This document shows positions 1-64,000 of a stretch of 64,000 nucleotides of DNA, piece by piece. Made by a program: the position numbers and the translations under genes. Location: positions 1,096,989-1,160,988 of the forward strand of contig MTMF02000009.1 of the NCBI GenBank assembly GCA_002011125.2, written 5' to 3'. How positions within the stretch are numbered: the stretch's first letter is position 1; the number at the start of each line of letters is the position of its first letter. The notes under the pieces are model-generated. The model was not told the origin of the DNA. It ran no database searches and saw only the letters and a program-made list of their open reading frames with translations. This stretch comes from Candidatus Hydrothermarchaeum profundi. GTDB taxonomy: Archaea > Hydrothermarchaeota > Hydrothermarchaeia > Hydrothermarchaeales > Hydrothermarchaeaceae.

Positions 1-2
1 GG

Positions 3-3000
3 ACTGCATTTGGAACAACAAACTTGGGTGCTATAGAATACTACAACTGGACATTAGATACTCCTTGCCCTGGGTCTTTGGATTGTTATATCGCGAACAT
101 TTCAGTTTATATAAAATATACAGATCAAGGTACTGGGGCTGGTGCAGATCCAGGTCAAAGTTATGTGCAGATAGCTAATTTCACTGAAAGAAATCCAGAC
201 CCCTCTCTGGCTAATTATAGTCGTTATGCTGCATATTCTCCAGACACTGCAGGCGGAGAGACTGTAGAAAGATGGGAGTGTGGAGAAAGCACGTCGCCAA
301 ATACCTGTAGCCTTTCATTAGGAAGCGGATATAATGCTAGTGATTACTACTCTGTAAAAATAGAAGTACCTGCAAAATATAGTGCAGCAGTATCTTCAGT
401 AAAATACCTCTGGTGTTATAATACCTCAAATCCTGCCTTAGTGGATGCCAATGTAACCCCAGCGAGAGGTGGTTGGGGTGAGATATTCAATTTTACCGTG
501 AATGCTAGTGATCCACAAAATTCGACTGTAAACATCAGTTTATGGAAGTCCTATAGCATTCTTGATCCAACTTGGATACTAATAGATAACTATTCTTTAT
601 ACCCCTCAGATCCCCCTGTAATTGTTAATTTTACTGGTAGATTTTTCAAACAATCTGATGTGGACAGTACTATATACTATAAATTTAATGCCACAGATGG
701 ATCTAACACGAATGAAACGGAGATTAGATCATTAATAATAGAAAAGGACGACATAATTATCCAACACGGTAGTGGGAATGGAACGACCGTTAACCGTAGT
801 GATAGTCTATCTAATTATAGTGTAAATTTGACTACAATAGTTTTCGATACTGATAATCAAACCAATGTTAGCGATGGCATACCTGGAAAACTTTGGATAA
901 CACATGATGCTTCCCTTGGGTATCAGGTCGGAGATCAAGAAGGTGCTAGTACGCTAAATGGATATCTTCGAGCTTCAGCGACTGATGGGGTATTTAATCC
1001 TGACTGTAACTATAAGGCAGGAGTTCAGAAGTGGTACATGGAGATTACTGATAATTCATACTATAAAACTAATACATCTATAAACTACAGTGGAGACAAC
1101 TTCACTATTACTATACTGGGGGACCTTTCGATTTCTTCCTATAACATCCTGCCTTCAGCTACTATTGAAATTGGGAATAATGTAACAATAATATCGGATG
1201 TTCAAGACGATTGTGGGAGCGATATTGATGATGCGTCTGTGACCTTTAGGATAGTAAATAATACATATGGATACGACAATACCTACAGCGCAGATTTTAT
1301 TCCCTCATCTGACGATTATAGATTTAACCTTACAACCAACTTCAGTACTATTGAAGGTGTCTATAATGTTTATATAAATTCATATAAAGAATATCATTGG
1401 AATGGAACTGCAACAACTCAATTTAGATTATACTATAATCCATTATTAGAGGATGCGTCTGTTAGCGCATCAGAGATAGATGTCGGGCAGTATCTCAATT
1501 TCACAGTCAATGTAACTGATACTTTTAATGACACAGTTAGCATTTACCTCTGGACTAAGAAGGGGATAGGAAATTGGACACTTGAAAATTCAACCACTTG
1601 CACTGACTATGTTTTCCAATGTACTAATTGCAGTGACTTCGTAGCATATTGTTATAAACAATTCAGCGGCGGAGATGCTGGGACTTGGAGTTTCAAGTTT
1701 AATGCTACAGACGATAAGGGCAATACCCGAGAAACAGATATCGGATCTTTCCAAGTAAATAATGTTACACTTGTGTGGAACCACGTCCAGGGCAATGATT
1801 CTCTTGCTAATAGAAGCGGAACGCAGAATACTACGTTGGTATTGAATATTACTAAGCAGTCTGACGGTAGTCCCATAACGAATGAACAAGTGGAATTATG
1901 GGTGAGTACGGAGGGGGATATAGAAATCTCTTCGACAAAAGTAATGACTAATACAACAGATTCTTCGGGGTTAGTGTATTTTGATTTCGATCCAAGTTGT
2001 TCAATAAATGTAGGAGTACAGGAATGGAAAGGAGTAATGGCAGGTAGCGCAGGATACACGAATCCTGATTCATGGGAAGACGCTAACTTATATCTCGCTG
2101 TAACTGTTAATGGCACCTTGCAGAATTCGATAGACGAGCCTAATGGAGATGACAATACAACTGCGGGAAACATTATCACGCTTCAAGGAGTCATAGTCGA
2201 TGATTGCGGCAACGCCATGAATATAACCAACGGAACAGGGTATGCCACTGAAAATATAGCTTTCAATCTTACCAATGGAGGATTCACAGAATCTTGTACA
2301 CCTATAACCTTGATTGGGTCTAATGTATACAAGTGCTCATGGAACACAACGGGCAAGCCATCGGGGTGGTACAATGTCACATTTTCAGCTGATGAAGACT
2401 ATTACTATGGTAGCACGGTTACCCAATACGCTCCAAATACTTTCTTCCTTTTCACCCCTCCTGTTCTAGAAGATTATTCTGTAACTCCAACATCTGCTGG
2501 CTGGGGTGAGGGCAATTTCACATTTAGAGTTAATGTATCAGATTATACAGATTATTCAGGGCTTACCGTGAATGACACTGTTAGTGTACATCTATGGGAA
2601 AATCCTGGATCTGGTTGGACGGAGATATCACCTACAAACTATGCATGTACCGGATGCGATGATGAGCAGTTTACTTGGAGTAAGGAATATTCTTGTACCG
2701 AAGGCGGGGCCTCTGAAGTTGGATCGATTTTCTATAAGATAAATGCGACCGATGATTTTGATGGAGAAAGTCAGACTGAGACTCTTTCTTTTACTGTGGA
2801 AAAAGATGATGCAAAAATATATAATGTAACTCCCTCTTGGAATGCCACGATTAATAGATCCTCGGGTGTTACCTTTATTGTACAAATAAATGATACAGAT
2901 CGTAATACGCCGATATCAAATATAAATGAGTTCGGAAGGATCTATGTTACAATAGACGCCGATCTTGGTGCATGGGATTCACCTATCTTCAGTAGTACAA

Positions 3001-6000
3001 ATGCAACTGGTTACTTAAATAGGACTTTGACTGGTGGAGAAACTGGGACATGGTGTACTGGGGGTTATAAGCTAGGACAAGGCTACTGGAAAGCTGAAAT
3101 AAAAGACAGAGCCTGTTATAAGGATAACACCACAGTTGATATTCCCTTTATACTCTACGGAGACCTCATTAATACAATTCAAGAGCCAGATGGAACACAG
3201 AACTATACAAAAGGTGCCGGCAGTATAAGAATGAATGGCACGATCATAGATGACTGCTCGGCTTCTATTACCGGCTCAGGTACAACCGTTATATTCGAGA
3301 TATCTAATGGAGCTTATACCGATACATGTGTTGGCAACCCTGTAGGGAGCTATTATATCTGCGATTGGACTCCTCCACAAGGAGCGCCACTCGGATGGTA
3401 TAATGTTACTATGACTTCCTCCAAAAGCAACTATAATAACGGTAGCGATACTGTTAATAATGCCTTCTTCCTCCGAAGTGTTCCACGACTTGAGAATCCC
3501 TCTATACAAGCAGGAGCCTGGGGTCAGTCACCATTCAATTTCACAGTAACCCTGAAAAATGATAATAATGTGACTACATATGTATATCTATGGCTTTATA
3601 ACGCATCGTCTGGTTGGAATCTAGAAGATACGAGAATATGTACTGATTCTGAATGTTACAGTTATCAGGCAAACTTTTCACGAAACTTCTCGAAAGATGA
3701 GGTCGGTTCTTGGCAGTATAAGTTTAATGCTACGGATATTTCTGGCGCTACTAATAATACTCTCTCACCATCTTCTTTTGAGGTTCTAAAAGATGATGTG
3801 ATTGTCTCTTATATAGCTGGAGATGGAGTTGAAGTTAATAGATCTTCTGGCTCTGTGATTCTACGAGTTCAGATCAATGATACGATTAGAGGGAATATAG
3901 TAGTAGATGAGGGTACCAGTTGCGCATTTTGGATCGAGAAAGACGGGGTAAACTACGCCTCAGCTTTAATCAATACTACAGACTCTCTAGGATACTGTAC
4001 GTATTACTTCACTCCAGGAAATGATTATGGTGCAGGTGAGCAGAACTGGACAGCGGGTACTTATAACGATCCTTATTATAACAATAATAATCTCTCTGTT
4101 GCAAAATATTTGATAATTTATGGAGATCTGTCTGCTAATATATCAGATCCAGGGGATAGCAACATAGGGGATCTAATAACCATAAGGGGGCGGGTGATAG
4201 ATGATAATTCCAGCGAGGTAGTCGGTGCGAATGTAATATTTGAACTAAGAAGAGAACCTACCGATAGCTGGGAGATCTGTGGTGTAACCTATAACGAGAC
4301 TGGATCGAATGCTGGATGGTACAATTGTACCTGGAATTCTACTGGAAAAACTGCAGGTAGTTGGGATGTCAGGATGAAGGTAAGTAAGTCTTACCATAAT
4401 CCAAATGAAACCATTGAGATAGACTTATTCAATCTAATTAGTCAACCTCCTTCGGGCACAGGGCTTAGTGTTACGCCACCTGTAGGTGGTTGGGGAGAAA
4501 CATTCACGTATAATGTGTCTGTTTCTGATCCTGAGAATGACAATGTTACATGCAAACTTTGGGTCAATACCTCTGGTAGCTGGGAGTTAAAAGGGTCTCA
4601 GATACAGACTGCGCCTTATAATTGCTCGATACAAGTTTCGGATTACACTACGTTAGATATTAACTCCAATTACTCATTCAAGTTCGAATTAAATGACTCA
4701 AATAATTTAGTAAATACAAGCCTAGCCTACGGAGAAATAGAAAAAGATGATACTTCTCTGGATATCCTAGTCAATGATGAAGATGCAATAAGAGGACAAA
4801 CCATTGTATTCTCAGGAGTATTAACTGACACGGATAATGGTAATCCTATCAGCGGAGCCGCTATTAATCTTACTAAAGACGGCGAATATGTTCCTTACAG
4901 TAATACTACAAATTCTACAGGCGGGTATGTGATTTACTATACAATTAGCAGTAGTGAAGCATTTGGCGGTCACAACTTTAGCGTAATCTATGAAGGCAGT
5001 TCTTCACTAAAGGGAAGCATTTCTAGTAACATCTCAGTGAATATTAGTCCTTCGCTCACGCTATTAGATTTAACTACAGATGACAATAAAGGCTGGGGAG
5101 AAACATGGAATTTCAAAGTAAATGTTACTTCTGATCCGGCGGCACCTAGTGTTACCATCTGGTTGCAGTATAATAGATCAGGGTCTTGGGTTAACATAAA
5201 TTATACCGAGTGTGCAGACTGTACAACAACTACAACAAAAATAATTACCTCAAACTGGAGCAGAGATGACTCAAATCTAACGAGATACTACAGGTTCTAT
5301 GCAAATGACAGCAATCAAAACAATGCTACAACGCCATCTGGAAATGTAAATATACAAAAAGACGACATTGTAATCCAGGGGGAAGGCGGAGTAGGAGCGA
5401 CAATAAACAGGTCTAATTCTATAAATCTCTCCTCAAGGGTAATAGACCTCGATACGGGTGCATATGAAGTCGATATAAATACCACCTCCGCCTTCTCCAC
5501 TTGGATAACTGCTGATGGGGAAAACTATACAGAGGTAAGTGAAGAAAAAAATGAGACTCACTTCTACTACACTTTTACGCCCACTTGTGGAGGACAGTAT
5601 CAACTTGGGACTCAAAAGTGGAAAATGAATGTCAGTAACGCTGCTTACTTTAAGGACAACGAGTCAGCAGAATATACAATAACCATACTGGGAAGCTTGT
5701 CAAATATCTTAATCCAGCCTAACGGTTCTACAAATTATACGATTGGAGACACCATAATACTAAGAGGTAATGTGTCAGATGATTGTGGTAACGCAGTTAC
5801 AGGAGCAACTGTAAGCTTTAAACTTGAGACCAATGGCGCTACCTACTTATGTGAGGGTGCCAGCGTTAGTGATGAAGGGAACGGTTGGTATAATTGCTCA
5901 TGGGATTCTAGTGGTAAACTTAATGGCACATGGTATAATGTAACCATAATAGCTAGTAAAACCAATTATTGGAATGGTAGTGATTCTATTGCTAATGCAT

Positions 6001-9000
6001 TTTATCTTTCCACAAGACCTGTATTAGAAGATGTCTTAGTATCGCCTCCTACGGGAGGATGGGGAAAGAGTCCCTACTACTATACTGTTAATGTAACCGA
6101 TACCGATGGGAATAATGTCACAATACGATTTTATCTGAGAAATGAAACAGGAGAATGGATTTTAAGAAATTCTACTAGCTGCGTAAACTGTAATGATTAC
6201 ATTGTAAATTTCTCTTGGAGTTATAGCTATACTGATGTAGGTACTTGGTTTTTCAAGTTCAATGCCACAGATGAAAGTGGAAGTACCGCTACTACCTCAG
6301 GAGAAGAAAATCATACGATTTCTAAGGATGATATTCTAGTCTCATACCTAGCTGGAGATGGTGTTGAGGTTAATAGGTCAGGAAACGACTACGTGAATCT
6401 TTCTACTTTCATAACCGATACTGAAAGGAACGTCAATGTTACGGATGCTAGTGTCAAAATTTGGGTTACAACAGACGGCACTATTTTTGATAATGGGACA
6501 ACTGTTACTCCTGAAGGTAACTATTATGTCTTCCAATTTAATCCTCCTGGAGCTCCATCATGCAATTACTCGGCAGGAGTGCAAAAATGGAAGATGAACA
6601 TTACTGGTGATCCAAGGTACCTGGATAACACTTCTCAGGAATTCTCAGTTAAAATTTATGCGGATATGGATATTGCTATTCTAGAGCCAAACTCAGAGGA
6701 TATAACTATCGGCGACTCTATCACAATAATTGGAAATGTGACAGATGACTGTGGGGTGCCTGTGACAGATGCTTCCGTATTCTTCAATATAACTAGGAAT
6801 GGAGCCTACGTAGGAAACTGTACGGCTACTCATGTCGGGGGAGGTAACTACTCTTGTAGTTGGGATTCTACGGGGAAGACCGAAGGCTGGTATAACGTCA
6901 CAATGATATCAGAAAGGTCTTATTATTATAATAAGACGTCCTTGAAATCTAATGCATTCCGCCTGGTAGGGGCTCCAAAACTCGATAATCCCAGTTATTC
7001 GACTTCCTCTGGTGGAAATGGTTGGGGTGCGACTTACAATTATACAATAACTGTGACAGACACTGAGGAGGATACAGTAACTGTGTACTTCTGGATTAAG
7101 AAAGCTGGAGGAACATGGGCATATCAAGGAAACCAAACTTGTACTAATTGTAGTGGATATGTGATGTCATTTTTAAAGAACTTTACTTGCAACGACCAGG
7201 GTACTTGGTTTTTCAAGTTCAATGCCACAGATCAGGGAGGCAATACAAATACAACATCAGAATCTGATAATTATCATAATGTAGAAAAGGATAGAGTTTC
7301 ATTTACTCATGTTTCTGGAAACGGAACAGAAGCCACTACGGTAATACCCACTACTTTCAAACTCTATCTAGGGGATATCGATAAAGGAGAGGCAGTAGCA
7401 GATGGAACTGAGGTGATATTCAATGTTACTTATGATGGAACGAATTATTTCGAATATGGTCCTAATTTGACCCAAGGCGGAAATGTTTCATACAGCTTCT
7501 TGCCCAATATGAGCTTCACTTCGGGCTGGCAGAGTTGGACTGGGCAGCATATAGAGGATTCTTGCTATTTATATAATATATCAAGTATTTACGTAGTAAA
7601 TGTCACCCTTAAATATCCTCCATATATCGAAAACGGCACAGTAAGCGGAGTAACTGGCGGAGTTTCAAAAGGCTGGGGAGAGACATGGAATTTCAGCGTA
7701 TGGGTGAAGGATGTTGACGATGCGGTGACAGTAACTTTATGGAAGACAGATTTATCAGGTTATGTTGAAGATTCTAACTGGGAAAATATTAGCCAACAGG
7801 TCTATACTGATATTGGCAACTGGCAGCAACTTAACTTTTCACCTATTTTCACGCCTTCTGATATGGGTACATGGTACTACAAATTTAACGCTACTGACGA
7901 AGCAACGAATACTAATTCTACTCAGAGGTCCCTAAACTCTAACTTTACAATAACTAAAGAAGGCATAATCTTTGAATATGACGCATCATGGGCTGAAAAT
8001 AACGAATCCATACCAGCAAATAGAAGTGGAACTCAGAGTAAGGAACTCTTAATATTAGTAAAGGACATTAATGGAACTCCCCTTTCTAACTTTAATGTAA
8101 CATTTCAGATTGAACGAAAAGGGGAGGGTACTAACACTTGGTGGGATTATGATGTAGTAACTAATTCAAGTGGCTACGCTAATTTGTCATTTGATCCTAC
8201 CTGTGATAACGCTAGTACTGTAGGGGTAGATGAGAGATTTGAAGTTGGAAAGCAGAAGTGGAGAGTTAAAGTTGTTGGACTAAGTGATTATAATGATTCT
8301 TATTCTGATGAATATAATCTTACAATCTGGGGAGACACTAGGATTTACTTTGACTATCCATTAAACCAAACATATACTCTTCCTAATAGGGTACCCTTTG
8401 AAGGCCGTATTTTTGATGACTGTGGAGAAAGCCTGCCTAACGCGGAGGTAGAGTTCTGGGCTCTAGGAGCAACACATTACCTCTGTGGAAACACAAGTAG
8501 TGGAGATGCCTATGAGCCTGTTCCGGGACTTTATAGATGTAGAAATGAGGGAGAAGATGGATGGAAAACATCAGATAAGCCGACAGGCTACTATAATGCT
8601 ACCTGGAATATTACCCTTTCCTATTACTATATTAACAATTCAATTAGCGGAAGGATAGTTCCGATAACTGACAATCTTACATTAGCTAAATCGCCAGGAT
8701 GGTTTGAGCTAACAATTTCAGCAAATGCACCTGATTTAAGTGAAGCTGATGTAGAACCAAGGAGAGATGGATGGGGTGTTAAACGCAATTTTAGTGTAAA
8801 AGTCACAAATCAAAATGGAGATGTAATGAACATAAGCCTCTGGTACCAGCCTCCTGCTCAAGCAGAAATATTGTTGGCTTATACTGGTAATGTAACTTCT
8901 AATGGTTCAGACATCATCTATTTCCGTGATATATCCTTCGACTCTAGCCTATCAGGCCAAGTTATGAAATTTAAATTTTATGCCTCTGACAATGATGGAG

Positions 9001-12000
9001 ATAGTTATACTGGTGCAGGAGACTACAATGCATCGGGGGACGCTACTCTCGCAGACAATGAATTTTATCTCGAAAAAGATGACGTGGTAATTGAGTATGT
9101 TTCTGGAAATGAAACTACGGTTAGCTCTAGTGGGGTTGTGGGAGAGCCATTAACATTAAGAATTTATGATAGTGATAGGAAAACGTACAACATAGCGCCA
9201 AGTGCGACTGTGATATTTAATGTCACAGTAGATGGTGAAAATTATACAACGGTTAATACGTCTACAACCAACGATACAGGCTATGCCGAGGGGACTTTCA
9301 CCGCCACGTCCCCACCATTCCCCGCAGGTGTATCAAAACAAAAGTGGGTAGGATACATACCAAACTCAGATTCATATTACAAATATACCCTCTCTAATAT
9401 TTACAATGTAACTATAGATATCAATAATCCGCCTGACATGACGGATGAAAAAGTAAATGGAGTTACTGAAGGAGCCTCTGAGGGTTGGGGCTTTGTATTC
9501 AACTTTTCTGTAAAAGTCAGAGATGACAAGAATGCTACAACTAATATAAGTCTATGGGTAGATACGGCCAATACTGCTGATTATGAGTTGATTAATTACA
9601 CGATTTGTGATGCCTGTGGTTCTGCGGGATGGGTAACAATTAATCTTAGCGCAAAATTCACAGCAAGTGATATAGGATCAGCTTCATACTACTTTAAGGC
9701 CGTAGATAATACCTCAAATGAAAATGTAACTTCAGCACATACCTTCACAATTGAAGAAGATGAAGTAACTTTTGAAGTAGATCCTAATAGCAATGGCACA
9801 AACATCATAGTTAATCGAAGTGCAAATGCGCAGCCCCTTAATTTAACAGTTAGATTAAGAGATGAAAATGGTAGTTATCTGGGTGGGGGAATATCGAATA
9901 CACTAACGATTTCGAAAGTGGGAGTTTACCCTGGGGCTACATGGGATTCAGGCCGCACAGTAATTACAAATGCAAGTGGTTACGCAGTATACGAATTCAC
10001 TCCAACTTGCGATAATGAGTCTACATCTTTAGTGGATGAAGAATATGAGGTGGGTCTACATAGCTGGTACATAAAAGTGGATGACTCAGAGTCCTTATAT
10101 CAACCAAATCAATCTGACTACTATACTTTCAAAGTAATGGGCACTTTGATGAATACCATAGACGAGCCAAAAGGAAATGTAACCTATGATGCCGGTGAGA
10201 TTATTCTTATACAGGGTTTCATTGAAAACTATTGCGGTGAGCCCATAACCACAGATGTTTCAAATGTGTGGTACAATTTAACTAATGGACCCTACGAGTA
10301 CAGTTGCACAAATGTTACTAGGACAGGAGCAAATGTATACAAATGTGAATGGGACTCTACCGGTGCTCAAGCAGGCTGTTACAATGTTACAATGCATTCA
10401 AGCATGGAGAACTACTATGACAATGAGACCACAAAGCTAGCGGGAACTACATTTTGCTTAGAAACACCACCCTCGCTACAATATGCAAATGTAAGTCCAA
10501 GAGAAGACGGATGGGGTAAGAACTTTACATTTTCAGTTAACGCTAGTGATAATGAAGGTGATAACGTTACAGTAAATCTGAGTTATGCTATTGGCTCTAA
10601 ATCATCTGCGTGGTACCAGATTTTGCCCTCTAAAACGTTCACCGCAGGTCTAAATCAAACTAGATTGGAGTGGAATAAAAGCTATAGCTGTAGTGAGGTA
10701 GGGAAGACGCTGTTCTTTAAATTCTATGCAATTGATACTCAGGGATTTACGGATGAGACTACTGCATCAAGCTATTATATCGACGGCTCTGATTCATTCT
10801 CGATAACAAAGGATGATGTCCAGATCTTATATTCAGGAGGCAATAATTCAGAAGTAAATAGGTCTGGCAATGATACTGCTAGACTGGTCCTGAGGGTCTT
10901 CGATGTCGACAGTAATTCCTACGTGAATTCTACTCCCACGAATGTTTATTTCAATGTTACTATAGATGGAGAGAACTTTACTCGGGCATACGACACCTCT
11001 GGGGTTTCTTATGCTACCACAAACTCAACGGGCCACGTAGTTTTCGACTTTAACGCCACTTGCGAGCATCAAGTAGGCCAGCAGAAGTGGATTGGATATA
11101 TAAGTGGGGATAGTTGTTATCTCAACCAGGTTTCATCTGATTATGTTTTAACGGTTATAGGAGACTTAACAACAGAGATAAACACAGGTAGAGCTAATAA
11201 ATCTTATTATCAGAACGAGGATGTTGACCTCTGGTTTGAAGTCAGAGATGAATGCGGCAGTTTGATTCCTGGGGCCACTCTTGACGTATTGGTTTATTAT
11301 AATTCGACTTTAAATTACAGTTGCTCGCCAGTAACTGATCATAATAATGGTACTTATAACTGTACTTGGCAGACTGCTAACACTACAGATTATCCAACTG
11401 GTGCTTGGAAAGTTAGGGTCATCTCTTCAAAGCTTCCAAATTATAATAACGGCTCCGACATCAAAACTGAGGCAATACTTTTGTCTTCTGCGTTGAATTC
11501 TGCACCTGAACTTAGTAATGCTGTAGTAGAGCCTAATGGATGGGGAGGCCTAACCAACTATTCTGTTACAGTATTTGATGTAGATGGAGATGACGTAAAT
11601 GTAAGTTTATATGAAAATAAATCTGGCTCTTGGGTTTATATTGGTAGTGAAATCTGTAGTACCTGTTCAAGTAGCACACAGATTAATTTCTCGGTATCTC
11701 ATAATTGGACTGACGTTGGGACAATGTTTTATAAGTTCACAGCCTTTGACGGCACCATTGAGACGGAATTGATACCTGCATCTTATCAAATATTGAAAGA
11801 CAATGTAAGCTTCCTAGGCGTGGATGGAGAAGCATCTGTTAATAGGTCAGGTACGCAGACAGCGACTCTTAACTTCTCGGTATATGACATCACCAACAAT
11901 AGTTATGTAGCCGATTATGGAAAGCCCGAAGCTAACTGCTCGGTATGGATGACGAAAGATTATTCTAGCTATTATCTGTCAAACATTTCGGTAACTTCTA

Positions 12001-15000
12001 ACAGCCTTTGCACGGTAGAATTTGACCCTGATGAGTCATATGAAGTAGGAGTCCAATACTGGAAGGGAGGAGTTTACAACGATAAATACTACGCAGACAA
12101 GAATACCTCAAATCGGACCATATTAATTATAGGCGACTTATACAATGCGATCACAACTCCAGATGGTGATTCATACAACATAGGTCAGACAGTAACGATC
12201 AGATTTAATGTAACAGATGATGCCGGAAAAAATCTAACGGGATTAACTTCACAGAACTTTACTATCTCCCTCGAGCATAATGGAAACGTTTATAGTTGTA
12301 CAGATATAGTTGAAGAGGGAAATGGCTGGTATAACTGCACTTGGAATTCCACAGGAGCAGAGAGCGGTAATTACAATATAACCATTATATCCTCAGCAAC
12401 TTACTACAATAATGGTAGTACCATTAAAGAAAATGCCTTCTTTATCCAAGCTGCACCGATACTTGAAAACGAAACAGTTGATCCCGAGACTAAATACTGG
12501 GGCAGCTACTTCACTTTTAATGTAACCCTAACAGATGATGATGACACCGTCACCGTAAGGCTCTGGCATAGAAGAAATGGTACTACTACGTGGTATAAGA
12601 TAAACGAAACAACCTGTGTTGACTGTGTTGGGGCAGTAATATCATTTACAAGATTATATTCTTCAACAGAGATCGACACATGGGAATGGAAGTTTAATGC
12701 TACTGATGGAGTTTCAGATGTTGAAACAACTACGAAGAATCTGACAGTTACTAAGCGGAATGTCACAATAACCCTCGTATATGGAGATGGCGGTGTAGTC
12801 TACCGTAATGGAACAGACTCGCTATCGCTCATACTTCAAGTAAAAGATGCAGTTGATGGCAGTGTTCTGCCAATTTCAGCTGGCGGTGGCGGATTCTATG
12901 TTACAACGGACTACAATAATTGGGGTACAAGGATAGATGCTCCAACTAATTCCTCTTATCTCACTACCCCGCCTGGAGAGTTTGACCCAGACTGCACTTA
13001 TCTGACAGGTAATCAAAAATGGAAAGGCGTTTATGATGGTACTAGTAAATATTATTCAAAGGAGACACAGAATTATACATTGAATATATATTCTTCTCTT
13101 TCCAATACAATTTTAGAGCCACTAAATAGCCAACCAGTTCAAAAAGGACAATCTCTCTTAATAAAGGGTTACGTGGAGGACGAGTGCGGGGGAGTTGAAG
13201 GAGCTAGTGTAACCTTCGATCCATACATAGGGTCTACCTCATATGCGGCTCTTTGCGCTTCTCCAGCTCCTGAAGAGGGAGGAGGCAATTATACTTGTAA
13301 TCTAGATACCTCTCTAATAGATGATGCAGATTTAGGATATTATAATATTACCATCACCTCATCAAAAGGAGCTCCATATAATTATACAACTGATGTAGAG
13401 ACAGAGGTCAACGCCTTCAAGCTAGGATTCAGACCTGAGCTTGTCAACTCTTCTGTATCCCCTTCTTCTGATGGCTGGGGTTCCAATTTCACTTTTTCTG
13501 TTAGATTTAGAGATAGAGAAGGAGACCAAGGAAATATTACACTTTGGATAGCATACAACGAATCAGGTCCATGGTATCCTATAGTTTCTAGAAGTGAAAC
13601 GAATTCTTTGTGGACTACGTTGACCGATATCGAAAGCTTCACTAAGGAAAACTTCACATCCGCATTAAATGGAGTAGTTTACTTCAAGTATAATGTTTCA
13701 GATTCCAATGGATTTACAAATGAGACTGGTGTTAAGAACTTCGCACTTGAAAGAGATAATGTGACGATTTCTTTCGTTGAAGGAAGTGGAAGCGTTAACA
13801 GACTGGGATCAAATACTATAACCTTAAAAGTTAGAGTAAACGACACAGATGCAGGTAATGTTCCAGTTGGGGCATCAGTAAAGGGCAGGATTTATACTGA
13901 TGTGGAGTACAACGATACTACAACAGATAATGATGGTTATCTATATTATATCCTAGATCCCAGCTGTGAGCCACTTTACTCTGCAGGACCGCATACCTGG
14001 GTAGGTGGAACATTTAACGATACTTATTATGATGATGAAAACTCCTCGCAATCCACCTTTAACGTAACAGGTCAGCTTTATAATAATCTATTAGAGCCCT
14101 TACTTGGAGCTAGCTTTAATGTTAATGACAATATTACCATCAGATTCTATGTTTCCACCGACTGCTCTGCTGAGGGGAACCAAACTATAGATAACGCTAC
14201 GATAGAATTAATCCATAATCAGTCAGGCTATACTTCAAGCTGTTCAGTGATTACTGAGGAAGCACCTGGGGTGTATAACTGCACTTGGGATACTTCAGGT
14301 AAACTTGAAGGAAATTGGAGCATAAGAATAAATTCCAGTAAGCAATACTTCAATAATGCGTCTACGCTGTGGGTAAATCATTTAATGCTTGATAACAATC
14401 CACCTAACGCGACATTAGCAAACCAGACGGTTGAAGTAGTACCTGCCCAAGGTCCATGGGGCATATCCTATGCCTATAGAGTAAATATAAGTGATCCTGA
14501 AGGAGATAATGTTTCCTGCATACTGTATGCAAACACGAACGGAACATGGGTTATGAGGGGCTCTGTAACCGTAGAGGGAGGAAGTGGTGTTTGTACTATC
14601 ATACTGCCTAACTCGACTTTCAATAAGGCTGACTACTACTATAACTATTCTGGTAATAATGTAAAATTCTACTTTGCTATAGATGATGGCCAATCCGGAG
14701 AGGCATTCAACACTACTATAGTATATTCACCATCTTTTGAGAAGGATGATGTGGTTGTAACATATGGAGGTCTTGGAAACGATACGTATCTTGTAAGAAA
14801 TAGTGATAATCAAATTTTGAGGCTCAGAATTAATGATACAGATGCAGGAATTCCAGCGAATAATGCGAATGGAACAATTTGGATTACTAATGTCTCGGGA
14901 ATATGGATACCAATAGGCTCTAACACTACGGATAATAATGGTTATTTATCAATTAACTTTACACCTGATTGTTCGTATTCAATAGGAAAACAAAATTGGA

Positions 15001-18000
15001 CAGGAGGGACTGATGGAGACCTCTACTATGTTAATAGAAATACCACAGATAATCTAGTCATTACTATTATGGGTGGACTATCAAGCAATGCTTGGTCTTT
15101 AAATGAATCACATTCGCTGGATAGTAATTTCACGAGAGGGGAGGAGAATATAACGATTAGGGCCAATATCACAGATGAGTGCAGTGCATTAGTTTCAAGT
15201 GCAAATGTGGAGTTCACACTTTCTCAGGGCAGCCAAAATTACACTTGTAATGTTGTAGAGGAAGCTTCCCAAGTGGGATACTATAATTGTACGATAAGCA
15301 CGAATGATACATGGTCAGCGGGGTGGTATAATCTTACCGTCACCTCATCGAAGTCAAATTATCAGATGGATAGTAATCTAATAGAAAACTTCCTTTTCAT
15401 AGAGACAAAACCAAAGCTGACAGAACCTAATGTAACAACCTCTAACGGGAGCAACGTTGGCGGTTATTCAGAAATATTCAACTTCACAGTAAAACTCACA
15501 GATGAAGATTTAGATGAGGTTACAGTATACTTCTGGTATAAAAAAGTTGGAGATAATTGGACTCTACTTGGAACTGAACAGGCATCGGGTATAGGGGTAG
15601 TTGTATATAAAACCTTAACTCAGAAACCCCTTGGAAATTATCTTGCTAAGTTTAATGCTACTGATCCACGGGGATATATCAATGAGACAGAAACTGTAAA
15701 CTTTACTATTGAGGGGGATGATGTAAACTTCATTGCTCTTGAAGGAAATGGTTCTTCAGTTGTTAGGACTAGCGGGAGTGTAAATCTCACAGTGAGGGTT
15801 ACAGATCTAGATACTGATCCAGAAAGCGTGGTTGACGCATTCACTCAGGGCAAAATATGGGTTACCACCGATGCAGAATTAAATATTTGGGACTCCGGTA
15901 TTTCAGCGCAGACTTACCCGGACTCTGATGGAGTACTGAGGACTCTCTCCGATGAGCAAATAACATTTTCACCTGACTGTAATTATAAAGTAGGAATCCA
16001 AAAGTGGAAGGCAGGATTAACGGATACCGGTGACAAGTACAAAGAGCAGAATTCAAGTGAATGGTTAGTAACTATAACATCTTCTCTCAACGCCAACATA
16101 ACTTATCCAATTAATAAGACGTTCCTAAGAGGAGACTCAATACTAGTTAACGGTACTGTGGGAGACGAGTGCACAACAAGTGTTGAGGGAGCTAATGTAA
16201 CCTTTAATCTAACACACATGAGTACTGGAGATAACCTAACATGTCAGGCACAAGACGATGGCGAGGGTAACTATTCATGTACAATTTCGACCACAGGGTT
16301 AAGCGATATATGGCTTGGTTATTACAGCATCACAATGATAGTGGAGAAACCTCACTACACGTCGGCCTATGATTTTGAAAATCGATCACTATTTTTGGCA
16401 TCCGCTCCGGTAATAGATTCTGCAACCCTTACTTTACCGAAAGGAAAAGTATCAGAAGCAAAATGGGGAGATGGAATATATCAATGGGATATAAACATCA
16501 TAGACAACGACCAAGACAATGTTACTGTAGAATTGTGGAAAAAAATAGGGTCTGGCAATTGGGTTAAAATAAACTCCACGGTTTCAGTATATCCAGCTAG
16601 AACGATTTCCTTTAAGCATTACCTAAATTGCAGTGATATCGGCACCAACTATTGGAAAGTGAATGTAACTGATATTTGGGGATATACTGCTACCACAGAT
16701 GGTACTGATAACTTCGGAGTTGACAAAGATGATACCACGGCAGTTCAAGTAACTCCTGACGGAGTAGAAGTTAATAGATCTGATACAGAGCCTGGTAATA
16801 CTTTGATAATTACTTATCGCATTTGGGATTCATCTAAAGGTGACTACGCTGAGGGAGCAAATGGATTCTTTAATATAACTTATGACGGGGTAAATCAGAC
16901 TCCCAACCGGTATAATACTAGCGACTCAAACGGTTATGTCCGATTTTACTTTAATCCTGAAAATAACTTCTCAGTAGGTCCTCAAACGTGGAGAGGAGGC
17001 GTAATAAATGATGGTTGCTATTATGACTCGAATGTATTAGAGAGAACCCTTTACATAAACGGTACTTTAACCCTAAACTTAACTCAACCGGCAAATGGCT
17101 CTGTCTTCGCAGTTAATGATAATATTACTATAAGATTAAATATCTCTTCGGACGGTAGTGAAGTTCCTTCCGATGCCGTAGTTACTATTCAGTTGATAGA
17201 CAAGAACAATAACGTAGAATCATGTACGCCTGTGTTAAATGAGGGAGGTGAAAACGCAAGCTGGTTTAACTGTACATGGGATACGACTGCTCATGTTGGT
17301 GGAGCATGGGATATACTGGTAAATGCTTCTAAATCTTATTTCAATTTTAATTCAACGTTATTTATTGACTGGTTTAATTTGACTAATACTCCGCCCAGCA
17401 CGGCTAATATAAATGTAACTCCGAGTATAGGAGGCTGGGGGAGGAACTTTACTTTCACAATTGACGTAGATGATACCCAGAACGACGATGTAACATGTAC
17501 GCTTTATACAAACACTACCGGAGTGTGGATTGAGAGGGGAAATGACACGGTGTATGGTGGGCATGGAACCTGTACAGTTACCGTTTCTCCTTTCTTGGGT
17601 AATGGTTTTAATTATTCTGATGTAGGAAATGATAACTATTTCAAGTTCAGAGTGGATGATAAAACGGAAGGTAATGTATTTGAAGTAAATTCTTCTGGAC
17701 CAATAATAGAAAAAGATACTATACAGCTAATTTATATACAGGGCGATAATTCCGAAGTAAACCGCTCTAACTCACAGACAACAACATTTGTATTATTCGT
17801 AAATGACACTGATAAAGGCATTGGAGTGCAAGACCCGAACGTTTCTGTAAAATTTAATGTTACAACAGACGGGAGTAGTTATAATTTTGACGGTGAGAAC
17901 TATACTAATTCCTCTGGCTATGTGATTTACTACTTTGACCCTGGTGATATTTACAATATAGGGATACAAAACTGGACTGCATATGTTGTCAATGATTTAG

Positions 18001-21000
18001 CTTATAAGAACGCAGTTTTGGGGGTATATACTACTACCATTCTCGGGGATCTTAATTACCAGATTGAGGAGCCGCAAGGATCTAGGATATTGAGAGGTAA
18101 CAATGTCACAATAAGGCTAAATATAACAGATGACCGTAGTACACCGCAGTTAGTTCCTAATGCTGCAGTAAAGATAATTTTGACTTCAAACTTGACCGGG
18201 CAGAGCTTTGTTTGTAATGTTAATAATGAAACCGGAGCAAATGCTGGGTACTATAACTGTACATTTGAGACAAATAGTACGGTTCCAGCAGGAGCTTATA
18301 ATATCACGGTTGAGGCCTCTAAGAGTTATTATAATAATATTAGTGAAGATGTTCCTTACATCGCAGGCGTAAGTTCATTTTTCCTTGAAACTAAACCGCA
18401 TATCGAAAACCCGGTATTGATCACCACTACAGCAAATGGTTCATTAGGAGACGGAGGTTGGGGAGAGGATTACAACTTCAGCGTTTATGTATATGACTAT
18501 GATATGGATACTTTAACGGTAAAACTATGGATTAACCTCAGCACTGGATGGACACAAAAAGGTACAACATTAGTTGATGGTAATGGAACGGTTTCATTCA
18601 TTTTCAACGACGTTGACACTATAAACAAGGATGAAGTAGGTGATAGAAGCTTTTACTTCTGGGTCAGTGACTCGATATATAACAATCAAACTGATTACCA
18701 GAACTTTACAGTAGGAAAGGACGATGTATCATTTACCTTGATATCTGGAAACTCCACTTTCAACAGGTCAACTCCTGGAGATTACTTCTTGAATGTGAGC
18801 ATTTATGACTCTGACTTAGGAGTTAAAATGGAAAGTGGCATAACTACTAATTTTTGGTACACCAAAGATGGAAGTACATTTGTTAGAAGCCCCAATGAGT
18901 TTACCGACTCTAATGGTGAAGCAAAAACAAAAATTACTATAAGTTGCGGCGGAGGATTCTCCGTTGGTCCACAATACTGGTTTAATGAGTTTTCAGGAGG
19001 AGCTTATTATAAGCACGTTAACTCCACGATTTATACCTATACTGTTGTGACAGAGCCTTTGACAGCCGTTATAGAGACACCTAACAATGAGGAGCCGCAT
19101 CTTAGAGGAGCTTCTGATCCTATAAACATAAGTGTAAAAGTCACTGATGATTGTGGAGGGGTTGAGAATGCTTCACTAGTAATTAATATCCTCGGACCCA
19201 GTATTAAAGAATGCACGAATATAGTTAATATAAGTGGAGGGTATTATAATTGCACTGTATCTGATACTAGTACATATTCTTATGGAATTTATAATGTTAC
19301 ATCAAATGTCACTAAAGCATTTTATAACGGAACATATGTTATAAGTGAGAGTGCTTTTGCTATAGCTTCTGCTCCAGGTTTGCCTACTATCTGGGCGGAT
19401 ACTCCTCAAACACCTTACTACACCGATAATAGTTGGGGAGAAACATGGAGATTCTACGCTAGAGTGGAAGATGCCGATGGCGGTGATGTGAACGTTACTC
19501 TATGGAGCAATAAATCTGGTGCGTGGGAGCTAGTGAACTCTACTATGTGTTATTCCTGCTATGGTGGCGATATCTACTTCTATGAAAATAATCTCTTTAC
19601 AGGCGACGATATAGGAAAACAATACTTCAAATTCAATGTAACAGATCAATATAATTATACTACGGAGTCTCTAGATAATGTAACCGTAAATCCGGATGAT
19701 TTAGAAATTAACATAATCTCTGGCTTTTCTGAAACTGTAAATAGAGAAGGGAATGATACTGCACTCTTTGTAATCAGAATTAAGGATAAAGATAGAACTA
19801 AGGCATTAGGCATCGATGTTTATCTAGGAGAAGGGAGGAGTGGAATGTTCTGGGTGACAACGTCTGGAATAGAAAACGGGCCGGTTGATTCAGGAACATC
19901 GAATACTACTGAGTCTAATGGTTATTTGCGGTTAAACTTTGATCCAGATTCAAATATCCATGGAGTAGGGCTACAATACTGGGATGGAGGTATAATTGGA
20001 GATCCATGGTATACAAGTAGAAACTTATCACAAGATAAGGGCCAGAAATATGAGGTTACCATAATCGGGCAACTTAAAAATAACATAACTAATCCTACTT
20101 ATGGTACTAATATTACTGTTGGAAGTTTAGTTGATATTAATGTGAGTATTTTCACGGATAATTCCACTCAGGATTATCAAGAGAATACTAGTGTTGTGAT
20201 AAAAGTAAAATCATCAACTGGAAGCTGGATTAATTGTGAACCAGTAATTAGCGAAGGTGATGGGAAATACACTTGCACGTGGGATACAACCGGATTAGAA
20301 GGTGGCAATTGGAGTATCCTGGTTAATTCATCTAAACAATATTATAATGATAATGCTACGATATTCTGGAATTGGACGTATCTCAAGAACACTCCTCCAA
20401 ATGCAACAGGTCTGAAGGTTAGTCCGAGTACAGGTGGCTGGGGCGAGAATTTCACGTTTTCAGTGAATGTTACTGACGCTCAAAATGATACAGTAACCTG
20501 TACACTCTATACCTCTAATGATAATGGAGCTACATGGATTTTACGAGGTAATGACACCGTTATAGACACGTATCCCGGGCCAGCTATATGCTCAGTGCAA
20601 GTCTCACCATATTTTGGAAATGGATTTAACAGCTCGGATATAGGGAAGAATCATACCTACAAGTTTGAGATAAAGGATACAACTATTGGGAACGAGTTTA
20701 ATGTATCACCAGTTTCAGGTCCTCAGATAGAGCCAGACGATGTTACGATAGTCTACGTATGGAATAGTAGCGACATAGTGAATAGAGATACAGGAAATAT
20801 CGACTTTATTTTGAAGGTTTATGACAATGACCTTAAAAACTATGCTGAAGGAGCTAATATCACTATTTGGATAACTACAGATGGAAGTAATTATAGTGGT
20901 AACTCAAGTTTAACTAACAGTTCTGGAGATATACTTATCAGTTTTGATCCAAGCTGTGATTATACCGCAGGAGTACAATACTGGTTTGGCAATATAACGG

Positions 21001-24000
21001 ATTGGAGATTTAAATCTGCTAATACTTCTATTTATCTCTTAACTATAATCGGGAGCCTTGATAATCCATTTACACAACTTACTACACCTAATGTTGGATC
21101 AGAATTTTTGAGAGGAGAAAATATATCCTTCTCCGGTAGCGTTTATGATGACTGCTCTAATATTGTTAATGACGCAAATGTATCCTTCATATCTACTCAC
21201 ACTTCTTCTGGCAATGAATATCTATGCCAAGCCACCTACAACAATACGGACCAAGTATACAAGTGTACAAGAAATACTTCGGGAATGGAAGCTAGGTATT
21301 ATAATGTCACAATGAACATATCTAAGGCATACTACGATGACTACGCTATAACTTATGAAAACAGGTTTTACATAATAACTGAACCCGAATTTTCAGGTAT
21401 CTCTGTGAATCCAACCCAAGGAGGTTGGGGCGAAGTATTCTCCTTTACAGTTAATATAACTGATGACGACCTTGATAATGTAACATTATGGTTATATGCC
21501 CGGAGATACGGTACAGCTGAATGGAATAATCTAAACTCCACAAGCATTGTTGGAGCATTGAACGAGACAGTAACTTTGACAGCGAGTCGCTTTGATTCAG
21601 TTACATATAATGCGTGGCAAGGACCTGATAATGAAACTTGGGAGTTTGTATTTAGAGCAAGGGATAATAGCTCTAGGAACAATGATCTTTACAGTTCTAC
21701 AGTAAACTTCACAATAGAACAGGATGATGTAAGGTTTGAGATAGTCTCAGGCGACGGAGAATCGATATGGAGAAATGGTACGGATACTGAAAGACTTGTG
21801 GTAAGAGCAATAGATGCTGACACTAATCAACCATTACCGGCGAGTATGAGCATAAATTTCAGTATAACAGTAAATGGAACTGACTTTGAAACTTCATTCA
21901 AAAACATAACCAACAGCTCGGGATATGCGGTATACGAGTTTAGTCCAACCTGCAGTTATACAACAGGAATACAATATTGGAAAGTAACCTCAGATAATAA
22001 CCAGTATTACAAAAATAGTGAATCGGACAATTATACAATCATACTTTATGGAAATCTATCTTCTACAATAGAACTTCCAGATATATCTGTTCCAGGATAT
22101 AAGGCATATGCTTATCTTAGAGGTACTGATGTACCGATCTCAGGTTTATTAGAGGATGACTGTGGGAATCCTGTTGAAAATGCAACTGTAACATACACCA
22201 TAGAAAAAGGAAATCCCGTAAAAATTGCTCCAGGCGCTTCTGTCGGACTAGGTTACTATAACTATACATGGACAGAGTCAGGAGGCAAACCCTATGGCTA
22301 CTACAATATTACTATGAGTTCTAGCAAAGACTATTACGCTAGCAATACCACAAAGAAAGAAAACGCCTTCTATTTGGCGGATGATCCGTATCTCGGAACC
22401 CCTGCGCTTACAGTAGAGGATGATTATGGATGGGGTGAGGACTTCACATTTTCAGTACCTCTTGAGGATTGGGATGGCGACATTGTTAATGTAACTCTAC
22501 TAAAGAAAAAAGAAGGAGAAAATTGGACGGTAATTGATTCTAAGAATGCTACTACTTCTACGGTGCAATTCATCGAGAGCTTTACTCCAGACGACATGGG
22601 ACTAAACTATTACAAGATAAATGCCACCGATCCATGGGGCTTTTCTACAGAAAGCACCATTAAGAATTTCACGATAATCGAAGATGATATAGCGGTGTAC
22701 ATAAATGAGGGCGGAGGCAAAGACGTAAATAGAAAGACAGGTTCACAGCTCCTAGAGGGCTGGTTTAAGGATATAGATACGGGGCAAGGGGTTCCAGATG
22801 GAGTTGAAGGTAAAATTTGGGTAACCCTTGATGGATCAACTTATACTTTAGAATTTACTTGTAATACAACAACAAAGAATTCTATACCTGGTTACTGTGG
22901 AGTTTACTATACTCCGCCATGCAGCTCTGAGGTGGGTACGCAGTATTGGAAAGTAGGTGTAACTGACAGCAGATACAAATCTGTTAATGCTAGTGATAGC
23001 ATCACAGTGAAAGGACAATTAAACACAACGGTAGTAAGCCCAGATGACGGAATAATCCTAAATCGTGGAACTACAGAAGTCTTACTTAATGCGACAGTAT
23101 GGGATGAATGTGGAAATGAAAAAACTTATGAACAAAATCTTGAGGTAAGATGGTATAATAGTACATCAACAGTAAGTTCTAATTTACTGGTAACAGGCAA
23201 TAATGTGACTTGGCAGGTTCCCGATAATTATGAGTTAGGCCCAGAGACTATATACGCAGATGCAGGTAATCTACCGAACTATAATAACGCCAATACAAAC
23301 TGTGAAGCGTATTGCGGTAATGTATCGGTTGATATTTATGGCTGGAGTCAATTATACTCTATTGCCCCTGTTAATGGTACTATACTACAAGCATGGGAAG
23401 GCAGAGAAGATATCCGGTGTGTTGTGAAAGATCCTGATTTAGAGTGGCCAGGTTGGATCGTAGGTTACCCCGTAGAGTTCTTTAAAGATGGAATTTCCGT
23501 ATGGAATGATACAACAGATGATAATGGGGAAGCTATTTGGGGAAGACTAATCGCATCTGAAGGCTGGTACTTGGCGGAGGAGAGCTATGGTTGGCATAAT
23601 ATAACGTGCAGAATAAAAGACAACGCATCTAAATTTTATAATGTTTCAGTATCTGAGATAAGCTCATTAATATTTGTGAATAGAACCTTAGTTCTTGATG
23701 ATTTTTCTGCAAATCCTGCAACAATATATAGAAACGATTCATTTTCGCCTAATGAAAGCGTGATTTCAGTTACTTTAATTGATTCTGATGCAACTATTGG
23801 TGGAGAAGAGAATGCGACTGTATTCTTCTATAATCACACTATGGACTATATTGGCGAGTGCAAAACTGATAGTAGTGGGACTTGCTCAATCATATTTAAT
23901 CCCTCAGATACGATAGCTCCAGGTATATATGATATATATATGAATGCTACTTCTTCTGATCCTAAGGTTGCTAATTTAAGCATCAGTAAGATTTCTTTAA

Positions 24001-27000
24001 CTGTGCTCGGCAAGTTAAATGTTAATATAACATCGCCAGAGCCTAGAACATACACTAAATATAGCAGCATACCTCTAACTGCAATAATTACTTCAGAAAA
24101 TGGAGATCAAATAACAGATGCTTATGTCGCCTGGTATAACTCAAGTGGGGATATAATTGCAGTAGGTAATGGAAGTGAGACGTGGAGTACCGGGAGTTTA
24201 GCGGTTCAAAAAACAGGGGAGCAGGTTATAACAGCAAATGCAAGCAAGGACTATTACGATAGCAATTCTGGGGTTGTGACTATAGTGATTGGCGGAGAGG
24301 CTAAGGTTGAGTATCTTGCTCCGAAATCAGATACAAATTATCCAGATCCTATTAGCATATCATGTCTAGTAAAAGACGTCACCTATGATACTGGAATTGA
24401 AAACTATACCGTTGACTTTTGGAAATCTTATTCTGGAGAAGAGTACACTTATCTGAGTACAGAGAAGACTAATTCTTCGGGCATAGCGAACTATACCTGG
24501 GTGCCTCCTAAAAAGGGCACAGTCACTTTCAGATGTAATATAACAAGTGAGAGCAACTATACAGTGAATTCCACTAGGGGAGATAATGTATCCTCCTTTA
24601 CTATCACAATTAGGGATATAAAGCCGCCTACAATTTCTAGTGTAGTCATTTATCCCAATCAGAGCTTCGAGGCCTATACGACTGTCAATATTTCAGCAAA
24701 TATCACCGACGATTCAGGTATTGAAAACGCATGGGTACGAATTATTACGCCGAATGAGTCTGTTGTCATAATAGATATGCAAAATGTTTCTTCGATTTAT
24801 TCAGCTCAATATGACCCTCCAGTTGATGGCAGATATAAAGTTGAAATACACGCTGTAGACTTACCGCCTGACAGCAACGAGAATATGGTTTACAGCTATA
24901 TCTACGTATGGGGTAAAGCAAATGCTACGTTAAATAATACACCAATAAGTGTAAATCTATGGAATGTATTCTACAATAAAGGAGAAACATTTGAACTTTC
25001 ATTGAATTTCACAAATTATGGTAATGGCACAGCTTATGCCGTGAATATCACCTATAATGACACAGATCCTGAAGTCGATTTAGAATTCATTCCAGATTCT
25101 TGGGAGTGTGGAAATGTAAACAAGAGCGAAAGCTGTGCTATTAATGTAAATGTTACAATACCCTCTGCGACTACCCAGAGAACTATCATAGTACAAGCAA
25201 ATGCTACTTGGAGGAATCCAGACAGAACCATTAATATCTCGACCGTGACAACTGCAGCGGTTGTTAAAGATAATAGAGTAATAGAATTTGCTGTAATACC
25301 TGATATGCCCTTTATAACTCCCCACGGGACAATTAGCTCAACAAGTATTGTGCTCCTCTCGTCGGGCAATGCTAATGTAGGTAAAACCAATGTCAGTGCT
25401 AGAGACGGAGATGAAATTAATAAACTACATGATTACTGTCCAGATTGTAAAGTTAGAATTGAAAATGAGAAAATCTATTATATCAGCAGCCTGCCATGGG
25501 GGACAAACAAAACAATGCTCCTCACAGTTGAAGTTCCCACCTATCAGCCTCCTGGAACTTATATTACTCACGTCTGGGCAGAACCTGAAAACGCGGCTAG
25601 TATACAGTTCCCATTAACGATAGAGATTCCGGGAAATGCCTCTTGGCAAGTTTCACCCAATGATCTCGGTAATACTACCTCCTTCGTTCCTCTTCCAGGG
25701 CAGTATACCGAGGGTAAGATAGGAGACATAGTTATTACCAATATCGGAAATGTCAGAATCGATTACTCAGCTTCTACTCCAAGCATATCTGATATGAACG
25801 GTACTACGATACAGGCCATATTCACAGATACTGGTACCTCTGAGAACTATGCATATCCCGGAAATTCTATAGTACTGGAAGTAAACTACTCTATCCCATA
25901 TACTGCTGAAATGGGCACATACTGCGATAATATAAGAATAGATGTAACTAACGCTGAGTCAGTACCGCCAGAAGAAGCTGAACCCACATGGATATATATC
26001 CCCTTCTGCTTGGAGGTTACGGAGCCCAAGACTTACTGGAATCACACTCCAGAAGTAATTTCAGCGGAAGTTCTCCATGGTACAAGCGGTTATTTAGCTA
26101 ACGTAACCATAGTCAATACTGGTAATACGCCAGCGATTATCCATGTTTCTACTAATGGCTCAATATCCACTAATATCACTAATATTAGCTTAGAGGTGGG
26201 GGAATCTATATCGGTGCCTCTAAACTACTCAGTAAATTATACTACTCAGCGGATATACGATATCTCCTACCTCATAACGGATAATGAAACAGTTAATATT
26301 ACACGGTATACGATAGTAAATCTAACAGTCCACCCATATTCATTTGAGATTACTTATCCTACAGAAGCGGATAGAGCCGTAAATAAAGTAGCAGGAGAAA
26401 TATTAACAATACTCGTGAACGCTACATATGGAATGCCTATATCTTCAGGAATGAAGTTTACTGTTGAAATATCAAATGAGACGGAAACTATAATTTTCAA
26501 TGATTCCGAAGTCAATTCCAGTTATGATCCAGATACAGGGTTATGGGCCATTAATGTAACAATTCCAGAACTTGGAGATCCAAGTGCACCTGAGAGAGTG
26601 GCGAGCATAAATGTTTCAGCCAACTATACGGATATTGGATTTGTCCTATCAGATTACGAGCAAAACGCGTTAGTTTATAAAGACACAGTTAAGCCTATTT
26701 TATTCGTTTCGGTTACCCCTTGGTTTGGCTTAATAAATGACACAATAAACCTCTCTGTAATGGCTACAGATGCCGGAGGCATTAATAAGATCTCTGGAAA
26801 TGTGACTATTGAAAATGAAACCTATGATCTAAATTTGACATATACCGGTAATTATGAAAACACATATACATACGAAGGGAACTTCAATAATACCCGCCGA
26901 TCCGGCATATATCATGTGAGCATAGTAGCGTGGGATACTTCAAATAACTCGGAAATAATTGAAACAGATTTCGGTATATATTCCCCAATAAGTATAGGAG

Positions 27001-29864
27001 GGGTGGTAGAGGGGGCTAATGACACTATTGTAAATGCTAATTTCACTCTCTATGAAGCAGGTTATTACGGAGATTCTAGCAGAATATTATATAATATTAG
27101 TTCAAATGAGTCAGGTTATAACGAGACGATTGCAAACACGACGTATGATGTTGGCATAAGGGTTTATAAGCATGAAGTAATTTTCAAGGGAATAACTGCA
27201 GATATACTTTCAAGAGCGATTAAGGTTGACCGTATCTCCGAGAATATCTCGATTTCTAATCCACCTGCAATAGGGTATGCTGGCCTGGCGATTGAGGCTG
27301 AATATGATACAAGTGACATTACTATAAAACTGGATTTCTCAGGCGTTGCTTATAGTAATATTAGCAATTTAGCGGTCTATAGATGCTCAAATTGGAGCAT
27401 AGATCTCAGGAAGTGCTATGACTCTGAGTGGACTATGCCAACCGTAACAAAACTAGACGAAGAAAATAAGATTATTGAAGTTTGGACTTCAACTCTCTCA
27501 GCATATGTGGTCGGAGAACCAGATATATCAAGAGATATAACATCACCGGAAATAACCATAACTTCCCCAGCACAAGAAACAACATCGAGTTGCTCAGCAG
27601 ATGTTGATATGAAGGGTAGCATCGAGGAAGACGTTTCTGATCTTAGTTGGGTCGAGTATAGAATTGATGGAGGAAACTGGACGAGAGCTAATATTTCCCT
27701 GGGTACAAGTATGGTGGAAGACCTTAGTTTGACATGCACAAGCAAAAAGAGCTGCGAATTCCAGTTAAATCTCACAGATCTTTCATATGGTGACCACACA
27801 GCTGAGATAAGAGCCAATAATAGCGCGGGACTCCTCTCAGATACAGAGAAGCGTACATGGAGCATTATTTACTGTGGTTCTCCCCCGGCTCCGCCACCAG
27901 CCGGAGGCGGCGGCGGTGGAGGCGGCGGAGTAGCAGCGCCTGTTGTAAATATCACTCCACTAAAAGAAATGTTGAATGAAAGCTTAGAGGAAGTAGCAAA
28001 GGAACCTAAAGTTCCATCATTTAGTGTAGAAACAAATCTTGGCAGCGTAGAGTTGTATCCAGGTGAAGAGAAATGGTATTCAATTTGGATCACTAATCAT
28101 CTCAAGAGGAATCAGTCGGCTAATCTAACTGTAGTTGGCAGAGCAGCTAAGCATATTGAGCTTTACTGGGACGGTATTAAACTCCATACTAAAGATACGA
28201 TAACAATAGATCCTCAATCAACCGAAAACGTTAGAGTGAGAGTTTATGCGTTATCAGCCGAGAAAGAGGGTATCTCTACAGCAGACATAGTGATAAAGAT
28301 AGACGGTAAAACTCACATAGTACCTGTAACGGTGAAGGTAGTTGAGAAGAAAGAGCCGTTGATGGATGTTAAGGTGGAGGCTATTACGAAGGAGCTTTCG
28401 TTGGGTAGTCCTTTGAAGTTTTATGTTTCTCTTTATAATCTTGGTTTTAAGGAGAGGTTTGATGTTCATCTGGTGTATGCGGTTAAGGAGTTGGAGACTG
28501 AGAGGGTTTTGACTAAGGTTGAGGAGGAGATGGCTATTGAGACTTCTCTTTCTTTTGTTAGGGTTATTCCGGCTGAGAACCTTAGCTTGGAGGCCGGTAG
28601 GTATTATATTGAGGCGGCGGCCTTGTATGAGAATAAGTCTGCTTCTGCCGCGGATATCTTCACGGTGTTTAAGCCTTTCTGGACTACAACCAAAAAAATA
28701 GCAATGATAGCACTCTTCCTTATCACAACCGCGGGTGCATCCGGATATAGAGCAAGGAAGTGGTATATTGCTAGAAAGCAAGCAGCTGCTAGATATCTCC
28801 ATGCTACGCAATACAAAGATCTGCCTAAAGGACCCATGTGGATTGGGAAGATAGCTGAGACTGATATAAGAGCAGAATTTGATCCTAATGACTTAAGAAC
28901 TCATATGATTGTTGCAGGCGCTACTGGATCTGGTAAATCAGTAGCAGCCTCCGTAATCGTAGAAGAGTTACTCGAACTAAAGATTCCAGTTGTGGTATTT
29001 GATCCAACGGCCCAATGGACAGGATTTGTCAGGCCCTGTAGGGATGAGAATTTCTTCAAAGTATACTCGAAGTTCGGTATGAGAAGGGAAGATGCGAAAC
29101 CCTATCGGGGCCTAATATTCGAAGTCACTGATCCTAATGTAAGAATAGATTTCAAAAAGTATATGAATCCTGGTGAGATCACGATATTCACGTTAGATAA
29201 GCTAAAGCCTGGCGAGTATGATCAAGCCGTTATGAACATAGTTGATACCATTTTCGACATGGGCTGGGAGGAGTCTACTGAGTTAAAAATGGCTATTGTA
29301 TTTGATGAGATCCATAGACTCCACGAGAAATATGGTGGTAAGGGTGGTTATATCGCCTTAGAAAAAGGAGCAAGAGAATTCAGAAAGTGGGGTATAGGCC
29401 TCATAATGGTTTCTCAAGTACTTGCGGACTTCAAGGAGGAGCTTAAGGGTAATGTATTGACGGAACTACAGCTTCATACCAAGTCGTTGAGCGACGTTGA
29501 GAGAGTAAAAGAGAAATACGGAGAAGAGTACGCCAGTAGGTTAACTAAGCTAGAAGTAGGCGTGGGGATGATGCAGAATCCAAAGTATAATGGTGGAAGG
29601 CCCTTCTTTGTACACATCCGGCCGGTTAAGCACGAAGCCCATAAGTTGCCTGATCGGGATCTCGAAACCTATAAAGAGTTTGATAATCTATTGAGCATGA
29701 TTGAGACTACTATCGAGAACCTCAAGGCAAGCGGAGTAGACACTTTCGATCTCGAGCTAGAATTCAAACTCGCTAGAGATAAATTGAAAGAAGGTAGATT
29801 TAGAATGGCCGAGATATATGCTGAATCGCTTTTAGAGAGTTTAAAAAGGTATGAAAGAAGATGA
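3..29864 (+). CDS. Giant surface protein (>9,950 aa, 5'-truncated): Ig-like repeat array, TM helix and C-terminal HerA/FtsK-like (DUF87-type) P-loop ATPase
   Basis: The frame is open from base 3 (ACT GCA TTT GGA ACA ACA AAC TTG), so TTG 24 is probably not the true start. About 24 repeats carry GWG..F, KFNATD, KDD, VNRS, G.Q.W, DDCG and GWYN motifs. N-x-S/T sequons and Cys pairs are very dense. TM IAMIALFLITTAGASGY (about 28698-28748) is followed by basic residues. Walker A GATGSGKS (28917-28940), Walker B IVFDEIH and REFRKWGIGLIMVSQ follow. Confidence 0.93.
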   Translation, partial: TAFGTTNLGAIEYYNWTLDTPCPGSLDCYIANISVYIKYTDQGTGAGADPGQSYVQIANFTERNPDPSLANYSRYAAYSPDTAGGETVERWECGESTSPNTCSLSLGSGYNASDYYSVKIEVPAKYSAAVSSVKYLWCYNTSNPALVDANVTPARGGWGEIFNFTVNASDPQNSTVNISLWKSYSILDPTWILIDNYSLYPSDPPVIVNFTGRFFKQSDVDSTIYYKFNATDGSNTNETEIRSLIIEKDDIIIQHGSGNGTTVNRSDSLSNYSVNLTTIVFDTDNQTNVSDGIPGKLWITHDASLGYQVGDQEGASTLNGYLRASATDGVFNPDCNYKAGVQKWYMEITDNSYYKTNTSINYSGDNFTITILGDLSISSYNILPSATIEIGNNVTIISDVQDDCGSDIDDASVTFRIVNNTYGYDNTYSADFIPSSDDYRFNLTTNFSTIEGVYNVYINSYKEYHWNGTATTQFRLYYNPLLEDASVSASEIDVGQYLNFTVNVTDTFNDTVSIYLWTKKGIGNWTLENSTTCTDYVFQCTNCSDFVAYCYKQFSGGDAGTWSFKFNATDDKGNTRETDIGSFQVNNVTLVWNHVQGNDSLANRSGTQNTTLVLNITKQSDGSPITNEQVELWVSTEGDIEISSTKVMTNTTDSSGLVYFDFDPSCSINVGVQEWKGVMAGSAGYTNPDSWEDANLYLAVTVNGTLQNSIDEPNGDDNTTAGNIITLQGVIVDDCGNAMNITNGTGYATENIAFNLTNGGFTESCTPITLIGSNVYKCSWNTTGKPSGWYNVTFSADEDYYYGSTVTQYAPNTFFLFTPPVLEDYSVTPTSAGWGEGNFTFRVNVSDYTDYSGLTVNDTVSVHLWENPGSGWTEISPTNYACTGCDDEQFTWSKEYSCTEGGASEVGSIFYKINATDDFDGESQTETLSFTVEKDDAKIYNVTPSWNATINRSSGVTFIVQINDTDRNTPISNINEFGRIYVTIDADLGAWDSPIFSSTNATGYLNRTLTGGETGTWCTGGYKLGQGYWKAEIKDRACYKDNTTVDIPFILYGDLINTIQEPDGTQNYTKGAGSIRMNGTIIDDCSASITGSGTTVIFEISNGAYTDTCVGNPVGSYYICDWTPPQGAPLGWYNVTMTSSKSNYNNGSDTVNNAFFLRSVPRLENPSIQAGAWGQSPFNFTVTLKNDNNVTTYVYLWLYNASSGWNLEDTRICTDSECYSYQANFSRNFSKDEVGSWQYKFNATDISGATNNTLSPSSFEVLKDDVIVSYIAGDGVEVNRSSGSVILRVQINDTIRGNIVVDEGTSCAFWIEKDGVNYASALINTTDSLGYCTYYFTPGNDYGAGEQNWTAGTYNDPYYNNNNLSVAKYLIIYGDLSANISDPGDSNIGDLITIRGRVIDDNSSEVVGANVIFELRREPTDSWEICGVTYNETGSNAGWYNCTWNSTGKTAGSWDVRMKVSKSYHNPNETIEIDLFNLISQPPSGTGLSVTPPVGGWGETFTYNVSVSDPENDNVTCKLWVNTSGSWELKGSQIQTAPYNCSIQVSDYTTLDINSNYSFKFELNDSNNLVNTSLAYGEIEKDDTSLDILVNDEDAIRGQTIVFSGVLTDTDNGNPISGAAINLTKDGEYVPYSNTTNSTGGYVIYYTISSSEAFGGHNFSVIYEGSSSLKGSISSNISVNISPSLTLLDLTTDDNKGWGETWNFKVNVTSDPAAPSVTIWLQYNRSGSWVNINYTECADCTTTTTKIITSNWSRDDSNLTRYYRFYANDSNQNNATTPSGNVNIQKDDIVIQGEGGVGATINRSNSINLSSRVIDLDTGAYEVDINTTSAFSTWITADGENYTEVSEEKNETHFYYTFTPTCGGQYQLGTQKWKMNVSNAAYFKDNESAEYTITILGSLSNILIQPNGSTNYTIGDTIILRGNVSDDCGNAVTGATVSFKLETNGATYLCEGASVSDEGNGWYNCSWDSSGKLNGTWYNVTIIASKTNYWNGSDSIANAFYLSTRPVLEDVLVSPPTGGWGKSPYYYTVNVTDTDGNNVTIRFYLRNETGEWILRNSTSCVNCNDYIVNFSWSYSYTDVGTWFFKFNATDESGSTATTSGEENHTISKDDILVSYLAGDGVEVNRSGNDYVNLSTFITDTERNVNVTDASVKIWVTTDGTIFDNGTTVTPEGNYYVFQFNPPGAPSCNYSAGVQKWKMNITGDPRYLDNTSQEFSVKIYADMDIAILEPNSEDITIGDSITIIGNVTDDCGVPVTDASVFFNITRNGAYVGNCTATHVGGGNYSCSWDSTGKTEGWYNVTMISERSYYYNKTSLKSNAFRLVGAPKLDNPSYSTSSGGNGWGATYNYTITVTDTEEDTVTVYFWIKKAGGTWAYQGNQTCTNCSGYVMSFLKNFTCNDQGTWFFKFNATDQGGNTNTTSESDNYHNVEKDRVSFTHVSGNGTEATTVIPTTFKLYLGDIDKGEAVADGTEVIFNVTYDGTNYFEYGPNLTQGGNVSYSFLPNMSFTSGWQSWTGQHIEDSCYLYNISSIYVVNVTLKYPPYIENGTVSGVTGGVSKGWGETWNFSVWVKDVDDAVTVTLWKTDLSGYVEDSNWENISQQVYTDIGNWQQLNFSPIFTPSDMGTWYYKFNATDEATNTNSTQRSLNSNFTITKEGIIFEYDASWAENNESIPANRSGTQSKELLILVKDINGTPLSNFNVTFQIERKGEGTNTWWDYDVVTNSSGYANLSFDPTCDNASTVGVDERFEVGKQKWRVKVVGLSDYNDSYSDEYNLTIWGDTRIYFDYPLNQTYTLPNRVPFEGRIFDDCGESLPNAEVEFWALGATHYLCGNTSSGDAYEPVPGLYRCRNEGEDGWKTSDKPTGYYNATWNITLSYYYINNSISGRIVPITDNLTLAKSPGWFELTISANAPDLSEADVEPRRDGWGVKRNFSVKVTNQNGDVMNISLWYQPPAQAEILLAYTGNVTSNGSDIIYFRDISFDSSLSGQVMKFKFYASDNDGDSYTGAGDYNASGDATLADNEFYLEKDDVVIEYVSGNETTVSSSGVVGEPLTLRIYDSDRKTYNIAPSATVIFNVTVDGENYTTVNTSTTNDTGYAEGTFTATSPPFPAGVSKQKWVGYIPNSDSYYKYTLSNIYNVTIDINNPPDMTDEKVNGVTEGASEGWGFVFNFSVKVRDDKNATTNISLWVDTANTADYELINYTICDACGSAGWVTINLSAKFTASDIGSASYYFKAVDNTSNENVTSAHTFTIEEDEVTFEVDPNSNGTNIIVNRSANAQPLNLTVRLRDENGSYLGGGISNTLTISKVGVYPGATWDSGRTVITNASGYAVYEFTPTCDNESTSLVDEEYEVGLHSWYIKVDDSESLYQPNQSDYYTFKVMGTLMNTIDEPKGNVTYDAGEIILIQGFIENYCGEPITTDVSNVWYNLTNGPYEYSCTNVTRTGANVYKCEWDSTGAQAGCYNVTMHSSMENYYDNETTKLAGTTFCLETPPSLQYANVSPREDGWGKNFTFSVNASDNEGDNVTVNLSYAIGSKSSAWYQILPSKTFTAGLNQTRLEWNKSYSCSEVGKTLFFKFYAIDTQGFTDETTASSYYIDGSDSFSITKDDVQILYSGGNNSEVNRSGNDTARLVLRVFDVDSNSYVNSTPTNVYFNVTIDGENFTRAYDTSGVSYATTNSTGHVVFDFNATCEHQVGQQKWIGYISGDSCYLNQVSSDYVLTVIGDLTTEINTGRANKSYYQNEDVDLWFEVRDECGSLIPGATLDVLVYYNSTLNYSCSPVTDHNNGTYNCTWQTANTTDYPTGAWKVRVISSKLPNYNNGSDIKTEAILLSSALNSAPELSNAVVEPNGWGGLTNYSVTVFDVDGDDVNVSLYENKSGSWVYIGSEICSTCSSSTQINFSVSHNWTDVGTMFYKFTAFDGTIETELIPASYQILKDNVSFLGVDGEASVNRSGTQTATLNFSVYDITNNSYVADYGKPEANCSVWMTKDYSSYYLSNISVTSNSLCTVEFDPDESYEVGVQYWKGGVYNDKYYADKNTSNRTILIIGDLYNAITTPDGDSYNIGQTVTIRFNVTDDAGKNLTGLTSQNFTISLEHNGNVYSCTDIVEEGNGWYNCTWNSTGAESGNYNITIISSATYYNNGSTIKENAFFIQAAPILENETVDPETKYWGSYFTFNVTLTDDDDTVTVRLWHRRNGTTTWYKINETTCVDCVGAVISFTRLYSSTEIDTWEWKFNATDGVSDVETTTKNLTVTKRNVTITLVYGDGGVVYRNGTDSLSLILQVKDAVDGSVLPISAGGGGFYVTTDYNNWGTRIDAPTNSSYLTTPPGEFDPDCTYLTGNQKWKGVYDGTSKYYSKETQNYTLNIYSSLSNTILEPLNSQPVQKGQSLLIKGYVEDECGGVEGASVTFDPYIGSTSYAALCASPAPEEGGGNYTCNLDTSLIDDADLGYYNITITSSKGAPYNYTTDVETEVNAFKLGFRPELVNSSVSPSSDGWGSNFTFSVRFRDREGDQGNITLWIAYNESGPWYPIVSRSETNSLWTTLTDIESFTKENFTSALNGVVYFKYNVSDSNGFTNETGVKNFALERDNVTISFVEGSGSVNRLGSNTITLKVRVNDTDAGNVPVGASVKGRIYTDVEYNDTTTDNDGYLYYILDPSCEPLYSAGPHTWVGGTFNDTYYDDENSSQSTFNVTGQLYNNLLEPLLGASFNVNDNITIRFYVSTDCSAEGNQTIDNATIELIHNQSGYTSSCSVITEEAPGVYNCTWDTSGKLEGNWSIRINSSKQYFNNASTLWVNHLMLDNNPPNATLANQTVEVVPAQGPWGISYAYRVNISDPEGDNVSCILYANTNGTWVMRGSVTVEGGSGVCTIILPNSTFNKADYYYNYSGNNVKFYFAIDDGQSGEAFNTTIVYSPSFEKDDVVVTYGGLGNDTYLVRNSDNQILRLRINDTDAGIPANNANGTIWITNVSGIWIPIGSNTTDNNGYLSINFTPDCSYSIGKQNWTGGTDGDLYYVNRNTTDNLVITIMGGLSSNAWSLNESHSLDSNFTRGEENITIRANITDECSALVSSANVEFTLSQGSQNYTCNVVEEASQVGYYNCTISTNDTWSAGWYNLTVTSSKSNYQMDSNLIENFLFIETKPKLTEPNVTTSNGSNVGGYSEIFNFTVKLTDEDLDEVTVYFWYKKVGDNWTLLGTEQASGIGVVVYKTLTQKPLGNYLAKFNATDPRGYINETETVNFTIEGDDVNFIALEGNGSSVVRTSGSVNLTVRVTDLDTDPESVVDAFTQGKIWVTTDAELNIWDSGISAQTYPDSDGVLRTLSDEQITFSPDCNYKVGIQKWKAGLTDTGDKYKEQNSSEWLVTITSSLNANITYPINKTFLRGDSILVNGTVGDECTTSVEGANVTFNLTHMSTGDNLTCQAQDDGEGNYSCTISTTGLSDIWLGYYSITMIVEKPHYTSAYDFENRSLFLASAPVIDSATLTLPKGKVSEAKWGDGIYQWDINIIDNDQDNVTVELWKKIGSGNWVKINSTVSVYPARTISFKHYLNCSDIGTNYWKVNVTDIWGYTATTDGTDNFGVDKDDTTAVQVTPDGVEVNRSDTEPGNTLIITYRIWDSSKGDYAEGANGFFNITYDGVNQTPNRYNTSDSNGYVRFYFNPENNFSVGPQTWRGGVINDGCYYDSNVLERTLYINGTLTLNLTQPANGSVFAVNDNITIRLNISSDGSEVPSDAVVTIQLIDKNNNVESCTPVLNEGGENASWFNCTWDTTAHVGGAWDILVNASKSYFNFNSTLFIDWFNLTNTPPSTANINVTPSIGGWGRNFTFTIDVDDTQNDDVTCTLYTNTTGVWIERGNDTVYGGHGTCTVTVSPFLGNGFNYSDVGNDNYFKFRVDDKTEGNVFEVNSSGPIIEKDTIQLIYIQGDNSEVNRSNSQTTTFVLFVNDTDKGIGVQDPNVSVKFNVTTDGSSYNFDGENYTNSSGYVIYYFDPGDIYNIGIQNWTAYVVNDLAYKNAVLGVYTTTILGDLNYQIEEPQGSRILRGNNVTIRLNITDDRSTPQLVPNAAVKIILTSNLTGQSFVCNVNNETGANAGYYNCTFETNSTVPAGAYNITVEASKSYYNNISEDVPYIAGVSSFFLETKPHIENPVLITTTANGSLGDGGWGEDYNFSVYVYDYDMDTLTVKLWINLSTGWTQKGTTLVDGNGTVSFIFNDVDTINKDEVGDRSFYFWVSDSIYNNQTDYQNFTVGKDDVSFTLISGNSTFNRSTPGDYFLNVSIYDSDLGVKMESGITTNFWYTKDGSTFVRSPNEFTDSNGEAKTKITISCGGGFSVGPQYWFNEFSGGAYYKHVNSTIYTYTVVTEPLTAVIETPNNEEPHLRGASDPINISVKVTDDCGGVENASLVINILGPSIKECTNIVNISGGYYNCTVSDTSTYSYGIYNVTSNVTKAFYNGTYVISESAFAIASAPGLPTIWADTPQTPYYTDNSWGETWRFYARVEDADGGDVNVTLWSNKSGAWELVNSTMCYSCYGGDIYFYENNLFTGDDIGKQYFKFNVTDQYNYTTESLDNVTVNPDDLEINIISGFSETVNREGNDTALFVIRIKDKDRTKALGIDVYLGEGRSGMFWVTTSGIENGPVDSGTSNTTESNGYLRLNFDPDSNIHGVGLQYWDGGIIGDPWYTSRNLSQDKGQKYEVTIIGQLKNNITNPTYGTNITVGSLVDINVSIFTDNSTQDYQENTSVVIKVKSSTGSWINCEPVISEGDGKYTCTWDTTGLEGGNWSILVNSSKQYYNDNATIFWNWTYLKNTPPNATGLKVSPSTGGWGENFTFSVNVTDAQNDTVTCTLYTSNDNGATWILRGNDTVIDTYPGPAICSVQVSPYFGNGFNSSDIGKNHTYKFEIKDTTIGNEFNVSPVSGPQIEPDDVTIVYVWNSSDIVNRDTGNIDFILKVYDNDLKNYAEGANITIWITTDGSNYSGNSSLTNSSGDILISFDPSCDYTAGVQYWFGNITDWRFKSANTSIYLLTIIGSLDNPFTQLTTPNVGSEFLRGENISFSGSVYDDCSNIVNDANVSFISTHTSSGNEYLCQATYNNTDQVYKCTRNTSGMEARYYNVTMNISKAYYDDYAITYENRFYIITEPEFSGISVNPTQGGWGEVFSFTVNITDDDLDNVTLWLYARRYGTAEWNNLNSTSIVGALNETVTLTASRFDSVTYNAWQGPDNETWEFVFRARDNSSRNNDLYSSTVNFTIEQDDVRFEIVSGDGESIWRNGTDTERLVVRAIDADTNQPLPASMSINFSITVNGTDFETSFKNITNSSGYAVYEFSPTCSYTTGIQYWKVTSDNNQYYKNSESDNYTIILYGNLSSTIELPDISVPGYKAYAYLRGTDVPISGLLEDDCGNPVENATVTYTIEKGNPVKIAPGASVGLGYYNYTWTESGGKPYGYYNITMSSSKDYYASNTTKKENAFYLADDPYLGTPALTVEDDYGWGEDFTFSVPLEDWDGDIVNVTLLKKKEGENWTVIDSKNATTSTVQFIESFTPDDMGLNYYKINATDPWGFSTESTIKNFTIIEDDIAVYINEGGGKDVNRKTGSQLLEGWFKDIDTGQGVPDGVEGKIWVTLDGSTYTLEFTCNTTTKNSIPGYCGVYYTPPCSSEVGTQYWKVGVTDSRYKSVNASDSITVKGQLNTTVVSPDDGIILNRGTTEVLLNATVWDECGNEKTYEQNLEVRWYNSTSTVSSNLLVTGNNVTWQVPDNYELGPETIYADAGNLPNYNNANTNCEAYCGNVSVDIYGWSQLYSIAPVNGTILQAWEGREDIRCVVKDPDLEWPGWIVGYPVEFFKDGISVWNDTTDDNGEAIWGRLIASEGWYLAEESYGWHNITCRIKDNASKFYNVSVSEISSLIFVNRTLVLDDFSANPATIYRNDSFSPNESVISVTLIDSDATIGGEENATVFFYNHTMDYIGECKTDSSGTCSIIFNPSDTIAPGIYDIYMNATSSDPKVANLSISKISLTVLGKLNVNITSPEPRTYTKYSSIPLTAIITSENGDQITDAYVAWYNSSGDIIAVGNGSETWSTGSLAVQKTGEQVITANASKDYYDSNSGVVTIVIGGEAKVEYLAPKSDTNYPDPISISCLVKDVTYDTGIENYTVDFWKSYSGEEYTYLSTEKTNSSGIANYTWVPPKKGTVTFRCNITSESNYTVNSTRGDNVSSFTITIRDIKPPTISSVVIYPNQSFEAYTTVNISANITDDSGIENAWVRIITPNESVVIIDMQNVSSIYSAQYDPPVDGRYKVEIHAVDLPPDSNENMVYSYIYVWGKANATLNNTPISVNLWNVFYNKGETFELSLNFTNYGNGTAYAVNITYNDTDPEVDLEFIPDSWECGNVNKSESCAINVNVTIPSATTQRTIIVQANATWRNPDRTINISTVTTAAVVKDNRVIEFAVIPDMPFITPHGTISSTSIVLLSSGNANVGKTNVSARDGDEINKLHDYCPDCKVRIENEKIYYISSLPWGTNKTMLLTVEVPTYQPPGTYITHVWAEPENAASIQFPLTIEIPGNASWQVSPNDLGNTTSFVPLPGQYTEGKIGDIVITNIGNVRIDYSASTPSISDMNGTTIQAIFTDTGTSENYAYPGNSIVLEVNYSIPYTAEMGTYCDNIRIDVTNAESVPPEEAEPTWIYIPFCLEVTEPKTYWNHTPEVISAEVLHGTSGYLANVTIVNTGNTPAIIHVSTNGSISTNITNISLEVGESISVPLNYSVNYTTQRIYDISYLITDNETVNITRYTIVNLTVHPYSFEITYPTEADRAVNKVAGEILTILVNATYGMPISSGMKFTVEISNETETIIFNDSEVNSSYDPDTGLWAINVTIPELGDPSAPERVASINVSANYTDIGFVLSDYEQNALVYKDTVKPILFVSVTPWFGLINDTINLSVMATDAGGINKISGNVTIENETYDLNLTYTGNYENTYTYEGNFNNTRRSGIYHVSIVAWDTSNNSEIIETDFGIYSPISIGGVVEGANDTIVNANFTLYEAGYYGDSSRILYNISSNESGYNETIANTTYDVGIRVYKHEVIFKGITADILSRAIKVDRISENISISNPPAIGYAGLAIEAEYDTSDITIKLDFSGVAYSNISNLAVYRCSNWSIDLRKCYDSEWTMPTVTKLDEENKIIEVWTSTLSAYVVGEPDISRDITSPEITITSPAQETTSSCSADVDMKGSIEEDVSDLSWVEYRIDGGNWTRANISLGTSMVEDLSLTCTSKKSCEFQLNLTDLSYGDHTAEIRANNSAGLLSDTEKRTWSIIYCGSPPAPPPAGGGGGGGGGVAAPVVNITPLKEMLNESLEEVAKEPKVPSFSVETNLGSVELYPGEEKWYSIWITNHLKRNQSANLTVVGRAAKHIELYWDGIKLHTKDTITIDPQSTENVRVRVYALSAEKEGISTADIVIKIDGKTHIVPVTVKVVEKKEPLMDVKVEAITKELSLGSPLKFYVSLYNLGFKERFDVHLVYAVKELETERVLTKVEEEMAIETSLSFVRVIPAENLSLEAGRYYIEAAALYENKSASAADIFTVFKPFWTTTKKIAMIALFLITTAGASGYRARKWYIARKQAAARYLHATQYKDLPKGPMWIGKIAETDIRAEFDPNDLRTHMIVAGATGSGKSVAASVIVEELLELKIPVVVFDPTAQWTGFVRPCRDENFFKVYSKFGMRREDAKPYRGLIFEVTDPNVRIDFKKYMNPGEITIFTLDKLKPGEYDQAVMNIVDTIFDMGWEESTELKMAIVFDEIHRLHEKYGGKGGYIALEKGAREFRKWGIGLIMVSQVLADFKEELKGNVLTELQLHTKSLSDVERVKEKYGEEYASRLTKLEVGVGMMQNPKYNGGRPFFVHIRPVKHEAHKLPDRDLETYKEFDNLLSMIETTIENLKASGVDTFDLELEFKLARDKLKEGRFRMAEIYAESLLESLKRYERR
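430..23300 (+). repeat. Intragenic array of about 24 diverged repeat units, mostly 320-350 aa with three beta-rich modules each
   Basis: GWG-type motifs recur in the translation about every 1 kb. A 33-bp exact DNA match at 6240-6272 and 7200-7232 is offset by 960 nt (320 aa). Boundaries are approximate. Confidence 0.85.
27879..27941 (+). repeat. GC-rich low-complexity Pro/Gly linker (SPPAPPPAGGGGGGGGVAAP)
   Basis: Read directly: CCN and GGC/GGA codon runs in the giant ORF. Confidence 0.9.
28353..28703 (+). repeat. 351-bp exact direct repeat, copy 1 (117 codons, EPLMDV...TTKKIA)
   Basis: Identical to 30251-30601 (offset 1898). Flanking bases differ on both sides. Confidence 0.95.
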
Positions 29865-30676
29865 GAGTTTTATTGTTAATTATAATATTATGCACCTTTG
29901 ATAAAGTGAGCGTGGTCTACGGATCTGGTATAAGTGTAGAGACCGATATGGTAGAGCCTGTATTTGCTCCTGGAGAAATTGGGAGGTATTCTGTATGGAT
30001 TACAAATAATCTGAAAGAAAATCAAACTATAACTATTTCTCCTGCTGGTAAGATATCTAACTTGTTGGAAGTTTATTTTGAGGGCAAAGAACTCTCAACT
30101 AGTAATTTTAAGCTTAGTACTGATACGACGGAACATCTTGAGTTAATTGTTAATGCTCCGGAGAATCCAGGGATATATACAGGATATCTTGTTTTATCAT
30201 CTGGATGGGGAACCCAAGCGATACCAATATCAGTAAAGGTTATTGATGATGAGCCGTTGATGGATGTTAAGGTGGAGGCTATTACGAAGGAGCTTTCGTT
30301 GGGTAGTCCTTTGAAGTTTTATGTTTCTCTTTATAATCTTGGTTTTAAGGAGAGGTTTGATGTTCATCTGGTGTATGCGGTTAAGGAGTTGGAGACTGAG
30401 AGGGTTTTGACTAAGGTTGAGGAGGAGATGGCTATTGAGACTTCTCTTTCTTTTGTTAGGGTTATTCCGGCTGAGAACCTTAGCTTGGAGGCCGGTAGGT
30501 ATTATATTGAGGCGGCGGCCTTGTATGAGAATAAGTCTGCTTCTGCCGCGGATATCTTCACGGTGTTTAAGCCTTTCTGGACTACAACCAAAAAAATAGC
30601 AGTTCTACCTATATTCGCTGGGTTAGGTCTGATATGGTATAAGAAAAAAACAGGAAATATTGGGGGGTTGAAATGA
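29861..30676 (+). CDS. Small membrane-anchored surface protein, paralogue of the giant protein's membrane-proximal region
   Basis: N-terminal hydrophobic signal (MRVLLLIIILC). The first domain resembles the giant's SVETNLG..PGEEKWYSIWITNHLKRNQ region and the second is identical. C-terminal TM plus WYKKK. ATGA overlap with the giant's stop. Confidence 0.9.
   Translation: MRVLLLIIILCTFDKVSVVYGSGISVETDMVEPVFAPGEIGRYSVWITNNLKENQTITISPAGKISNLLEVYFEGKELSTSNFKLSTDTTEHLELIVNAPENPGIYTGYLVLSSGWGTQAIPISVKVIDDEPLMDVKVEAITKELSLGSPLKFYVSLYNLGFKERFDVHLVYAVKELETERVLTKVEEEMAIETSLSFVRVIPAENLSLEAGRYYIEAAALYENKSASAADIFTVFKPFWTTTKKIAVLPIFAGLGLIWYKKKTGNIGGLK
30251..30601 (+). repeat. 351-bp exact direct repeat, copy 2
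   Basis: Identical to 28353-28703. Confidence 0.95.
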
Positions 30677-30781
30677 TAATAAATATTCATGGGCATCCAA
30701 AATATGAGCGGGTATGTATTATAGAGAGGGATAGTTTTATAGAGTATTACATATAATTATTTAAAATTGAGGTTTGCATAG

Positions 30782-32218
30782 ATGGTCTTTTGGCGAAAAA
30801 AGGAGGAAGAGGAAAAAGAAGAAGAAATAGAGCTTTTAACCGATGAGGAATATGATGCTGAGGCAGAGTTACAGAAGCAACTTGAAGCGGAGAGGGAATA
30901 CGAGAGGAAGTTGCTAGAGAAAGAAAAGAAAGAAGAAACTAGAAGGGAAGGAGAAGCATTAACTCCTGAGAGCCTCCTCCTTAAAATAGAAAAACTTGAA
31001 GGGAAGCTTGCGACATTTGAAGAGGCAAGATCTAGAATAGATGATAGGATAATGAGGGTTTCAGAGCAAGTAGGCGAATTAAGATCAATGATTCTTGAAA
31101 GAGAAAAATCATTTGGTTTTCTCGAAGCCGAATTTGAAAATATTAAAGATATTTTTGAAACAGTTAAGCCAGATGAATTTGCAAAGGAGTTAGATAGGAA
31201 AGAAAAGAAGATAATAGAAAATAAGATTCTCATAGAAAGACTCGAAGAGACTGTTGACCGCCTTGGAAAAGAGGTTTCAGAATTCAGGAAGTTGATTGAT
31301 AAAATAAAAAGTTTCGAAAACTTGGTGGAGATTGCGCAATCTGTTAGCGAGAAAGTTAGTGCAGTAGAGGAAACAAAAAAGTATACCGATAGGTTATCGG
31401 CAAAGGTGGAAACAATTTTTGCAGAGCTTACTGATAGGTTAACCGAACTCGAAGAAGATAGGAGTAAGATAATAAGGTTTGATGAGCTTTCAAAAGAGTT
31501 GCTCAGATCTCTTGATAACCTATATGTAAAATTAGAAGGAGCTGTTACTAAAACCGAATTATCTGAAGAATTAAGAAATCTTGAGAATTTTTTAGTAGAA
31601 AGATTTGCTGCTTCAGAGGGAATGAATGATAGATTAATCAGCGCAGAGGAGGCTATAAAGAATCTTGAAAGAAGGATTCGTTTATTAGAGCTGGAGAAAG
31701 TCAGTATGGAGATAACTGATAGAATTAGGAAAATAGGGCCTGAGCTGAAAGAAATGCGTAGAATTGAAGAACTCACGAGAGAAAGTCGAGAGATCCTAGA
31801 ACTAATGAAAATAGTTGATGAGGATTATAAGAGAGGAGCAATATCTGAGGAGAGTTATAATGAGATTAAAAGTAAGAATCAGAAAAAACTAGAAGAAATA
31901 AAAGATGCACTAAGGGAAGATTTCAAGAGACTAGAGAAGATGCTTGAAGTCGAGCTGACTCCCCCGGAGGTTATCAAGGAAGAGAAGGAAGAAATACCAA
32001 CTACGAACCAAGACGAGTTGGAGAAAAAAATAAAGAGGCTAGAGATAGAAAGAAAGAGTGTTTTAAATCTGTTGGAAAATCTTTCTAATGAACCTAATGA
32101 GGCGAAAAAGAAAGTGCTGGAGAAAACATATAAAGATAAGCTTGAGCAAATTTCTAATAATATAATGAGTCTAAAAAAAGAATTAGCATCTTCTGAGGCG
32201 ACGGGAGATGAGGTTTAA
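30782..32218 (+). CDS. Long coiled-coil protein of unknown function
   Basis: E/K/L/I-rich heptads throughout, no Walker motifs and no TM. Short MVFWRKK N-terminus and a YKRGAISEESY motif near the C-terminus. Confidence 0.85.
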   Translation: MVFWRKKEEEEKEEEIELLTDEEYDAEAELQKQLEAEREYERKLLEKEKKEETRREGEALTPESLLLKIEKLEGKLATFEEARSRIDDRIMRVSEQVGELRSMILEREKSFGFLEAEFENIKDIFETVKPDEFAKELDRKEKKIIENKILIERLEETVDRLGKEVSEFRKLIDKIKSFENLVEIAQSVSEKVSAVEETKKYTDRLSAKVETIFAELTDRLTELEEDRSKIIRFDELSKELLRSLDNLYVKLEGAVTKTELSEELRNLENFLVERFAASEGMNDRLISAEEAIKNLERRIRLLELEKVSMEITDRIRKIGPELKEMRRIEELTRESREILELMKIVDEDYKRGAISEESYNEIKSKNQKKLEEIKDALREDFKRLEKMLEVELTPPEVIKEEKEEIPTTNQDELEKKIKRLEIERKSVLNLLENLSNEPNEAKKKVLEKTYKDKLEQISNNIMSLKKELASSEATGDEV

Positions 32219-34400
32219 GGAAAAAATAAGCTCATTATTCGAGGCTATTTTTCATAGGAAAAAAGATGAACAGCCTATAATGGAAGAAGTTGAAGAAGAA
32301 AATAATGAAACGGAGAATGAAGACCCTGAGAATCAACTTATAATAGAAGAAGCAGCGCCTGAATATGTGCTATTAAGCGCATTTGCAAAAGAAAAGCCTG
32401 AGATAGGATTCTCATATGCGCTGAATAAAATCGAAGAGCTCAAGAGGCAGATTAATTATCTTAGTAATGAAGTACAACTTCTCCAAATGAAAAACAATTC
32501 TCTAGCAGAAACGAATCTTCTACTAGAGAAAGATCTAGAAAAAATCGCTGTGTTTACAGCCCAGTTAGAGGAAGTAAAGGAGGACCTCAGGGAAAAAGAA
32601 AGCCTAATAATGCTCAAGGAGTCGGAGATCCAAGAGCTAAATAAAACAATAGAGATTCTCAATAGCGAGATTAATCAACTTAATAAAGACCTAGAGGAAA
32701 AGGACGAGGAAATTAAAAGACATCTAGAAACTATTCAACGCCTAGAAGATGAATCTAAGATAGCCAATCTTGAGAGGGAGATAAGAGACCTTAAGGTAAA
32801 ATTATCAGAACAGGAAGATATGCTCGCTGTAAAGACCTCTGAGGCAGAGCAATACATGCAGATGGCGGCTTCTCAAGATGCGGAGCTTAATTCTTTAAAG
32901 GCTACTTGGTGGGAATTGAATAAGGAAGTTAAGAGTCTTAGAGCCGAGCTAGAAGAAAGAACTGCATTACTGGCTTCTAAGGAAGCCATGGTAAAAGAAC
33001 TGGTGAAGAAGTCCGCAACTATCAGAGCCGAAAACGACCGACTCAAGAAGGAACTAACAGAGAAAAACAGAATCCTTGAAGACTATAAAGATATGGAGGC
33101 GCGGGTTAAAGAACTTACTAAACAGAGAGACAAAGCAGAGTTACTACTAAGAGAGGCTAAGAAGAAAATTAGACAACTAGAAGATGATTCTAAAGTTGCT
33201 GGCTTGGAAGCTGAACTAAGAGTTCTGAGGCCGTTAGCAGAAGAAGTAAAAGTTCTCAGAAGAACTGTCGAAGAGCAGAGAGCTGCTTTAGAAAAAGCTA
33301 CAGCTGAAGCCGAAGAGTACAAAACCATTGCAGCTTCTCAAGATTCTGAGTTAGGTTCCCTAAAAAATACTTGGTGGGAATTAAATCAGCAAATAAAAGC
33401 ATTGAAAGCGCAACTCGGGGAAAAAGACGAGATCATATCGTCTAAGGATAACACAATAGCAGAGCTTACCGGTAAAACTGCCGCTTTGGGTACGCAAGTC
33501 GAGAAGCTAAGGAGGGAGTTGGAAGATAGAGAGAGAAAGATCGAGTCATACGAGAGCAGATTATCAGAACTTGAGGAAGCGAGACGTAAAATTACTGAAG
33601 AGTTTGAGAAGCAGAAAAGAACATTGTCAGAGCAAACAGCCTTGGTAGAGGAACTAAAGAAAGAACTTGAGGATAGAGAAAGGAAGATAGATTCTTATGA
33701 AAGAAGGATCACAGAACTCGAAGAGGCAAAGCGTAAACTAGTAGAAGATTTTGAGAATCAGAAAAAGATACTCGCTGAAAGATTGTCAGAAGCTGAGCAA
33801 TTTAAGATGATGGCGGCAGCCCAAGATGAAGAACTTACGACGTTGAAGAATACTTGGTTTGAACAGAATCAGCAAATAAAGAGGCTTAAAAAAGAGCTGG
33901 AAGAAAAAACAAGTATTTTAGAATCTAAAGACTCCCTTATACGTGAGTTAACTAAGACTGGTGCTGCATTAAATGCTAAGATCCAACAGCTTGAAAAGGA
34001 GTTAGCAAAGAAAGATAAAGAAATATCTGAAAAGGAGAAAGAGATTCTTTTATCTAAAACAAGGGAAGCTCAGGTTTCTATTCCCGCTTCTAAGGATGCG
34101 GAGAAATTGGCTGAATATGAGAAAAAACTTTCTGAACTTGAGACTATGATAAAGTTATTAACTCAACAAAAAACTTCTATAGAGTCCGCTCAGACAGTAG
34201 TTCCTATGGGACCAGTAGAACCTGGGGCTGGAGTGTCTCATAAAATTGCGAAAGAGCTGAAGCTTTTACAAATACAAGAGAAGTCTCTCTTACGCTCTTA
34301 CGAAAATATCAAAGATAAAAACAGTCCGAAAGCTAAAATATACAAATCTAAGATTGATCAGATCCAACAGCGCATTAGAGAACTCAAAGAACATGTTTGA
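32208..34400 (+). CDS. Long coiled-coil protein with internal repeats
   Basis: Heptad pattern. Three copies of EAE[QE][YF]..[MI]AA.QD.EL..LK.TW[WF]E.N and a tandem 49-aa repeat. Overlaps the previous gene by 11 nt. Confidence 0.85.
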   Translation: MRFKEKISSLFEAIFHRKKDEQPIMEEVEEENNETENEDPENQLIIEEAAPEYVLLSAFAKEKPEIGFSYALNKIEELKRQINYLSNEVQLLQMKNNSLAETNLLLEKDLEKIAVFTAQLEEVKEDLREKESLIMLKESEIQELNKTIEILNSEINQLNKDLEEKDEEIKRHLETIQRLEDESKIANLEREIRDLKVKLSEQEDMLAVKTSEAEQYMQMAASQDAELNSLKATWWELNKEVKSLRAELEERTALLASKEAMVKELVKKSATIRAENDRLKKELTEKNRILEDYKDMEARVKELTKQRDKAELLLREAKKKIRQLEDDSKVAGLEAELRVLRPLAEEVKVLRRTVEEQRAALEKATAEAEEYKTIAASQDSELGSLKNTWWELNQQIKALKAQLGEKDEIISSKDNTIAELTGKTAALGTQVEKLRRELEDRERKIESYESRLSELEEARRKITEEFEKQKRTLSEQTALVEELKKELEDRERKIDSYERRITELEEAKRKLVEDFENQKKILAERLSEAEQFKMMAAAQDEELTTLKNTWFEQNQQIKRLKKELEEKTSILESKDSLIRELTKTGAALNAKIQQLEKELAKKDKEISEKEKEILLSKTREAQVSIPASKDAEKLAEYEKKLSELETMIKLLTQQKTSIESAQTVVPMGPVEPGAGVSHKIAKELKLLQIQEKSLLRSYENIKDKNSPKAKIYKSKIDQIQQRIRELKEHV

Positions 34401-35208
34401 TGACGATTTTTTCTTTGAAAAACTAAAGAAAAGAGTAAAAGAAAGTATCGATTTTCAAACTCAGTTTTACGGTGATAAACATCTCAAGCGGAGATTTCAA
34501 ATTAGAATGAGAGCCCTAGGCATTAAAACTTACAGAGAATACGAGCAATTACTTACTAATAACCCTGAAGAATATGATAAGCTGATAAGAGTACTAACCG
34601 TTAACGTTACTGAATGGTTTAGAAATCCAGAGGTATTTGAGGCTATTAAGAAAAAAGTCTTTCCGAGTCTATTTGAAGAAATGGAAAGAAATAATAGGAA
34701 ATACCTCCGGATATGGAGTATAGGATGCGCTGATGGCAAGGAACCATATTCTGTTGCAATCCTATTACATGAATTTCTGGGAGAGAAAATAAAGAATTTT
34801 GCTATCGTAATATTTGCCTCTGATATTGATAGAGAGGTATTAGAGAGAGCAAGAATAGGAAGATATCATGAAAGCGAAATGAGAGGCTTAAACTCGGAGC
34901 AGATTAAAAAATATTTTATCAAGGAAGATGGGACCTACACTATTATTCCCTCTATGAAAAATTTAGTAAAATTTGAGAAAAGAGATCTACTTAAGGATAG
35001 GCATCATGTTGGATTAGATTTAATTCTATGTAGAAACGTTGTAATTTATTTTACAAGAGAGCTGAAGAAGCGATTATATAAGGAGTTGTATAACTCCCTT
35101 AGAAAGGGAGGATATTTTATTTCAGGTAAAACCGAGTCTATAATGGGGGAGGCGAGAGGACTATTTTCTCCAGTTGATTTGGAAAACCGGATTTATAAGA
35201 AGGTCTAA
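34393..35208 (+). CDS. cheR: CheR-type protein-glutamate O-methyltransferase
   Basis: LTVNVTEWFRNPE, RIWSIGCADGKEPYS, ASDID, DLILCRNVVIYF and GKTES are CheR motifs. Start placed at ATG 34393, overlapping the upstream stop (track start is 34354). Confidence 0.93.
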   Translation: MFDDDFFFEKLKKRVKESIDFQTQFYGDKHLKRRFQIRMRALGIKTYREYEQLLTNNPEEYDKLIRVLTVNVTEWFRNPEVFEAIKKKVFPSLFEEMERNNRKYLRIWSIGCADGKEPYSVAILLHEFLGEKIKNFAIVIFASDIDREVLERARIGRYHESEMRGLNSEQIKKYFIKEDGTYTIIPSMKNLVKFEKRDLLKDRHHVGLDLILCRNVVIYFTRELKKRLYKELYNSLRKGGYFISGKTESIMGEARGLFSPVDLENRIYKKV

Positions 35209-35246
35209 TAATAATTTTTATATTCCTTTCACCGAGTTTAAATATT

Positions 35247-35924
35247 ATGAAAGCGATTTCTCTTCTTAGTAGTGGCATAGACTCTCTGGTTGCTTTAAGA
35301 TTATCTATAGAGGAATTAGAAGTTCCTCTAGCATTAACATTCGATTATGGTCAGGTATCTAGAAAAAGAGAAGTAGAGTACTCATCAAAAATATGTGAAA
35401 TTTTAGGTTTGGATCATAAAGTAATTCGGATATCTTGGTTGAAGGAGATTACTAGGAGTGGACTTATAAAAGGGGACATACCTGAAGTGAAAGAAAGAGA
35501 TTTAGATTCTAAACTGGCGAAAGAAACTGCAAAACAGGTATGGGTTCCCAATCGGAATGGTTTATTTATAAATATCGGGGCATGCTTTGCGGAGGCTATG
35601 GGAGCGAAATATATAATTACTGGATTCGATGCAGAAGAAGCTGCAACTTTTCCTGATAATTCCATGGAGTTTGTAGAGGCAGTAAATAATTCTCTATCCT
35701 ACTCTACTTTAACAAAAGTAGAAGTTTTTGCCCCATTAGTAAAAATGAGTAAAACCGATATTGTGCTAGCAGGCATGAAATACGAAGCACCCTTAGAATG
35801 GAGCTGGAGCTGTTACTTTGGTGGGGAAAAACCATGTCTTAAGTGTGAAAGTTGTGTCAGGAGATCGAGGGCTTTTAATAATGCGGGAATAAAGGACCCC
35901 TTGTTAGAGAGGCTAGGAATATGA
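35247..35924 (+). CDS. queC: 7-cyano-7-deazaguanine synthase
   Basis: SSGIDS PP-loop, FDYGQ, VWVPNRN, FPD, and SCY...PCLKCESC zinc site. Confidence 0.95.
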   Translation: MKAISLLSSGIDSLVALRLSIEELEVPLALTFDYGQVSRKREVEYSSKICEILGLDHKVIRISWLKEITRSGLIKGDIPEVKERDLDSKLAKETAKQVWVPNRNGLFINIGACFAEAMGAKYIITGFDAEEAATFPDNSMEFVEAVNNSLSYSTLTKVEVFAPLVKMSKTDIVLAGMKYEAPLEWSWSCYFGGEKPCLKCESCVRRSRAFNNAGIKDPLLERLGI

Positions 35925-36472
35925 AGTGGGTCATCGTTGAAAAAATGGAGTATAATGGGAGGCAAATATTGCCTTATTGGGCTGAGAGGTATCTAGGTAT
36001 CTCAGGTGATTGTATAGTGGCGTTTAGAGGAAAATGCGATGTTGCACCAAAATACATGGTGGATATCGAGGATAAAGAAAAAGGTGAGAAAATATATTCT
36101 CCAGATATGCTTCATTTTATTGTAGAGCATTTTGATTCTTCTTCAATCGAACTAGCCTACGCTAGGCAGAGGATTTTAGTATTCATTGCTCAAGAAAAAC
36201 TCGGCGACTTAGGCTACATATGTTCTAGAGATGGTGGGGATCTCTTTTATAATGGTAAGAAGCTTTCGGTATCTATTGCCAGTGTTTCTAGAAATTCTCA
36301 AAAAATTCATTTTGGGATTAATGTTGAGAGCGATGAGTATATGAGTTTGAGTAAAATGGGAATCAAAAATCCTGAAAAAATTATGCGAGAAATATGTGTT
36401 GGGTACTGCAGTGAAATAGAGGATATCACTAAGGATATACATAAGACAAAGCCTCTGGAGGAATTAAAATGA
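35921..36472 (+). CDS. DUF366-family protein (biotin/lipoate ligase-like fold)
   Basis: IVAFRG.C.V...MVDIED, MLHFIVEHFD, RQR, R.GGDL...GKKLSVSIA and KIHFGINV motifs. Confidence 0.8.
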   Translation: MKWVIVEKMEYNGRQILPYWAERYLGISGDCIVAFRGKCDVAPKYMVDIEDKEKGEKIYSPDMLHFIVEHFDSSSIELAYARQRILVFIAQEKLGDLGYICSRDGGDLFYNGKKLSVSIASVSRNSQKIHFGINVESDEYMSLSKMGIKNPEKIMREICVGYCSEIEDITKDIHKTKPLEELK

Positions 36473-37191
36473 AAGCTCCTATTAGAGAGATATTTTGTTC
36501 AGCGCAAGGCGAGGGGCCATATATAGGAGTTAGACAAGTGTTTGTACGTTTTGAAGGTTGTAATCTTAGCTGTATATACTGTGATACACCGCAAGATAAA
36601 AAATCAGAATATTGTAGAGTGGAATCCGTGCCAGGTTCATTTGAATTCACTAATTTAAGGAACCCCTTGTCCCCAGAAGAGGTTTCAGCGACCATGAAGA
36701 GATATGCGAATGTTCACTCTATTTCATTAACTGGAGGAGAACCTTTAATATACGCAGAATTTATAAGGGAGCTTAATATTGGGGTGCCTCTCTACCTAGA
36801 GAGTAATATGTCTTTACCCGAAAAGGCCGCAAAAATAAAAGATATGGTAGACTATGTAGCAGGAGACTTTAAATTAGCTCAAGCACACAGCTCTGATCAT
36901 TATGATAGATATCTCGAGAATATGGTTGAATGTTTTAGGATTTTAGCGAAAAATAATAAGAGAGACTGTTTTTGTAAGATAGTTCTTATTGAAAATTTTG
37001 ATAAAGAGGAGATAATAAATGGGGTGTCTCTTATAGAGGACTATGTATCCGTAGTTGTTCTGCAACCTGTAACCCCCATAGGCGGGTTAAAAGCACCTTC
37101 ACCTAAGGAGGTATTGGGACTGCAAGAAGAGCTTTCCTATCTAGATGTTAGAATTATACCTCAGAGTCATGTAATTTGGGGTGCTTTATAA
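36469..37191 (+). CDS. queE: 7-carboxy-7-deazaguanine synthase (radical SAM)
   Basis: EIFCSAQGEG, FVRFEGCNLSCIYCDT, SLTGGEPL and C-terminal RIIPQSH. Confidence 0.93.
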   Translation: MKAPIREIFCSAQGEGPYIGVRQVFVRFEGCNLSCIYCDTPQDKKSEYCRVESVPGSFEFTNLRNPLSPEEVSATMKRYANVHSISLTGGEPLIYAEFIRELNIGVPLYLESNMSLPEKAAKIKDMVDYVAGDFKLAQAHSSDHYDRYLENMVECFRILAKNNKRDCFCKIVLIENFDKEEIINGVSLIEDYVSVVVLQPVTPIGGLKAPSPKEVLGLQEELSYLDVRIIPQSHVIWGAL

Positions 37192-37520
37192 TGAAATTGG
37201 GAATAATTGAATATATCGATGCAGCTCATTGTCTGCCGCAACACAAAACGTGTGAGCCTATGCACGGGCATACCTATCGTATCGAAGTCGTTATAGAAGG
37301 CGAGAAGGGGAAGGATGGCATGGTTATGGATTTCGGTGAATTAAGGAAAGTAGTCAAGAAAATATTGAAGGAGTATGACCACAGGGTACTTAATGATCTG
37401 ATGGAAAAGCCCACATGTGAGAATTTATGCGAAGCTATCTATTCCAAGCTAGAAAAAGAAATAAAGTTTCCATTTACATTAAGAGTTTGGGAAGGAAGAG
37501 GTAAATGGGTTGAAAAATAG
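37191..37520 (+). CDS. queD: 6-carboxy-5,6,7,8-tetrahydropterin synthase
   Basis: DAAH, C..MHGHTY, GMVMDF, DHRVLN, PTCEN and VWEG. ATG 37191 overlaps the queE TAA. Confidence 0.93.
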   Translation: MKLGIIEYIDAAHCLPQHKTCEPMHGHTYRIEVVIEGEKGKDGMVMDFGELRKVVKKILKEYDHRVLNDLMEKPTCENLCEAIYSKLEKEIKFPFTLRVWEGRGKWVEK

Positions 37521-37530
37521 GATTGTCAAG

Positions 37531-38151
37531 TTAAATAAGGCCGCAAAATCGGTATATATCACCTATTTTATCGGAGTATTTAAGAAATAGTGAATTAAAT
37601 CTCCCGTATTTTCTCAATTCATATTTATCTAATAATTCTTCGACTTTTATGTCTAATTTCACATTATAATTGAAAAAAAATCCAAGACCATTTCTAAATC
37701 CTTTTTTATCAATAGGATTTTCAAGTAGTTCCTTGCGATGCAGATATATATGTCCTAGTTCATGGGGGAGGCTCTTCTTATTACTAAAAACTATGAAATC
37801 ATGATTTTTATAATTTTTAATTACTTTATTTAGTGTCCCATACTTCCAAGTAAAGAATAAAATAAAACCTACTATAAGTAAAAATGATGCTATAACTATC
37901 CTATTTAGTGTAAAAGGATAGAGCGCCCATAACAAAATTGGAGCCTCTACACTTATGTAGCCCCAATATTCACCTAAAATAAACGTAAAATTAGGAATAT
38001 TTTCCATTGATTTTACTGATCCCACGAAGCCACTAAAACGCTTATTTTCTATTTTTATTTTATATTTTTTTAGTTCTTTAAACTCCTCAATGTTATTTAG
38101 GATATTATAGAAATGATCCTCTAAAGTATATCCTCCTCTCCAATTTTCCAT
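37531..38151 (-). CDS. Hypothetical membrane protein with HExxH motif
   Basis: 206-aa ORF, two hydrophobic segments and LPHELGHIYL. Very AT-rich. Confidence 0.6.
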   Translation of the reverse strand: MENWRGGYTLEDHFYNILNNIEEFKELKKYKIKIENKRFSGFVGSVKSMENIPNFTFILGEYWGYISVEAPILLWALYPFTLNRIVIASFLLIVGFILFFTWKYGTLNKVIKNYKNHDFIVFSNKKSLPHELGHIYLHRKELLENPIDKKGFRNGLGFFFNYNVKLDIKVEELLDKYELRKYGRFNSLFLKYSDKIGDIYRFCGLI

Positions 38152-38290
38152 AAGGATATAACATATTTTACTTTACTAAGAGGATTGTTTAAAAAACGTA
38201 GAAAATAAATAGAAAACAAGTTAATTTTTTAGCTAAGATTTTCTCCGGTATTCACTATCTACTTTAAATTTTCATTGTAAAAGTCAGGCT

Positions 38291-38974
38291 ATGAGATATT
38301 CCATAAAAATTAAAGATATGCCGGTTGATGAAAGACCTAGAGAACGATTAATGAAATACGGGCCGGACGTTTTAAGTAACGCAGAGCTTCTTGCTATAAT
38401 TCTTAGGACCGGTACCTCGAAGGAAAGTGTTTTAACTCTTTCTCAAAGATTACTCAGGTACTACAACCTCCGCCGTTTATCACAATTAAGCACTTCAATT
38501 TTAAAGTCAATATATGGTATTAGCGATGCTAAGGCATGTCAGGTCGTTGCATGTTTTGAAATTGCAAGAAGGCTTGCAAGTTTTACAGAAAGTCCACATC
38601 CCCAAATTAGATCTTCAAGAGACGTTTATAATTTAATTTCCCCAAGGTTGAAAGATATGAAAAAAGAGGCTTTTGTCGCATTATATCTCGACACCAAGAA
38701 CCATCTCATTAAAGAGGAAACTATATCGATTGGAAGTTTAAATGCAAGCATCGTCCACCCTAGAGAAGTCTTTAAATCAGCGGTTATAGAATCAGCGGCA
38801 TCTGTGATAATTATACACAACCATCCTTCGGGAGACCCAACTCCTAGTAAAGATGATGTTGAATTAACAAAGGAGATGGTAATAGCAGGGAAAATAATGG
38901 GTATAGAGGTACTTGATCATATTATTATAGGAGATTCTAGTTTTATAAGCCTTAAAGAAAAAGAATTTATCTGA
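38291..38974 (+). CDS. radC: RadC-family JAB/MPN-domain protein
   Basis: ERPRERL, LSNAELLAIILRTG, VHPREVF, HNHPSGDPTPS and LDHIIIG. Confidence 0.95.
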   Translation: MRYSIKIKDMPVDERPRERLMKYGPDVLSNAELLAIILRTGTSKESVLTLSQRLLRYYNLRRLSQLSTSILKSIYGISDAKACQVVACFEIARRLASFTESPHPQIRSSRDVYNLISPRLKDMKKEAFVALYLDTKNHLIKEETISIGSLNASIVHPREVFKSAVIESAASVIIIHNHPSGDPTPSKDDVELTKEMVIAGKIMGIEVLDHIIIGDSSFISLKEKEFI

Positions 38975-39183
38975 TTTTGTAATCTACAATTTATAAAAAG
39001 ATAGGCAGCTAACTTTCTATCACCTAGAGTAAAGAACCTCTGTAAGGATTTTAAAGAAAATAGAACACTTGGCATTATAGTATATCTACTAATAAACATC
39101 AAGAAGAATAGGACAATCTAATAAAGTCTGCTGGGAGTTGGTGGAGGTTCGAATCTCAACCTTTAAAAGAAGTATAGAGCAGT

Positions 39184-41082
39184 TTAGGTATTTTTTATCT
39201 GAAATAATTTTCCGTTCTTTTCTTTAATAACTACTTTAAACAAATTTCTAAATTCCTTAACTATGTGCTCCTCGTTTTCAGCTATATTCAGAAGGCATAT
39301 CAATGAAAGACCTTCTTCTATAAAGTATTTGTAAGCTTCTGAAATAAACTTAAAAACGGAATCAAAGCTTAGATTCATTATTAAACTAGATATATTTTCA
39401 AAAATAAGAGTGCTGCCAGCGGGCATTTCTTCAAATATGGTTTTAAGGTACTCTAGATCTGTAATTGGAATTCGCACTATTTCCTTATCACCTTGCGAAT
39501 CAGACAAGGTGAGGACTATTAGTTTAACTCTATCACCAAATCTGGCTTTATATTCATTTATTCTATCCTGAGATGAAATAATATAGACATCCCTGCTGTC
39601 CAAGAGATGTTTTTGAATAGTCTCTATCATTATTTTTCTAATCTTCTTAGGTTCTTCATATTCGATTAGAAAAGACTCGCCAATAAGGGCATCAATTTCA
39701 ATTTCTTCATGAGAACTCTCAGCTAAAGCACTGGTATCGGCATTAACAGGCAAACTCGCTTTACTTTCTTTTTCAAGGTTCACAGCCACTACGTTCTCTT
39801 CGATTAAGTTAATTTTTCTTTGCCATCTTTCGTATCCTGAAGCTTCGACGATTATATCATATTCGTTAATTTCTAGTTTTTCAAAATACGCTACTCCAAG
39901 GTTATCTGATGACTTCACCGCTATGACCTGGCTGTCAGTAATGCTCTTGACTGTGACGTTAGCATTGGGAACAGGGGTTGCTTTCGATTTATCGGATATG
40001 ACAATACTCAAGTCTGAATACGGTTTGCTGAGGGTAAACACCTCACCCGAGTCCATGCTTATAAAACGCTCATATTCTTCTGGATCAAAGCCCTCAGCAT
40101 TTATTAAAACTTTATAGTGCCCCCCCTCTACGCCGGAATAATCAGCTCTGCCTTGGTTATCAGTATATTTAGTTATACTTTCTCCTGTCTCTAGATTATG
40201 TAAAGTTACTTCAGCGTTAGCAACAGGCTCAGATTTCCCGTTAGTTACAACCGCTGTAAAATGATATCCCGGTGGCTGATAATGTTCTTCTCGATAGGTT
40301 TCCTCCTCGACGTATTCATTGTGAGAAGAAACCTCTTTTTTAAACTTTATAGAAGATACTTTTCTCACGGAAATTATGTTGCGGTATAAAAATGAAAAAA
40401 ATCCTCGTAAATAAGAAAACGTAGAGGAGATAGCATTTATTAAAATCTTAAAGTTGCTTTTAATAATTGAGATATAAATTATGCCAATTAAAAGTAAAAC
40501 TCCAATAAAATAAGCTACTTCGAAGCGTTTTAAATAATAGCCTACTCCTAAGCAAATAGAGAAGAAAACGAGTCTATCCGATCTAGCTTCAATAAACTGT
40601 GAACTCTTCCTCTTCCAGGACAAGAAATCCATTACAAATATGCCGGCAGACAAAATAGCTCCGGTATAGATAAAGTACTCTCGTGTAATATTGAAAAGCA
40701 ATAAGCTCTCATAACTATACTTAAAAGCCACATATAATGTGCCCCAGAATAGTAGGAGGTCTGTATATCGATCTAGTACTATAGCGTGTCTACCATTCTT
40801 TTTGATATTTAAGAATTCTTGGAATATCTCAAAAATTAATGCGCTGAGTACCATACCTCCGATTGTTGCTGCTTCGAACCACCGGGGATTTAAATTTGTA
40901 GTAGCGAAAGCCAGATAAAATGATATGAGAGTTAAAAGAGCTGTCAAGTAAGATATGGCGATAATAGAACTTGGGGCTACCTTATATCTACTAATTACCA
41001 TAGCTATGAAATGTGCCGGTGGGGTCAAGATTTTTCGAAACATTGGATTTACCCGAGCTAAAATTTTAGTTTTTATATACAC
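39184..41082 (-). CDS. Multidomain membrane protein: CDP-alcohol phosphotransferase-like TM region, two carboxypeptidase-regulatory-like beta domains, DUF835/RecA-like C-terminal domain
   Basis: About 6 TM helices with LDRYTD and R.DR. Two repeats of PV.NA.VT...[TS]DN.G.A. C-terminal GSTLIFENISSLI..LSFDSVFKFI. Start uncertain (GTG 41082 or ATG 41043). Confidence 0.7.
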   Translation of the reverse strand: MYIKTKILARVNPMFRKILTPPAHFIAMVISRYKVAPSSIIAISYLTALLTLISFYLAFATTNLNPRWFEAATIGGMVLSALIFEIFQEFLNIKKNGRHAIVLDRYTDLLLFWGTLYVAFKYSYESLLLFNITREYFIYTGAILSAGIFVMDFLSWKRKSSQFIEARSDRLVFFSICLGVGYYLKRFEVAYFIGVLLLIGIIYISIIKSNFKILINAISSTFSYLRGFFSFLYRNIISVRKVSSIKFKKEVSSHNEYVEEETYREEHYQPPGYHFTAVVTNGKSEPVANAEVTLHNLETGESITKYTDNQGRADYSGVEGGHYKVLINAEGFDPEEYERFISMDSGEVFTLSKPYSDLSIVISDKSKATPVPNANVTVKSITDSQVIAVKSSDNLGVAYFEKLEINEYDIIVEASGYERWQRKINLIEENVVAVNLEKESKASLPVNADTSALAESSHEEIEIDALIGESFLIEYEEPKKIRKIMIETIQKHLLDSRDVYIISSQDRINEYKARFGDRVKLIVLTLSDSQGDKEIVRIPITDLEYLKTIFEEMPAGSTLIFENISSLIMNLSFDSVFKFISEAYKYFIEEGLSLICLLNIAENEEHIVKEFRNLFKVVIKEKNGKLFQIKNT

Positions 41083-41430
41083 TAATAAATATCATTCGGA
41101 TAGATTTTTCTATGGATACTCTAAATAAATACAAAAAGGACCTTTGTTTTTCCTTTAAAATAACTTTGTAAATTCTCCTCTCCTTAGTCTCCATGATATT
41201 AGTTTAAACGGCTATCAAATTAAATCATAGGAGAGGCCCCTAATTAACCTCTTTCGACTTGGAAGCCAAGATCTTTTTGGACTTAATAATATAAATTATT
41301 TTTGATTTCCTGATTATATCTTCTTTAATAAAGGTAATACCAAGATGCCTATCAGTGAAGAATTTTTTTTTGTTTAAAAATAAGGAGATTATTTGTTTTT
41401 TATTGATAATTTTGGCCATGAAGAGTAAAG

Positions 41431-41449
41431 CTAAACTTTAAAATATATA
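41431..41449 (+). promoter_or_regulatory. Candidate archaeal BRE/TATA promoter
   Basis: CTAAACTTTAAAATATATA lies about 20-35 nt upstream of ATG 41467. Weak evidence in AT-rich DNA. Confidence 0.35.
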
Positions 41450-41466
41450 CGAGTTAATAAAAAAAC

Positions 41467-42519
41467 ATGGGAGATACCGACGGAAACCTACGTATCCTAG
41501 CGATAGATATTGGAGTTGGTACGCAGGACATTCTCGTATATGACGAAGGAAAAATTCCTGAGAATAATATTAAAATCGTATTACCTTCAATGACCCAGGT
41601 TCTTGCAAAAAAAGTTTACCATACTAAAGGAGATATCCTTTTTTATGGAGAGACCATGGGGGGAGGGCCGATAGCAAATGCTATACTTCGGCATATTAAG
41701 AAAGGTTATAAGGTATATATGACGCCTAACTCGGCTCGCACAATAAGAGATAACTTAAAAGAAGTTGAAGAGATGGGAGTCAAGATTATTGATGAAGAAG
41801 ATACTGGCAACTATGATTGTGAGAGAATCCAAACGAGGGATGTAGATTTTAATTTAATAAAAAATATTCTTGTAGGCGTTGGAGAAGACTTTAAGTTTGA
41901 TTTTATTGGCTTGGCAGTTCAAGACCATGGTTATGCTCCAAAGAAATCTGATAGAGCCTTTAGGTTCGAAAAGATAAAAGAAACAGTAGAAAGAAATCCA
42001 AAAGTAACGGGGTTTTTATATAGGGATCCACCCCCCTATTTCTCTAGAATGAGAAGCATCGTTAAGTTTGCCAAGAATTTCTGCTCAGGAGATATTGTGG
42101 TGGTTGACTCTAAAATAGCGGCAGTAGTTGGTGCAACATATGGTTTAAAAGAAAGGCCGATAGTTGCGGTTGATATTGGAAATGGGCATACTCTCGTATC
42201 TATGATTGGGGAGGATGATCGGTTCTTAGGAATATTAGAACACCATACCGGAATGCTAGATAGAAATAAACTTGAAAAATATATAATTAGATTTGCAAAT
42301 GGAGAGGTGTCTAATGAGGAAATATTTAATGACGAGGGGCATGGATGTTACATTAGAGAAAAAGTTGGTAGTAGAAATATTAAAAAATTCTTAATAACCG
42401 GTCCTAGAAGAAGACTCTTGGAAGGCTCAAAAATAAAGATAGAATTTGCCTCACCTATGGGCGATGTTATGATGACCGGAGTAGCTGGAATTATAAGCCT
42501 TATTAAGGCATCAAGGTAA
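41467..42519 (+). CDS. DUF1786-family protein (ASKHA/actin-like fold)
   Basis: ILAIDIGVGTQDIL, GETMGGGP, AVQDHG, VDIGNGHT, EHHT, GHG and GDVMMTG. Confidence 0.85.
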   Translation: MGDTDGNLRILAIDIGVGTQDILVYDEGKIPENNIKIVLPSMTQVLAKKVYHTKGDILFYGETMGGGPIANAILRHIKKGYKVYMTPNSARTIRDNLKEVEEMGVKIIDEEDTGNYDCERIQTRDVDFNLIKNILVGVGEDFKFDFIGLAVQDHGYAPKKSDRAFRFEKIKETVERNPKVTGFLYRDPPPYFSRMRSIVKFAKNFCSGDIVVVDSKIAAVVGATYGLKERPIVAVDIGNGHTLVSMIGEDDRFLGILEHHTGMLDRNKLEKYIIRFANGEVSNEEIFNDEGHGCYIREKVGSRNIKKFLITGPRRRLLEGSKIKIEFASPMGDVMMTGVAGIISLIKASR

Positions 42520-43297
42520 TTCCATTTTTACCTATCGCGAATTTATAAGAACCTATTACATGTTTGGTGCCTCTCATCTTCCTTATAGATATTCGCCGTT
42601 CCTGAGTCTCAACATCTAGCTTTAAAATGATGACACCATCAAACATGAAGGTCTCAGGAGGGAACTCTGTTATACCTATACTTGCACTTTTGGCTTCTGT
42701 GATTATTAGAGAAGTAAGGTCCTGTAAAGATAATAGATTGGAAAGTCTAAGCATATTGGTTCTGGCAGTAAATTCGCTTTGGGAATAAAGATTTAGTACT
42801 GCAATAGAATCTACGACAAGACGTTTAGCATCAATTTTTCTTACCGCAGTTAATACCTGTGAGATTAATGAATCAACATCTACTCCTCCCCCAATTTTAT
42901 GTGGCTCTCTGCTATCCATTCCCAGTCTTGAGGATACTGCGTCGACTATAATTAGCTTTCTATCGGATTCTAAAGCATGGATATCCCAACCAAATGGTTT
43001 CATATTACGTCTTATTTTCTCGGGAGTTTCATCCATGGTTATATAGACTCCGGGTTCATCATTTTCTAAGGCTCCGTAATATAGATACTGCATACCGAAA
43101 ATAGACTTACCGGTTCCGGGACCTCCCATCACTAGTATAGTACTTCCCCTAGGATACCCGCCTCCTTCAAACAAATGGTCAAAGTCCCTTATGCCTGTCT
43201 TTACTATATCTATATTTATTCCCCTTCCGGTATTATGATGATGTTTATATTTAAAATTTGGGTTACATTTGTGAGTTTTTTTAGAGCAGGCTTTCAA
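42503..43297 (-). CDS. KaiC/RAD55-like single-domain RecA-superfamily ATPase
   Basis: KTGIRDFD, GGPGTGKS, RLVVDSI, DGVI.L and IRKMRGTKH. The true start is probably near 43213-43219. Confidence 0.9.
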   Translation of the reverse strand: MKACSKKTHKCNPNFKYKHHHNTGRGINIDIVKTGIRDFDHLFEGGGYPRGSTILVMGGPGTGKSIFGMQYLYYGALENDEPGVYITMDETPEKIRRNMKPFGWDIHALESDRKLIIVDAVSSRLGMDSREPHKIGGGVDVDSLISQVLTAVRKIDAKRLVVDSIAVLNLYSQSEFTARTNMLRLSNLLSLQDLTSLIITEAKSASIGITEFPPETFMFDGVIILKLDVETQERRISIRKMRGTKHVIGSYKFAIGKNGITLMP

Positions 43298-44447
43298 CGA
43301 ATTTTATAAACTCCGGCGGAAGCTTTAGTAGGGAAGTACTTACTTCTTTTATATCTAACTTGCCTATCTTCATTCCTCGTAAAAATTTACCGATTTGATT
43401 CATTTGTTCATCTGACAACTTTTCTAGTACCTCTTTTACTTTTAAAGATCTCATTAGACCGGCTCCTACCTTCTCCCTCCACTCATTCTCGTATTTCATA
43501 AGAAATTCTTCTGAAAAATTTTGTGTATCAACCGCTTCTCGAATAACTTTAGCTGCGATTCTCCCACATACCATTGCGTTGTACATACCCCCTCCAGTAA
43601 GCGGGTCAACGTGCCTTGCGGCATCCCCTACAAGCAATACATTGTCTGTAACACTTTTGGTTATTGGACCTTGGACAGGCACTCCTCCTACAACCATCCC
43701 AACTTTCTTACCTTTTTTCAAGTAATCGTGAGAACTAATAAATCGATTTAAATATTCAAAAGCAGTATCTTTGCCAGTAGGCCTTATACCTAATCCTACG
43801 TTAGCTATATCTTCTCCTTTTGGAAAAACCCAAGCGTATCCCCCGGGAGCTATTTTTCTTCCTAAGTAAAATTCCATGACCTCAGGATTTTCCAATTTAA
43901 GTCCTACCATTTCGTATTGTACGTTAGAAGTCATCTGTGATAATTTTGTCCTGTTTTCTAGGCCTGTCCACTTACCAACAGTACCTTCTATTCCATCTGC
44001 TCCAACAACGATTTTACAGCTTACCTCGTAAACTTCATTAAAATGTTTAAGCTTAATCCTCAAAAACCCATTCTCTCTTTTAATTCCCATAGCGTATGTT
44101 CTTGTCCGTATATCTGCTCCCGCTTTAGCGGCATATAGAGCCAGATATTTATCAAACATTCTCCTTTCTAGAACATATCCATTAGGCTCATCTTCAACTA
44201 TCTCTAAGCGCTTTCCATCAGGTGAATAGATATATTCACCCTTTGTTTCCCACGCGATATATTTCTTATTTTTTGGTATGCCGAGCTCTTTTAGTCCCTT
44301 AATCCCTGTGCCTTCTCCGCATCTTACGGGCATGCCGATCTCTGGTCTCTTTTCAACGAGCAGCACGTCTAATCCTAGCTCTGCAGCAGTTTTAGCTGTC
44401 ATGCTTCCTCCAGGGCCAGCCCCAATTATAACTGTATCATAATCCAT
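43281..44447 (-). CDS. Digeranylgeranylglycerophospholipid (geranylgeranyl) reductase
   Basis: IIGAGPGG FAD motif, PVRCGEG, APGGYAWVFPKG and VGDAA..VDPLTGGG. Confidence 0.93.
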   Translation of the reverse strand: MDYDTVIIGAGPGGSMTAKTAAELGLDVLLVEKRPEIGMPVRCGEGTGIKGLKELGIPKNKKYIAWETKGEYIYSPDGKRLEIVEDEPNGYVLERRMFDKYLALYAAKAGADIRTRTYAMGIKRENGFLRIKLKHFNEVYEVSCKIVVGADGIEGTVGKWTGLENRTKLSQMTSNVQYEMVGLKLENPEVMEFYLGRKIAPGGYAWVFPKGEDIANVGLGIRPTGKDTAFEYLNRFISSHDYLKKGKKVGMVVGGVPVQGPITKSVTDNVLLVGDAARHVDPLTGGGMYNAMVCGRIAAKVIREAVDTQNFSEEFLMKYENEWREKVGAGLMRSLKVKEVLEKLSDEQMNQIGKFLRGMKIGKLDIKEVSTSLLKLPPEFIKFVESLL

Positions 44448-44604
44448 ATATCGCACCTACAGGACAAGCTTTTACACATATTCCGCACTTTATACAAGCA
44501 TTATTATCAATTTCTACTTTCTCATTATCACTCAACTCAATTGCTTTCTCAGGGCACACATTCGAGCAAGTTCCACAATAACAGCAATATTCTTCCACTT
44601 CCAT
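44437..44604 (-). CDS. 2x[4Fe-4S] ferredoxin, 55 aa (absent from the ORF track)
   Basis: Translated by hand: MEVEEYCCYCGTCSNVCPEKAIELSDNEKVEIDNNACIKCGICVKACPVGAIYGL. Two CxxCxxCxxxCP motifs. Overlaps the reductase start. Confidence 0.93.
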   Translation of the reverse strand: MEVEEYCCYCGTCSNVCPEKAIELSDNEKVEIDNNACIKCGICVKACPVGAIYGL

Positions 44605-44609
44605 AGCGT

Positions 44610-45833
44610 TCACTCCACGAATGAATCCAACATAGATTGAGTTCCTCTATAAAATTTTTGCTCTTTGTTTTCACCGAATATTACTCTACCATATCTCCCT
44701 CCTCCTCCTTCTTCAACTTTGAATTTACCCTCTCTGAAAGCTCTTATCAACTTAGCAAGTTCCTTATTACTTACTTTTTCAATTTCTCTAGTTGGCACAT
44801 CTATTAAAACAGAAATTTCACTTCCAAATTGAGTTACAAGTTTTTTCCAGCTCTCTTGAACTTTATCTGAATATATATTTTTAACTTTTAATGCTAGGCA
44901 GAGTATCTCAGCTAGAGGAGCTATTCTCACATATCTTGGTCTGAATGATGGGTGTCTAGGAGAGCTGCTTGTAGACAATTCTAGAACTCTATCGTAGACG
45001 CCTTTCTTTAAAAGCCCTCCACACAACTTACATCTCCAATTCAATCTAACTGCCTCTTTTAGCTCGTATAGCGTAAAGCATTTTATACAGGCGGTCCTAT
45101 GATACTTTCCAAGTCTAGGATCAAGTCCAACATTAAGAACAATTTTTTTATCGAGAATTGCGTTTTTGATGCTTTTATAGTTCAATTCAGATATTTCAAC
45201 TCGATTAAATTCTCTCCCAAGTCTATGAGGCCAGGGAGAATGCGCGTCTGAATTAGAAAGGAATACTACTCTTTTTAGTTCTCCTATAAGGTCCGCCATA
45301 TCAGTATCAGCACTTAGCCCTAGCTCTAAAAATTTTATATCACTGATGTTTTTTCCATAACAATCTCCTAAACTATCATATTCCTTATAGATACTAGTCC
45401 ATGGTACAAAAGCATGGGAAGGACCTATGATGCCTTCGCATTCTTTCACGTAATCAACCAGTTCTTCGCCGTTGAGTCTTAGATGCGGTCTTCCATCTAC
45501 GTCAATATCCGATGAAAACTTTTTTAAGGTCTCTCTAAGGCTCTCAGCAGAGCTAATTTCGGGTAAAAATATGAGATGATGAACCCGTCTATTATCCTCG
45601 ACTTCGACCGTGAGTATAAACTTGCTACCATTTATTTCATATATCCCCTCAGAATACTCTTTAAGCGATTTTATTTCGTCTAACCACTTTGGATGTAAGG
45701 CATCTCCTGTGCCGACAACATCCAACCCCTTTAATTTTCCCTGAGAAGAAATTGTATTAAAGTCCATTTTACCAGAAGTAGCTCCAGAATATCTACTATG
45801 TATATGAAAATCGCAGTCGATTTGCATATTCAA
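44610..45833 (-). CDS. Endonuclease Q-like PHP-domain protein (TIGR00375 family)
   Basis: DFHIHSRYS, GTGDALHP, ELGLSAD, SNSDAHS, LGREFN, GKYH..AC..C and GGGGRYG. Confidence 0.88.
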   Translation of the reverse strand: MNMQIDCDFHIHSRYSGATSGKMDFNTISSQGKLKGLDVVGTGDALHPKWLDEIKSLKEYSEGIYEINGSKFILTVEVEDNRRVHHLIFLPEISSAESLRETLKKFSSDIDVDGRPHLRLNGEELVDYVKECEGIIGPSHAFVPWTSIYKEYDSLGDCYGKNISDIKFLELGLSADTDMADLIGELKRVVFLSNSDAHSPWPHRLGREFNRVEISELNYKSIKNAILDKKIVLNVGLDPRLGKYHRTACIKCFTLYELKEAVRLNWRCKLCGGLLKKGVYDRVLELSTSSSPRHPSFRPRYVRIAPLAEILCLALKVKNIYSDKVQESWKKLVTQFGSEISVLIDVPTREIEKVSNKELAKLIRAFREGKFKVEEGGGGRYGRVIFGENKEQKFYRGTQSMLDSFVE

Positions 45834-45877
45834 CCATCTCTAGGAAAATACTTAAAGGTATCTTGATAGGTGAATTT

Positions 45878-46384
45878 ATGGATTTCCAGAAAGCTATAGA
45901 ATTTCATGGGCATAAATGCTTTGGTCTCGCTATAGGTTATAGGGTTTCTATTCTGGCTTTAGATATCTTAGGGGTAAGCAGGGCGAAAGGTGAAGAGTTA
46001 GTAGCTATAGTTGAGAATAAATCCTGTGCAATTGATGCAGTACAGATAATTACAGGATGTACTCTTGGCAGAGGAAATCTTCTTATTCGTGATTACGGGA
46101 AGCATGTTTATACCTTTGCTAAAAGACCCTCTGGTGAAGCCGTCAGGATTGCATTAAAATATGAAGCGTTTTCGACTATAAAAGATAAAAAAGCTAGAAT
46201 AAATAAGGTACTCAATGATATGGCTGAGGATTTATTTACTATAGAACTAAAAAAAATAGAGTTACCCTCAGAAGCAAGAACCTACCCCTCTATAAAATGC
46301 TCTTTATGCGGCGAGCCGGTTATGGAAACTAAAACTGTAAAGGTGGGAAATAAAATATTATGTATCCCCTGTGCTAAAGGATAA
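45878..46384 (+). CDS. FmdE-family protein with C-terminal zinc finger
   Basis: FHGHKC.GLAIG, ENKSCAIDAVQ..TGCTLG.GNL and CSLCGE...CIPC. Start at ATG 45878 after a GGTGA RBS. Confidence 0.88.
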   Translation: MDFQKAIEFHGHKCFGLAIGYRVSILALDILGVSRAKGEELVAIVENKSCAIDAVQIITGCTLGRGNLLIRDYGKHVYTFAKRPSGEAVRIALKYEAFSTIKDKKARINKVLNDMAEDLFTIELKKIELPSEARTYPSIKCSLCGEPVMETKTVKVGNKILCIPCAKG

Positions 46385-46385
46385 T

Positions 46386-47171
46386 TCAACCTATATATCT
46401 CATCTCTTCATCTGAGGGTGGTCTTCTCTGTATCATGCCCATCTCTTCCATAATCTTCCTTTCCATCCTTTGGGCTTCTGCAACTCTCTTCTCCGCCTCT
46501 TTTGCTTTCTTTACTAATCTCGTCAAGTCCACCTCTATATTCAATAACCGCGTTAGAACTTCAAGGACAATTCTCGCAGCATTTGAATCAAGATAAAACC
46601 CAGAAGTCTCGCCCATCAAGCATGTTCCAGGTATCCCCCGTACTTTTGCTAGTCCTAATAATAACCCAGAAACCCCGACTATCTGTCCTAGACCCTCTCT
46701 TTTTACTATGACGTTAAGCTCCTCAAGTTTTGGTATCAAATCTTTATCAGTAACCGCTCCAAAAACTTTTGGTTTCTCTACGGTTCTCCCTACTCCTAAT
46801 CCGCCAAGAGTGTATACCCTGCTTATGTTTTGGCTTTCTACGACTTCTAATATTTTCTTGCTTAGTAGATATTGCCCTTCTGAAGTAGAGCTTTGAGTAT
46901 TCCCATCTACTATTATCAGGTCTTTTTGATCGCTCTCTTCAGCTTCCCAATAATAGAATTCATTTTTCATAGTTTCTATCAAACCACTTCTCCTAACGAG
47001 CACCTGCGGCGGGAAGAGGTCTGAATGTAATATAGCAAATTTTTTGGCTCTGAGTTCTACTATCAAATGTCTGGCTGCTATCTTCCCTACGTACCCTATA
47101 CCCGGTAGACCCTCTATTAATACAGGCCGATCCAGTTTTGGTTCATTGGTAATCTTAATCTCAAAACTCAT
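46386..47171 (-). CDS. PAC2-family proteasome assembly chaperone
   Basis: LIEGLPGIGYVGK, FPPQV, YTLGG, CLMGET and C-terminal YIG. Conserved position after nop10. Confidence 0.9.
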   Translation of the reverse strand: MSFEIKITNEPKLDRPVLIEGLPGIGYVGKIAARHLIVELRAKKFAILHSDLFPPQVLVRRSGLIETMKNEFYYWEAEESDQKDLIIVDGNTQSSTSEGQYLLSKKILEVVESQNISRVYTLGGLGVGRTVEKPKVFGAVTDKDLIPKLEELNVIVKREGLGQIVGVSGLLLGLAKVRGIPGTCLMGETSGFYLDSNAARIVLEVLTRLLNIEVDLTRLVKKAKEAEKRVAEAQRMERKIMEEMGMIQRRPPSDEEMRYIG

Positions 47172-47326
47172 TTTTCTGCCTCCAATTTGAGTTTTCTTCT
47201 ATATTTCCCATATGGGTCAAGCGGGGAAAATTTAGGCGGATGAGCACTAGAAGTTGCATTGCCACATTTCTTACAATTTTCTTGTAACGTATAAATCTTG
47301 CAATTTTTGCAATATTTTATTTTCAT
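47168..47326 (-). CDS. nop10: H/ACA RNP protein Nop10, 52 aa (absent from the ORF track)
   Basis: Translated by hand: MKIKYCKNCKIYTLQENCKKCGNATSSAHPPKFSPLDPYGKYRRKLKLEAEK. Confidence 0.93.
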   Translation of the reverse strand: MKIKYCKNCKIYTLQENCKKCGNATSSAHPPKFSPLDPYGKYRRKLKLEAEK

Positions 47327-48117
47327 TTTTGTTCCCTTAAAAACTTCCCCATTCCACCGAGTTTTTGTATCTCTGATATCGCTCTTTCAGCACATTTTCT
47401 AAGGGCCTCTTCAGCCGATTTGTAGTCAGGCGAAGTTACATTTATACTGAATCGTGGAGATTTTATGTACTTCACTTCGATCTTGGAATTTCCATAATTT
47501 TCATTCTTTGCAGTAATTAGGGCTTTTTTAATACGATCCACTCCATCTGGCTTATAGCATCTGAGATCCAAGTACCCTGTTATATTAACTGAGGGTAATA
47601 CTATATTTTCTTTGGCTACCGCAGTTACGATTTTTTTCCATTCTTCAGGAATTTTAAGACCCTTCAAAGCTTCTTCACCAGCAATTATGATCTCCTCAAG
47701 ACCAGTATAGACTTCGCCAAATCTATCTTCAAGCTTAAAACCCACCGCCTCGTAAGCTTCGTCTAGAGTCTTACCAATCTTTTTTGCAGCTATTTCTAAG
47801 AGTTTTTCTGCTTTTTGAGCCCTTTTCCATTCCATCATTTTATTCTTTCTCTGGGCATCACTAACCCTCCGCACAGATAAGTCGATATGGCCCTTCTTGG
47901 GGTCTACGCTTAAGACCTTGGCCACAGTCTTTTGACCTTCTCTAACAAAGTCACGGATATTTTTAATCCAGGTCGAAGCTACTTCAGAGATGTGGATAAA
48001 GCCCTCTTTCCCTTGATATTCATCTAGCTTTGCGAAGGCTCCATGAGAAAATACCTTGGAGATCGTACAGATTACCAAATCATTCTCACTTGGAAATGGG
48101 CTCTTTTTCTTAACCAA
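47323..48117 (-). CDS. eif2a: Translation initiation factor aIF-2 alpha
   Basis: S1 domain with EGFIHISEVASTWIKNIRD, KGHIDLS and EWKRAQKA. Synteny with nop10 and rps27e. Confidence 0.95.
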   Translation of the reverse strand: MVKKKSPFPSENDLVICTISKVFSHGAFAKLDEYQGKEGFIHISEVASTWIKNIRDFVREGQKTVAKVLSVDPKKGHIDLSVRRVSDAQRKNKMMEWKRAQKAEKLLEIAAKKIGKTLDEAYEAVGFKLEDRFGEVYTGLEEIIIAGEEALKGLKIPEEWKKIVTAVAKENIVLPSVNITGYLDLRCYKPDGVDRIKKALITAKNENYGNSKIEVKYIKSPRFSINVTSPDYKSAEEALRKCAERAISEIQKLGGMGKFLREQK

Positions 48118-48121
48118 GTTA

Positions 48122-48310
48122 TCACTCCAGTACTGAAACTATTTTTGTCATTATACGTGCTTTGCCCCCAAGAGGTTCCGCTAATGTCTTCCCACAAATT
48201 AAGCATTTTACTTTACTTGCAGCTGATCCGAAAATAACCTGCTCATTGCCACAGTCAGAGCACTTGACTCTTAAGAATCTACTTCGGGGTTGAGATATTA
48301 ATTCCTCCAT
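48122..48310 (-). CDS. rps27e: 30S ribosomal protein S27e
   Basis: [20 protein letters not shown]...[16 protein letters not shown]. Confidence 0.96.
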
Positions 48311-48311
48311 A

Positions 48312-48593
48312 TCACGCCTCCTCTATTTCTAGTTTCTTTATCCGGAAACCTTCGACGCTATGAGATTTCTTACATTCTTTGCATCTCAATATTAAACTGA
48401 CTTTTTTAGTGGGTTTACCAGCACCTTTTAGCTGGGGGCGTGGAAATCCTCCATATCCTTTCATAACCCGTCTAAATTGTCTCTGTCCTGCTTTAAGTTC
48501 ACTAGCTTTTCTTTTTTTAACTCTCAGAACCTCATGGATAGTATGGGCCTTACATGAAGGGCAATAGGTCCTTTTTTCTCTTGGCATCTTCAT
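48312..48593 (-). CDS. rpl44e: 50S ribosomal protein L44e
   Basis: [19 protein letters not shown] and KPTKK...[10 protein letters not shown]. Confidence 0.96.
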
Positions 48594-48656
48594 AGTAAAA
48601 ACCTCAATTCACTTGCGTTGTATAACTAATATAAATATTATGGTAGTTCTACTTCG

Positions 48657-49661
48657 CTATCTCCTTGATAAGAGGGCCCCAATTGCTCCTATAGCTGTGC
48701 ATGTTTCCAAAGGAACCCCTTTGCCGGTGATTTCAAGATGTCTGCGTGCACTAGCGAGAATATGTTTTGGTAGCCCCTGTCCTCCAAGTCCTATTAAAAT
48801 GCAAAGGACATTGTTGTCTTGTACGATTTCGGTTAGACTCGTACTCTTCTTTTGATCTGGGTTAGAAGTGGTTGCGACTATCTCTCCTAAATGAGGTGGT
48901 ATGCTTTTTAGATCTTTTATTATAAATAATCTACCCTCTTCTTTAAGTCTCCTAATGAAACTCTCTCCTTCCCCGATTTTACTTTCTGCTTCTACTATTG
49001 AGATAACTTCTCCTGTATTCGATGCTGGAAATCCTATGAGACATAGATTTAAATCAAAAGCGTAGCATACAGGAGCCGCTCTCGCAATAGCTCTAATTAG
49101 GGGATCTCTAAGTTTTTTGCCTTTATAAGTGTTAAATAAAGCCAGCGTAATTTTTTTAGCTTTTCCAGTTTTAGGATAATAAATTAGGTCTTTACTCTTT
49201 TTAAAGCTATCCTCTGAATAATTTTCCTTAATCTTATTGGATATATCTGGTATTTTAATACCAAGCAATGTAAGCCTTCTTGAAATTGTTTTTAAAATTT
49301 TTTGTTTTTGTTTAGGGTCGTTTATTGTTAATATTTTATCAATCGGTTTACTATAATCCTTCTCTCCAGCTTTAGACATCTCTATTATTATATGTTCTAG
49401 AATCTCGGCACGTCTCCATTCTTGTGGAACTTCTTCGGCAGCTTCTAATGCCATAGAAAAAATATTAGAGCTTTTCAGGTTTACATCCGCCATTCTTCTA
49501 GCTATCCATGAGAGAGCCTGAGCTTTATAGTATGGCTCAGCAATGTCAGAAGCCTTAATAATTAAAGGCTCGAAATTTTTTGCAGGACCTGTTATTTTTT
49601 TTGCGGTTCTTTTTAGAGAGCGAGCATATGATGGCCAATGTGGCAATTTCTTTCTTCTCAT
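48657..49661 (-). CDS. DUF531-like SPOUT methyltransferase domain with an N-terminal helical-repeat extension
   Basis: C-terminal TLALFNTY, RAIARAAPVCYAFD, VATTS, IGLG.QGLP and ITGKGVPLETCTAIG. Confidence 0.75.
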   Translation of the reverse strand: MRRKKLPHWPSYARSLKRTAKKITGPAKNFEPLIIKASDIAEPYYKAQALSWIARRMADVNLKSSNIFSMALEAAEEVPQEWRRAEILEHIIIEMSKAGEKDYSKPIDKILTINDPKQKQKILKTISRRLTLLGIKIPDISNKIKENYSEDSFKKSKDLIYYPKTGKAKKITLALFNTYKGKKLRDPLIRAIARAAPVCYAFDLNLCLIGFPASNTGEVISIVEAESKIGEGESFIRRLKEEGRLFIIKDLKSIPPHLGEIVATTSNPDQKKSTSLTEIVQDNNVLCILIGLGGQGLPKHILASARRHLEITGKGVPLETCTAIGAIGALLSRR

Positions 49662-49688
49662 TTTTTAGAACTCACATAAACACTTTTG

Positions 49689-50705
49689 TTATGAATCAAA
49701 ATAGGGATACCCCCTTATAGGAATTATAGTACCACATCTTGGACATTTATTCCCCTCCAGATGCCACTCGACTATCCCATAGCCTTCTCTCCTTATTAAC
49801 AACTTCTTACATTTTTCGCAATACGTATTCTTTCCTGGATGTGAAAAGATATTTTCTAGATACACATATTTTAGCCCTTTACTATATGCTAGATTTAATG
49901 CCTTCTCCATAATTTTTTCAGAAGGCGAATCAATTTTGTCCATTTTATAGCTTGGAAAGAATCTCAACAAGATCAGTGGAGAGTCAGCTTTTTTACTTAA
50001 ATGTATAGCTTCAGAAAGATTTTTTTCGTCATCATTAAAGCCGGGTATTATAACATAAACCAGCTCCAAATGCGTATTTTTACTTTTAAAAATATCTATT
50101 AAACGTAATAAATGAGTGTTATTAAATTTAAATCCACATACTTTAGAATAGAACTCTTGGTTACCCTTCACAGTCAAGGCAACCGCGTCTATATACTCAC
50201 AGATGGTTTTCAAGCCTTCAGGGGATATCAGTCCGTTAGTGGCAAATACGTTTAGGAGCCCATTTCCTTTAGCAAGCTCCATTATCTTAGCGTAGTATTC
50301 TATATTAAGAGTAGGCTCTGAATGGGTATATACTACACCTCTGCACTTCAGTTGTTTAGATGCTTCAACTATTTTATCGGCTTTAATATACTCCGCTCTA
50401 AATTCTTCCGGTTCTACTTGTGTTATACTCCAGGTTAAACAAAAAGCACATTTTAAGTTGCAACCAAAACTTCCTACAGTGATAAATCTGTGGTTAGGGT
50501 AAAAATGGTATAAAGGAGTTTTTTCAATGTAATCTGTGCTGAAACTTGAAAGCTTCTCATAGATTGTATTGTAAAGTTTTCCTTTTACATTAATTCTAAC
50601 CTTACAGAATCCTCTCTCACCCTCTTTTAAAAAACAATAGTGAGTACATAGCCGACAGTTTACTATGTTGTTTTTAAAAGAGCGATAACAGCAAGCTTCT
50701 TCCAT
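49689..50705 (-). CDS. AmmeMemoRadiSam/PflA-like radical SAM enzyme
   Basis: CRLCTHYC...GFCKVR, IEKTPLYHFYP, GCNLKCAFC, SEPT and NTYCEKC...CPRCG. Confidence 0.85.
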   Translation of the reverse strand: MEEACCYRSFKNNIVNCRLCTHYCFLKEGERGFCKVRINVKGKLYNTIYEKLSSFSTDYIEKTPLYHFYPNHRFITVGSFGCNLKCAFCLTWSITQVEPEEFRAEYIKADKIVEASKQLKCRGVVYTHSEPTLNIEYYAKIMELAKGNGLLNVFATNGLISPEGLKTICEYIDAVALTVKGNQEFYSKVCGFKFNNTHLLRLIDIFKSKNTHLELVYVIIPGFNDDEKNLSEAIHLSKKADSPLILLRFFPSYKMDKIDSPSEKIMEKALNLAYSKGLKYVYLENIFSHPGKNTYCEKCKKLLIRREGYGIVEWHLEGNKCPRCGTIIPIRGYPYFDS

Positions 50706-50737
50706 AGATTAAGACATCTATTTAACTTTAAGAAACT

Positions 50738-51937
50738 TCACATTAATTTGCTTAAGAAATAGCTAATAAGTTTCTCAGGTTTTTCTTGATCGGCTTCTAT
50801 GGTCAAGAAAGGTATGTCCACTCGAGATTTAATCTCACGATATGCATTGTAGACAGCTGAAGTCCCAAAGGGGCATTGCTTATTATATATTACTGCATCG
50901 ATCTCGTGGTATTTTATAAGATCTAGAAAGTCCCTTGCGGTTTCCTTGATTGTACCCATTCCAGAATGTCCTGCGTACCATTTAGCGAGAGCTCTGAGAG
51001 GGTCAGAATCGTCTTTTATTAGCTTTCTATGAGAAGTAAATCTCTGGTAGGGCCATCCCGCCGTAACAATACCCTTACTCTCCTCTATCGCATAGAGGAA
51101 CTCATTTCTAAAGCCTCCTGCGAGTAGGATTTTTTTACCCTCATATCCAATTCCTTGTTCTACCCTCTCTTTAAGTTCATTTTTAAGGATATAGCACGCC
51201 CCGAGTAATTCCTGCGTTATGCCTCCGATATAGTCTGTACATATTACCTTCAAGTTGTAGATGTCAAAACTTTTAAGTGGATGGGGCTCTTGTTTTACTA
51301 GATTATCGATTTCCTGAAACACTCGTGTGACATCGTTTGTAAGTTCAATGCTCTGCTGAAGGCTTTCATCTGTTATTTCTGTGCCGGCTAGTTTCTCTAA
51401 TTTATCTTTTAAATAGCACAGTTTATCATATATGGCTCTTTCCCTCTCCTTCCTTGTGAGACCTTCCTCAATTTCTATAAAATCAAATTCCCATTCCTGG
51501 CCAATTTTACGTAGCAGTATATTCCACTCTGGGATCTTCGGCACGAAATCTGTTATCACTAGATCATACCCGGGGCATGCACCTAAAATGGGGGACCCAG
51601 CAGCACCGCTAACATATCTACATACGCATTCTCCGATTCCAAAATGATAAATCCACTTGCTGAGTTTATAATCTCCTTTTATAATCGTTCTATTTAAGTC
51701 CTCTCTCCTCTTGTATATTATTGAAAAAACGTTAGCTGCTCTCAATACCTCTATTGGAGGATTAGCGAGGGTACCTACAACTTTTCCGCCTTTTTTAATA
51801 TGTTTTGCCCAGTTGTCCCACACACTGGCATTATGCTGGTAAATTAGTCTTATTCCCTCTAATTCTCTGATATCGCTGTAGAGAGGTAGAGCTTTTTCAT
51901 CTACTGAAAGAGCAGTTCTTGAGTACATGTAAGACAA
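50738..51937 (-). CDS. 2-hydroxyacyl-CoA dehydratase subunit-like (HgdB/FldC family) Fe-S protein
   Basis: PPIEVLRAA, CVCRYV, LEKLAGTEITDESL..SIELTN, IDAVIY..QC and IPFLTIEAD. Confidence 0.7.
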   Translation of the reverse strand: MSYMYSRTALSVDEKALPLYSDIRELEGIRLIYQHNASVWDNWAKHIKKGGKVVGTLANPPIEVLRAANVFSIIYKRREDLNRTIIKGDYKLSKWIYHFGIGECVCRYVSGAAGSPILGACPGYDLVITDFVPKIPEWNILLRKIGQEWEFDFIEIEEGLTRKERERAIYDKLCYLKDKLEKLAGTEITDESLQQSIELTNDVTRVFQEIDNLVKQEPHPLKSFDIYNLKVICTDYIGGITQELLGACYILKNELKERVEQGIGYEGKKILLAGGFRNEFLYAIEESKGIVTAGWPYQRFTSHRKLIKDDSDPLRALAKWYAGHSGMGTIKETARDFLDLIKYHEIDAVIYNKQCPFGTSAVYNAYREIKSRVDIPFLTIEADQEKPEKLISYFLSKLM

Positions 51938-51987
51938 CCCTATTAACCTCTCCTCTACGTCTATCTATCTAGCTATTTCTTGGATGA

Positions 51988-52980
51988 TTATTGTATAAAA
52001 GATTTTTGGACCTTTAATATCCCCTGCCGGAATTCTACTTTATCGTATATATCGTAGTAGAAGGTCATCTCTCTTTTTTCAATTTGCTTCATTCCTTTTT
52101 TGCCTAGTGTTATTTCTATACATGTTGAATTGAAATTGGGATCATATTGTGGTCTCCATAGAGCTATCTCCCAGAGGTCTTGTGGATAGAAATCTTCTTT
52201 ATATCTTGAGGTAATTGGCTCAAGGATTATCATAGTGCCTCCTTTTTTCACAACTCTACAAGCGTCAGCTAGAACTTCCTGAGGGTTGGAGACATATTCT
52301 AGGAGAGCATCACATACCACAAGATCAAAAGCTTCTTCCTTGAACGGAAAGCCAACCTCAGCATCATAAGCGATGAAACTAGCCGAGCTACTCCGTAGCC
52401 ATTCTTTAGTTCTTTTAAGGATTTCCATAGATATATTAAGGCATGTTAGACTACCCTTTTTGTCGTAGTATCTCAAGTATTCTTTAATTCCGGTAGATGC
52501 ATCTAAGACTAATAGTTCCCTAGTGGTTTTTCCCAATTCTAGGAAATTCTTAATCCTTTCTTCCCTTAGCTCAAAAGGCTCTGAGATATTGCCTTTTCCA
52601 AGAGGCATTTGCTCATATAAGTTGTAAAATTTTTTTCTTGGTATAAACTCTATTAAATATCCTCTATTCTTTGTAAGATTTCTAGCTCTCCCTCGGTTAT
52701 CTAAAAATACTTCATATTTCTCTTTATTTTTTTCAAATACCGCTATTATGGTCCTATCAGATTTCTCTAAATATGATAACGTAAAGGGACTTCCAGAGCC
52801 TAGGTATGGTCTAATCACGACCCAGCAGAAGCCTTCTCTCAACTCATTACTTGTGTGTAACTTGCAGAGGATACCCTCACTAAAGAGCTTTTTTATTTCA
52901 TAACCGTAATTAGTTTTTCTGCATTGTCCAAAAGTATGTATAGCTCTTTTCCTGCCTTTTCTAAGACCTATCCTCTGCAT
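51988..52980 (-). CDS. Class I SAM-dependent methyltransferase with an unrecognised N-terminal domain
   Basis: VLDASTG (degenerate motif I), DAE..FPFKEEAFDLVVC...LEY and RVVKKGG. Confidence 0.7.
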   Translation of the reverse strand: MQRIGLRKGRKRAIHTFGQCRKTNYGYEIKKLFSEGILCKLHTSNELREGFCWVVIRPYLGSGSPFTLSYLEKSDRTIIAVFEKNKEKYEVFLDNRGRARNLTKNRGYLIEFIPRKKFYNLYEQMPLGKGNISEPFELREERIKNFLELGKTTRELLVLDASTGIKEYLRYYDKKGSLTCLNISMEILKRTKEWLRSSSASFIAYDAEVGFPFKEEAFDLVVCDALLEYVSNPQEVLADACRVVKKGGTMIILEPITSRYKEDFYPQDLWEIALWRPQYDPNFNSTCIEITLGKKGMKQIEKREMTFYYDIYDKVEFRQGILKVQKSFIQ

Positions 52981-53010
52981 AAGAATGATTAGAATAGTAA
53001 TTCTGGGATA

Positions 53011-53715
53011 TTATAATTTTCTAATTTTAAAAATTCCTGCACATGTTTTGCAGAGAACTTCACTGTTCCTTGTTATAGTTCTGGAACTCTCCACGTATTC
53101 TCCGCAGTCATCGCAGTTAATAGGGTTTGTTATATACTGTTGATCTAGAGGATATTGCAATTTTTTTGGGTCGACCTTTACGCTGGTGACAATGAATAGT
53201 TCGTCGTCATCCATTTTGTGCCACTTTCTTATTAACTTGGCTTCCTCTTCATCTAATTTTGCTCTTGCATTACGTGCTTCTTCTAGAGTTCTGTCTTTCA
53301 GTTTTAAATAAAATTCATTAAGTTTTTTTCCATACTCGATATGTTCTTTATCTACTTCTGGTCTGAGGGATACTCTAACAGCTTTACCTGTTCTACGATT
53401 ACAGAAAATAGAGGAGAACTTTCCATGATCTAGAAATACCAGTCTACCGCTCCCAAAGCTACATGTTGTTGCACTTGCAATGCCATCAGCAGCGCATGTA
53501 AGAATTTCCACTGCGGCACAAAGATCTTTCTTTCTCTCTAAATCTAGATAAGTAACAGCAAGTAAAGCCATTCTCGCCCCAAGATAAGAAGCCGTACAAA
53601 CATGGCCATGGATCTTTGGAACAATTTTGAGAGTTTCTTTTAGTGAAGGGAACTCTACTCTACCTTTTCTTTTTTTCTCTAAAAAAGGCTCAATATCAAA
53701 TTCTGGAATAGCCAT
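53011..53715 (-). CDS. FmdE-family protein with C-terminal zinc finger
   Basis: IHGHVC.ASYLG, E...CAADGI...TCSFGSGRL and CDDCGE...CKTC. Start probably ATG 53715 (track start is 53781). Confidence 0.82.
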   Translation of the reverse strand: MAIPEFDIEPFLEKKRKGRVEFPSLKETLKIVPKIHGHVCTASYLGARMALLAVTYLDLERKKDLCAAVEILTCAADGIASATTCSFGSGRLVFLDHGKFSSIFCNRRTGKAVRVSLRPEVDKEHIEYGKKLNEFYLKLKDRTLEEARNARAKLDEEEAKLIRKWHKMDDDELFIVTSVKVDPKKLQYPLDQQYITNPINCDDCGEYVESSRTITRNSEVLCKTCAGIFKIRKL

Positions 53716-53802
53716 AATTGGAATTTCAAATGAAGTTAGTGATAAAATTATCTGAGTGAAAATTTTATAAAAAGGAGCCATTCGAGGTGTAGATAGCGCT
53801 TT

Positions 53803-55137
53803 TCATGTAGCATGTAATGCAATGCTTCTGAAAGATTTCCTCTCCAGGCCCTCACTAATCTTAGTGACCATAGGCTTCTCTTCTAATACCTCTATATCAG
53901 GTAGTGTAGTGTTCATTATTCTTGTAATAGAATCGAAGAGCATTCTCCTCAAGTCGCTATTAGAAAAGTTCTGGGTTTCTATAACTGGATTGAGATGATG
54001 ATACTCACGCCATTGGCGAGTAAGAATCTTTATTCCGATATTCTCGGCTTTCCTGTAGAGATAACTTCCTGGGTAGGGAGTCTGAACTGCGAAAGTAACT
54101 TCTCCTCCTAGTTTTTTGATTTTTAAGGCTAATTTTAAAGTAGCTTTAAATTCCTTTTCAGTCTCAGTAGGATGTCCTATCATGAATCCACATACTGGTG
54201 TGATGCCTTCTTGGACAAAGTTTTTTACAATTCTTAGAACTTCTCTTATTCGAATACCTTTATTTATCAAGTCCACAAGTCTTTGAGAGCCGCTCTCTAT
54301 CCCAAACCGCCCTACTTTACAGCCTGCCTTGGCCATTGCCGTGATGACTTCACTGTCGACATGATCCAATCGTAGTTCAGTGAGCCATTCCATATCCAGT
54401 TTTTTAACAGAGTTGCAGATTTCTAATACTCTTCTTTTATCAAATGCGAAATTAGGGTCTATAATGAAAAAAGAATCAAACCCTAGACTTTGGATGTATA
54501 TTAACTCGTCAACGACTTTTTCAGCTTTTCTAAGCCTAAGACGGCCGGCAATACTTCTAGCACAACAATATCTACAGTAATACGCACATCCCCTGCTGGT
54601 AGCAACTGCGCCGGGGTATGTGTATTTCCACAAATCCAATAGATGACGTGCTGGTAGAGGTAAAGAATCAAGATCTTTAACTCTGTGGCTTCCGTTTTTT
54701 CGAATTTTGTTATTTTCTTTATACACCAGACCCTTTATTGTTGGTGTGGTCCCTTTTTCAAGAGCTTTAAGTAGCTCACCTATTACTAGTTCACCTTCAC
54801 CTACCACTACAAAGTCGAATCCGTCATCTAAAACCTCATCCGGCAAAGCAGTCGCGTGAGGCCCCCCTATTATAACTTTCTTTTTTTGCTTTTTAGCTAA
54901 ATAAAGTATCTTGAGAGCTTCGTGATAGTTATTGGTGTAGCAAGAGACTCCTATTAGTTTTGCTTTTTTTATTTTTCTTTCAAGTTTTTCATTTGTGACG
55001 TTTAAGTCGATTATACCGGTTTTAAAGCCTCCTTGTTCAGCTAAAGCGGCAATATAAGCGACTCCAAGTGGAGGAACAGTTATATCTGCTTCTGAAATAC
55101 TTCTAGACTGCCTAACTTCTACTAATAATAAATCCAT
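53803..55137 (-). CDS. Cobalamin-binding radical SAM enzyme
   Basis: PPLGVAYIAA, IIGGPHAT, VVGEGE, TSRGCAYYCRYC, FGIESGS, FMIGHPTET and TPYPGS. Confidence 0.92.
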   Translation of the reverse strand: MDLLLVEVRQSRSISEADITVPPLGVAYIAALAEQGGFKTGIIDLNVTNEKLERKIKKAKLIGVSCYTNNYHEALKILYLAKKQKKKVIIGGPHATALPDEVLDDGFDFVVVGEGELVIGELLKALEKGTTPTIKGLVYKENNKIRKNGSHRVKDLDSLPLPARHLLDLWKYTYPGAVATSRGCAYYCRYCCARSIAGRLRLRKAEKVVDELIYIQSLGFDSFFIIDPNFAFDKRRVLEICNSVKKLDMEWLTELRLDHVDSEVITAMAKAGCKVGRFGIESGSQRLVDLINKGIRIREVLRIVKNFVQEGITPVCGFMIGHPTETEKEFKATLKLALKIKKLGGEVTFAVQTPYPGSYLYRKAENIGIKILTRQWREYHHLNPVIETQNFSNSDLRRMLFDSITRIMNTTLPDIEVLEEKPMVTKISEGLERKSFRSIALHAT

Positions 55138-55138
55138 C

Positions 55139-55399
55139 TCAAATCTCCACTAGTCCTAAAGTTTTTAGTTTCTCAATAAAATCCGCAATTTCTTTTTCGG
55201 TAGCCGCCCTAAATTTTCTTTTATATAACTCAACTATTCCTGTTTCATCAACTTCCCCTATCAATTTCCATATAAAAGTAGCTTTTTTATTGAGTATGTA
55301 AAGACCCTTATTAGTTGCAATATATGTCTTTTCTCTTTCTTCTTTCCATAATACCTTGGCTTTAATAGGGACTGCATTATTTAATTTTATAGAAGACAT
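55139..55399 (-). CDS. PqqD-like / RiPP recognition element protein
   Basis: 86 aa with three short beta strands, then YILNKKATFIWKLI and EIADFIEKLKTLGLVE, the typical PqqD pattern. Lies 1 nt upstream of the radical SAM gene. Confidence 0.75.
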   Translation of the reverse strand: MSSIKLNNAVPIKAKVLWKEEREKTYIATNKGLYILNKKATFIWKLIGEVDETGIVELYKRKFRAATEKEIADFIEKLKTLGLVEI

Positions 55400-55509
55400 A
55401 TTTCTTTCCCAGTTTAGTTACATCGTATTTGTGAATTGTAAAGAATACATAAGGTAATCTATGTATAGAAGTAAATTGAGCCAGAAAATTTCCTGCATTA
55501 TTTCCATTC

Positions 55510-56274
55510 TTAGAACGAGATACTTTGTATCTCTCTCTTCCATCGTGTTAGTCTCCTCTCTACTCTAACCATGATTTCATTAAAGAAAAATCCAATAAAG
55601 CCGATAGTGAATATCCCTGCGAACATTTTATCAGTTTTAAAAGTGTACTCTGCTTCTATTATCATTAAACCTAAGCCAGATCTAGCTCCTATCATTTCAG
55701 TCACGATCAGCAGAATCAGAGATACTGCCAAACTTAATCTAAGGCCCGTCATTATCGAGGGGAAGGCAGAAGGTAGTACTATTTTAGTTAAAGTTTGAAG
55801 CCTATTAGCTCCAAAAAGTTTAGCAACTTTCAGGAGGTTAACATCTACCTGTCTTACTCCCGATATAGTGTTCAATATGATAGGAAAATAGCAAGCGAAA
55901 GCTATAATCATTATCTTCGATAAGTTACCTATACCGAACCACAATATTGCAACCGGAATTAAAGCAACCGCGGGTATCGGCCTGAAAAGTTCAACTAGAG
56001 GGTTCGTCAAATCTTCGACTGTATTAAACCATGCTATAAGAATACCATGAGGTACTGCTATAATTGCCGCCAATAAGAAACCTAAAATAGCTCTATAAAG
56101 GCTTATGGTAGTATGTGTTATTAGTTCGCCACTTTGAAGTAATTTTATGATAGTGAGAAATATCTTACTTGGAGCAGGTAGAAAAATTGGGTTCACTAAT
56201 CCAAAATAGCAAATCCCTTCCCACACTAGGAAAAATCCCACAAGCGAGAAGGTCTTTCGTACTTTTCTATTCAT
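55510..56274 (-). CDS. ABC transporter permease, SsuC/TauC family
   Basis: FLPAPS, RPIPAVALIP, EAA loop AKLFGA..LQTLTKIVLPSAFPSIMTGLR and TEMIG. Confidence 0.92.
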   Translation of the reverse strand: MNRKVRKTFSLVGFFLVWEGICYFGLVNPIFLPAPSKIFLTIIKLLQSGELITHTTISLYRAILGFLLAAIIAVPHGILIAWFNTVEDLTNPLVELFRPIPAVALIPVAILWFGIGNLSKIMIIAFACYFPIILNTISGVRQVDVNLLKVAKLFGANRLQTLTKIVLPSAFPSIMTGLRLSLAVSLILLIVTEMIGARSGLGLMIIEAEYTFKTDKMFAGIFTIGFIGFFFNEIMVRVERRLTRWKREIQSISF

Positions 56275-57227
56275 AGGAATCTATAGTCAATAAATTCATT
56301 TACAGTAACGTTTCTTCCAAGTGATTCAGGATCATATTTTTTAATTGCATCGATAATTTTTTTGAATGATTCATCGCTTACACGGCCAGAGGGATTAAAT
56401 TCTGGCCAAGGTATCTTCTTAGTTACTTCTATAGGAAGTCCCGTATCCATGGCTGCTATCTCCGGTACTTTATCTGGATTATCTATTGCCCACTGCAATC
56501 CCCTAAGATAGGCTTTAATGAAACTTTTTACCTTATCTGGATGGTTTTGTATGAAATCTTCGGTAAAGAATACCATTCCAAAGGGAACTCCCTCAGGGAA
56601 GACATCAGCTGGAGTGAAAACAACGTTTACTTTGTCTTCTAATTGAGGCATGGCCATCGGGAATACGAAAGCAGCATCTACTTCCCCATTTAAAAGAGCT
56701 TGAGGCATATTTGGGATTTTTACCTGCGTTATAGTAACTTCTGTATTGGGGTCTATCCCATTTTGCTCTAATCCTACTCTTAAGGTTAAATCAAGGAGGG
56801 TGCCTAATCGATGTACTGCTATTGTCTTTCCTTTTAGATCCGCCATATCCTCTATACCTGACGACTTTAAAACAACGAGATAGTCCCCGGGTTTTTCTTT
56901 AGTTCCTACTTCGCCTACTGCAACCACCTTAATTGGTACATCTTTTGACACCGCTCTAATTATCGCAGGAGTGGAGCCTATGACTCCTCCATCAAGTTCC
57001 CCTGCGATAACTGCTTCAATTACAGACGATCCTCCTCTAAAGCTTATCCATGAAATGTTCAATCCCTCCTCTTCATAAAATCCGTTATACATAGCGTAGA
57101 CTTCTGGTTGTGCAACGCCACCTAAGTATCCGATCCGAATAGTTGGTTCCTCTTTTTCTATGGGGCTAGAGGTAATACAACCTATAGTAACTATAAATAA
57201 TAGAATTCCTATAAGAAATCTCATCAA
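56271..57227 (-). CDS. ABC transporter substrate-binding lipoprotein, SsuA/TauA/NMT1 family
   Basis: Lipobox-like TIGC, IRIGY, GFYEEEGL, DLKGKTIAV and ALLNGEVDAA. Confidence 0.9.
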   Translation of the reverse strand: MMRFLIGILLFIVTIGCITSSPIEKEEPTIRIGYLGGVAQPEVYAMYNGFYEEEGLNISWISFRGGSSVIEAVIAGELDGGVIGSTPAIIRAVSKDVPIKVVAVGEVGTKEKPGDYLVVLKSSGIEDMADLKGKTIAVHRLGTLLDLTLRVGLEQNGIDPNTEVTITQVKIPNMPQALLNGEVDAAFVFPMAMPQLEDKVNVVFTPADVFPEGVPFGMVFFTEDFIQNHPDKVKSFIKAYLRGLQWAIDNPDKVPEIAAMDTGLPIEVTKKIPWPEFNPSGRVSDESFKKIIDAIKKYDPESLGRNVTVNEFIDYRFL

Positions 57228-57317
57228 ACCACCTTTTTATTTTTTAATAATATTATATGTAAATATTTTTTTTAATATAAAATAAATATATAAATACTTT
57301 ACGGAGAGTAATAAAGT

Positions 57318-58370
57318 ATGGATATTGCTAATTTAAAAATGGAGTTGCAGGCGAAAGGGGTTAAAATTGACTATTCTTTAGAAGAGAAAATAGTTAAAAA
57401 ATTTCCAACAGCGACGAGCGACTATATGTCTTTTCTTATAGGAGATGTACCCGTAGCCATGTTGAATGGATACTACACTGATTCGTCACCTTTCGAAATA
57501 AAAATGAGGGGAAATAAATTCAGCATTTTTAAAAATGGAGATTTTTTGACGGATGTAGAGTTTCTTCAGCGGCCACGATTTTTTGATATATCTACGTCGG
57601 ATGGAGTTAGTATGGAAAAACTTGGCAAACTTGTTGCTCCTGGCTTCTTGATTGTCTACATGACAACTGGATGTATCTATTGGGGGGAGGCTCAATGTAA
57701 ATTTTGTGTAACAGGGTATATAGATACTTTGAAAATCAAAAAAGCTAGTTGGATAGCGGAATTAGCAGAAAAAGGGGCGAAGGAAATAAAGTCTCATATT
57801 GCCTTAACATCAGGGGCATTACCCAAGGATAGGGGAAGCAAATTACTCGCCGAGACTGTTAATTCTATAAAAGAAAGGGTAAATATACCTGTTTCGGTAA
57901 ATTTAGAGCCGCCACGGAATATGGGATGGTTAGACAAACTCTCGAATGCTGACTCCATATACATAAATTTGGAAGTATATGACGAAAAAGCTAGAGCACT
58001 ATTTTTACCCGGAAAAAGCGAATTTAAGCTTGAGTATTATGATAGAATATTTAAACGTTGTTTAGAAGTATTTGAGGAGAATCAGGTTGGTTCGGTATTG
58101 CTCGCTGGGTTAGAAGGCGAGAATACGTACCTAGAGGGTGTTGAGCATTTAGCGAGTTTAGGAGTCATGCCGGTAGTTATCCCTTTTTATCCCACATCTT
58201 TATCAAAGTTAAATTCCTTAAAACCACCTAGTGCAACTAAAATGAAGGAGATTTATCTTAACTCTATTGACATTATAAAGAGTTATGGATTAGATCCTTT
58301 TAAAACGAAAGCAGGATTTATGAGGGGTGGAGCATTGACTGCTATAAAGGAAGTGATGCGTGGTGTATAA
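57318..58370 (+). CDS. Radical SAM protein with a Cx7Cx2C motif (MSMEG_0568/NitD-like)
   Basis: ELQAKGV, PRFF..STSDGV...K, CIYWGEAQCKFC, LTSG, EPP, PGK, LAGLE and GVMPVVIPF.P. Confidence 0.7.
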   Translation: MDIANLKMELQAKGVKIDYSLEEKIVKKFPTATSDYMSFLIGDVPVAMLNGYYTDSSPFEIKMRGNKFSIFKNGDFLTDVEFLQRPRFFDISTSDGVSMEKLGKLVAPGFLIVYMTTGCIYWGEAQCKFCVTGYIDTLKIKKASWIAELAEKGAKEIKSHIALTSGALPKDRGSKLLAETVNSIKERVNIPVSVNLEPPRNMGWLDKLSNADSIYINLEVYDEKARALFLPGKSEFKLEYYDRIFKRCLEVFEENQVGSVLLAGLEGENTYLEGVEHLASLGVMPVVIPFYPTSLSKLNSLKPPSATKMKEIYLNSIDIIKSYGLDPFKTKAGFMRGGALTAIKEVMRGV

Positions 58371-58830
58371 GCTCGATGAGATTAATAAAGAGTTACTGAG
58401 ACTTCTAGGGAGGAATTCTAGGGCACAGTTTAGCGAGTTAAAGGAAGAGTTAGCTAAGAAAGGTTATGAACTTACAAGAGAGGCTGTAGAGTACAGGGTT
58501 AAAAAAATGATGAAAGAGGGGATAATAAAGGACTTTGCTATGTTTACTGATCCGGAGAAAATAGGCTATCAGCTCTGTTGTCATATAGAGATTCACGTAA
58601 AAGACCCTAGGAAAAGAGATGAAGTAGGTGAGATGTTGGCTGAACTACCCAATACCTCTTTAGTGCATGCAGGAACCACTATCTTTGATATAGCATGCAA
58701 GATATTTTTTACAGACCCTAAGGACATGTTTCAGTTTCTGGATATCTTAGAGAATGATAATAGAGTCAAGGATTTCAATGTCGATATAATAAGGAAAACA
58801 TACAAGGCAGGTCCAATAACTCCGTTATAG
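58360..58830 (+). CDS. Lrp/AsnC-family transcriptional regulator
   Basis: LDEINKELLRLL..NSR HTH, V.YRVKKM.KEGII and DPEKIGY. Confidence 0.9.
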   Translation: MVYKLDEINKELLRLLGRNSRAQFSELKEELAKKGYELTREAVEYRVKKMMKEGIIKDFAMFTDPEKIGYQLCCHIEIHVKDPRKRDEVGEMLAELPNTSLVHAGTTIFDIACKIFFTDPKDMFQFLDILENDNRVKDFNVDIIRKTYKAGPITPL

Positions 58831-58848
58831 GTTAGTTCAAAAAGTACT

Positions 58849-59736
58849 TTAGAATAAATAGCAATGATCGCATTCAGCCTCGTAAGTTTCGTTATATTTT
58901 TTCATTATCTCTGGCGAGAGGTATGGAGGTATTCTCCTAAGAGCTTCTTCAAAGTGCCGGGCCTCTAAACTGTCAAATTCCTCACCCTTTTCACGGATAG
59001 CTATTATTTTAGCTTCCCTCACTACTCCTTCGATATCTGCTCCCACGTAGAATTCAGTTTTCTCTGCCAGATCTTCTAGTGAGACATCCTTTGATAAGGG
59101 GGTTCCTTTTAGATGAATCCTAAATATTTCTATACGTCCTTCATAGTCGGGAGCAGGAACATATATTTTCTTTTCTAATCTCCCTTTCCTTAATAACTGA
59201 GGATCAACCACGTCAGGACGATATGTACCCCCAATGGTTATTACGTCCTTACGACTGCTCATCCTATCAAGTTGTTCGTATAAGATCTTCGTAGTTTCTG
59301 TCGGAGCTAATCTTAGTGGAGCATCCCTAGTATGACTAATGGACCAAGGCAACTGCTGCTTCCTATTTGGTGCCAATGCATCTATTTCGTTAATAAATAC
59401 CACAGTTGGTGCTAACTCCAAAGCGGTGTCATACATCCTTTCTATTTCCTCGGGTTCGCTAATTATCTCTATGGCTTTTACTGTGATGTAACTGGCGTCA
59501 GCAGACTTTGCAGCTGCCTCAGACAATATAGTTTTTCCTCCGCCTGGAGGCCCCCATAGGAAAATACCGCTTGGTGGTTTTAATTCTACTTTGGCAAAAA
59601 TATCTGGCAATTTGAGAGGTAGAGATACCATCTCTCTTAAACGTTCTTTTGCATCGGTTAATCCACCAATCTCCTCCCAGCTCCATTTAGGTTCTTTTAT
59701 TCTGAAGTAGTCTCCCTGTCCGTTAACCTTTTTCAT
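58849..59736 (-). CDS. Single-ring Cdc48-like AAA+ ATPase (Walker B D->N)
   Basis: WEEIGGL, GPPGGGKT, VFINEIDAL, TYRPDVVDPQLLRKGRLE and GADIE. Ends AECDHCYLF. Confidence 0.88.
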   Translation of the reverse strand: MKKVNGQGDYFRIKEPKWSWEEIGGLTDAKERLREMVSLPLKLPDIFAKVELKPPSGIFLWGPPGGGKTILSEAAAKSADASYITVKAIEIISEPEEIERMYDTALELAPTVVFINEIDALAPNRKQQLPWSISHTRDAPLRLAPTETTKILYEQLDRMSSRKDVITIGGTYRPDVVDPQLLRKGRLEKKIYVPAPDYEGRIEIFRIHLKGTPLSKDVSLEDLAEKTEFYVGADIEGVVREAKIIAIREKGEEFDSLEARHFEEALRRIPPYLSPEIMKKYNETYEAECDHCYLF

Positions 59737-59786
59737 TATAGTATGTTGGATTGCTCACAAAAATATAAAATTAATGGAAGTATCAT

Positions 59787-60215
59787 ATGATATCCATGGA
59801 TTGCGAGTTTTGTGGAAATAAAATCATCCAGTATGGACTTTTTCCAAGGAGTTATAGACTTTATATTTATTTCTGCAAGCGTTGTCTAAGAGCTTTTTTG
59901 GCTCATCACTTTGATCTCAACCTAGAGATTTATCGAATTCAGGATCTGGATGTCAAAAAGAATGGCGAACTATTTTTCTTTTCAGGCCTCAAAGTTGAGC
60001 CAAGGGTTTTTGATTTTAAGGTAGATAGGAGTATAGATGCAGTAATCGTCGCATATAAAAATGATGTTCTAGGTGAACTTGCTAAGACGGATGGCTACAT
60101 ATATGCTCCTTATTCTAGGAAAGCGTTAAACACATTATGTAGATACCTAAAAGAAAAATGCGATATTGGTATAGTAACAAAAAAAGTTGCAGAGTTGTGG
60201 GAGCGAGCTGAATGA
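59787..60215 (+). CDS. Hypothetical protein with N-terminal CxxC...CxxC zinc ribbon
   Basis: CEFC and CKRC. ATGA overlap with the next ORF. Confidence 0.65.
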   Translation: MISMDCEFCGNKIIQYGLFPRSYRLYIYFCKRCLRAFLAHHFDLNLEIYRIQDLDVKKNGELFFFSGLKVEPRVFDFKVDRSIDAVIVAYKNDVLGELAKTDGYIYAPYSRKALNTLCRYLKEKCDIGIVTKKVAELWERAE

Positions 60216-60484
60216 TAGAAGAAATCGAAAAATATGTAGCTAGGATATTTGAGAACTTAAGTCCTTCCCAAAAAGCAACTTTAAAAGCTCTCATGTTTTC
60301 TGGATTTAAAGGGGAACGAGACCATATATTGCTCGAGCTTCTAAAAGAAATGGGAGAGGATAAAATATCTCATAGTGAACTCACTGAGTCTTTTACTTGT
60401 TCATTCGAGGGGGTACTTGTTAATTATTCGAGGATAAAGCCGGAATATTATAGAGCTGTTAGAAAGTTGCTCATGAAAAGTTAG
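60212..60484 (+). CDS. Hypothetical protein
   Basis: 90-aa ORF, translationally coupled to the upstream gene, with plausible composition. Confidence 0.6.
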   Translation: MIEEIEKYVARIFENLSPSQKATLKALMFSGFKGERDHILLELLKEMGEDKISHSELTESFTCSFEGVLVNYSRIKPEYYRAVRKLLMKS

Positions 60485-61055
60485 AATAGCAAGGTATGCA
60501 AAGTAGTTTTCCATTTTTAACCTTAACATAATCTTTAAGAACAACCTCGCCGCACCTTTGGCATATCTCATGTTTTAGTGATGGTTCTTCAGCTGGTTTA
60601 AAAAGCGGAGCTTCGGAGAAAGAAAATAGCTTTTCATCGGGGAGCTTATTAAGTTCTTCTACAATCTCTGCGCCGGATTTAAAATGTTCTCTTGCTTCTT
60701 CTTCCCTATTCGAAGGCGGAAGCTTCTTAACTTCTTGTCCTTTTAATCCAAATTCCAAGACTTTTTCTAGGATGTCTCGTTTTACACTTATCCTAACAGA
60801 CCTACTATTAGCTAGATCATAGAAAGATGCAGCGAATTTTCCATAATCTAAGCAATAAAGATTATTTTTACCATATGTAGTTCCACAGACGTATTGTAAG
60901 CCATCTGAAAGACAGTTTTTGTATTCTACCACTGCTATAAGCTTTACACCGTTCTCTCTGGGTCTTCCAAGCACTTCAAGCGCCTTTTTACCCATTCTTA
61001 TGCCGAGAGCATACATCGGACACATGTGTCCGTGAAACCATCGAGGATCCTCCAT
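60471..61055 (-). CDS. FmdE-family protein with C-terminal zinc finger
   Basis: FHGHMCPMYALG, EYKNCLSDGLQYVCGTTYGKNNL and CQRCGE...CIPC. Confidence 0.88.
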   Translation of the reverse strand: MEDPRWFHGHMCPMYALGIRMGKKALEVLGRPRENGVKLIAVVEYKNCLSDGLQYVCGTTYGKNNLYCLDYGKFAASFYDLANSRSVRISVKRDILEKVLEFGLKGQEVKKLPPSNREEEAREHFKSGAEIVEELNKLPDEKLFSFSEAPLFKPAEEPSLKHEICQRCGEVVLKDYVKVKNGKLLCIPCYSNFS

Positions 61056-61092
61056 GATATCTTTTTTAATACCTTATTATAAAGAATTTGTG

Positions 61093-61818
61093 ATGAAGAA
61101 AAAAATACAGGAATACTACTCCCGGAGGGCTGAGACCTATAGTGATTTAGATGCCCCAGCGACAATAGTCTCCGCAGTTAGATTTAGAGGGGTATTGGAT
61201 CATTTAAAAATAATATCTCCAAAAGAGAATGAAAGGATACTCGACATAGGGTGTGGTACTGGAAGATTTCTACAACCATTTTCTAAGGCAAAGGTTTGTG
61301 GTGTTGATCTCACTCTTAATATGCTTAATAAAGCAAAAGGACATGCTCCTCTAGTAAGGGCGGACGCGGAACATCTCCCTTTTAAAGATGCATCTTTTGA
61401 CATCGCTCATTCAGCAGGGTTATTAGGCATCTATCGTTCGTCAAAAGTTCTAGAGGAGGCGGCGAGAGTCGTTAAGGAAAATGGTAAAATCTATATCAGT
61501 TTTCCAGCTGCAACCAGCGTGAGTGGGATAGTTTCATTAATATTTCAAAAATTATTCCGGTATAATCCTTCGCTATTTGACTATTGGTATACCAAAAAAG
61601 ACATACGGAGAATGTTTCCTCCAGAAGTCGAGCTAGTTAAAATTTATAGGTTGGGATGGGAGCCTCCTTTCCAAAGGTGGTTTAAAGAATTGGAATCTAG
61701 GAAGCTTGTTAAACTCTTCTTATTTCTTGAGAATATTTTGAAAAACAAGCCTTTTTTTAAATATTTTTGTGCGAGATTTTTAGCGGTAGGCGTAGTTGGA
61801 GCTAGTAGAAGCTCTTAA
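61093..61818 (+). CDS. Class I SAM-dependent methyltransferase (UbiE-like)
   Basis: ILDIGCGTG, GVDLT.NML, ADAEHLPFKDASFD and RVVKENG. Start probably ATG 61093 (track start is 61054). Confidence 0.88.
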   Translation: MKKKIQEYYSRRAETYSDLDAPATIVSAVRFRGVLDHLKIISPKENERILDIGCGTGRFLQPFSKAKVCGVDLTLNMLNKAKGHAPLVRADAEHLPFKDASFDIAHSAGLLGIYRSSKVLEEAARVVKENGKIYISFPAATSVSGIVSLIFQKLFRYNPSLFDYWYTKKDIRRMFPPEVELVKIYRLGWEPPFQRWFKELESRKLVKLFLFLENILKNKPFFKYFCARFLAVGVVGASRSS

Positions 61819-61925
61819 ATAAGGCGGCATCTGTGTTATTATCTTATAGGATAGAATTTTAAAAAAATTAATATAATTTGACCGATTTTTCTCTATTTGA
61901 TTAGATTATTGGAGGTGAAAATCTA

Positions 61926-62342
61926 ATGTCTTTGCCGGAGGATTTCCATGAGATATTTAGCAATTATTGTGCTTCTGGCAGACCTATAGTATGGGTCTCT
62001 ACGATTGATGACGGAACACCGCATCTTGTTCCCGTATGTTTTGTTAAGGTTTTAGGGGAAGATAAGATTCTAATCGCTAATGTCTTTATTAAAAAGACGG
62101 TTAGGAACATAGAGAAAGGCTCTAAAATAGCAGTCGGGGCAGTTGTAAAAGAAGACGGTTTTAAGGGGTACATGATTAAAGGTAGAGCAGAAAACCTAAA
62201 AGAAGGAAAGCTTTTTGAGGACTTCGCTAAAGAGGTTTCAGATAAAAGTGGCGGTAGAAGGAAGCCAAAATCTGCAGTACTAGTAACGATAGAAGAAGTT
62301 TATTCTTTAAAACCATATGAAGGGCGTAAGAGGATTATTTAA
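61926..62342 (+). CDS. Pyridoxamine 5'-phosphate oxidase-like split-barrel protein
   Basis: VST..DGTPHLVP, KKTVRNI, GYMIKGRA and VTIEEVYS. GGAGGTG RBS upstream. Confidence 0.85.
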   Translation: MSLPEDFHEIFSNYCASGRPIVWVSTIDDGTPHLVPVCFVKVLGEDKILIANVFIKKTVRNIEKGSKIAVGAVVKEDGFKGYMIKGRAENLKEGKLFEDFAKEVSDKSGGRRKPKSAVLVTIEEVYSLKPYEGRKRII

Positions 62343-62344
62343 TA

Positions 62345-62740
62345 TCACCATAACTCTTTTATCTTACCTAGGATGTATTTTTCAATCCCGAACTCTGCGT
62401 CTTTATTCGGGATCATAACCAGAGCCTTCCATGGAATTCCTAAGTCCCAGACAGCTCTCGCCCTTCTATGACCGTCGATCAGTATATCTTTATCAGGCTT
62501 TCTGAGAATGATTATAGGACAGGCATAGCCATGTTCTATTGCCTTCTTTATTTCCACAACTTTTTTAGCAAAGGTAACGCGGTTCTCTTCTCCCGGAAAG
62601 GTGTAGTGGACATCTCCTAGCTTACTTTTATCTATTATCTCCTCTTTTTCCTCAAATTTCAATTCTTCATGGACAGCTTCATAAGACCTTATTACATCCT
62701 TAAACAGGATCTTCTCCTCATATTCCTGAATCAATGTCAT
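62345..62740 (-). CDS. ParB/sulfiredoxin-like N-terminal domain protein
   Basis: G...PIII....ILIDGHRRARA..LG. Start probably ATG 62740 (track start is 62839). Confidence 0.75.
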   Translation of the reverse strand: MTLIQEYEEKILFKDVIRSYEAVHEELKFEEKEEIIDKSKLGDVHYTFPGEENRVTFAKKVVEIKKAIEHGYACPIIILRKPDKDILIDGHRRARAVWDLGIPWKALVMIPNKDAEFGIEKYILGKIKELW

Positions 62741-62774
62741 GTTAATCCAATATATTTCTTCATTTTTAAAGCTT

Positions 62775-63653
62775 TCAAAAATTGTATTTATGGATGCAAT
62801 CTTCTGAGATGATTTTGTTGTAGTCCTCTGCCATCGCATGTGATAACCAGGGTTTTATTTTTTCTTTTGCTTCTAGCATATCCCTCATGGTGACATAGGA
62901 TGAGTTGTTGCCTGACCTTTCTAGCGTGTTTAGAATCGCTTTCCTACATAGAGCTTCTAAGTCCCATCCCACATAATATTCTGTGATTTCAGCGATTTTT
63001 TTTAAGTTCACATCATTAGCTAGTTTAGCATTTCTCAGATAATATTTCAAAATTTTTAATCTATCGCTTTTATTTGGCATTGGAACGTATATTTTTCTAC
63101 CTAACATGTTGGTTCTGGTAAAAGCCTGATCTAGAACGTCTATTCGATATGAAGATGCCGCTACTATTATGCTATCGACAGAGGCGACTCTCTCTACTTC
63201 TTTATAGACAGTTTGATGAACTTGGGGAGTTCCAAATTTATCAGGCTTGCCTGTTGTCGTGCCATCCTTCCACCTATAATCTGCACCTTCTCTAGGACAA
63301 AGCCAATCTATATCCATTAAGTGGACTACGCAGGGGGCATTCTTTAATGCTAACTGGAATCCCTTTTTTATGACTTCTGGCTTGTCTGTGCATTCTCTCC
63401 CCCTTATTAAAATATAATTAGTTCCAGCCTCCTTTGCTGCAGCCTCTATCAAATGTCCTTTTCCAGTACCTAGCGGTCCCCATACTATCACTCCGGTTGG
63501 CGGAGTTAATGAAGCTTTTTTTAATTCTTCACGATATTTTAGAGGAACTACGATCATCTCTCTAAATTTTTCTTTAACATTTTCGTAACCAGCTATTTGT
63601 TCAAAACTAAACCTCGGTTCTCTCATATCTATGTATATCTGGTCGTAGTCCAT
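62775..63653 (-). CDS. Single-ring Cdc48-like AAA+ protein with degenerate Walker motifs
   Basis: FEQIAGY, GPLGTGKG, VHLMDIDWL, RKIYVPMP and VGWDLEALCR. Ends EDCIHKYNF. Start at ATG 63653 (track start is 63713). Confidence 0.85.
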   Translation of the reverse strand: MDYDQIYIDMREPRFSFEQIAGYENVKEKFREMIVVPLKYREELKKASLTPPTGVIVWGPLGTGKGHLIEAAAKEAGTNYILIRGRECTDKPEVIKKGFQLALKNAPCVVHLMDIDWLCPREGADYRWKDGTTTGKPDKFGTPQVHQTVYKEVERVASVDSIIVAASSYRIDVLDQAFTRTNMLGRKIYVPMPNKSDRLKILKYYLRNAKLANDVNLKKIAEITEYYVGWDLEALCRKAILNTLERSGNNSSYVTMRDMLEAKEKIKPWLSHAMAEDYNKIISEDCIHKYNF

Positions 63654-63666
63654 AGGAGTCCCCCTT

Positions 63667-63999
63667 TTAGTACATGTATCTGTGCTTACACTCTTCTTTG
63701 TAAATCTCTTCATATCTGCTTATAAGTTCTGGTGAAAGTGAGGGAGGTATCCTTTTCATCGCTTCCTTAAAGTGTCGTAGTGATACTTTTTCGAACGTCT
63801 TGCCATTCTCCTTTATTGCGATTAAGGTGGCTTCTCGTGGGAGAGATATTAAATCCGAACTAGAATAGTTTTCAGTAATTTCAGATATTACCTCAGGCGA
63901 TGCATCTTCTGCGAGAGGAATTTTTTTAAGGGACAGCCTTAGAATTTCTAATCTATCATAGTAGTCTGGCGCGGGAACGTATATTTTTCTATCTAATCT
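63667..63999 (-). CDS. C-terminal part of a third Cdc48-like AAA+ protein (runs off the window; absent from the ORF track)
   Basis: Translated by hand: ...RLDRKIYVPAPDYYDRLEIL...YSSSDLISLPREA...HFKEAMKRIPPSLSPELISRYEEIYKEECKHRYMY*. Confidence 0.88.
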   Translation of the reverse strand, partial: RLDRKIYVPAPDYYDRLEILRLSLKKIPLAEDASPEVISEITENYSSSDLISLPREATLIAIKENGKTFEKVSLRHFKEAMKRIPPSLSPELISRYEEIYKEECKHRYMY

Positions 64000-64000
64000 T

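What the first reader, a model, noticed from the sequence alone, without database searches (positions are those of the whole stretch)
3..35208. Candidate undescribed machine: a >1-MDa surface fibre fused through one TM helix to a HerA/FtsK-type pumping ATPase
Seen: one uninterrupted ORF of more than 9,950 codons. Roughly 9,550 aa of sequon-rich repeats precede a single TM helix with a positive-inside flank. The cytoplasmic domain has an intact Walker A (GATGSGKS), Walker B (IVFDE), arginine-finger motif (REFRKWG) and SQ motif. There is no HAS barrel and no nurA/mre11/rad50 in the window. Known: HerA/FtsK/VirB4/VirD4 ATPases form rings that translocate DNA or protein, and crenarchaeal CedB is a membrane-anchored member used for DNA import. 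Giant adhesins normally end in a passive anchor. Inference: ring formation by the ATPase would bundle several fibres into an appendage perhaps a few hundred nm long (assuming about 4 nm per Ig-like domain), with an ATP-driven pump at its base. Possible roles are contact-dependent DNA or protein transfer, or host/prey engagement. The co-oriented mini-paralogue, two coiled-coil proteins and CheR may be further components.
Basis: partly seen in the sequence, partly recalled or inferred. Interest (0 to 1): 0.92.

Follow-up and report, generated by a model that had tools for sequence, protein, structure and literature searches.

The report
Giant SPEARE-type archaeal surface protein
A 10,835-residue archaeal cell-surface fibre that ends inside the cell in a ring-type ATPase is real, but it belongs to the already described SPEARE family of DPANN archaea; here it sits in a larger non-DPANN archaeon, next to a conserved coiled-coil partner gene.

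Summary
The ORF runs 2.6 kb upstream of the window and encodes 10,835 aa (1.2 MDa). Its parts are a signal peptide, about 10,400 aa of sequon-rich beta-sandwich domains (24 tandem ~330-aa super-repeats), a Pro/Gly hinge, two conserved membrane-proximal domains, one TM helix and a 370-aa HerA-clade ATPase with intact motifs. Contigs of three studies support the joint across the exact 351-bp repeat, so it is not a mis-assembly. The machine is not undescribed. The cytoplasmic domain is 48-58% identical to proteins of MAGs KA24 and KA27, which are published as SPEARE proteins. A 2023 paper already describes signal peptide, ~75 Ig-like domains, TM and cytosolic VirB4/TraG-like ATPase. What I did not find in print: (i) a copy on the 1.9-Mb main contig of a Hydrothermarchaeaceae genome (Methanobacteriati, not DPANN); (ii) a cytoplasmic coiled-coil gene (CC1) directly downstream in 69 of 80 related loci; (iii) a HerA rather than VirB4 fold; (iv) an ATPase-less mini-paralogue sharing the 351-bp tract. 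CheR is not a component (0 of 80 loci). The second coiled-coil gene is lineage-specific. Whether the ATPase pumps anything is unknown. Verdict: new member of a known kind.

The parts
3..29864 (+). In-window part of the giant gene. The true start is the ATG 2,644 nt upstream of the window, at G000:C9:1094345. The full product is 10,835 aa.
276..23150 (+). 24 tandem super-repeats of about 330 aa (aa 974-8598). Each is all-beta, about three macroglobulin/Ig-like beta-sandwich domains.
   Evidence: Self-similarity and jackhmmer. Alignment A3. AF2 pLDDT 90.5, all-beta. Foldseek matches to the MG-domain strings of complement C3/C5. Weak Pfam MG2, Big_1, Big_7 and CarboxypepD_reg hits. The same unit occurs in the ATPase-fused ORFs of 36 of 80 related loci.
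27870..27960 (+). Pro/Gly hinge (SPPAPPPAGGGGGGGGGVAAP, poly-Gly from aa 10183) before the conserved membrane-proximal module.
   Evidence: Similar Gly runs are visible at the same place in L019 and L067.
28023..28718 (+). Conserved membrane-proximal two-domain module, shared with the mini-paralogue and with nearly all family members.
   Evidence: 67% identity to the mini-paralogue over 232 aa. The mini-paralogue matches the same position in the ATPase-fused ORFs of the related loci. Conserved consensus blocks in A1 and A2.
28353..28703 (+). Copy 1 of the exact 351-nt repeat (aa 10333-10449: the last ectodomain and the first residues of the TM helix).
   Evidence: In X1 it is a 351-nt unitig at twice the depth of its flanks.
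28698..28748 (+). Single TM helix (aa 10448-10464) with a positive cytoplasmic flank, RARKWYIARK.
   Evidence: The AF2 model shows a long helix at residues 4-37 of the C-terminal fragment.
28824..29651 (+). HerA-clade (DUF87) P-loop ATPase core. Walker A at 28917-28940, Walker B at 29295-29309, REFRKWG at 29373-29393, SQ at 29412-29417.
29652..29861 (+). C-terminal three-helix domain of the ATPase. This is the 'coiled-coil at the tip' noted for nanohaloarchaeal homologues.
   Evidence: AF2 helices 326-351, 357-371 and 375-394. PMC10266531 passage.
29861..30676 (+). Mini-paralogue, 271 aa: signal peptide, the two membrane-proximal domains, a TM helix and a short basic tail, with no ATPase. Its start overlaps the giant gene's stop by 4 nt. 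It holds repeat copy 2 at 30251-30601.
   Evidence: A 271-aa counterpart follows the ATPase gene in L019 (33% identity). There is none in G011.
30782..32218 (+). CC1: a cytoplasmic coiled-coil protein of 478 aa with no TM helix or signal peptide. It is the conserved partner gene of the family.
   Evidence: 43%, 40% and 26% identity to the genes downstream of the ATPase genes in G011 and G019. An HMM hit directly downstream in 69 of 80 loci. No Pfam, NCBIfam, PADLOC or PDB family beyond generic coiled coil.
32208..34400 (+). CC2: a second cytoplasmic coiled-coil protein of 730 aa with three internal ~160-aa repeats. It is conserved only within Hydrothermarchaeales.
   Evidence: (D3 repeats)
34354..35208 (+). 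CheR methyltransferase. It is adjacent and overlaps CC2, but it is not supported as a component.
   Evidence: Pfam CheR 4.8e-53. 0 of 80 related loci hold a CheR. None downstream in G011.

Best explanation
This is a SPEARE-family cell-contact apparatus of a Hydrothermarchaeaceae archaeon.

Shown:
- A Sec-type signal peptide leads a 1.2-MDa chain. About 10,400 aa of it are extracellular, heavily sequon-bearing beta-sandwich domains: 24 amplified ~330-aa units plus unique ends.
- A Pro/Gly hinge and two conserved membrane-proximal domains follow. Then come one TM helix and a cytoplasmic HerA-clade ATPase whose catalytic residues are intact and invariant across the family.
- A cytoplasmic coiled-coil protein (CC1) is encoded directly downstream in most family loci.

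Inferred:
- The ATPase oligomerises into a ring under the membrane, as its solved relatives do. That would bundle several anchors, possibly mixed with the ATPase-less mini-paralogue through the shared membrane-proximal domain.
- The long glycosylated fibre reaches and binds another cell or surface.
- The ring, working with CC1 as adaptor, scaffold or substrate, spends ATP on moving a polymer (DNA or protein) at the contact site.

I put about 0.85 on the identity and anatomy, and about 0.4 on the translocation-motor step. The single confidence figure of 0.55 is a compromise between the two.
For: Anatomy.

Real joint:
- A contig of an independent study and related strain (X3, record 14) runs 28205-28773, across ectodomain, repeat and TM helix.
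- X2 record 8 runs 28353-29996. All.

ATPase: DUF87 6.3e-13. AF2 pLDDT 95.5. Foldseek top hit is HerA 4d2i at E 1.7e-13, with VirB4, TcpA and FtsK lower. Motif residues are invariant.

Family:
- 1,105 cluster representatives at E<=1e-3 and 352 at E<=1e-30.
- In 57 of the 60 best hits the match ends within 12 residues of the C-terminus, in proteins of 452-7,878 aa.
- At least 580 loci in species-representative genomes.
- G011 has an 11,081-codon open frame.

SPEARE link: the domain is 58% identical to the end of a 12,145-codon frame in the KA27 genome. It is 58% and 48% identical to the ends of 3,107- and 8,146-codon frames in the KA24 genome. Those MAGs' SPEARE proteins are published as 12,127, 3,105 and 8,146 aa (PMC8470020). 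The same architecture is described in PMC10266531. [quoted passage not shown] Partner: CC1 lies directly downstream in 69 of 80 loci, 68 of them co-oriented, at E<=1e-19. The HMM was built from Hydrothermarchaeales sequences only. The KA24 and KA27 loci (L060, L046) are among the 69.

Translocase inference: from established knowledge, characterised membrane-anchored HerA/FtsK-superfamily ATPases (FtsK, VirB4/VirD4, CedB/CedD) act in DNA or protein transport. CedD has a TM helix plus a HerA/VirB4-like ATPase and is needed for DNA import (PMC11868833).
Against: - No experiment bears on this protein.
- There is only one TM helix per subunit. No conserved polytopic membrane partner appears in the neighbourhood: after the ATPase gene and CC1, the next sense-strand ORF cluster occurs in 13 of 80 loci. 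So no channel is evident.
- The conserved partner is a soluble coiled-coil protein. That is unusual for DNA translocases and fits a scaffold or cytoskeletal role as well.
- Nine loci with at least 1.9 kb of downstream sequence lack CC1, including the closest relative L019.
- The 80 loci are the best-scoring of at least 580, so CC1 linkage in the remainder is untested.
- Scores against curated HerA, CedD, TraC and VirB4 models are far below their cut-offs.
- The name-giving laminin-G and serine-protease domains of SPEARE proteins were not found here.
Confidence: 0.55

Rival explanations
1. Mechanical or organising role. The ATPase ring does not transport cargo across the membrane. It works on the cytoplasmic coiled-coil proteins (CC1, and here CC2) to cluster, position, tension or retract the giant adhesin, as a cytoskeleton-coupled anchor.
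For: - The only widely conserved neighbour is a soluble coiled-coil protein.
- Hydrothermarchaeales add a second, 730-aa coiled-coil protein.
- There is one TM helix per subunit and no conserved channel protein.
- Short members with only the two membrane-proximal domains exist, often in tandem with a giant one. This fits mixed rings that organise anchors.
Against: To my knowledge (recalled) no HerA/FtsK-superfamily ATPase is known to act on a cytoskeletal coiled coil. CC1 matches no known cytoskeletal family. There is no experimental hint.
Confidence: 0.25
2. T7SS-like logic: CC1 is the cargo. Its conserved ~250-aa N-terminal helical domain would target it to the ring. Its variable C-terminal part (total lengths about 300-1,126 aa) would be exported towards the contacted cell.
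For: CC1 homologues share the N-terminal ~250 positions of the profile and differ widely in length and C-terminal sequence. Recalled: the membrane-bound FtsK/SpoIIIE-type ATPase EssC/EccC exports helical-hairpin proteins encoded next to it.
Against: No secretion signal or toxin domain was recognised in CC1. There is no channel component. The variable parts look like more coiled coil or low-complexity sequence.
Confidence: 0.1
3. Surface sensor coupled to a HerA-scaffold effector, as in anti-virus defence systems built on HerA rings.
For: Weak PADLOC matches of the ATPase to HerA models (best 6.3e-12) and to mad8 (2.5e-12, 45 bits). Solved Sir2-HerA and DUF4297-HerA complexes are among the fold matches.
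Against: No effector domain (Sir2, nuclease) lies in the gene or its conserved neighbourhood. CC1 and the mini-paralogue have no PADLOC match. A 10,000-aa adhesin-like ectodomain is not a feature of any known defence system.
Confidence: 0.05
4. Passive giant adhesin whose cytoplasmic domain degrades imported DNA. This is the original SPEARE reading, in which the domain is a restriction endonuclease.
For: A weak ResIII match (E 1.7e-4, 22.0 bits against a cut-off of 22.5) reproduces the hit that led to that reading (PMC6642349).
Against: The ResIII match covers only the P-loop region. The fold is a HerA-type ATPase with no nuclease domain. PMC10266531 reached the same conclusion for the nanohaloarchaeal proteins.
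Confidence: 0.03
5. Assembly chimera: the ectodomain and the ATPase were joined wrongly at the 351-bp repeat.
For: The repeat is exact and sits precisely at the junction. The X1 unitigs break there.
Against: The depths (1x, 2x, 1x, 1x) allow only the order X-R-Y-R-Z. An X3 contig from another study bridges ectodomain, repeat and TM helix, and an X2 contig bridges repeat to ATPase. The same architecture occurs in hundreds of homologues, including an 11,081-codon frame in G011.
Confidence: 0.02

Closest known systems
SPEARE proteins of Nanohaloarchaeota and other DPANN archaea (PMC6642349; re-analysed in PMC10266531; KA24 and KA27 MAGs in PMC8470020)
   Same: Same layout: N-terminal signal, very long extracytoplasmic adhesion-domain region, a TM helix near the C-terminus, and a highly conserved cytoplasmic ATPase ending in a helical tip. 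The cytoplasmic domain is 48-58% identical to those of the KA24 and KA27 proteins. The ~330-aa ectodomain unit is also shared, for example with L060 (KA24) and L059. Short members of about 630-730 aa, and tandem giant-plus-short gene pairs, occur as published.
   Different: The host is a 2.19-Mb Hydrothermarchaeaceae genome (kingdom Methanobacteriati), not a DPANN symbiont. No laminin-G, serine-protease, toxin-like or WD40 domain was found. The gene after it is an ATPase-less mini-paralogue rather than a second ATPase. Two coiled-coil genes follow. The conserved CC1 neighbour is not mentioned in the passages I read.
HerA DNA translocase/helicase (e.g. Sulfolobus HerA, PDB 4d2i)
   Same: Best fold match (E 1.7e-13, TM 0.53) and best PDB sequence match (2.7e-7), covering Walker A, Walker B, the arginine finger and the sensor. 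Pfam DUF87 and HerA_C match.
   Different: There is no HAS barrel, because a TM helix takes its place. There is no NurA partner; the genome's own NurA-HerA pair lies about 92 kb away. NCBIfam HerA equivalogs score 37.5 and 25.9 bits against cut-offs of 800 and 970.
CedB/CedD and VirB4/VirD4-type ATPases of archaeal Ced and bacterial type IV secretion systems
   Same: These are membrane-anchored HerA/FtsK-superfamily ATPases that act at cell-cell contacts. CedD has a TM helix, an N-terminal domain and a HerA/VirB4-like ATPase, and is needed for DNA import (PMC11868833). CedD is the best NCBIfam hit (3.9e-11).
   Different: The CedD score is 42 bits against a cut-off of 600. No VirB4 N-terminal domain (PF03135) is present in this protein or in 8 of 8 short tandem members tested. 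No CedA/VirB6-like polytopic partner or pilin is conserved nearby. The extracellular part is thousands of residues long instead of absent.
FtsK/SpoIIIE and the EssC/EccC ATPases of type VII secretion (the EssC comparison is recalled, not tested)
   Same: Membrane-anchored ring ATPases of the same superfamily. FtsK appears among the fold matches (6t8b, E 2.1e-8).
   Different: Pfam FtsK_SpoIIIE scores 23.6 bits, below its cut-off of 24. There is one TM helix instead of several, one ATPase domain, and no gamma or FHA domain.
Passively anchored giant adhesins (halomucin is named in PMC6642349; SiiE appeared only in a search listing)
   Same: A megadalton chain of repeated Ig-like beta-sandwich domains, acidic and presumably glycosylated.
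   Different: Those end in a passive anchor or are secreted. This one ends in a conserved, catalytically intact ATPase and has a dedicated cytoplasmic partner gene.

Membership tests
SPEARE proteins | A conserved cytoplasmic C-terminal domain homologous to that of published SPEARE proteins (stated to be the most conserved region, PMC6642349). | tested here: met
   58% identity (E 4e-152) to the end of a 12,145-codon frame in the KA27 genome. 58% and 48% identity to the ends of 3,107- and 8,146-codon frames in the KA24 genome. The published lengths are 12,127, 3,105 and 8,146 aa.
SPEARE proteins | Most of the length is extracytoplasmic, with a TM helix near the C-terminus and the C-terminal region in the cytoplasm. 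| tested here: met
   Signal or anchor at aa ~10-30 and TM helix at aa 10448-10464. 559 sequons lie before the TM helix and 0 after it.
SPEARE proteins | At least one laminin-G domain and multiple adhesion domains in the ectodomain. Some members also have a serine-protease region. | tested here: not met
   Pfam at E<=1e-3 finds MG2, Big_1, Big_7, CarboxypepD_reg and Dioxygenase_C-like beta-sandwiches, but no Laminin_G and no peptidase. Adhesion-type Ig-like domains are present. The name-giving enzymatic domains were also disputed in PMC10266531.
SPEARE proteins | Restriction-endonuclease domain (original definition). | tested here: not met
   Only a sub-threshold ResIII P-loop match (22.0 against 22.5 bits). 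The fold is a HerA-type ATPase. This agrees with the re-analysis in PMC10266531.
HerA (DNA-repair helicase) | HerA-type RecA-like ATPase core with Walker A, Walker B, arginine finger and sensor. | tested here: met
HerA (DNA-repair helicase) | N-terminal HAS barrel. | tested here: not met
   About 45 residues lie between the TM helix and the first core strand. The DUF87 match starts at profile position 3, directly after them.
HerA (DNA-repair helicase) | Operon or complex with the NurA nuclease (and Mre11/Rad50 in archaea). | tested here: not met
   The only NurA match is at C9:1003881-1004675, next to another HerA-like ORF. Mre11 and Rad50 were not searched as families.
HerA (DNA-repair helicase) | Score above the curated equivalog cut-off. 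| tested here: not met
   NF040937 scores 37.5 against 800 bits. NF040819 scores 25.9 against 970 bits.
VirB4/TraG-like type IV secretion ATPase (the label used in PMC10266531) | VirB4 N-terminal domain (PF03135) or a score above the VirB4/TraC model cut-offs. | tested here: not met
   PF03135 is absent in this protein and in 8 of 8 short tandem members. TraC scores 20.4 against 567 bits, and VirB4_plasma 14.5 against 590. AAA_10 (27.6 against 27.5), T4SS-DNA_transf (24.2 against 20.1) and TrwB_AAD_bind (20.9 against 20.5) pass marginally, over the P-loop region only.
VirB4/TraG-like type IV secretion ATPase (the label used in PMC10266531) | Co-occurrence with T4SS or Ced membrane components (VirB6/CedA-like, pilins). 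| tested here: inconclusive
   Clustering of all ORFs in 80 loci shows only CC1 as a widely conserved neighbour. No profile search for VirB6, CedA or pilins was made in the loci or the genome.
CedD (Sulfolobales DNA-import ATPase) | Score above the equivalog cut-off, and a VirB4-NTD-like N-terminal domain. | tested here: not met
   42.3 bits against 600. The part N-terminal of the ATPase is a TM helix preceded by extracellular Ig-like domains.
FtsK/SpoIIIE | Pfam gathering score, multiple N-terminal TM helices, gamma domain. | tested here: not met
   23.6 bits against a cut-off of 24. One TM helix. The C-terminus is a three-helix domain.
Ring-forming ATPase (any HerA/FtsK member) | Hexamer formation and ATP hydrolysis. 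| not testable with these tools
   A hexamer exceeds the size limit of complex prediction. This needs biochemistry or a larger multimer prediction.

The most novel reading that the evidence does not exclude
The conserved core is not a DPANN symbiosis gadget. It is an unrecognised, widespread archaeal trans-membrane machine that free-living lineages also use.

The core consists of two membrane-proximal Ig-like domains, one TM helix, a HerA-clade ATPase and the always-adjacent coiled-coil protein CC1. In this reading the ATPase ring engages CC1, either as its central stalk or track or as its exported cargo. The ectodomain, from about 250 to more than 12,000 aa, is a freely expandable reach module built by amplifying one ~330-aa unit. 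In Hydrothermarchaeota the machine would mediate contact-dependent exchange of DNA or protein with other cells. Recombination between the two 351-bp repeats could switch the fibre between a motorised and a passive anchor.
Probability: 0.3. Interest if true: 0.85.

Novelty: new member of a known kind. Interest (0 to 1): 0.55.

Why it matters
SPEARE proteins are treated in the literature as a hallmark of DPANN symbionts and have been used to argue for a symbiotic lifestyle (PMC8470020). A full-length member of 10,835 aa on the main 1.9-Mb contig of a 2.19-Mb, 97.65%-complete Hydrothermarchaeaceae genome weakens that inference. An 11,081-codon counterpart in another family of the same order points the same way. 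Together they widen the question of what these machines do.

The analysis also gives the field a smaller, testable core. That core is a ~370-aa ATPase of very high conservation (42-76% identity across phyla) plus one cytoplasmic coiled-coil partner gene, present in 69 of 80 loci including the published KA24 and KA27 loci. The partner is not mentioned in the passages I could read.

It corrects the domain label from VirB4/TraG-like towards the HerA clade. It also shows that no channel-forming partner is evident, which bears on the published 'secretion straw' model. None of this shows function.

Tried and rejected
- Tandem Repeats Finder on 1-36000 found nothing. The repeats are diverged at the DNA level.
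- A whole-protein self-BLAST gave no off-diagonal hits until the protein was cut into windows.
- Complex prediction with the ATPase (aa 30-395 of the fragment, alignment A2) and CC1 (aa 55-330, alignment A4) returned 'no answer' with score 0.00. It counts neither for nor against binding.
- CC1 was searched against Pfam (48 members), NCBIfam (48 members), a PDB profile, PADLOC, PHROGs and the ESM Atlas. All gave only generic coiled-coil or helical-bundle matches far below cut-offs, or unnamed archaeal clusters. An Atlas structural row to a CdvA-like cluster was under the tool's own bar and is not used.
- The weak match of ATPase residues 245-388 to the FliG C-terminal domain (E 0.003; three chains of one family) is judged chance.
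- The divergent 1,963-aa surface protein upstream is not related to the membrane-proximal module (best E 0.15).
- CheR is rejected as a component. CC2 is not found outside Hydrothermarchaeales.
- In X2 there is little or no contig cover over 30267-30647. I draw no conclusion from it. No joint that would show the X-R-Z deletion form was reported in any of the 4 runs, but contigs drop rare variants.
- Literature searches that did not find the family: DUF87+DPANN gave 0 papers. HerA+DPANN+giant gave 5, none relevant by title or abstract. FtsK-HerA+archaea+extracellular+membrane-associated gave 7; I read passages of PMC4158269, which does not describe it. DUF87+archaea+transmembrane+surface gave 2; PMC9674854 is irrelevant. 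DPANN+HerA gave 33; the one match in PMC9938205 was a surname.
- The family was found, then. The whole-word search 'SPEARE' alone was wasted on a surname.
- The last search (Hydrothermarchaeota, SPEARE, 'giant protein', 'largest protein'; at least 2 of 4 terms) listed 20 of 115 papers, none holding 'Hydrothermarchaeota'. My statement that a Hydrothermarchaeota member and the CC1 partner are not in print rests only, and on passages, not whole texts.
SI Table S3 and Fig. S17 of PMC6642349 (lineages with similar sequences) and the supplements of PMC10266531 may list more lineages or neighbours.
- PMC521647 (FtsK-HerA superfamily paper) is not held.
- The FastTree of 93 ATPase domains uses only the 80 best loci and local support values. 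I use it only to say that the window groups with L019, L021, L020, L031 and G019a, not for donor or direction.
- NCBI labels of other non-DPANN hits (Heimdallarchaeota, Methanosarcinales, Halobacteria MAGs) may reflect binning errors. For example L022, on a 3.4-kb contig, sits next to an Aenigmatarchaeota sequence. I do not rely on them.
This report is the same with that figure added.

Full report
THE OBSERVATION. The window opens inside an uninterrupted reading frame that ends at 29864 (9,953 codons, 5' open). In the genome (G000, contig C9 of 1,917,514 nt) the frame continues 2.6 kb upstream to an ATG at C9:1094345. The product has 10,835 aa, 1,197,942 Da and pI 4.36. It begins with a basic n-region and a hydrophobic stretch (aa ~10-30) typical of a signal peptide or N-terminal anchor. 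The only other TM-like segment in the whole chain is IAMIALFLITTAGASGY (aa 10448-10464), followed by RARKWYIARK. The remaining hydrophobic windows fall in the buried Walker A region of the ATPase. N-x-S/T sequons number 559 before the TM helix (5.4 per 100 aa) and 0 in the 365 residues after it. That fits an outside-inside topology.

IS THE JOINT REAL? An exact 351-nt direct repeat (28353-28703 = 30251-30601) has flanks only 24-31% identical. It lies precisely at the junction of ectodomain and TM helix, and again in the next gene. Contigs of four public runs were laid on 27600-31400.
- In X1, which may be the source sample, the unitigs are X (21,180 nt, depth 91, ending at 28382), R (351 nt, depth 176), Y (1,607 nt, depth 88, 28674-30280) and Z (56,825 nt, depth 88.5). 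With R at twice the depth and Y at single depth, the only path is X-R-Y-R-Z.
- In X3, another study with a 95-99% identical strain, one contig runs 28205-28773. It covers 148 nt of ectodomain, the whole repeat and 70 nt into the TM and cytoplasmic part.
- In X2, a third study, one contig runs 28353-29996, from the repeat into the ATPase.
- No joints were reported.

ANATOMY. Residues 974-8598 are 24 tandem copies of a ~330-aa super-repeat, 24-44% identical to each other. There is no DNA-level tandem repeat. An AF2 model of one unit, using the 24 copies as its alignment, is all-beta with pLDDT 90.5. Its best PDB matches are the strings of macroglobulin domains of complement C3/C5 and alpha-2-macroglobulin (E about 1e-10). 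TM-scores are low because the inter-domain arrangement differs. Pfam gives only weak MG2, Big_1, Big_7, CarboxypepD_reg and Dioxygenase_C-type hits. So each unit is about three beta-sandwich domains, and the ectodomain holds roughly 90-100 such domains. If fully extended, at the textbook ~4 nm per Ig-like domain, it would span a few hundred nm. That figure is inference. After non-repeat sequence comes a Pro/Gly hinge (poly-Gly from aa 10183). Then come two domains that form a conserved membrane-proximal module, the TM helix, and the ATPase.

THE ATPase. Pfam's best match is DUF87 (HerA central domain, 6.3e-13). Marginal matches to AAA_10, T4SS-DNA_transf, HerA_C, FtsK_SpoIIIE, TrwB_AAD_bind and ResIII all fall over the P-loop region. 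NCBIfam's best is CedD (42 bits against a cut-off of 600), then HerA models, all far below cut-off. The AF2 model of the last 395 aa (76-sequence alignment) has pLDDT 95.5. It shows a long TM helix (4-37), a RecA-like core and three C-terminal helices (326-394). Foldseek against the PDB ranks HerA of Sulfolobus first (4d2i, E 1.7e-13, TM 0.53). Anti-phage and NurA-bound HerA complexes follow, then TcpA (rank 22), VirB4 (rank 35) and FtsK (rank 44). phmmer against PDB sequences agrees (HerA 4d2i, 2.7e-7). Walker A, Walker B, R233, R236 and S246/Q247 are invariant or nearly so in alignments of 24 and 76 members. There is no room for a HAS barrel. The genome's only NurA lies about 92 kb away, beside another HerA-like ORF. 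The domain is thus a HerA-clade ATPase. It is not a HerA, CedD, VirB4 or FtsK orthologue.

THE FAMILY. A full HMMER scan of 1.84 billion cluster representatives with the last 395 aa found 1,105 proteins at E<=1e-3 and 352 at E<=1e-30. The 150 best are 356-7,878 aa long, and 11 exceed 5,000 aa. In 57 of the 60 best, the match ends within 12 residues of the C-terminus. Further down the list many carry a further 100-450 aa. Named hits are 'DUF87 domain-containing', 'DUF853', 'helicase HerA domain-containing' or 'ATP-binding' proteins. They come from Aenigmat-, Woese-, Nanohalo-, Micr- and Altiarchaeota, Hydrothermarchaeaceae (best, 76%), and single Thermococcus and Heimdall MAGs. In species-representative genomes at least 580 loci encode a relative, and the best 80 were kept. 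The membrane-proximal module is found at the same place in nearly all of them. The ~330-aa ectodomain unit occurs in the ATPase-fused ORFs of 36 of 80. The whole protein, not only its end, is therefore homologous to these relatives. Among 41 genomes of the window's relatives, strong matches (E<=1e-160) occur in G000, G002 (same family), G011 and G019 (same order). That is 4 of the 35 genomes of the order searched, G000 included. G011 has an open frame of 11,081 codons. Record titles place G002 and G011 in Hydrothermarchaeaceae and Hydrothermarchaeales (L019, L031). NCBI files that phylum under Methanobacteriati, not with the DPANN. G000 has 2.19 Mb, 97.65% completeness and 1.46% contamination, and the gene sits on its 1.9-Mb contig.

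ALREADY IN PRINT. PMC6642349 (passages read) defined SPEARE proteins of Nanohaloarchaeota.
- They reach 8,553 aa and are mostly extracytoplasmic. A TM helix lies near the C-terminus, and the cytoplasmic part is the most conserved region. That part was then read as a type III restriction enzyme.
- Versions of 655-717 aa exist.
- Similar sequences were reported in Woese-, Aenigm-, Micrarchaeota and Altiarchaeales.
- There is proteomic evidence that the protein is made.

PMC10266531 (passages read) describes 9,409- and 8,880-aa proteins.
- They have a Sec signal peptide, about 75 Ig-like domains, a TM domain, a cytosolic 'VirB4/TraG-like ATPase' and a terminal coiled coil.
- The paper rejects the nuclease and protease readings and notes a second ATPase gene downstream.
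- It proposes a type-IV-secretion-like 'straw' that injects effectors into the host.

PMC8470020 (passages read) reports SPEARE proteins of 12,127 aa in MAG KA27 and of 8,146 and 3,105 aa in KA24. Two of my loci come from exactly these MAGs (L046, L060). In their genomes the window's ATPase matches at 58% identity at the end of a 12,145-codon open frame. It also matches at 58% and 48% identity at the ends of 3,107- and 8,146-codon frames. The window's protein is therefore a SPEARE-family member.

THE NEIGHBOURS. Four co-oriented genes follow: a 271-aa mini-paralogue whose start overlaps the giant's stop, CC1 (478 aa), CC2 (730 aa, overlapping CC1) and CheR (overlapping CC2).
- CC1 and CC2 have no signal peptide or TM helix and are coiled coil throughout.
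- CC1 homologues follow the ATPase genes in G011 (43% identity, 2e-67), in G019 contig 36 (40%, 7e-87) and after a tandem pair of short members in G019 contig 115 (26%, 4e-20).
- An HMM built from these four sequences hits one ORF directly downstream of the ATPase gene(s) in 69 of the 80 loci, at E<=1e-19. Of these, 68 are co-oriented, and L031 is by construction. The KA24 and KA27 loci are included. Independent all-against-all clustering recovers the same 69-locus family as the only widely conserved neighbour. The other large clusters are antisense shadows of the two genes.
- Of the 11 loci without CC1, two have under 500 nt downstream. Nine have room but none, among them the closest relative L019, even with a 48-sequence HMM.
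- CC2 is found only in G011 and G019 (34-37% identity).
- CheR is in 0 of 80 loci.
- The mini-paralogue has a signal peptide, the two membrane-proximal domains, a TM helix and a short tail, with no ATPase. Its only copies in the genome are itself and the giant's own module. A 271-aa counterpart follows the ATPase gene in L019 (33% identity) but not in G011.
- In at least ten other loci the second gene is instead a short family member with its own ATPase (L042, L046, L057, L058, L073, L086, L089, L093, L097, L098). This matches the 'second ATPase' of PMC10266531. None of 8 such short members carries PF03135, and all match DUF87/HerA_C best.
- Some loci also hold convergent large ORFs that end in the same membrane-proximal domain without an ATPase.

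HOW IT MOST LIKELY WORKS. Shown: the anatomy, the topology, the intact and strongly conserved ATPase, and the conserved CC1 neighbour. Inferred from the solved relatives: the ATPase forms a ring under the membrane, so several anchors are bundled. The shared membrane-proximal module, kept identical to the mini-paralogue by a recent 351-bp conversion, could let giant, short and ATPase-less chains co-assemble. That would ease crowding of megadalton fibres. The fibre itself is an adhesion or reach device. For the ATPase I favour a polymer-translocating motor at a cell-cell contact, at about 0.4. Every characterised membrane-anchored member of the superfamily does this, and CedD offers an archaeal precedent of a TM helix plus a HerA-like ATPase needed for DNA import. 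Against this reading, there is one TM helix per subunit and no conserved polytopic partner. The obligatory partner is a soluble coiled coil. So the published 'straw' lacks a visible channel. Two rivals stay open: a mechanical or organising role on CC1/CC2 (0.25), and a T7SS-like scheme with CC1 as cargo (0.1). The complex prediction gave no verdict and is listed only under Tried and rejected.

NOVELTY AND VALUE. Kind: known (SPEARE). I did not find the following in the passages and searches named in Tried and rejected:
- a member in Hydrothermarchaeota, on a large non-DPANN chromosome, grouping with other Methanobacteriati-labelled sequences in a quick tree (weak evidence);
- the CC1 partner;
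- the HerA-clade rather than VirB4 assignment;
- the conserved membrane-proximal module and shared ectodomain unit;
- the ATPase-less paralogue with its conversion tract. Recombination between the two 351-bp copies would in principle delete the ATPase. No such form was seen.
At 10,835 aa the protein is longer than the 9,409-aa 'largest in cultivated archaea' of PMC10266531. It is shorter than KA27's 12,127 aa and G011's frame.

Noticed in passing
L001:8242-9533 (= G000:C9 about 1092586-1093877, just upstream of the giant gene's start): On the minus strand lie a 179-aa IS-type transposase fragment (InsA zinc ribbon plus the start of DDE_Tnp_IS240) and a 251-aa KaiC-like ATPase. A mobile-element remnant beside the giant gene may bear on how the locus arrived.
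   Followed up: no
L001:943-6834 (-), upstream of the window: A divergently oriented 1,963-aa protein with NPCBM_assoc and MG2 domains looks like another large surface protein. It is not related to the membrane-proximal module of the giant gene.
   Followed up: partly
window 35247-37191 (+): QueC (1e-57), DUF366 (1.6e-65) and a radical-SAM protein stand in a row. This is probably a 7-deazaguanine (archaeosine) biosynthesis cluster, unrelated to the finding.
   Followed up: no
window 38291-38974 (+) and 39184-41082 (-): A RadC-like JAB protein, and a 632-aa protein with CarboxypepD_reg/Ig-like domains and a weak DUF835 match.
   Followed up: no
G000:C9:1003881-1006786 (L099, L004): The genome's canonical NurA (3.5e-28) sits next to a 496-codon HerA-like ORF, about 92 kb before the window. 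A third HerA-like ORF of 516 codons is at C9:1735557.
   Followed up: partly
window 29409-29840 (ATPase residues 245-388): Weak sequence similarity to the C-terminal domain of the flagellar switch protein FliG (E 0.003-0.07, three chains of one family). This is probably chance between helical regions and remains unexplained.
   Followed up: no
window 30267-30647, run X2: In a second study's 99%-identical strain, contig cover nearly vanishes over the mini-paralogue's copy of the 351-bp repeat, while copy 1 is contiguous with the ATPase. The two copies may not be identical in that strain. A gap in contigs proves nothing.
   Followed up: no
L042, L046, L057, L058, L073, L086, L089, L093, L097, L098: A recurrent gene order is giant member, then short member (about 550-1,500 aa) with its own ATPase, then CC1. 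The two ATPases of one locus usually group together in the tree, which suggests repeated local duplication or conversion.
   Followed up: partly
L076:9689-14464(-), L050:9513-13226(-), L060:10032-15188(-), L049:3625-5397(-), L075:4784-7666(-), L035, L059: Convergent large ORFs downstream of CC1 end in the same membrane-proximal domain but show no ATPase match. They look like giant counterparts of the window's mini-paralogue.
   Followed up: no
window 28872-29552 (ATPase residues 66-292): There is a PADLOC match to 'mad8' (2.5e-12, 45 bits, 15-276 of 314 profile positions) beside weak HerA models. Its meaning is unclear.
   Followed up: no
window 32839-33880: CC2 holds three diverged internal repeats about 470 nt apart, with a conserved motif that includes '...LK(A/N)TWW(E/Q)...'. 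The motif is conserved in the G011 and G019 orthologues.
   Followed up: no

Follow-up and report, generated by a model that had tools for sequence, protein, structure and literature searches.

An exact repeat in two diverged genes

How does a stretch of coding sequence come to be identical, base for base, in two genes whose adjoining domains have drifted far apart, and why do its codons end almost exclusively in G or T? Both questions are raised by a 351-bp cassette that occurs twice, as an exact direct repeat (351/351 bases), in the 64,000-nucleotide stretch of archaeal DNA analyzed here (the window). The host genes are two neighboring surface-protein genes of an uncultured archaeon. Copy A (window 28353–28703) lies in frame within a giant ORF (24..29864), where it constitutes one entire beta-sandwich domain in a surface protein of 10,846 codons. 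Copy B (30251–30601), likewise in frame, is housed by a small paralogue downstream of the giant gene (ORF 29861..30676). Beyond the cassette edges, identity drops to 22–32% per 50 nt, and the domains upstream of it in the two genes share only 34% protein identity (37/108), a divergence already noted in an earlier, sequence-only reading of the locus. Searches of the genome by blastn and tblastn returned these two copies and no others.

The cassette is truly present in two copies, as shown by the depth of independent unitigs. In run X1, the likely source of the assembly, the repeat forms a separate unitig of depth 176, while its three flanking unitigs stand at 88–91, in agreement with the sole possible path, A-R-B-R-C. 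Run X2, from a different study, yielded the same sequence with 0 differences, and a single contig from run X3, representing a strain ~2% diverged, extends from 28205 to 28773, spanning copy A and both its junctions.

A bias confined to silent sites

The extreme wobble bias described in the sequence-only reading is borne out codon by codon. Codons 1–75 carry only G or T in the third position, and codons 1–111 never end in A; within the latter, Glu is always GAG (15/15) and Lys always AAG (8/8). The last six codons of the cassette read ACA ACC AAA AAA ATA GCA, just as that reading had given them. Third positions genome-wide are A 0.328, C 0.159, G 0.195 and T 0.318. Given the amino acid sequence and genome codon use, the probability of 111 codons without a third-position A is 10^-21.7, and that of 75 codons ending only in G or T is 10^-22.8. 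The earlier reading would have counted equally long runs in ordinary single-copy genes against its view. Longer runs without a third-position A do occur in the genome (336, 246, 203 and 199 codons), but their hosts are further near-identical repeats and a lone single-copy operon, mtmC-mtmB, rather than ordinary genes at large.

Relatives possess the same pair of giant and small genes, with two diverged versions of the cassette domain, so that the gene pair is shared and the within-genome identity is not: in the relative G015, the two versions agree at merely 41/115 amino acids, and the wobble bases of both domains are ordinary in relatives. The cassette is closer to the relatives' giant-gene version (69/117) than to their small-gene version (45/115). 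These sequence comparisons support the homogenization proposed earlier: through gene conversion, the giant-gene domain has replaced the old, diverged version that the downstream small paralogue once carried. The synonymous sites of the cassette, moreover, have had a history of their own, apart from their surroundings. Polarized third-position changes in the cassette number 24 amino-to-keto versus 2 keto-to-amino, compared to 17 versus 17 for the same domain in G015.

Replication strand and candidate drivers

What, then, drove the skew? Import from a strongly G/T-skewed replicon, once offered as an alternative, is rejected because the cassette and the domain found in relatives are positional orthologues. 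A single hypermutation burst is excluded, since the first and second codon positions of the cassette (11 vs. 4) show no excess over those of the unskewed upstream domain (12 vs. 5). The initial proposal of A→G and C→T change on the sense strand, through single-strand exposure and deamination, fares unevenly. Where the host gene lies on the lagging strand, repeats show A/C wobble; the sign of the bias therefore goes with the replication strand, not the sense strand, and the G/T-rich strand is always leading-strand sequence. While this strand link is in the right direction for single-strand exposure, deamination alone does not fit, because ATA, which has no silent-transition escape, is also depleted in the islands (5/53 Ile codons vs. 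48% genome-wide) and replaced by ATT, and because four-fold sites show T at 0.61 and G at 0.27, where transitions alone would give roughly 0.52 and 0.48. The bias sets in sharply at the repeat edge first met by the fork, and fades at the opposite one.

A mechanism that might operate here involves EndoMS/NucS, a mismatch nuclease of archaea. By cutting G/T-type mismatches and sparing A/C-type ones, the enzyme would bias gene conversion.

Kinship with GRINS

The nearest known kind of element is GRINS, little-understood repeats of bacteria (Nivina et al., 2021). Like these, the cassette is an identical repeat that has been silently recoded until nearly all its wobble bases are G or T, although its host is an archaeon. 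Its skew and identity lie within the GRINS definition, whereas its length of 351 bp does not reach the minimum of 500 bp. The same genome also has three sister repeats that qualify on every GRINS criterion. Possibly new are the link of the G/T-rich strand to leading-strand replication, the A/C wobble on the lagging strand, and the passage from sharp to fading edges.

An exact repeat with saturated third positions

Two stretches of the window, 28353–28703 and 30251–30601, are identical over all 351 bases, and the 50-nt blocks adjoining them are 22–32% identical. The two copies of this cassette lie 1898 bp apart on the plus strand, and each begins at a codon boundary. Copy A (28353..28703) supplies the last beta-sandwich domain, a linker and the first membrane-anchor residues of a giant surface-protein ORF, and is the positional orthologue of the giant-gene domain of relatives. 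Copy B (30251..30601), 100% identical to it, encodes residues 131–247 of a 271-aa downstream paralogue. Searches of the genome by blastn and tblastn found no third copy and no diverged paralogue beyond these two.

The peculiarity of the cassette resides in its third codon letters. Codons 1–75 of copy A (28353..28577), on the side from which the replication fork enters the repeat, all end in G or T. Codons 76–111 (28578..28685) are still free of third-position A (A3), with third-position C (C3) back and the skew fading; A3 is hence absent from codon 1 through codon 111. The last six codons, ACA ACC AAA AAA ATA GCA (28686..28703), are the same in both copies and unskewed. Expressed as the fraction of keto letters (G or T, as opposed to the amino letters A and C), successive quarters of the cassette score 1.0, 1.0, 0.9 and 0.66, its last 15 codons 47%, and the last 30 codons upstream of it likewise 47%. 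In copy B, the G/T-only run spans 80 codons (30236..30475, or C9:1127226–1127463 as third positions on the contig) and starts 5 codons ahead of the repeat. Given the cassette protein and genome codon use, the probability of encountering no A3 in 111 codons is 10^-21.7, and that of G and T alone in 75 codons 10^-22.8; the genome baseline for third positions (A 0.328, C 0.159, G 0.195, T 0.318) derives from a crude set of 1,719 long ORFs. The mean GC and TA skews of the cassette are 0.45 and 0.28 (150-nt windows, step 30), and a composition profile over both copies reaches a GC skew of +0.54 and an AT skew of −0.30. The feature is real and extremely non-random.

The larger host gene is itself unusual in build. 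Stop to stop, the giant ORF comprises 10,846 codons, of which the part inside the window runs 24..29864 on the plus strand. It encodes Ig-like domains (Pfam matches Big_7 and FixG_C); beyond the cassette, a membrane segment leads to a cytoplasmic ATPase of the HerA/FtsK type at the C-terminus (DUF87/HerA central domain, E 2.5e-12). Such a fusion of a giant surface protein to a translocase-like motor is uncommon, and giant homologues occur in two relatives, G027 (11,081 codons) and G026. The small paralogue (29861..30676, plus strand, 271 codons) begins with a signal-like helix, continues with two beta-sandwich domains and closes with a membrane helix; no Pfam family was found in this protein or in the cassette. 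An AlphaFold model from a six-sequence alignment (mean pLDDT 77.8) places strands at residues 24–127 and 134–236 and a helix at 243–264, with tandem FnIII/Ig-like proteins such as RbmA as its best fold matches. By this model, the cassette is predicted to comprise the entire second sandwich, the linker and the first anchor residues (131–247). Immediately upstream of the cassette, the giant gene has another beta-sandwich with ordinary wobble positions (28023..28346, plus strand, keto fraction 0.47–0.54), whose diverged counterpart in the small gene lies at 29933..30247 on the same strand. These first sandwiches share 34% amino-acid identity (37/108), and the giant and small genes are therefore old paralogues. 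Further along the window, at 32839–33880, a 730-aa coiled-coil protein contains three ~70% identical copies of a 94-nt unit at a spacing of 465–483 nt; these are ordinary diverged protein repeats, free of wobble skew.

A collapsed or chimeric repeat, the weak point that the sequence-only reading had itself singled out, was a natural concern for a genome built from a metagenome and a repeat that exceeds the unitig k-mer. Contigs of four public runs were compared with window positions 27900–31000, the sequence-bearing runs being subsurface, marine and hydrothermal-vent metagenomes, with no RNA data set among those listed. In X1, which may be the source run, the 351-bp repeat forms its own unitig at a depth of 176.2, and the three flanking unitigs have depths of 91, 88.3 and 88.5. 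The middle one of these (28674–30280) meets the repeat at both of its ends, which leaves a single possible path: flank, repeat, middle, repeat, flank. X2, from another study, shows 0 differences and carries a single contig from 28353 to 29996, and X3, a run with a strain about 2% diverged, has a single 569-base contig that spans the whole of copy A plus both junctions. With doubled depth, a unique path and agreement between studies, the arrangement passes this check, and the chance of an assembly artefact is negligible.

Conversion between paralogues and the history of silent sites

The ancestry of the cassette can be read from its relatives. In a search of 35 genomes of the order, G015, a member of the same family, was found to carry the pair of giant and small genes, and G026 and G027 to carry the giant gene. 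The versions of the cassette domain in these relatives have ordinary third positions (A 16–31%), and the giant-gene and small-gene versions of G015 are identical at 41 of 115 residues. The cassette matches the giant-gene version of G015 at 69/117 residues and the small-gene version at 45/115. Because it is nearer to the former, the domain of the small gene has been overwritten by that of the giant gene, and these comparisons show conversion from the giant-gene version into the small gene, 1.9 kb downstream. The earlier claim that the segment is being homogenised is thereby borne out: the copies are identical here, and the two domains are diverged in relatives.

The same relatives allow changes to be polarised. 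With G026 and G027 as outgroups, third-position changes in the cassette run 24 amino-to-keto against 2 keto-to-amino, compared with 17 against 17 in the same domain of G015. At positions 1 and 2, polarised with three outgroups, the cassette gives counts of 11 against 4; in the upstream domain, which is unskewed, they are 12 against 5. These counts show a skew that is derived in this lineage and limited to synonymous positions. Amino-acid identity to relatives is 56–59% for the cassette and 45–49% for the upstream domain. A single burst of hypermutation is excluded, as positions 1 and 2 show no excess of change and protein identity to relatives is not lowered. The force behind the silent changes acts persistently, with a weak effect at each site, and gives way to selection for protein sequence.

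Skewed islands elsewhere in the genome

The cassette is one of several such islands. A genome-wide scan returned longer A3-free runs of 336, 336, 246, 203 and 199 codons, and exact repeats of 1332, 976, 683, 336 and 209 bp have an A3 of 1–6%. The 1,332-bp repeat occurs twice in a 2,042-codon multihaem protein, the 976-bp repeat twice in an 856-codon protein, and the 683-bp repeat as two copies of a whole 205-codon cytochrome gene; further exact repeats measure 336 bp, 209 bp and, in tandem, 325 bp. Mismatches reported by megablast for these repeats fall only at block ends. Among 11 near-identical repeats (at least 97.9% identity and at least 186 bp, 10 of them at least 99% identical), 10 were judged keto- or amino-skewed at third positions, a tally that reflects the author's judgement pooled over several analyses. 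Four of the 10, namely the tandem 325-bp repeat, a 186-bp pair designated 670/672 and two distant pairs, are partially skewed, the skew covering part of the repeat or attaining just 0.72–0.74 across its core. At least 7 repeat families of this genome show the same behaviour as the cassette.

Pooling of seven islands (1,023 codons) brings out the nature of the bias. GAA accounts for 1 of 67 Glu codons, AAA for 2 of 48 Lys and AGA for 0 of 35 Arg. Among Ile codons, ATA falls to 5/53 (9%) against 48% genome-wide, and ATT reaches 70%. Four-fold sites are T 0.61, G 0.27, C 0.09 and A 0.03. Positions 1 and 2 stay within 0.06 of genome values, their keto fractions being 0.57 against 0.51 and 0.43 against 0.48, respectively. 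The bias extends beyond transitions to the whole keto class, with the transversions A>T and C>G included. On this point the sequence-only reading, which had proposed a strand-specific history with deamination-type change, survives in part: the sign of the skew does track the replication strand, as detailed below, but deamination cannot be the only cause, since these transversions are also involved.

For two other skewed repeats, homologues have ordinary third positions. The duplicated cytochrome gene has a third-position keto fraction (K3) of 0.91–0.94 here and 0.36–0.59 in relatives (9/9 loci), and all 4 non-identical paralogues of the multihaem repeat within the genome have a K3 of 0.43–0.59. 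Two skewed stretches stand apart from the identical repeats. An mtmC–mtmB operon has an A3 of 1–2% over 677 codons, with ordinary genes on its borders and no identical partner in the assembly, and a 116-codon island at 568 kb is strongly skewed with a partner, its only one, that is 79% identical. Therefore, either a within-genome repeat is not required, or the partner lies outside this assembly; mtmC–mtmB could be two copies collapsed into one. An island also exists in G026, which belongs to another family of the order: a multihaem gene at a contig start (C162:1–942, L037) gives a 314-codon tblastn hit with third letters A 1, C 5, G 31 and T 63%, a K3 of 0.94 over those codons, and G/T-rich third letters that stop near codon 305. 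Islands of this kind are thus not confined to a single genome. A broader survey with a pattern of G or T at every third base matched 21 of 35 genomes, and the relatives' matches listed were low-complexity Gly-Tyr or Ser/Pro-type repeats; nine genomes with high counts fell outside that listing, which renders the tally unusable.

Several of these loci merit description in their own right. In the operon at C9:1885101–1887163 (minus strand), a corrinoid gene resembling mtmC accompanies an mtmB gene (Pfam MtmB, 767 bits). The latter contains one in-frame TAG, which is the signature of monomethylamine methyltransferases of the pyrrolysine type. A second MtmB homologue, at C9:1059694–1061034, is TAG-free and has ordinary wobble positions. 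None of the 34 other genomes of the order has a close match to the operon, and one has a distant family member. At C9:1840701–1844300, a two-gene module is duplicated 1,639 bp apart; 100% identity and keto skew cover its cytochrome gene and about 40 codons at the start of the gene that follows, the rest of which is diverged and ordinary, a mosaic like that of the cassette. At C9:1565947–1566391, a 120-nt unit (40 aa, beta-propeller-like) is repeated in tandem as four exact copies, with 16 consecutive T-ending codons in every one. Skewed stretches also give long stop-free antisense frames, and the true mtmB, mtmC and cytochrome genes were displaced in the longest-ORF gene call. Such stretches are thus a trap for annotation, in which long spurious antisense ORFs take the place of genes.

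Orientation by the replication fork

The cumulative GC skew of the 1.92-Mb contig bottoms out once, at 490,141, and peaks once, at 1,550,525. An orc1/cdc6 gene lies at 482,668–482,937 (Cdc6_C, 114.7 bits), and archaeal orc1/cdc6 genes usually sit beside origins. Against this polarity, strongly skewed windows, defined as 40 codons with at least 33 keto or at least 33 amino third letters (n = 79, not independent), were assigned to replication strands. The G/T-rich strand was on the leading-strand side in 75 of the 79. Keto-type windows fall 54 times in leading-strand genes and 3 times in lagging-strand genes, and amino-type windows once and 21 times, respectively (Fisher P 6e-15, computed over windows that are not independent). 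The clearest lagging-strand case is an exact 336-bp repeat at 1.632 Mb, in a plus-strand gene where the minus strand is leading; its third letters are A 44–49%, C 39–44%, G 6–10% and T 0–6%. Of the four discordant windows, two (373607 and 1858466) are single members of distant near-identical pairs whose other member is concordant, and these discordant members look like recent copies. A frame-free scan of the same contig found 16 of 18 islands concordant; the other two are a Pro/Thr/Ala linker and a non-coding stretch, and are not wobble islands. In the islands, G and T are always loaded on the strand that carries the leading-strand sequence and serves as the lagging-strand template. The strength of the count has to be read against the genome at large, where the third-position keto fraction is 0.543 in leading-strand genes and 0.481 in lagging-strand genes. 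By a rough estimate, this plain shift already predicts about 10 concordant extreme windows for each discordant one, so that the P value overstates the evidence from the polarity count.

The two distant pairs, 1475556–1476031 with 1858437–1858912 and 1010616–1010874 with 373651–373909 (all on C9), have the same orientation and lie on opposite replichores. In both, one copy bears a skew sign that is wrong for its place, as recent relocation would give.

The skew is graded as well as oriented. Read along the leading strand, 10 repeat families have a pooled keto fraction of 91% in their first 15 codons and 42% in their last 15, and in all 10 the former value is the higher. Only two families, at 1.632 Mb and 1.010 Mb, have genes oriented opposite to fork travel and thus separate gene direction from fork direction; in both, the gradient tracks the fork, not the gene. 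Far-edge tails drop to only 20–33% keto in four families. The onset of the skew on the fork-entry side of the repeat is abrupt, and in the last ~15 codons no skew is left. Since the last part of each repeat is identical yet unskewed, conversion as such does not create the skew.

Strand asymmetry also marks a surface-glycosylation cluster at C9:343689–364129, which contains glycosyltransferases and an O-antigen-polymerase-like protein. Here whole genes are skewed on one and the same DNA strand regardless of their orientation, with a sense keto fraction of 0.25–0.35 for plus-strand genes and 0.63–0.68 for minus-strand genes, and the bin of the cluster has the strongest local GC skew of the chromosome, −0.20.

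Relation to GRINS and other systems

The closest published counterpart is a class of skewed bacterial repeats termed GRINS (Nivina et al., 2021; PMC8256042). They were presented as a widespread means by which bacteria recode and shuffle the domains of their proteins, and are defined as duplicated segments of more than 500 bp, with more than 80% DNA identity within a cluster or genome and mean absolute GC and TA skews above 0.15. The two skews are described there as correlated, strongest at third positions and tied to gene conversion, and the authors call the mechanism and the origin of the skew unknown (PMC8256042). By this definition, the cassette has the identity (100%) and the skews (0.45 and 0.28), and at 351 bp falls short in length. 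The 1,332-, 976- and 683-bp families have all three, with GC/TA skews of 0.19/0.23, 0.24/0.18 and 0.41/0.36, respectively. Between GC and TA skew, r is 0.87 in the repeats (238 windows, 16 copies) and −0.52 in the genome (12,776 windows). Correlated skews, third-position emphasis and conversion between homologous domains, all described properties of GRINS, are thus found here.

The likeness extends further. Both systems have duplicated coding segments in or between paralogous genes, intense and positively correlated GC and TA skews with abrupt changes, copies far closer within a genome than between related genomes, and single-copy skewed stretches too. They differ in host, which is archaeal here, and in the proteins concerned, surface-anchor and multihaem proteins in place of polyketide synthases. 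The copies are 100% identical here, whereas the macrolide examples in the paper are 75–95% identical. In addition, GRINS are reported to shift amino-acid composition toward Gly, Val, Cys and Trp in positively skewed regions (PMC8256042), and no clear compositional effect on the proteins was seen here. A further difference concerns replication. In this archaeon, the sign tracks replication direction and the skew fades along it. In Streptomyces, by the same source, both signs occur on one strand within an element, which was the authors' reason for regarding replication bias as insufficient (PMC8256042); the far-edge tails of 20–33% keto in four families are a weaker echo of that feature. In the main text of the paper, archaea, origin of replication, NucS, EndoMS, mismatch, heteroduplex and biased gene conversion are all absent (PMC8256042). 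Among the matches listed for GRINS literature from 2021 on, only polyketide and peptide-synthetase papers appear, and searches under general terms for the phenomenon returned nothing relevant. The kind is already published as GRINS; what is added here, as far as these searches reach, is its occurrence in an archaeon, the perfect identity of the copies, the replication polarity, the gradient and the NucS hypothesis.

Two other processes offer instructive parallels. GC-biased gene conversion is established in eukaryotes as a recombination-linked drive that favours G and C on both strands. Like it, the process here resembles weak selection that fixes one base class at silent sites and is overridden at constrained ones; unlike it, the class favoured is keto on one strand, not G and C on both. 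A one-strand keto preference therefore needs a strand-asymmetric heteroduplex together with repair that is asymmetric between keto and amino bases. The ordinary replication strand skew of prokaryotes likewise enriches the leading strand in G relative to C and in T relative to A, and switches sign at the same points. It differs in degree and in spatial scale, the islands being 0.9–1.0 keto against 0.54 and 0.48 for leading- and lagging-strand genes of the genome, with boundaries sharp to a few codons.

Taken as a short GRINS-type element, the cassette would be the product of conversion over the domain of the small paralogue and of a drive that pushed silent sites near saturation with G and T on one strand; a probability of roughly 0.7 seems appropriate for this reading. 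The more general statement, that the islands reflect a GRINS-type, conversion-linked, replication-oriented drive on silent sites, appears just as probable, or slightly more so.

A candidate mechanism: Strand exchange filtered by EndoMS/NucS

What might drive such a process is a more speculative matter. Two reports describe the archaeal mismatch endonuclease EndoMS as cutting G/T, G/G and T/T, whereas C/C, A/C and A/A are affected little or not at all (PMC4838380; PMC6159521). In the genome, a 253-codon ORF has a NucS_C match above cut-off (82.4 bits, C8:104791–105090), and the host encodes a NucS homologue. In the scheme proposed, the copies of a repeat would swap strands repeatedly at replication, via gap repair or template switching, and the resulting heteroduplex would pair the lagging-strand template exposed in one copy with the complementary strand from the other. 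If the template had a keto base and the other copy the amino allele, the G/T, G/G or T/T mismatch would be cut by EndoMS/NucS and the event aborted. If the template had an amino base and the other copy the keto allele, the A/C, A/A or C/C mismatch would be ignored and the donor G/T allele accepted, each amino/amino mismatch so passed installing the keto allele in half of the daughter cells. The net effect would be a slow, one-way conversion drive from amino to keto, with silent changes fixed in both copies and protein-altering changes removed by selection. An EndoMS filter on a heteroduplex that contains the lagging-strand template would predict the observed sign of the skew. Nascent lagging strands, moreover, run towards the 5′ end of their template, and tracts piling up at the edge that the fork met first would produce the observed gradient. 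On the leading strand, the equivalent process in mirror image would enrich the far edge in amino bases.

As fitted to these patterns, EndoMS/NucS-filtered strand exchange is a tentative choice for this step, with odds well below even, and the wider proposition, that GRINS skews in general are the footprint of keto-biased gene conversion with heteroduplexes filtered by EndoMS/NucS, is a shade more doubtful still. Two published statements speak in favour: Actinobacteria are described as a group that lacks mutS and uses EndoMS (PMC6159521), and GRINS are reported as most widespread in Streptomyces (PMC8256042). Several observations weigh on the other side. The mtmC–mtmB operon and the 568-kb island, as single-copy skewed stretches, count against a conversion drive. 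A weak MutS_V match (43.9 bits) is also present in the genome, and the simple form of the EndoMS model does not predict both signs on one strand within an element.

Alternative explanations

The most serious competitor to a conversion-linked drive is damage to single-stranded DNA. If the lagging-strand template were exposed longer or more often in repeats, through stalled forks, slippage or break-induced replication, heat deamination (C>T, A>G) and depurination (purine>T) would load T and G onto it, and conversion would merely keep the copies alike. The replication-tracking sign fits this proposal, as does the prominence of T (0.61) as the main sink at four-fold sites, which depurination plus deamination would give. 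The subsurface, marine and hydrothermal-vent provenance of the runs is in keeping with it, and lagging-strand cytosine deamination is named as a possible contributor by the GRINS authors (PMC8256042). Damage leaves unexplained, however, a start within one codon of the homology boundary and a fading inside the still-identical stretch, and positions 1 and 2 have no amino-to-keto excess. A saturating mutation rate should, furthermore, raise divergence, and the X3 strain differs from our genome at 3/351 bases in the cassette against ~34/1,521 outside, although saturation could also give this; at both silent cassette differences, our genome has C and X3 has T or G. On balance, damage is a possible but rather unlikely cause. 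Less likely again is an order of events in which the skew came first. Under the 'life cycle' proposed in the Discussion of the GRINS paper (Nivina et al., 2021; PMC8256042), single-copy DNA is skewed, for example by an error-prone polymerase acting on minor tautomers, and recombination then spreads it to paralogues. The mtmC–mtmB operon and the 568-kb island show that single-copy skewed stretches do exist, and X3 already carries a skewed cassette, which makes the skew older than that strain split. A preference of RecA-family recombinases for GT-rich DNA would also help; the papers listed by a literature search on this point did not contain the term. But tautomers yield transitions only, and the change of ATA to ATT and the excess of T do not fit; nor does a skew-first order explain the exact onset at the homology boundary with unskewed flanks, or give any reason for the replication polarity.

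The remaining candidates are all improbable. Selection on the product, be it translation speed and tRNA use, mRNA structure or an antisense gene held open by the absence of A3, could draw on the antisense frame that is indeed open over the cassette (28254..28811, minus strand, 185 codons). Yet that ORF has no Pfam family at E ≤ 0.1, and its openness is a by-product, because sense third positions devoid of A leave no stop codon possible in this antisense frame. The corresponding frame is closed in amino-type islands (3 and 69 codons), the lagging-strand repeats use the opposite wobble class, A and C, hence share no codon-level preference with the others, and the cassette RNA folds no better than its shuffles (−102.2 kcal/mol against −99.1 ± 5.5, z −0.57, with 23 of 100 shuffles as stable). 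Selection of this kind is very improbable, and import from a replicon or virus of extreme G/T skew, the alternative raised by the sequence-only reading, even more so. The abrupt change of composition at the boundaries would suit an imported segment, and the mtmC–mtmB operon, with no close match in 34 genomes of the order, may itself be acquired. In 3 relatives, however, the orthologues of the cassette have an identical position within the gene, amino-acid identity to them (56–59%) is no lower than that of the flanking domain, and the skew sign fits the local replichore at every island; import has accordingly been set aside. Equally remote is a diversity-generating retroelement or a one-off enzymatic hypermutation. 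Such retroelements resemble the present case in having two copies of a coding segment and in adenine as the base lost, which recalls adenine-directed mutagenesis. They differ from it in that both copies here are coding, with 0 differences in 351 bp and identity at every adenine of codon positions 1 and 2, and there is no RVT_1 reverse transcriptase in the 97.65%-complete genome and no non-synonymous excess.

Implications

Whatever its enzymology, a GRINS-type, conversion-linked drive must satisfy a set of constraints that bind any mechanism: a sign set by the replication strand and not by the gene, a sharp start and gradual end along the fork, and an action on the keto class at silent sites only. 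This genome is a clean test case, with one chromosome, a clear replication skew and orc1/cdc6 at the skew minimum, and with at least 7 perfectly identical skewed repeats distributed over both replichores and both gene orientations. EndoMS/NucS is a concrete, testable candidate. If it proved right, GRINS would gain a mechanism, together with a reason for their abundance in NucS-reliant Streptomyces, and prokaryotes would gain a new kind of biased gene conversion.
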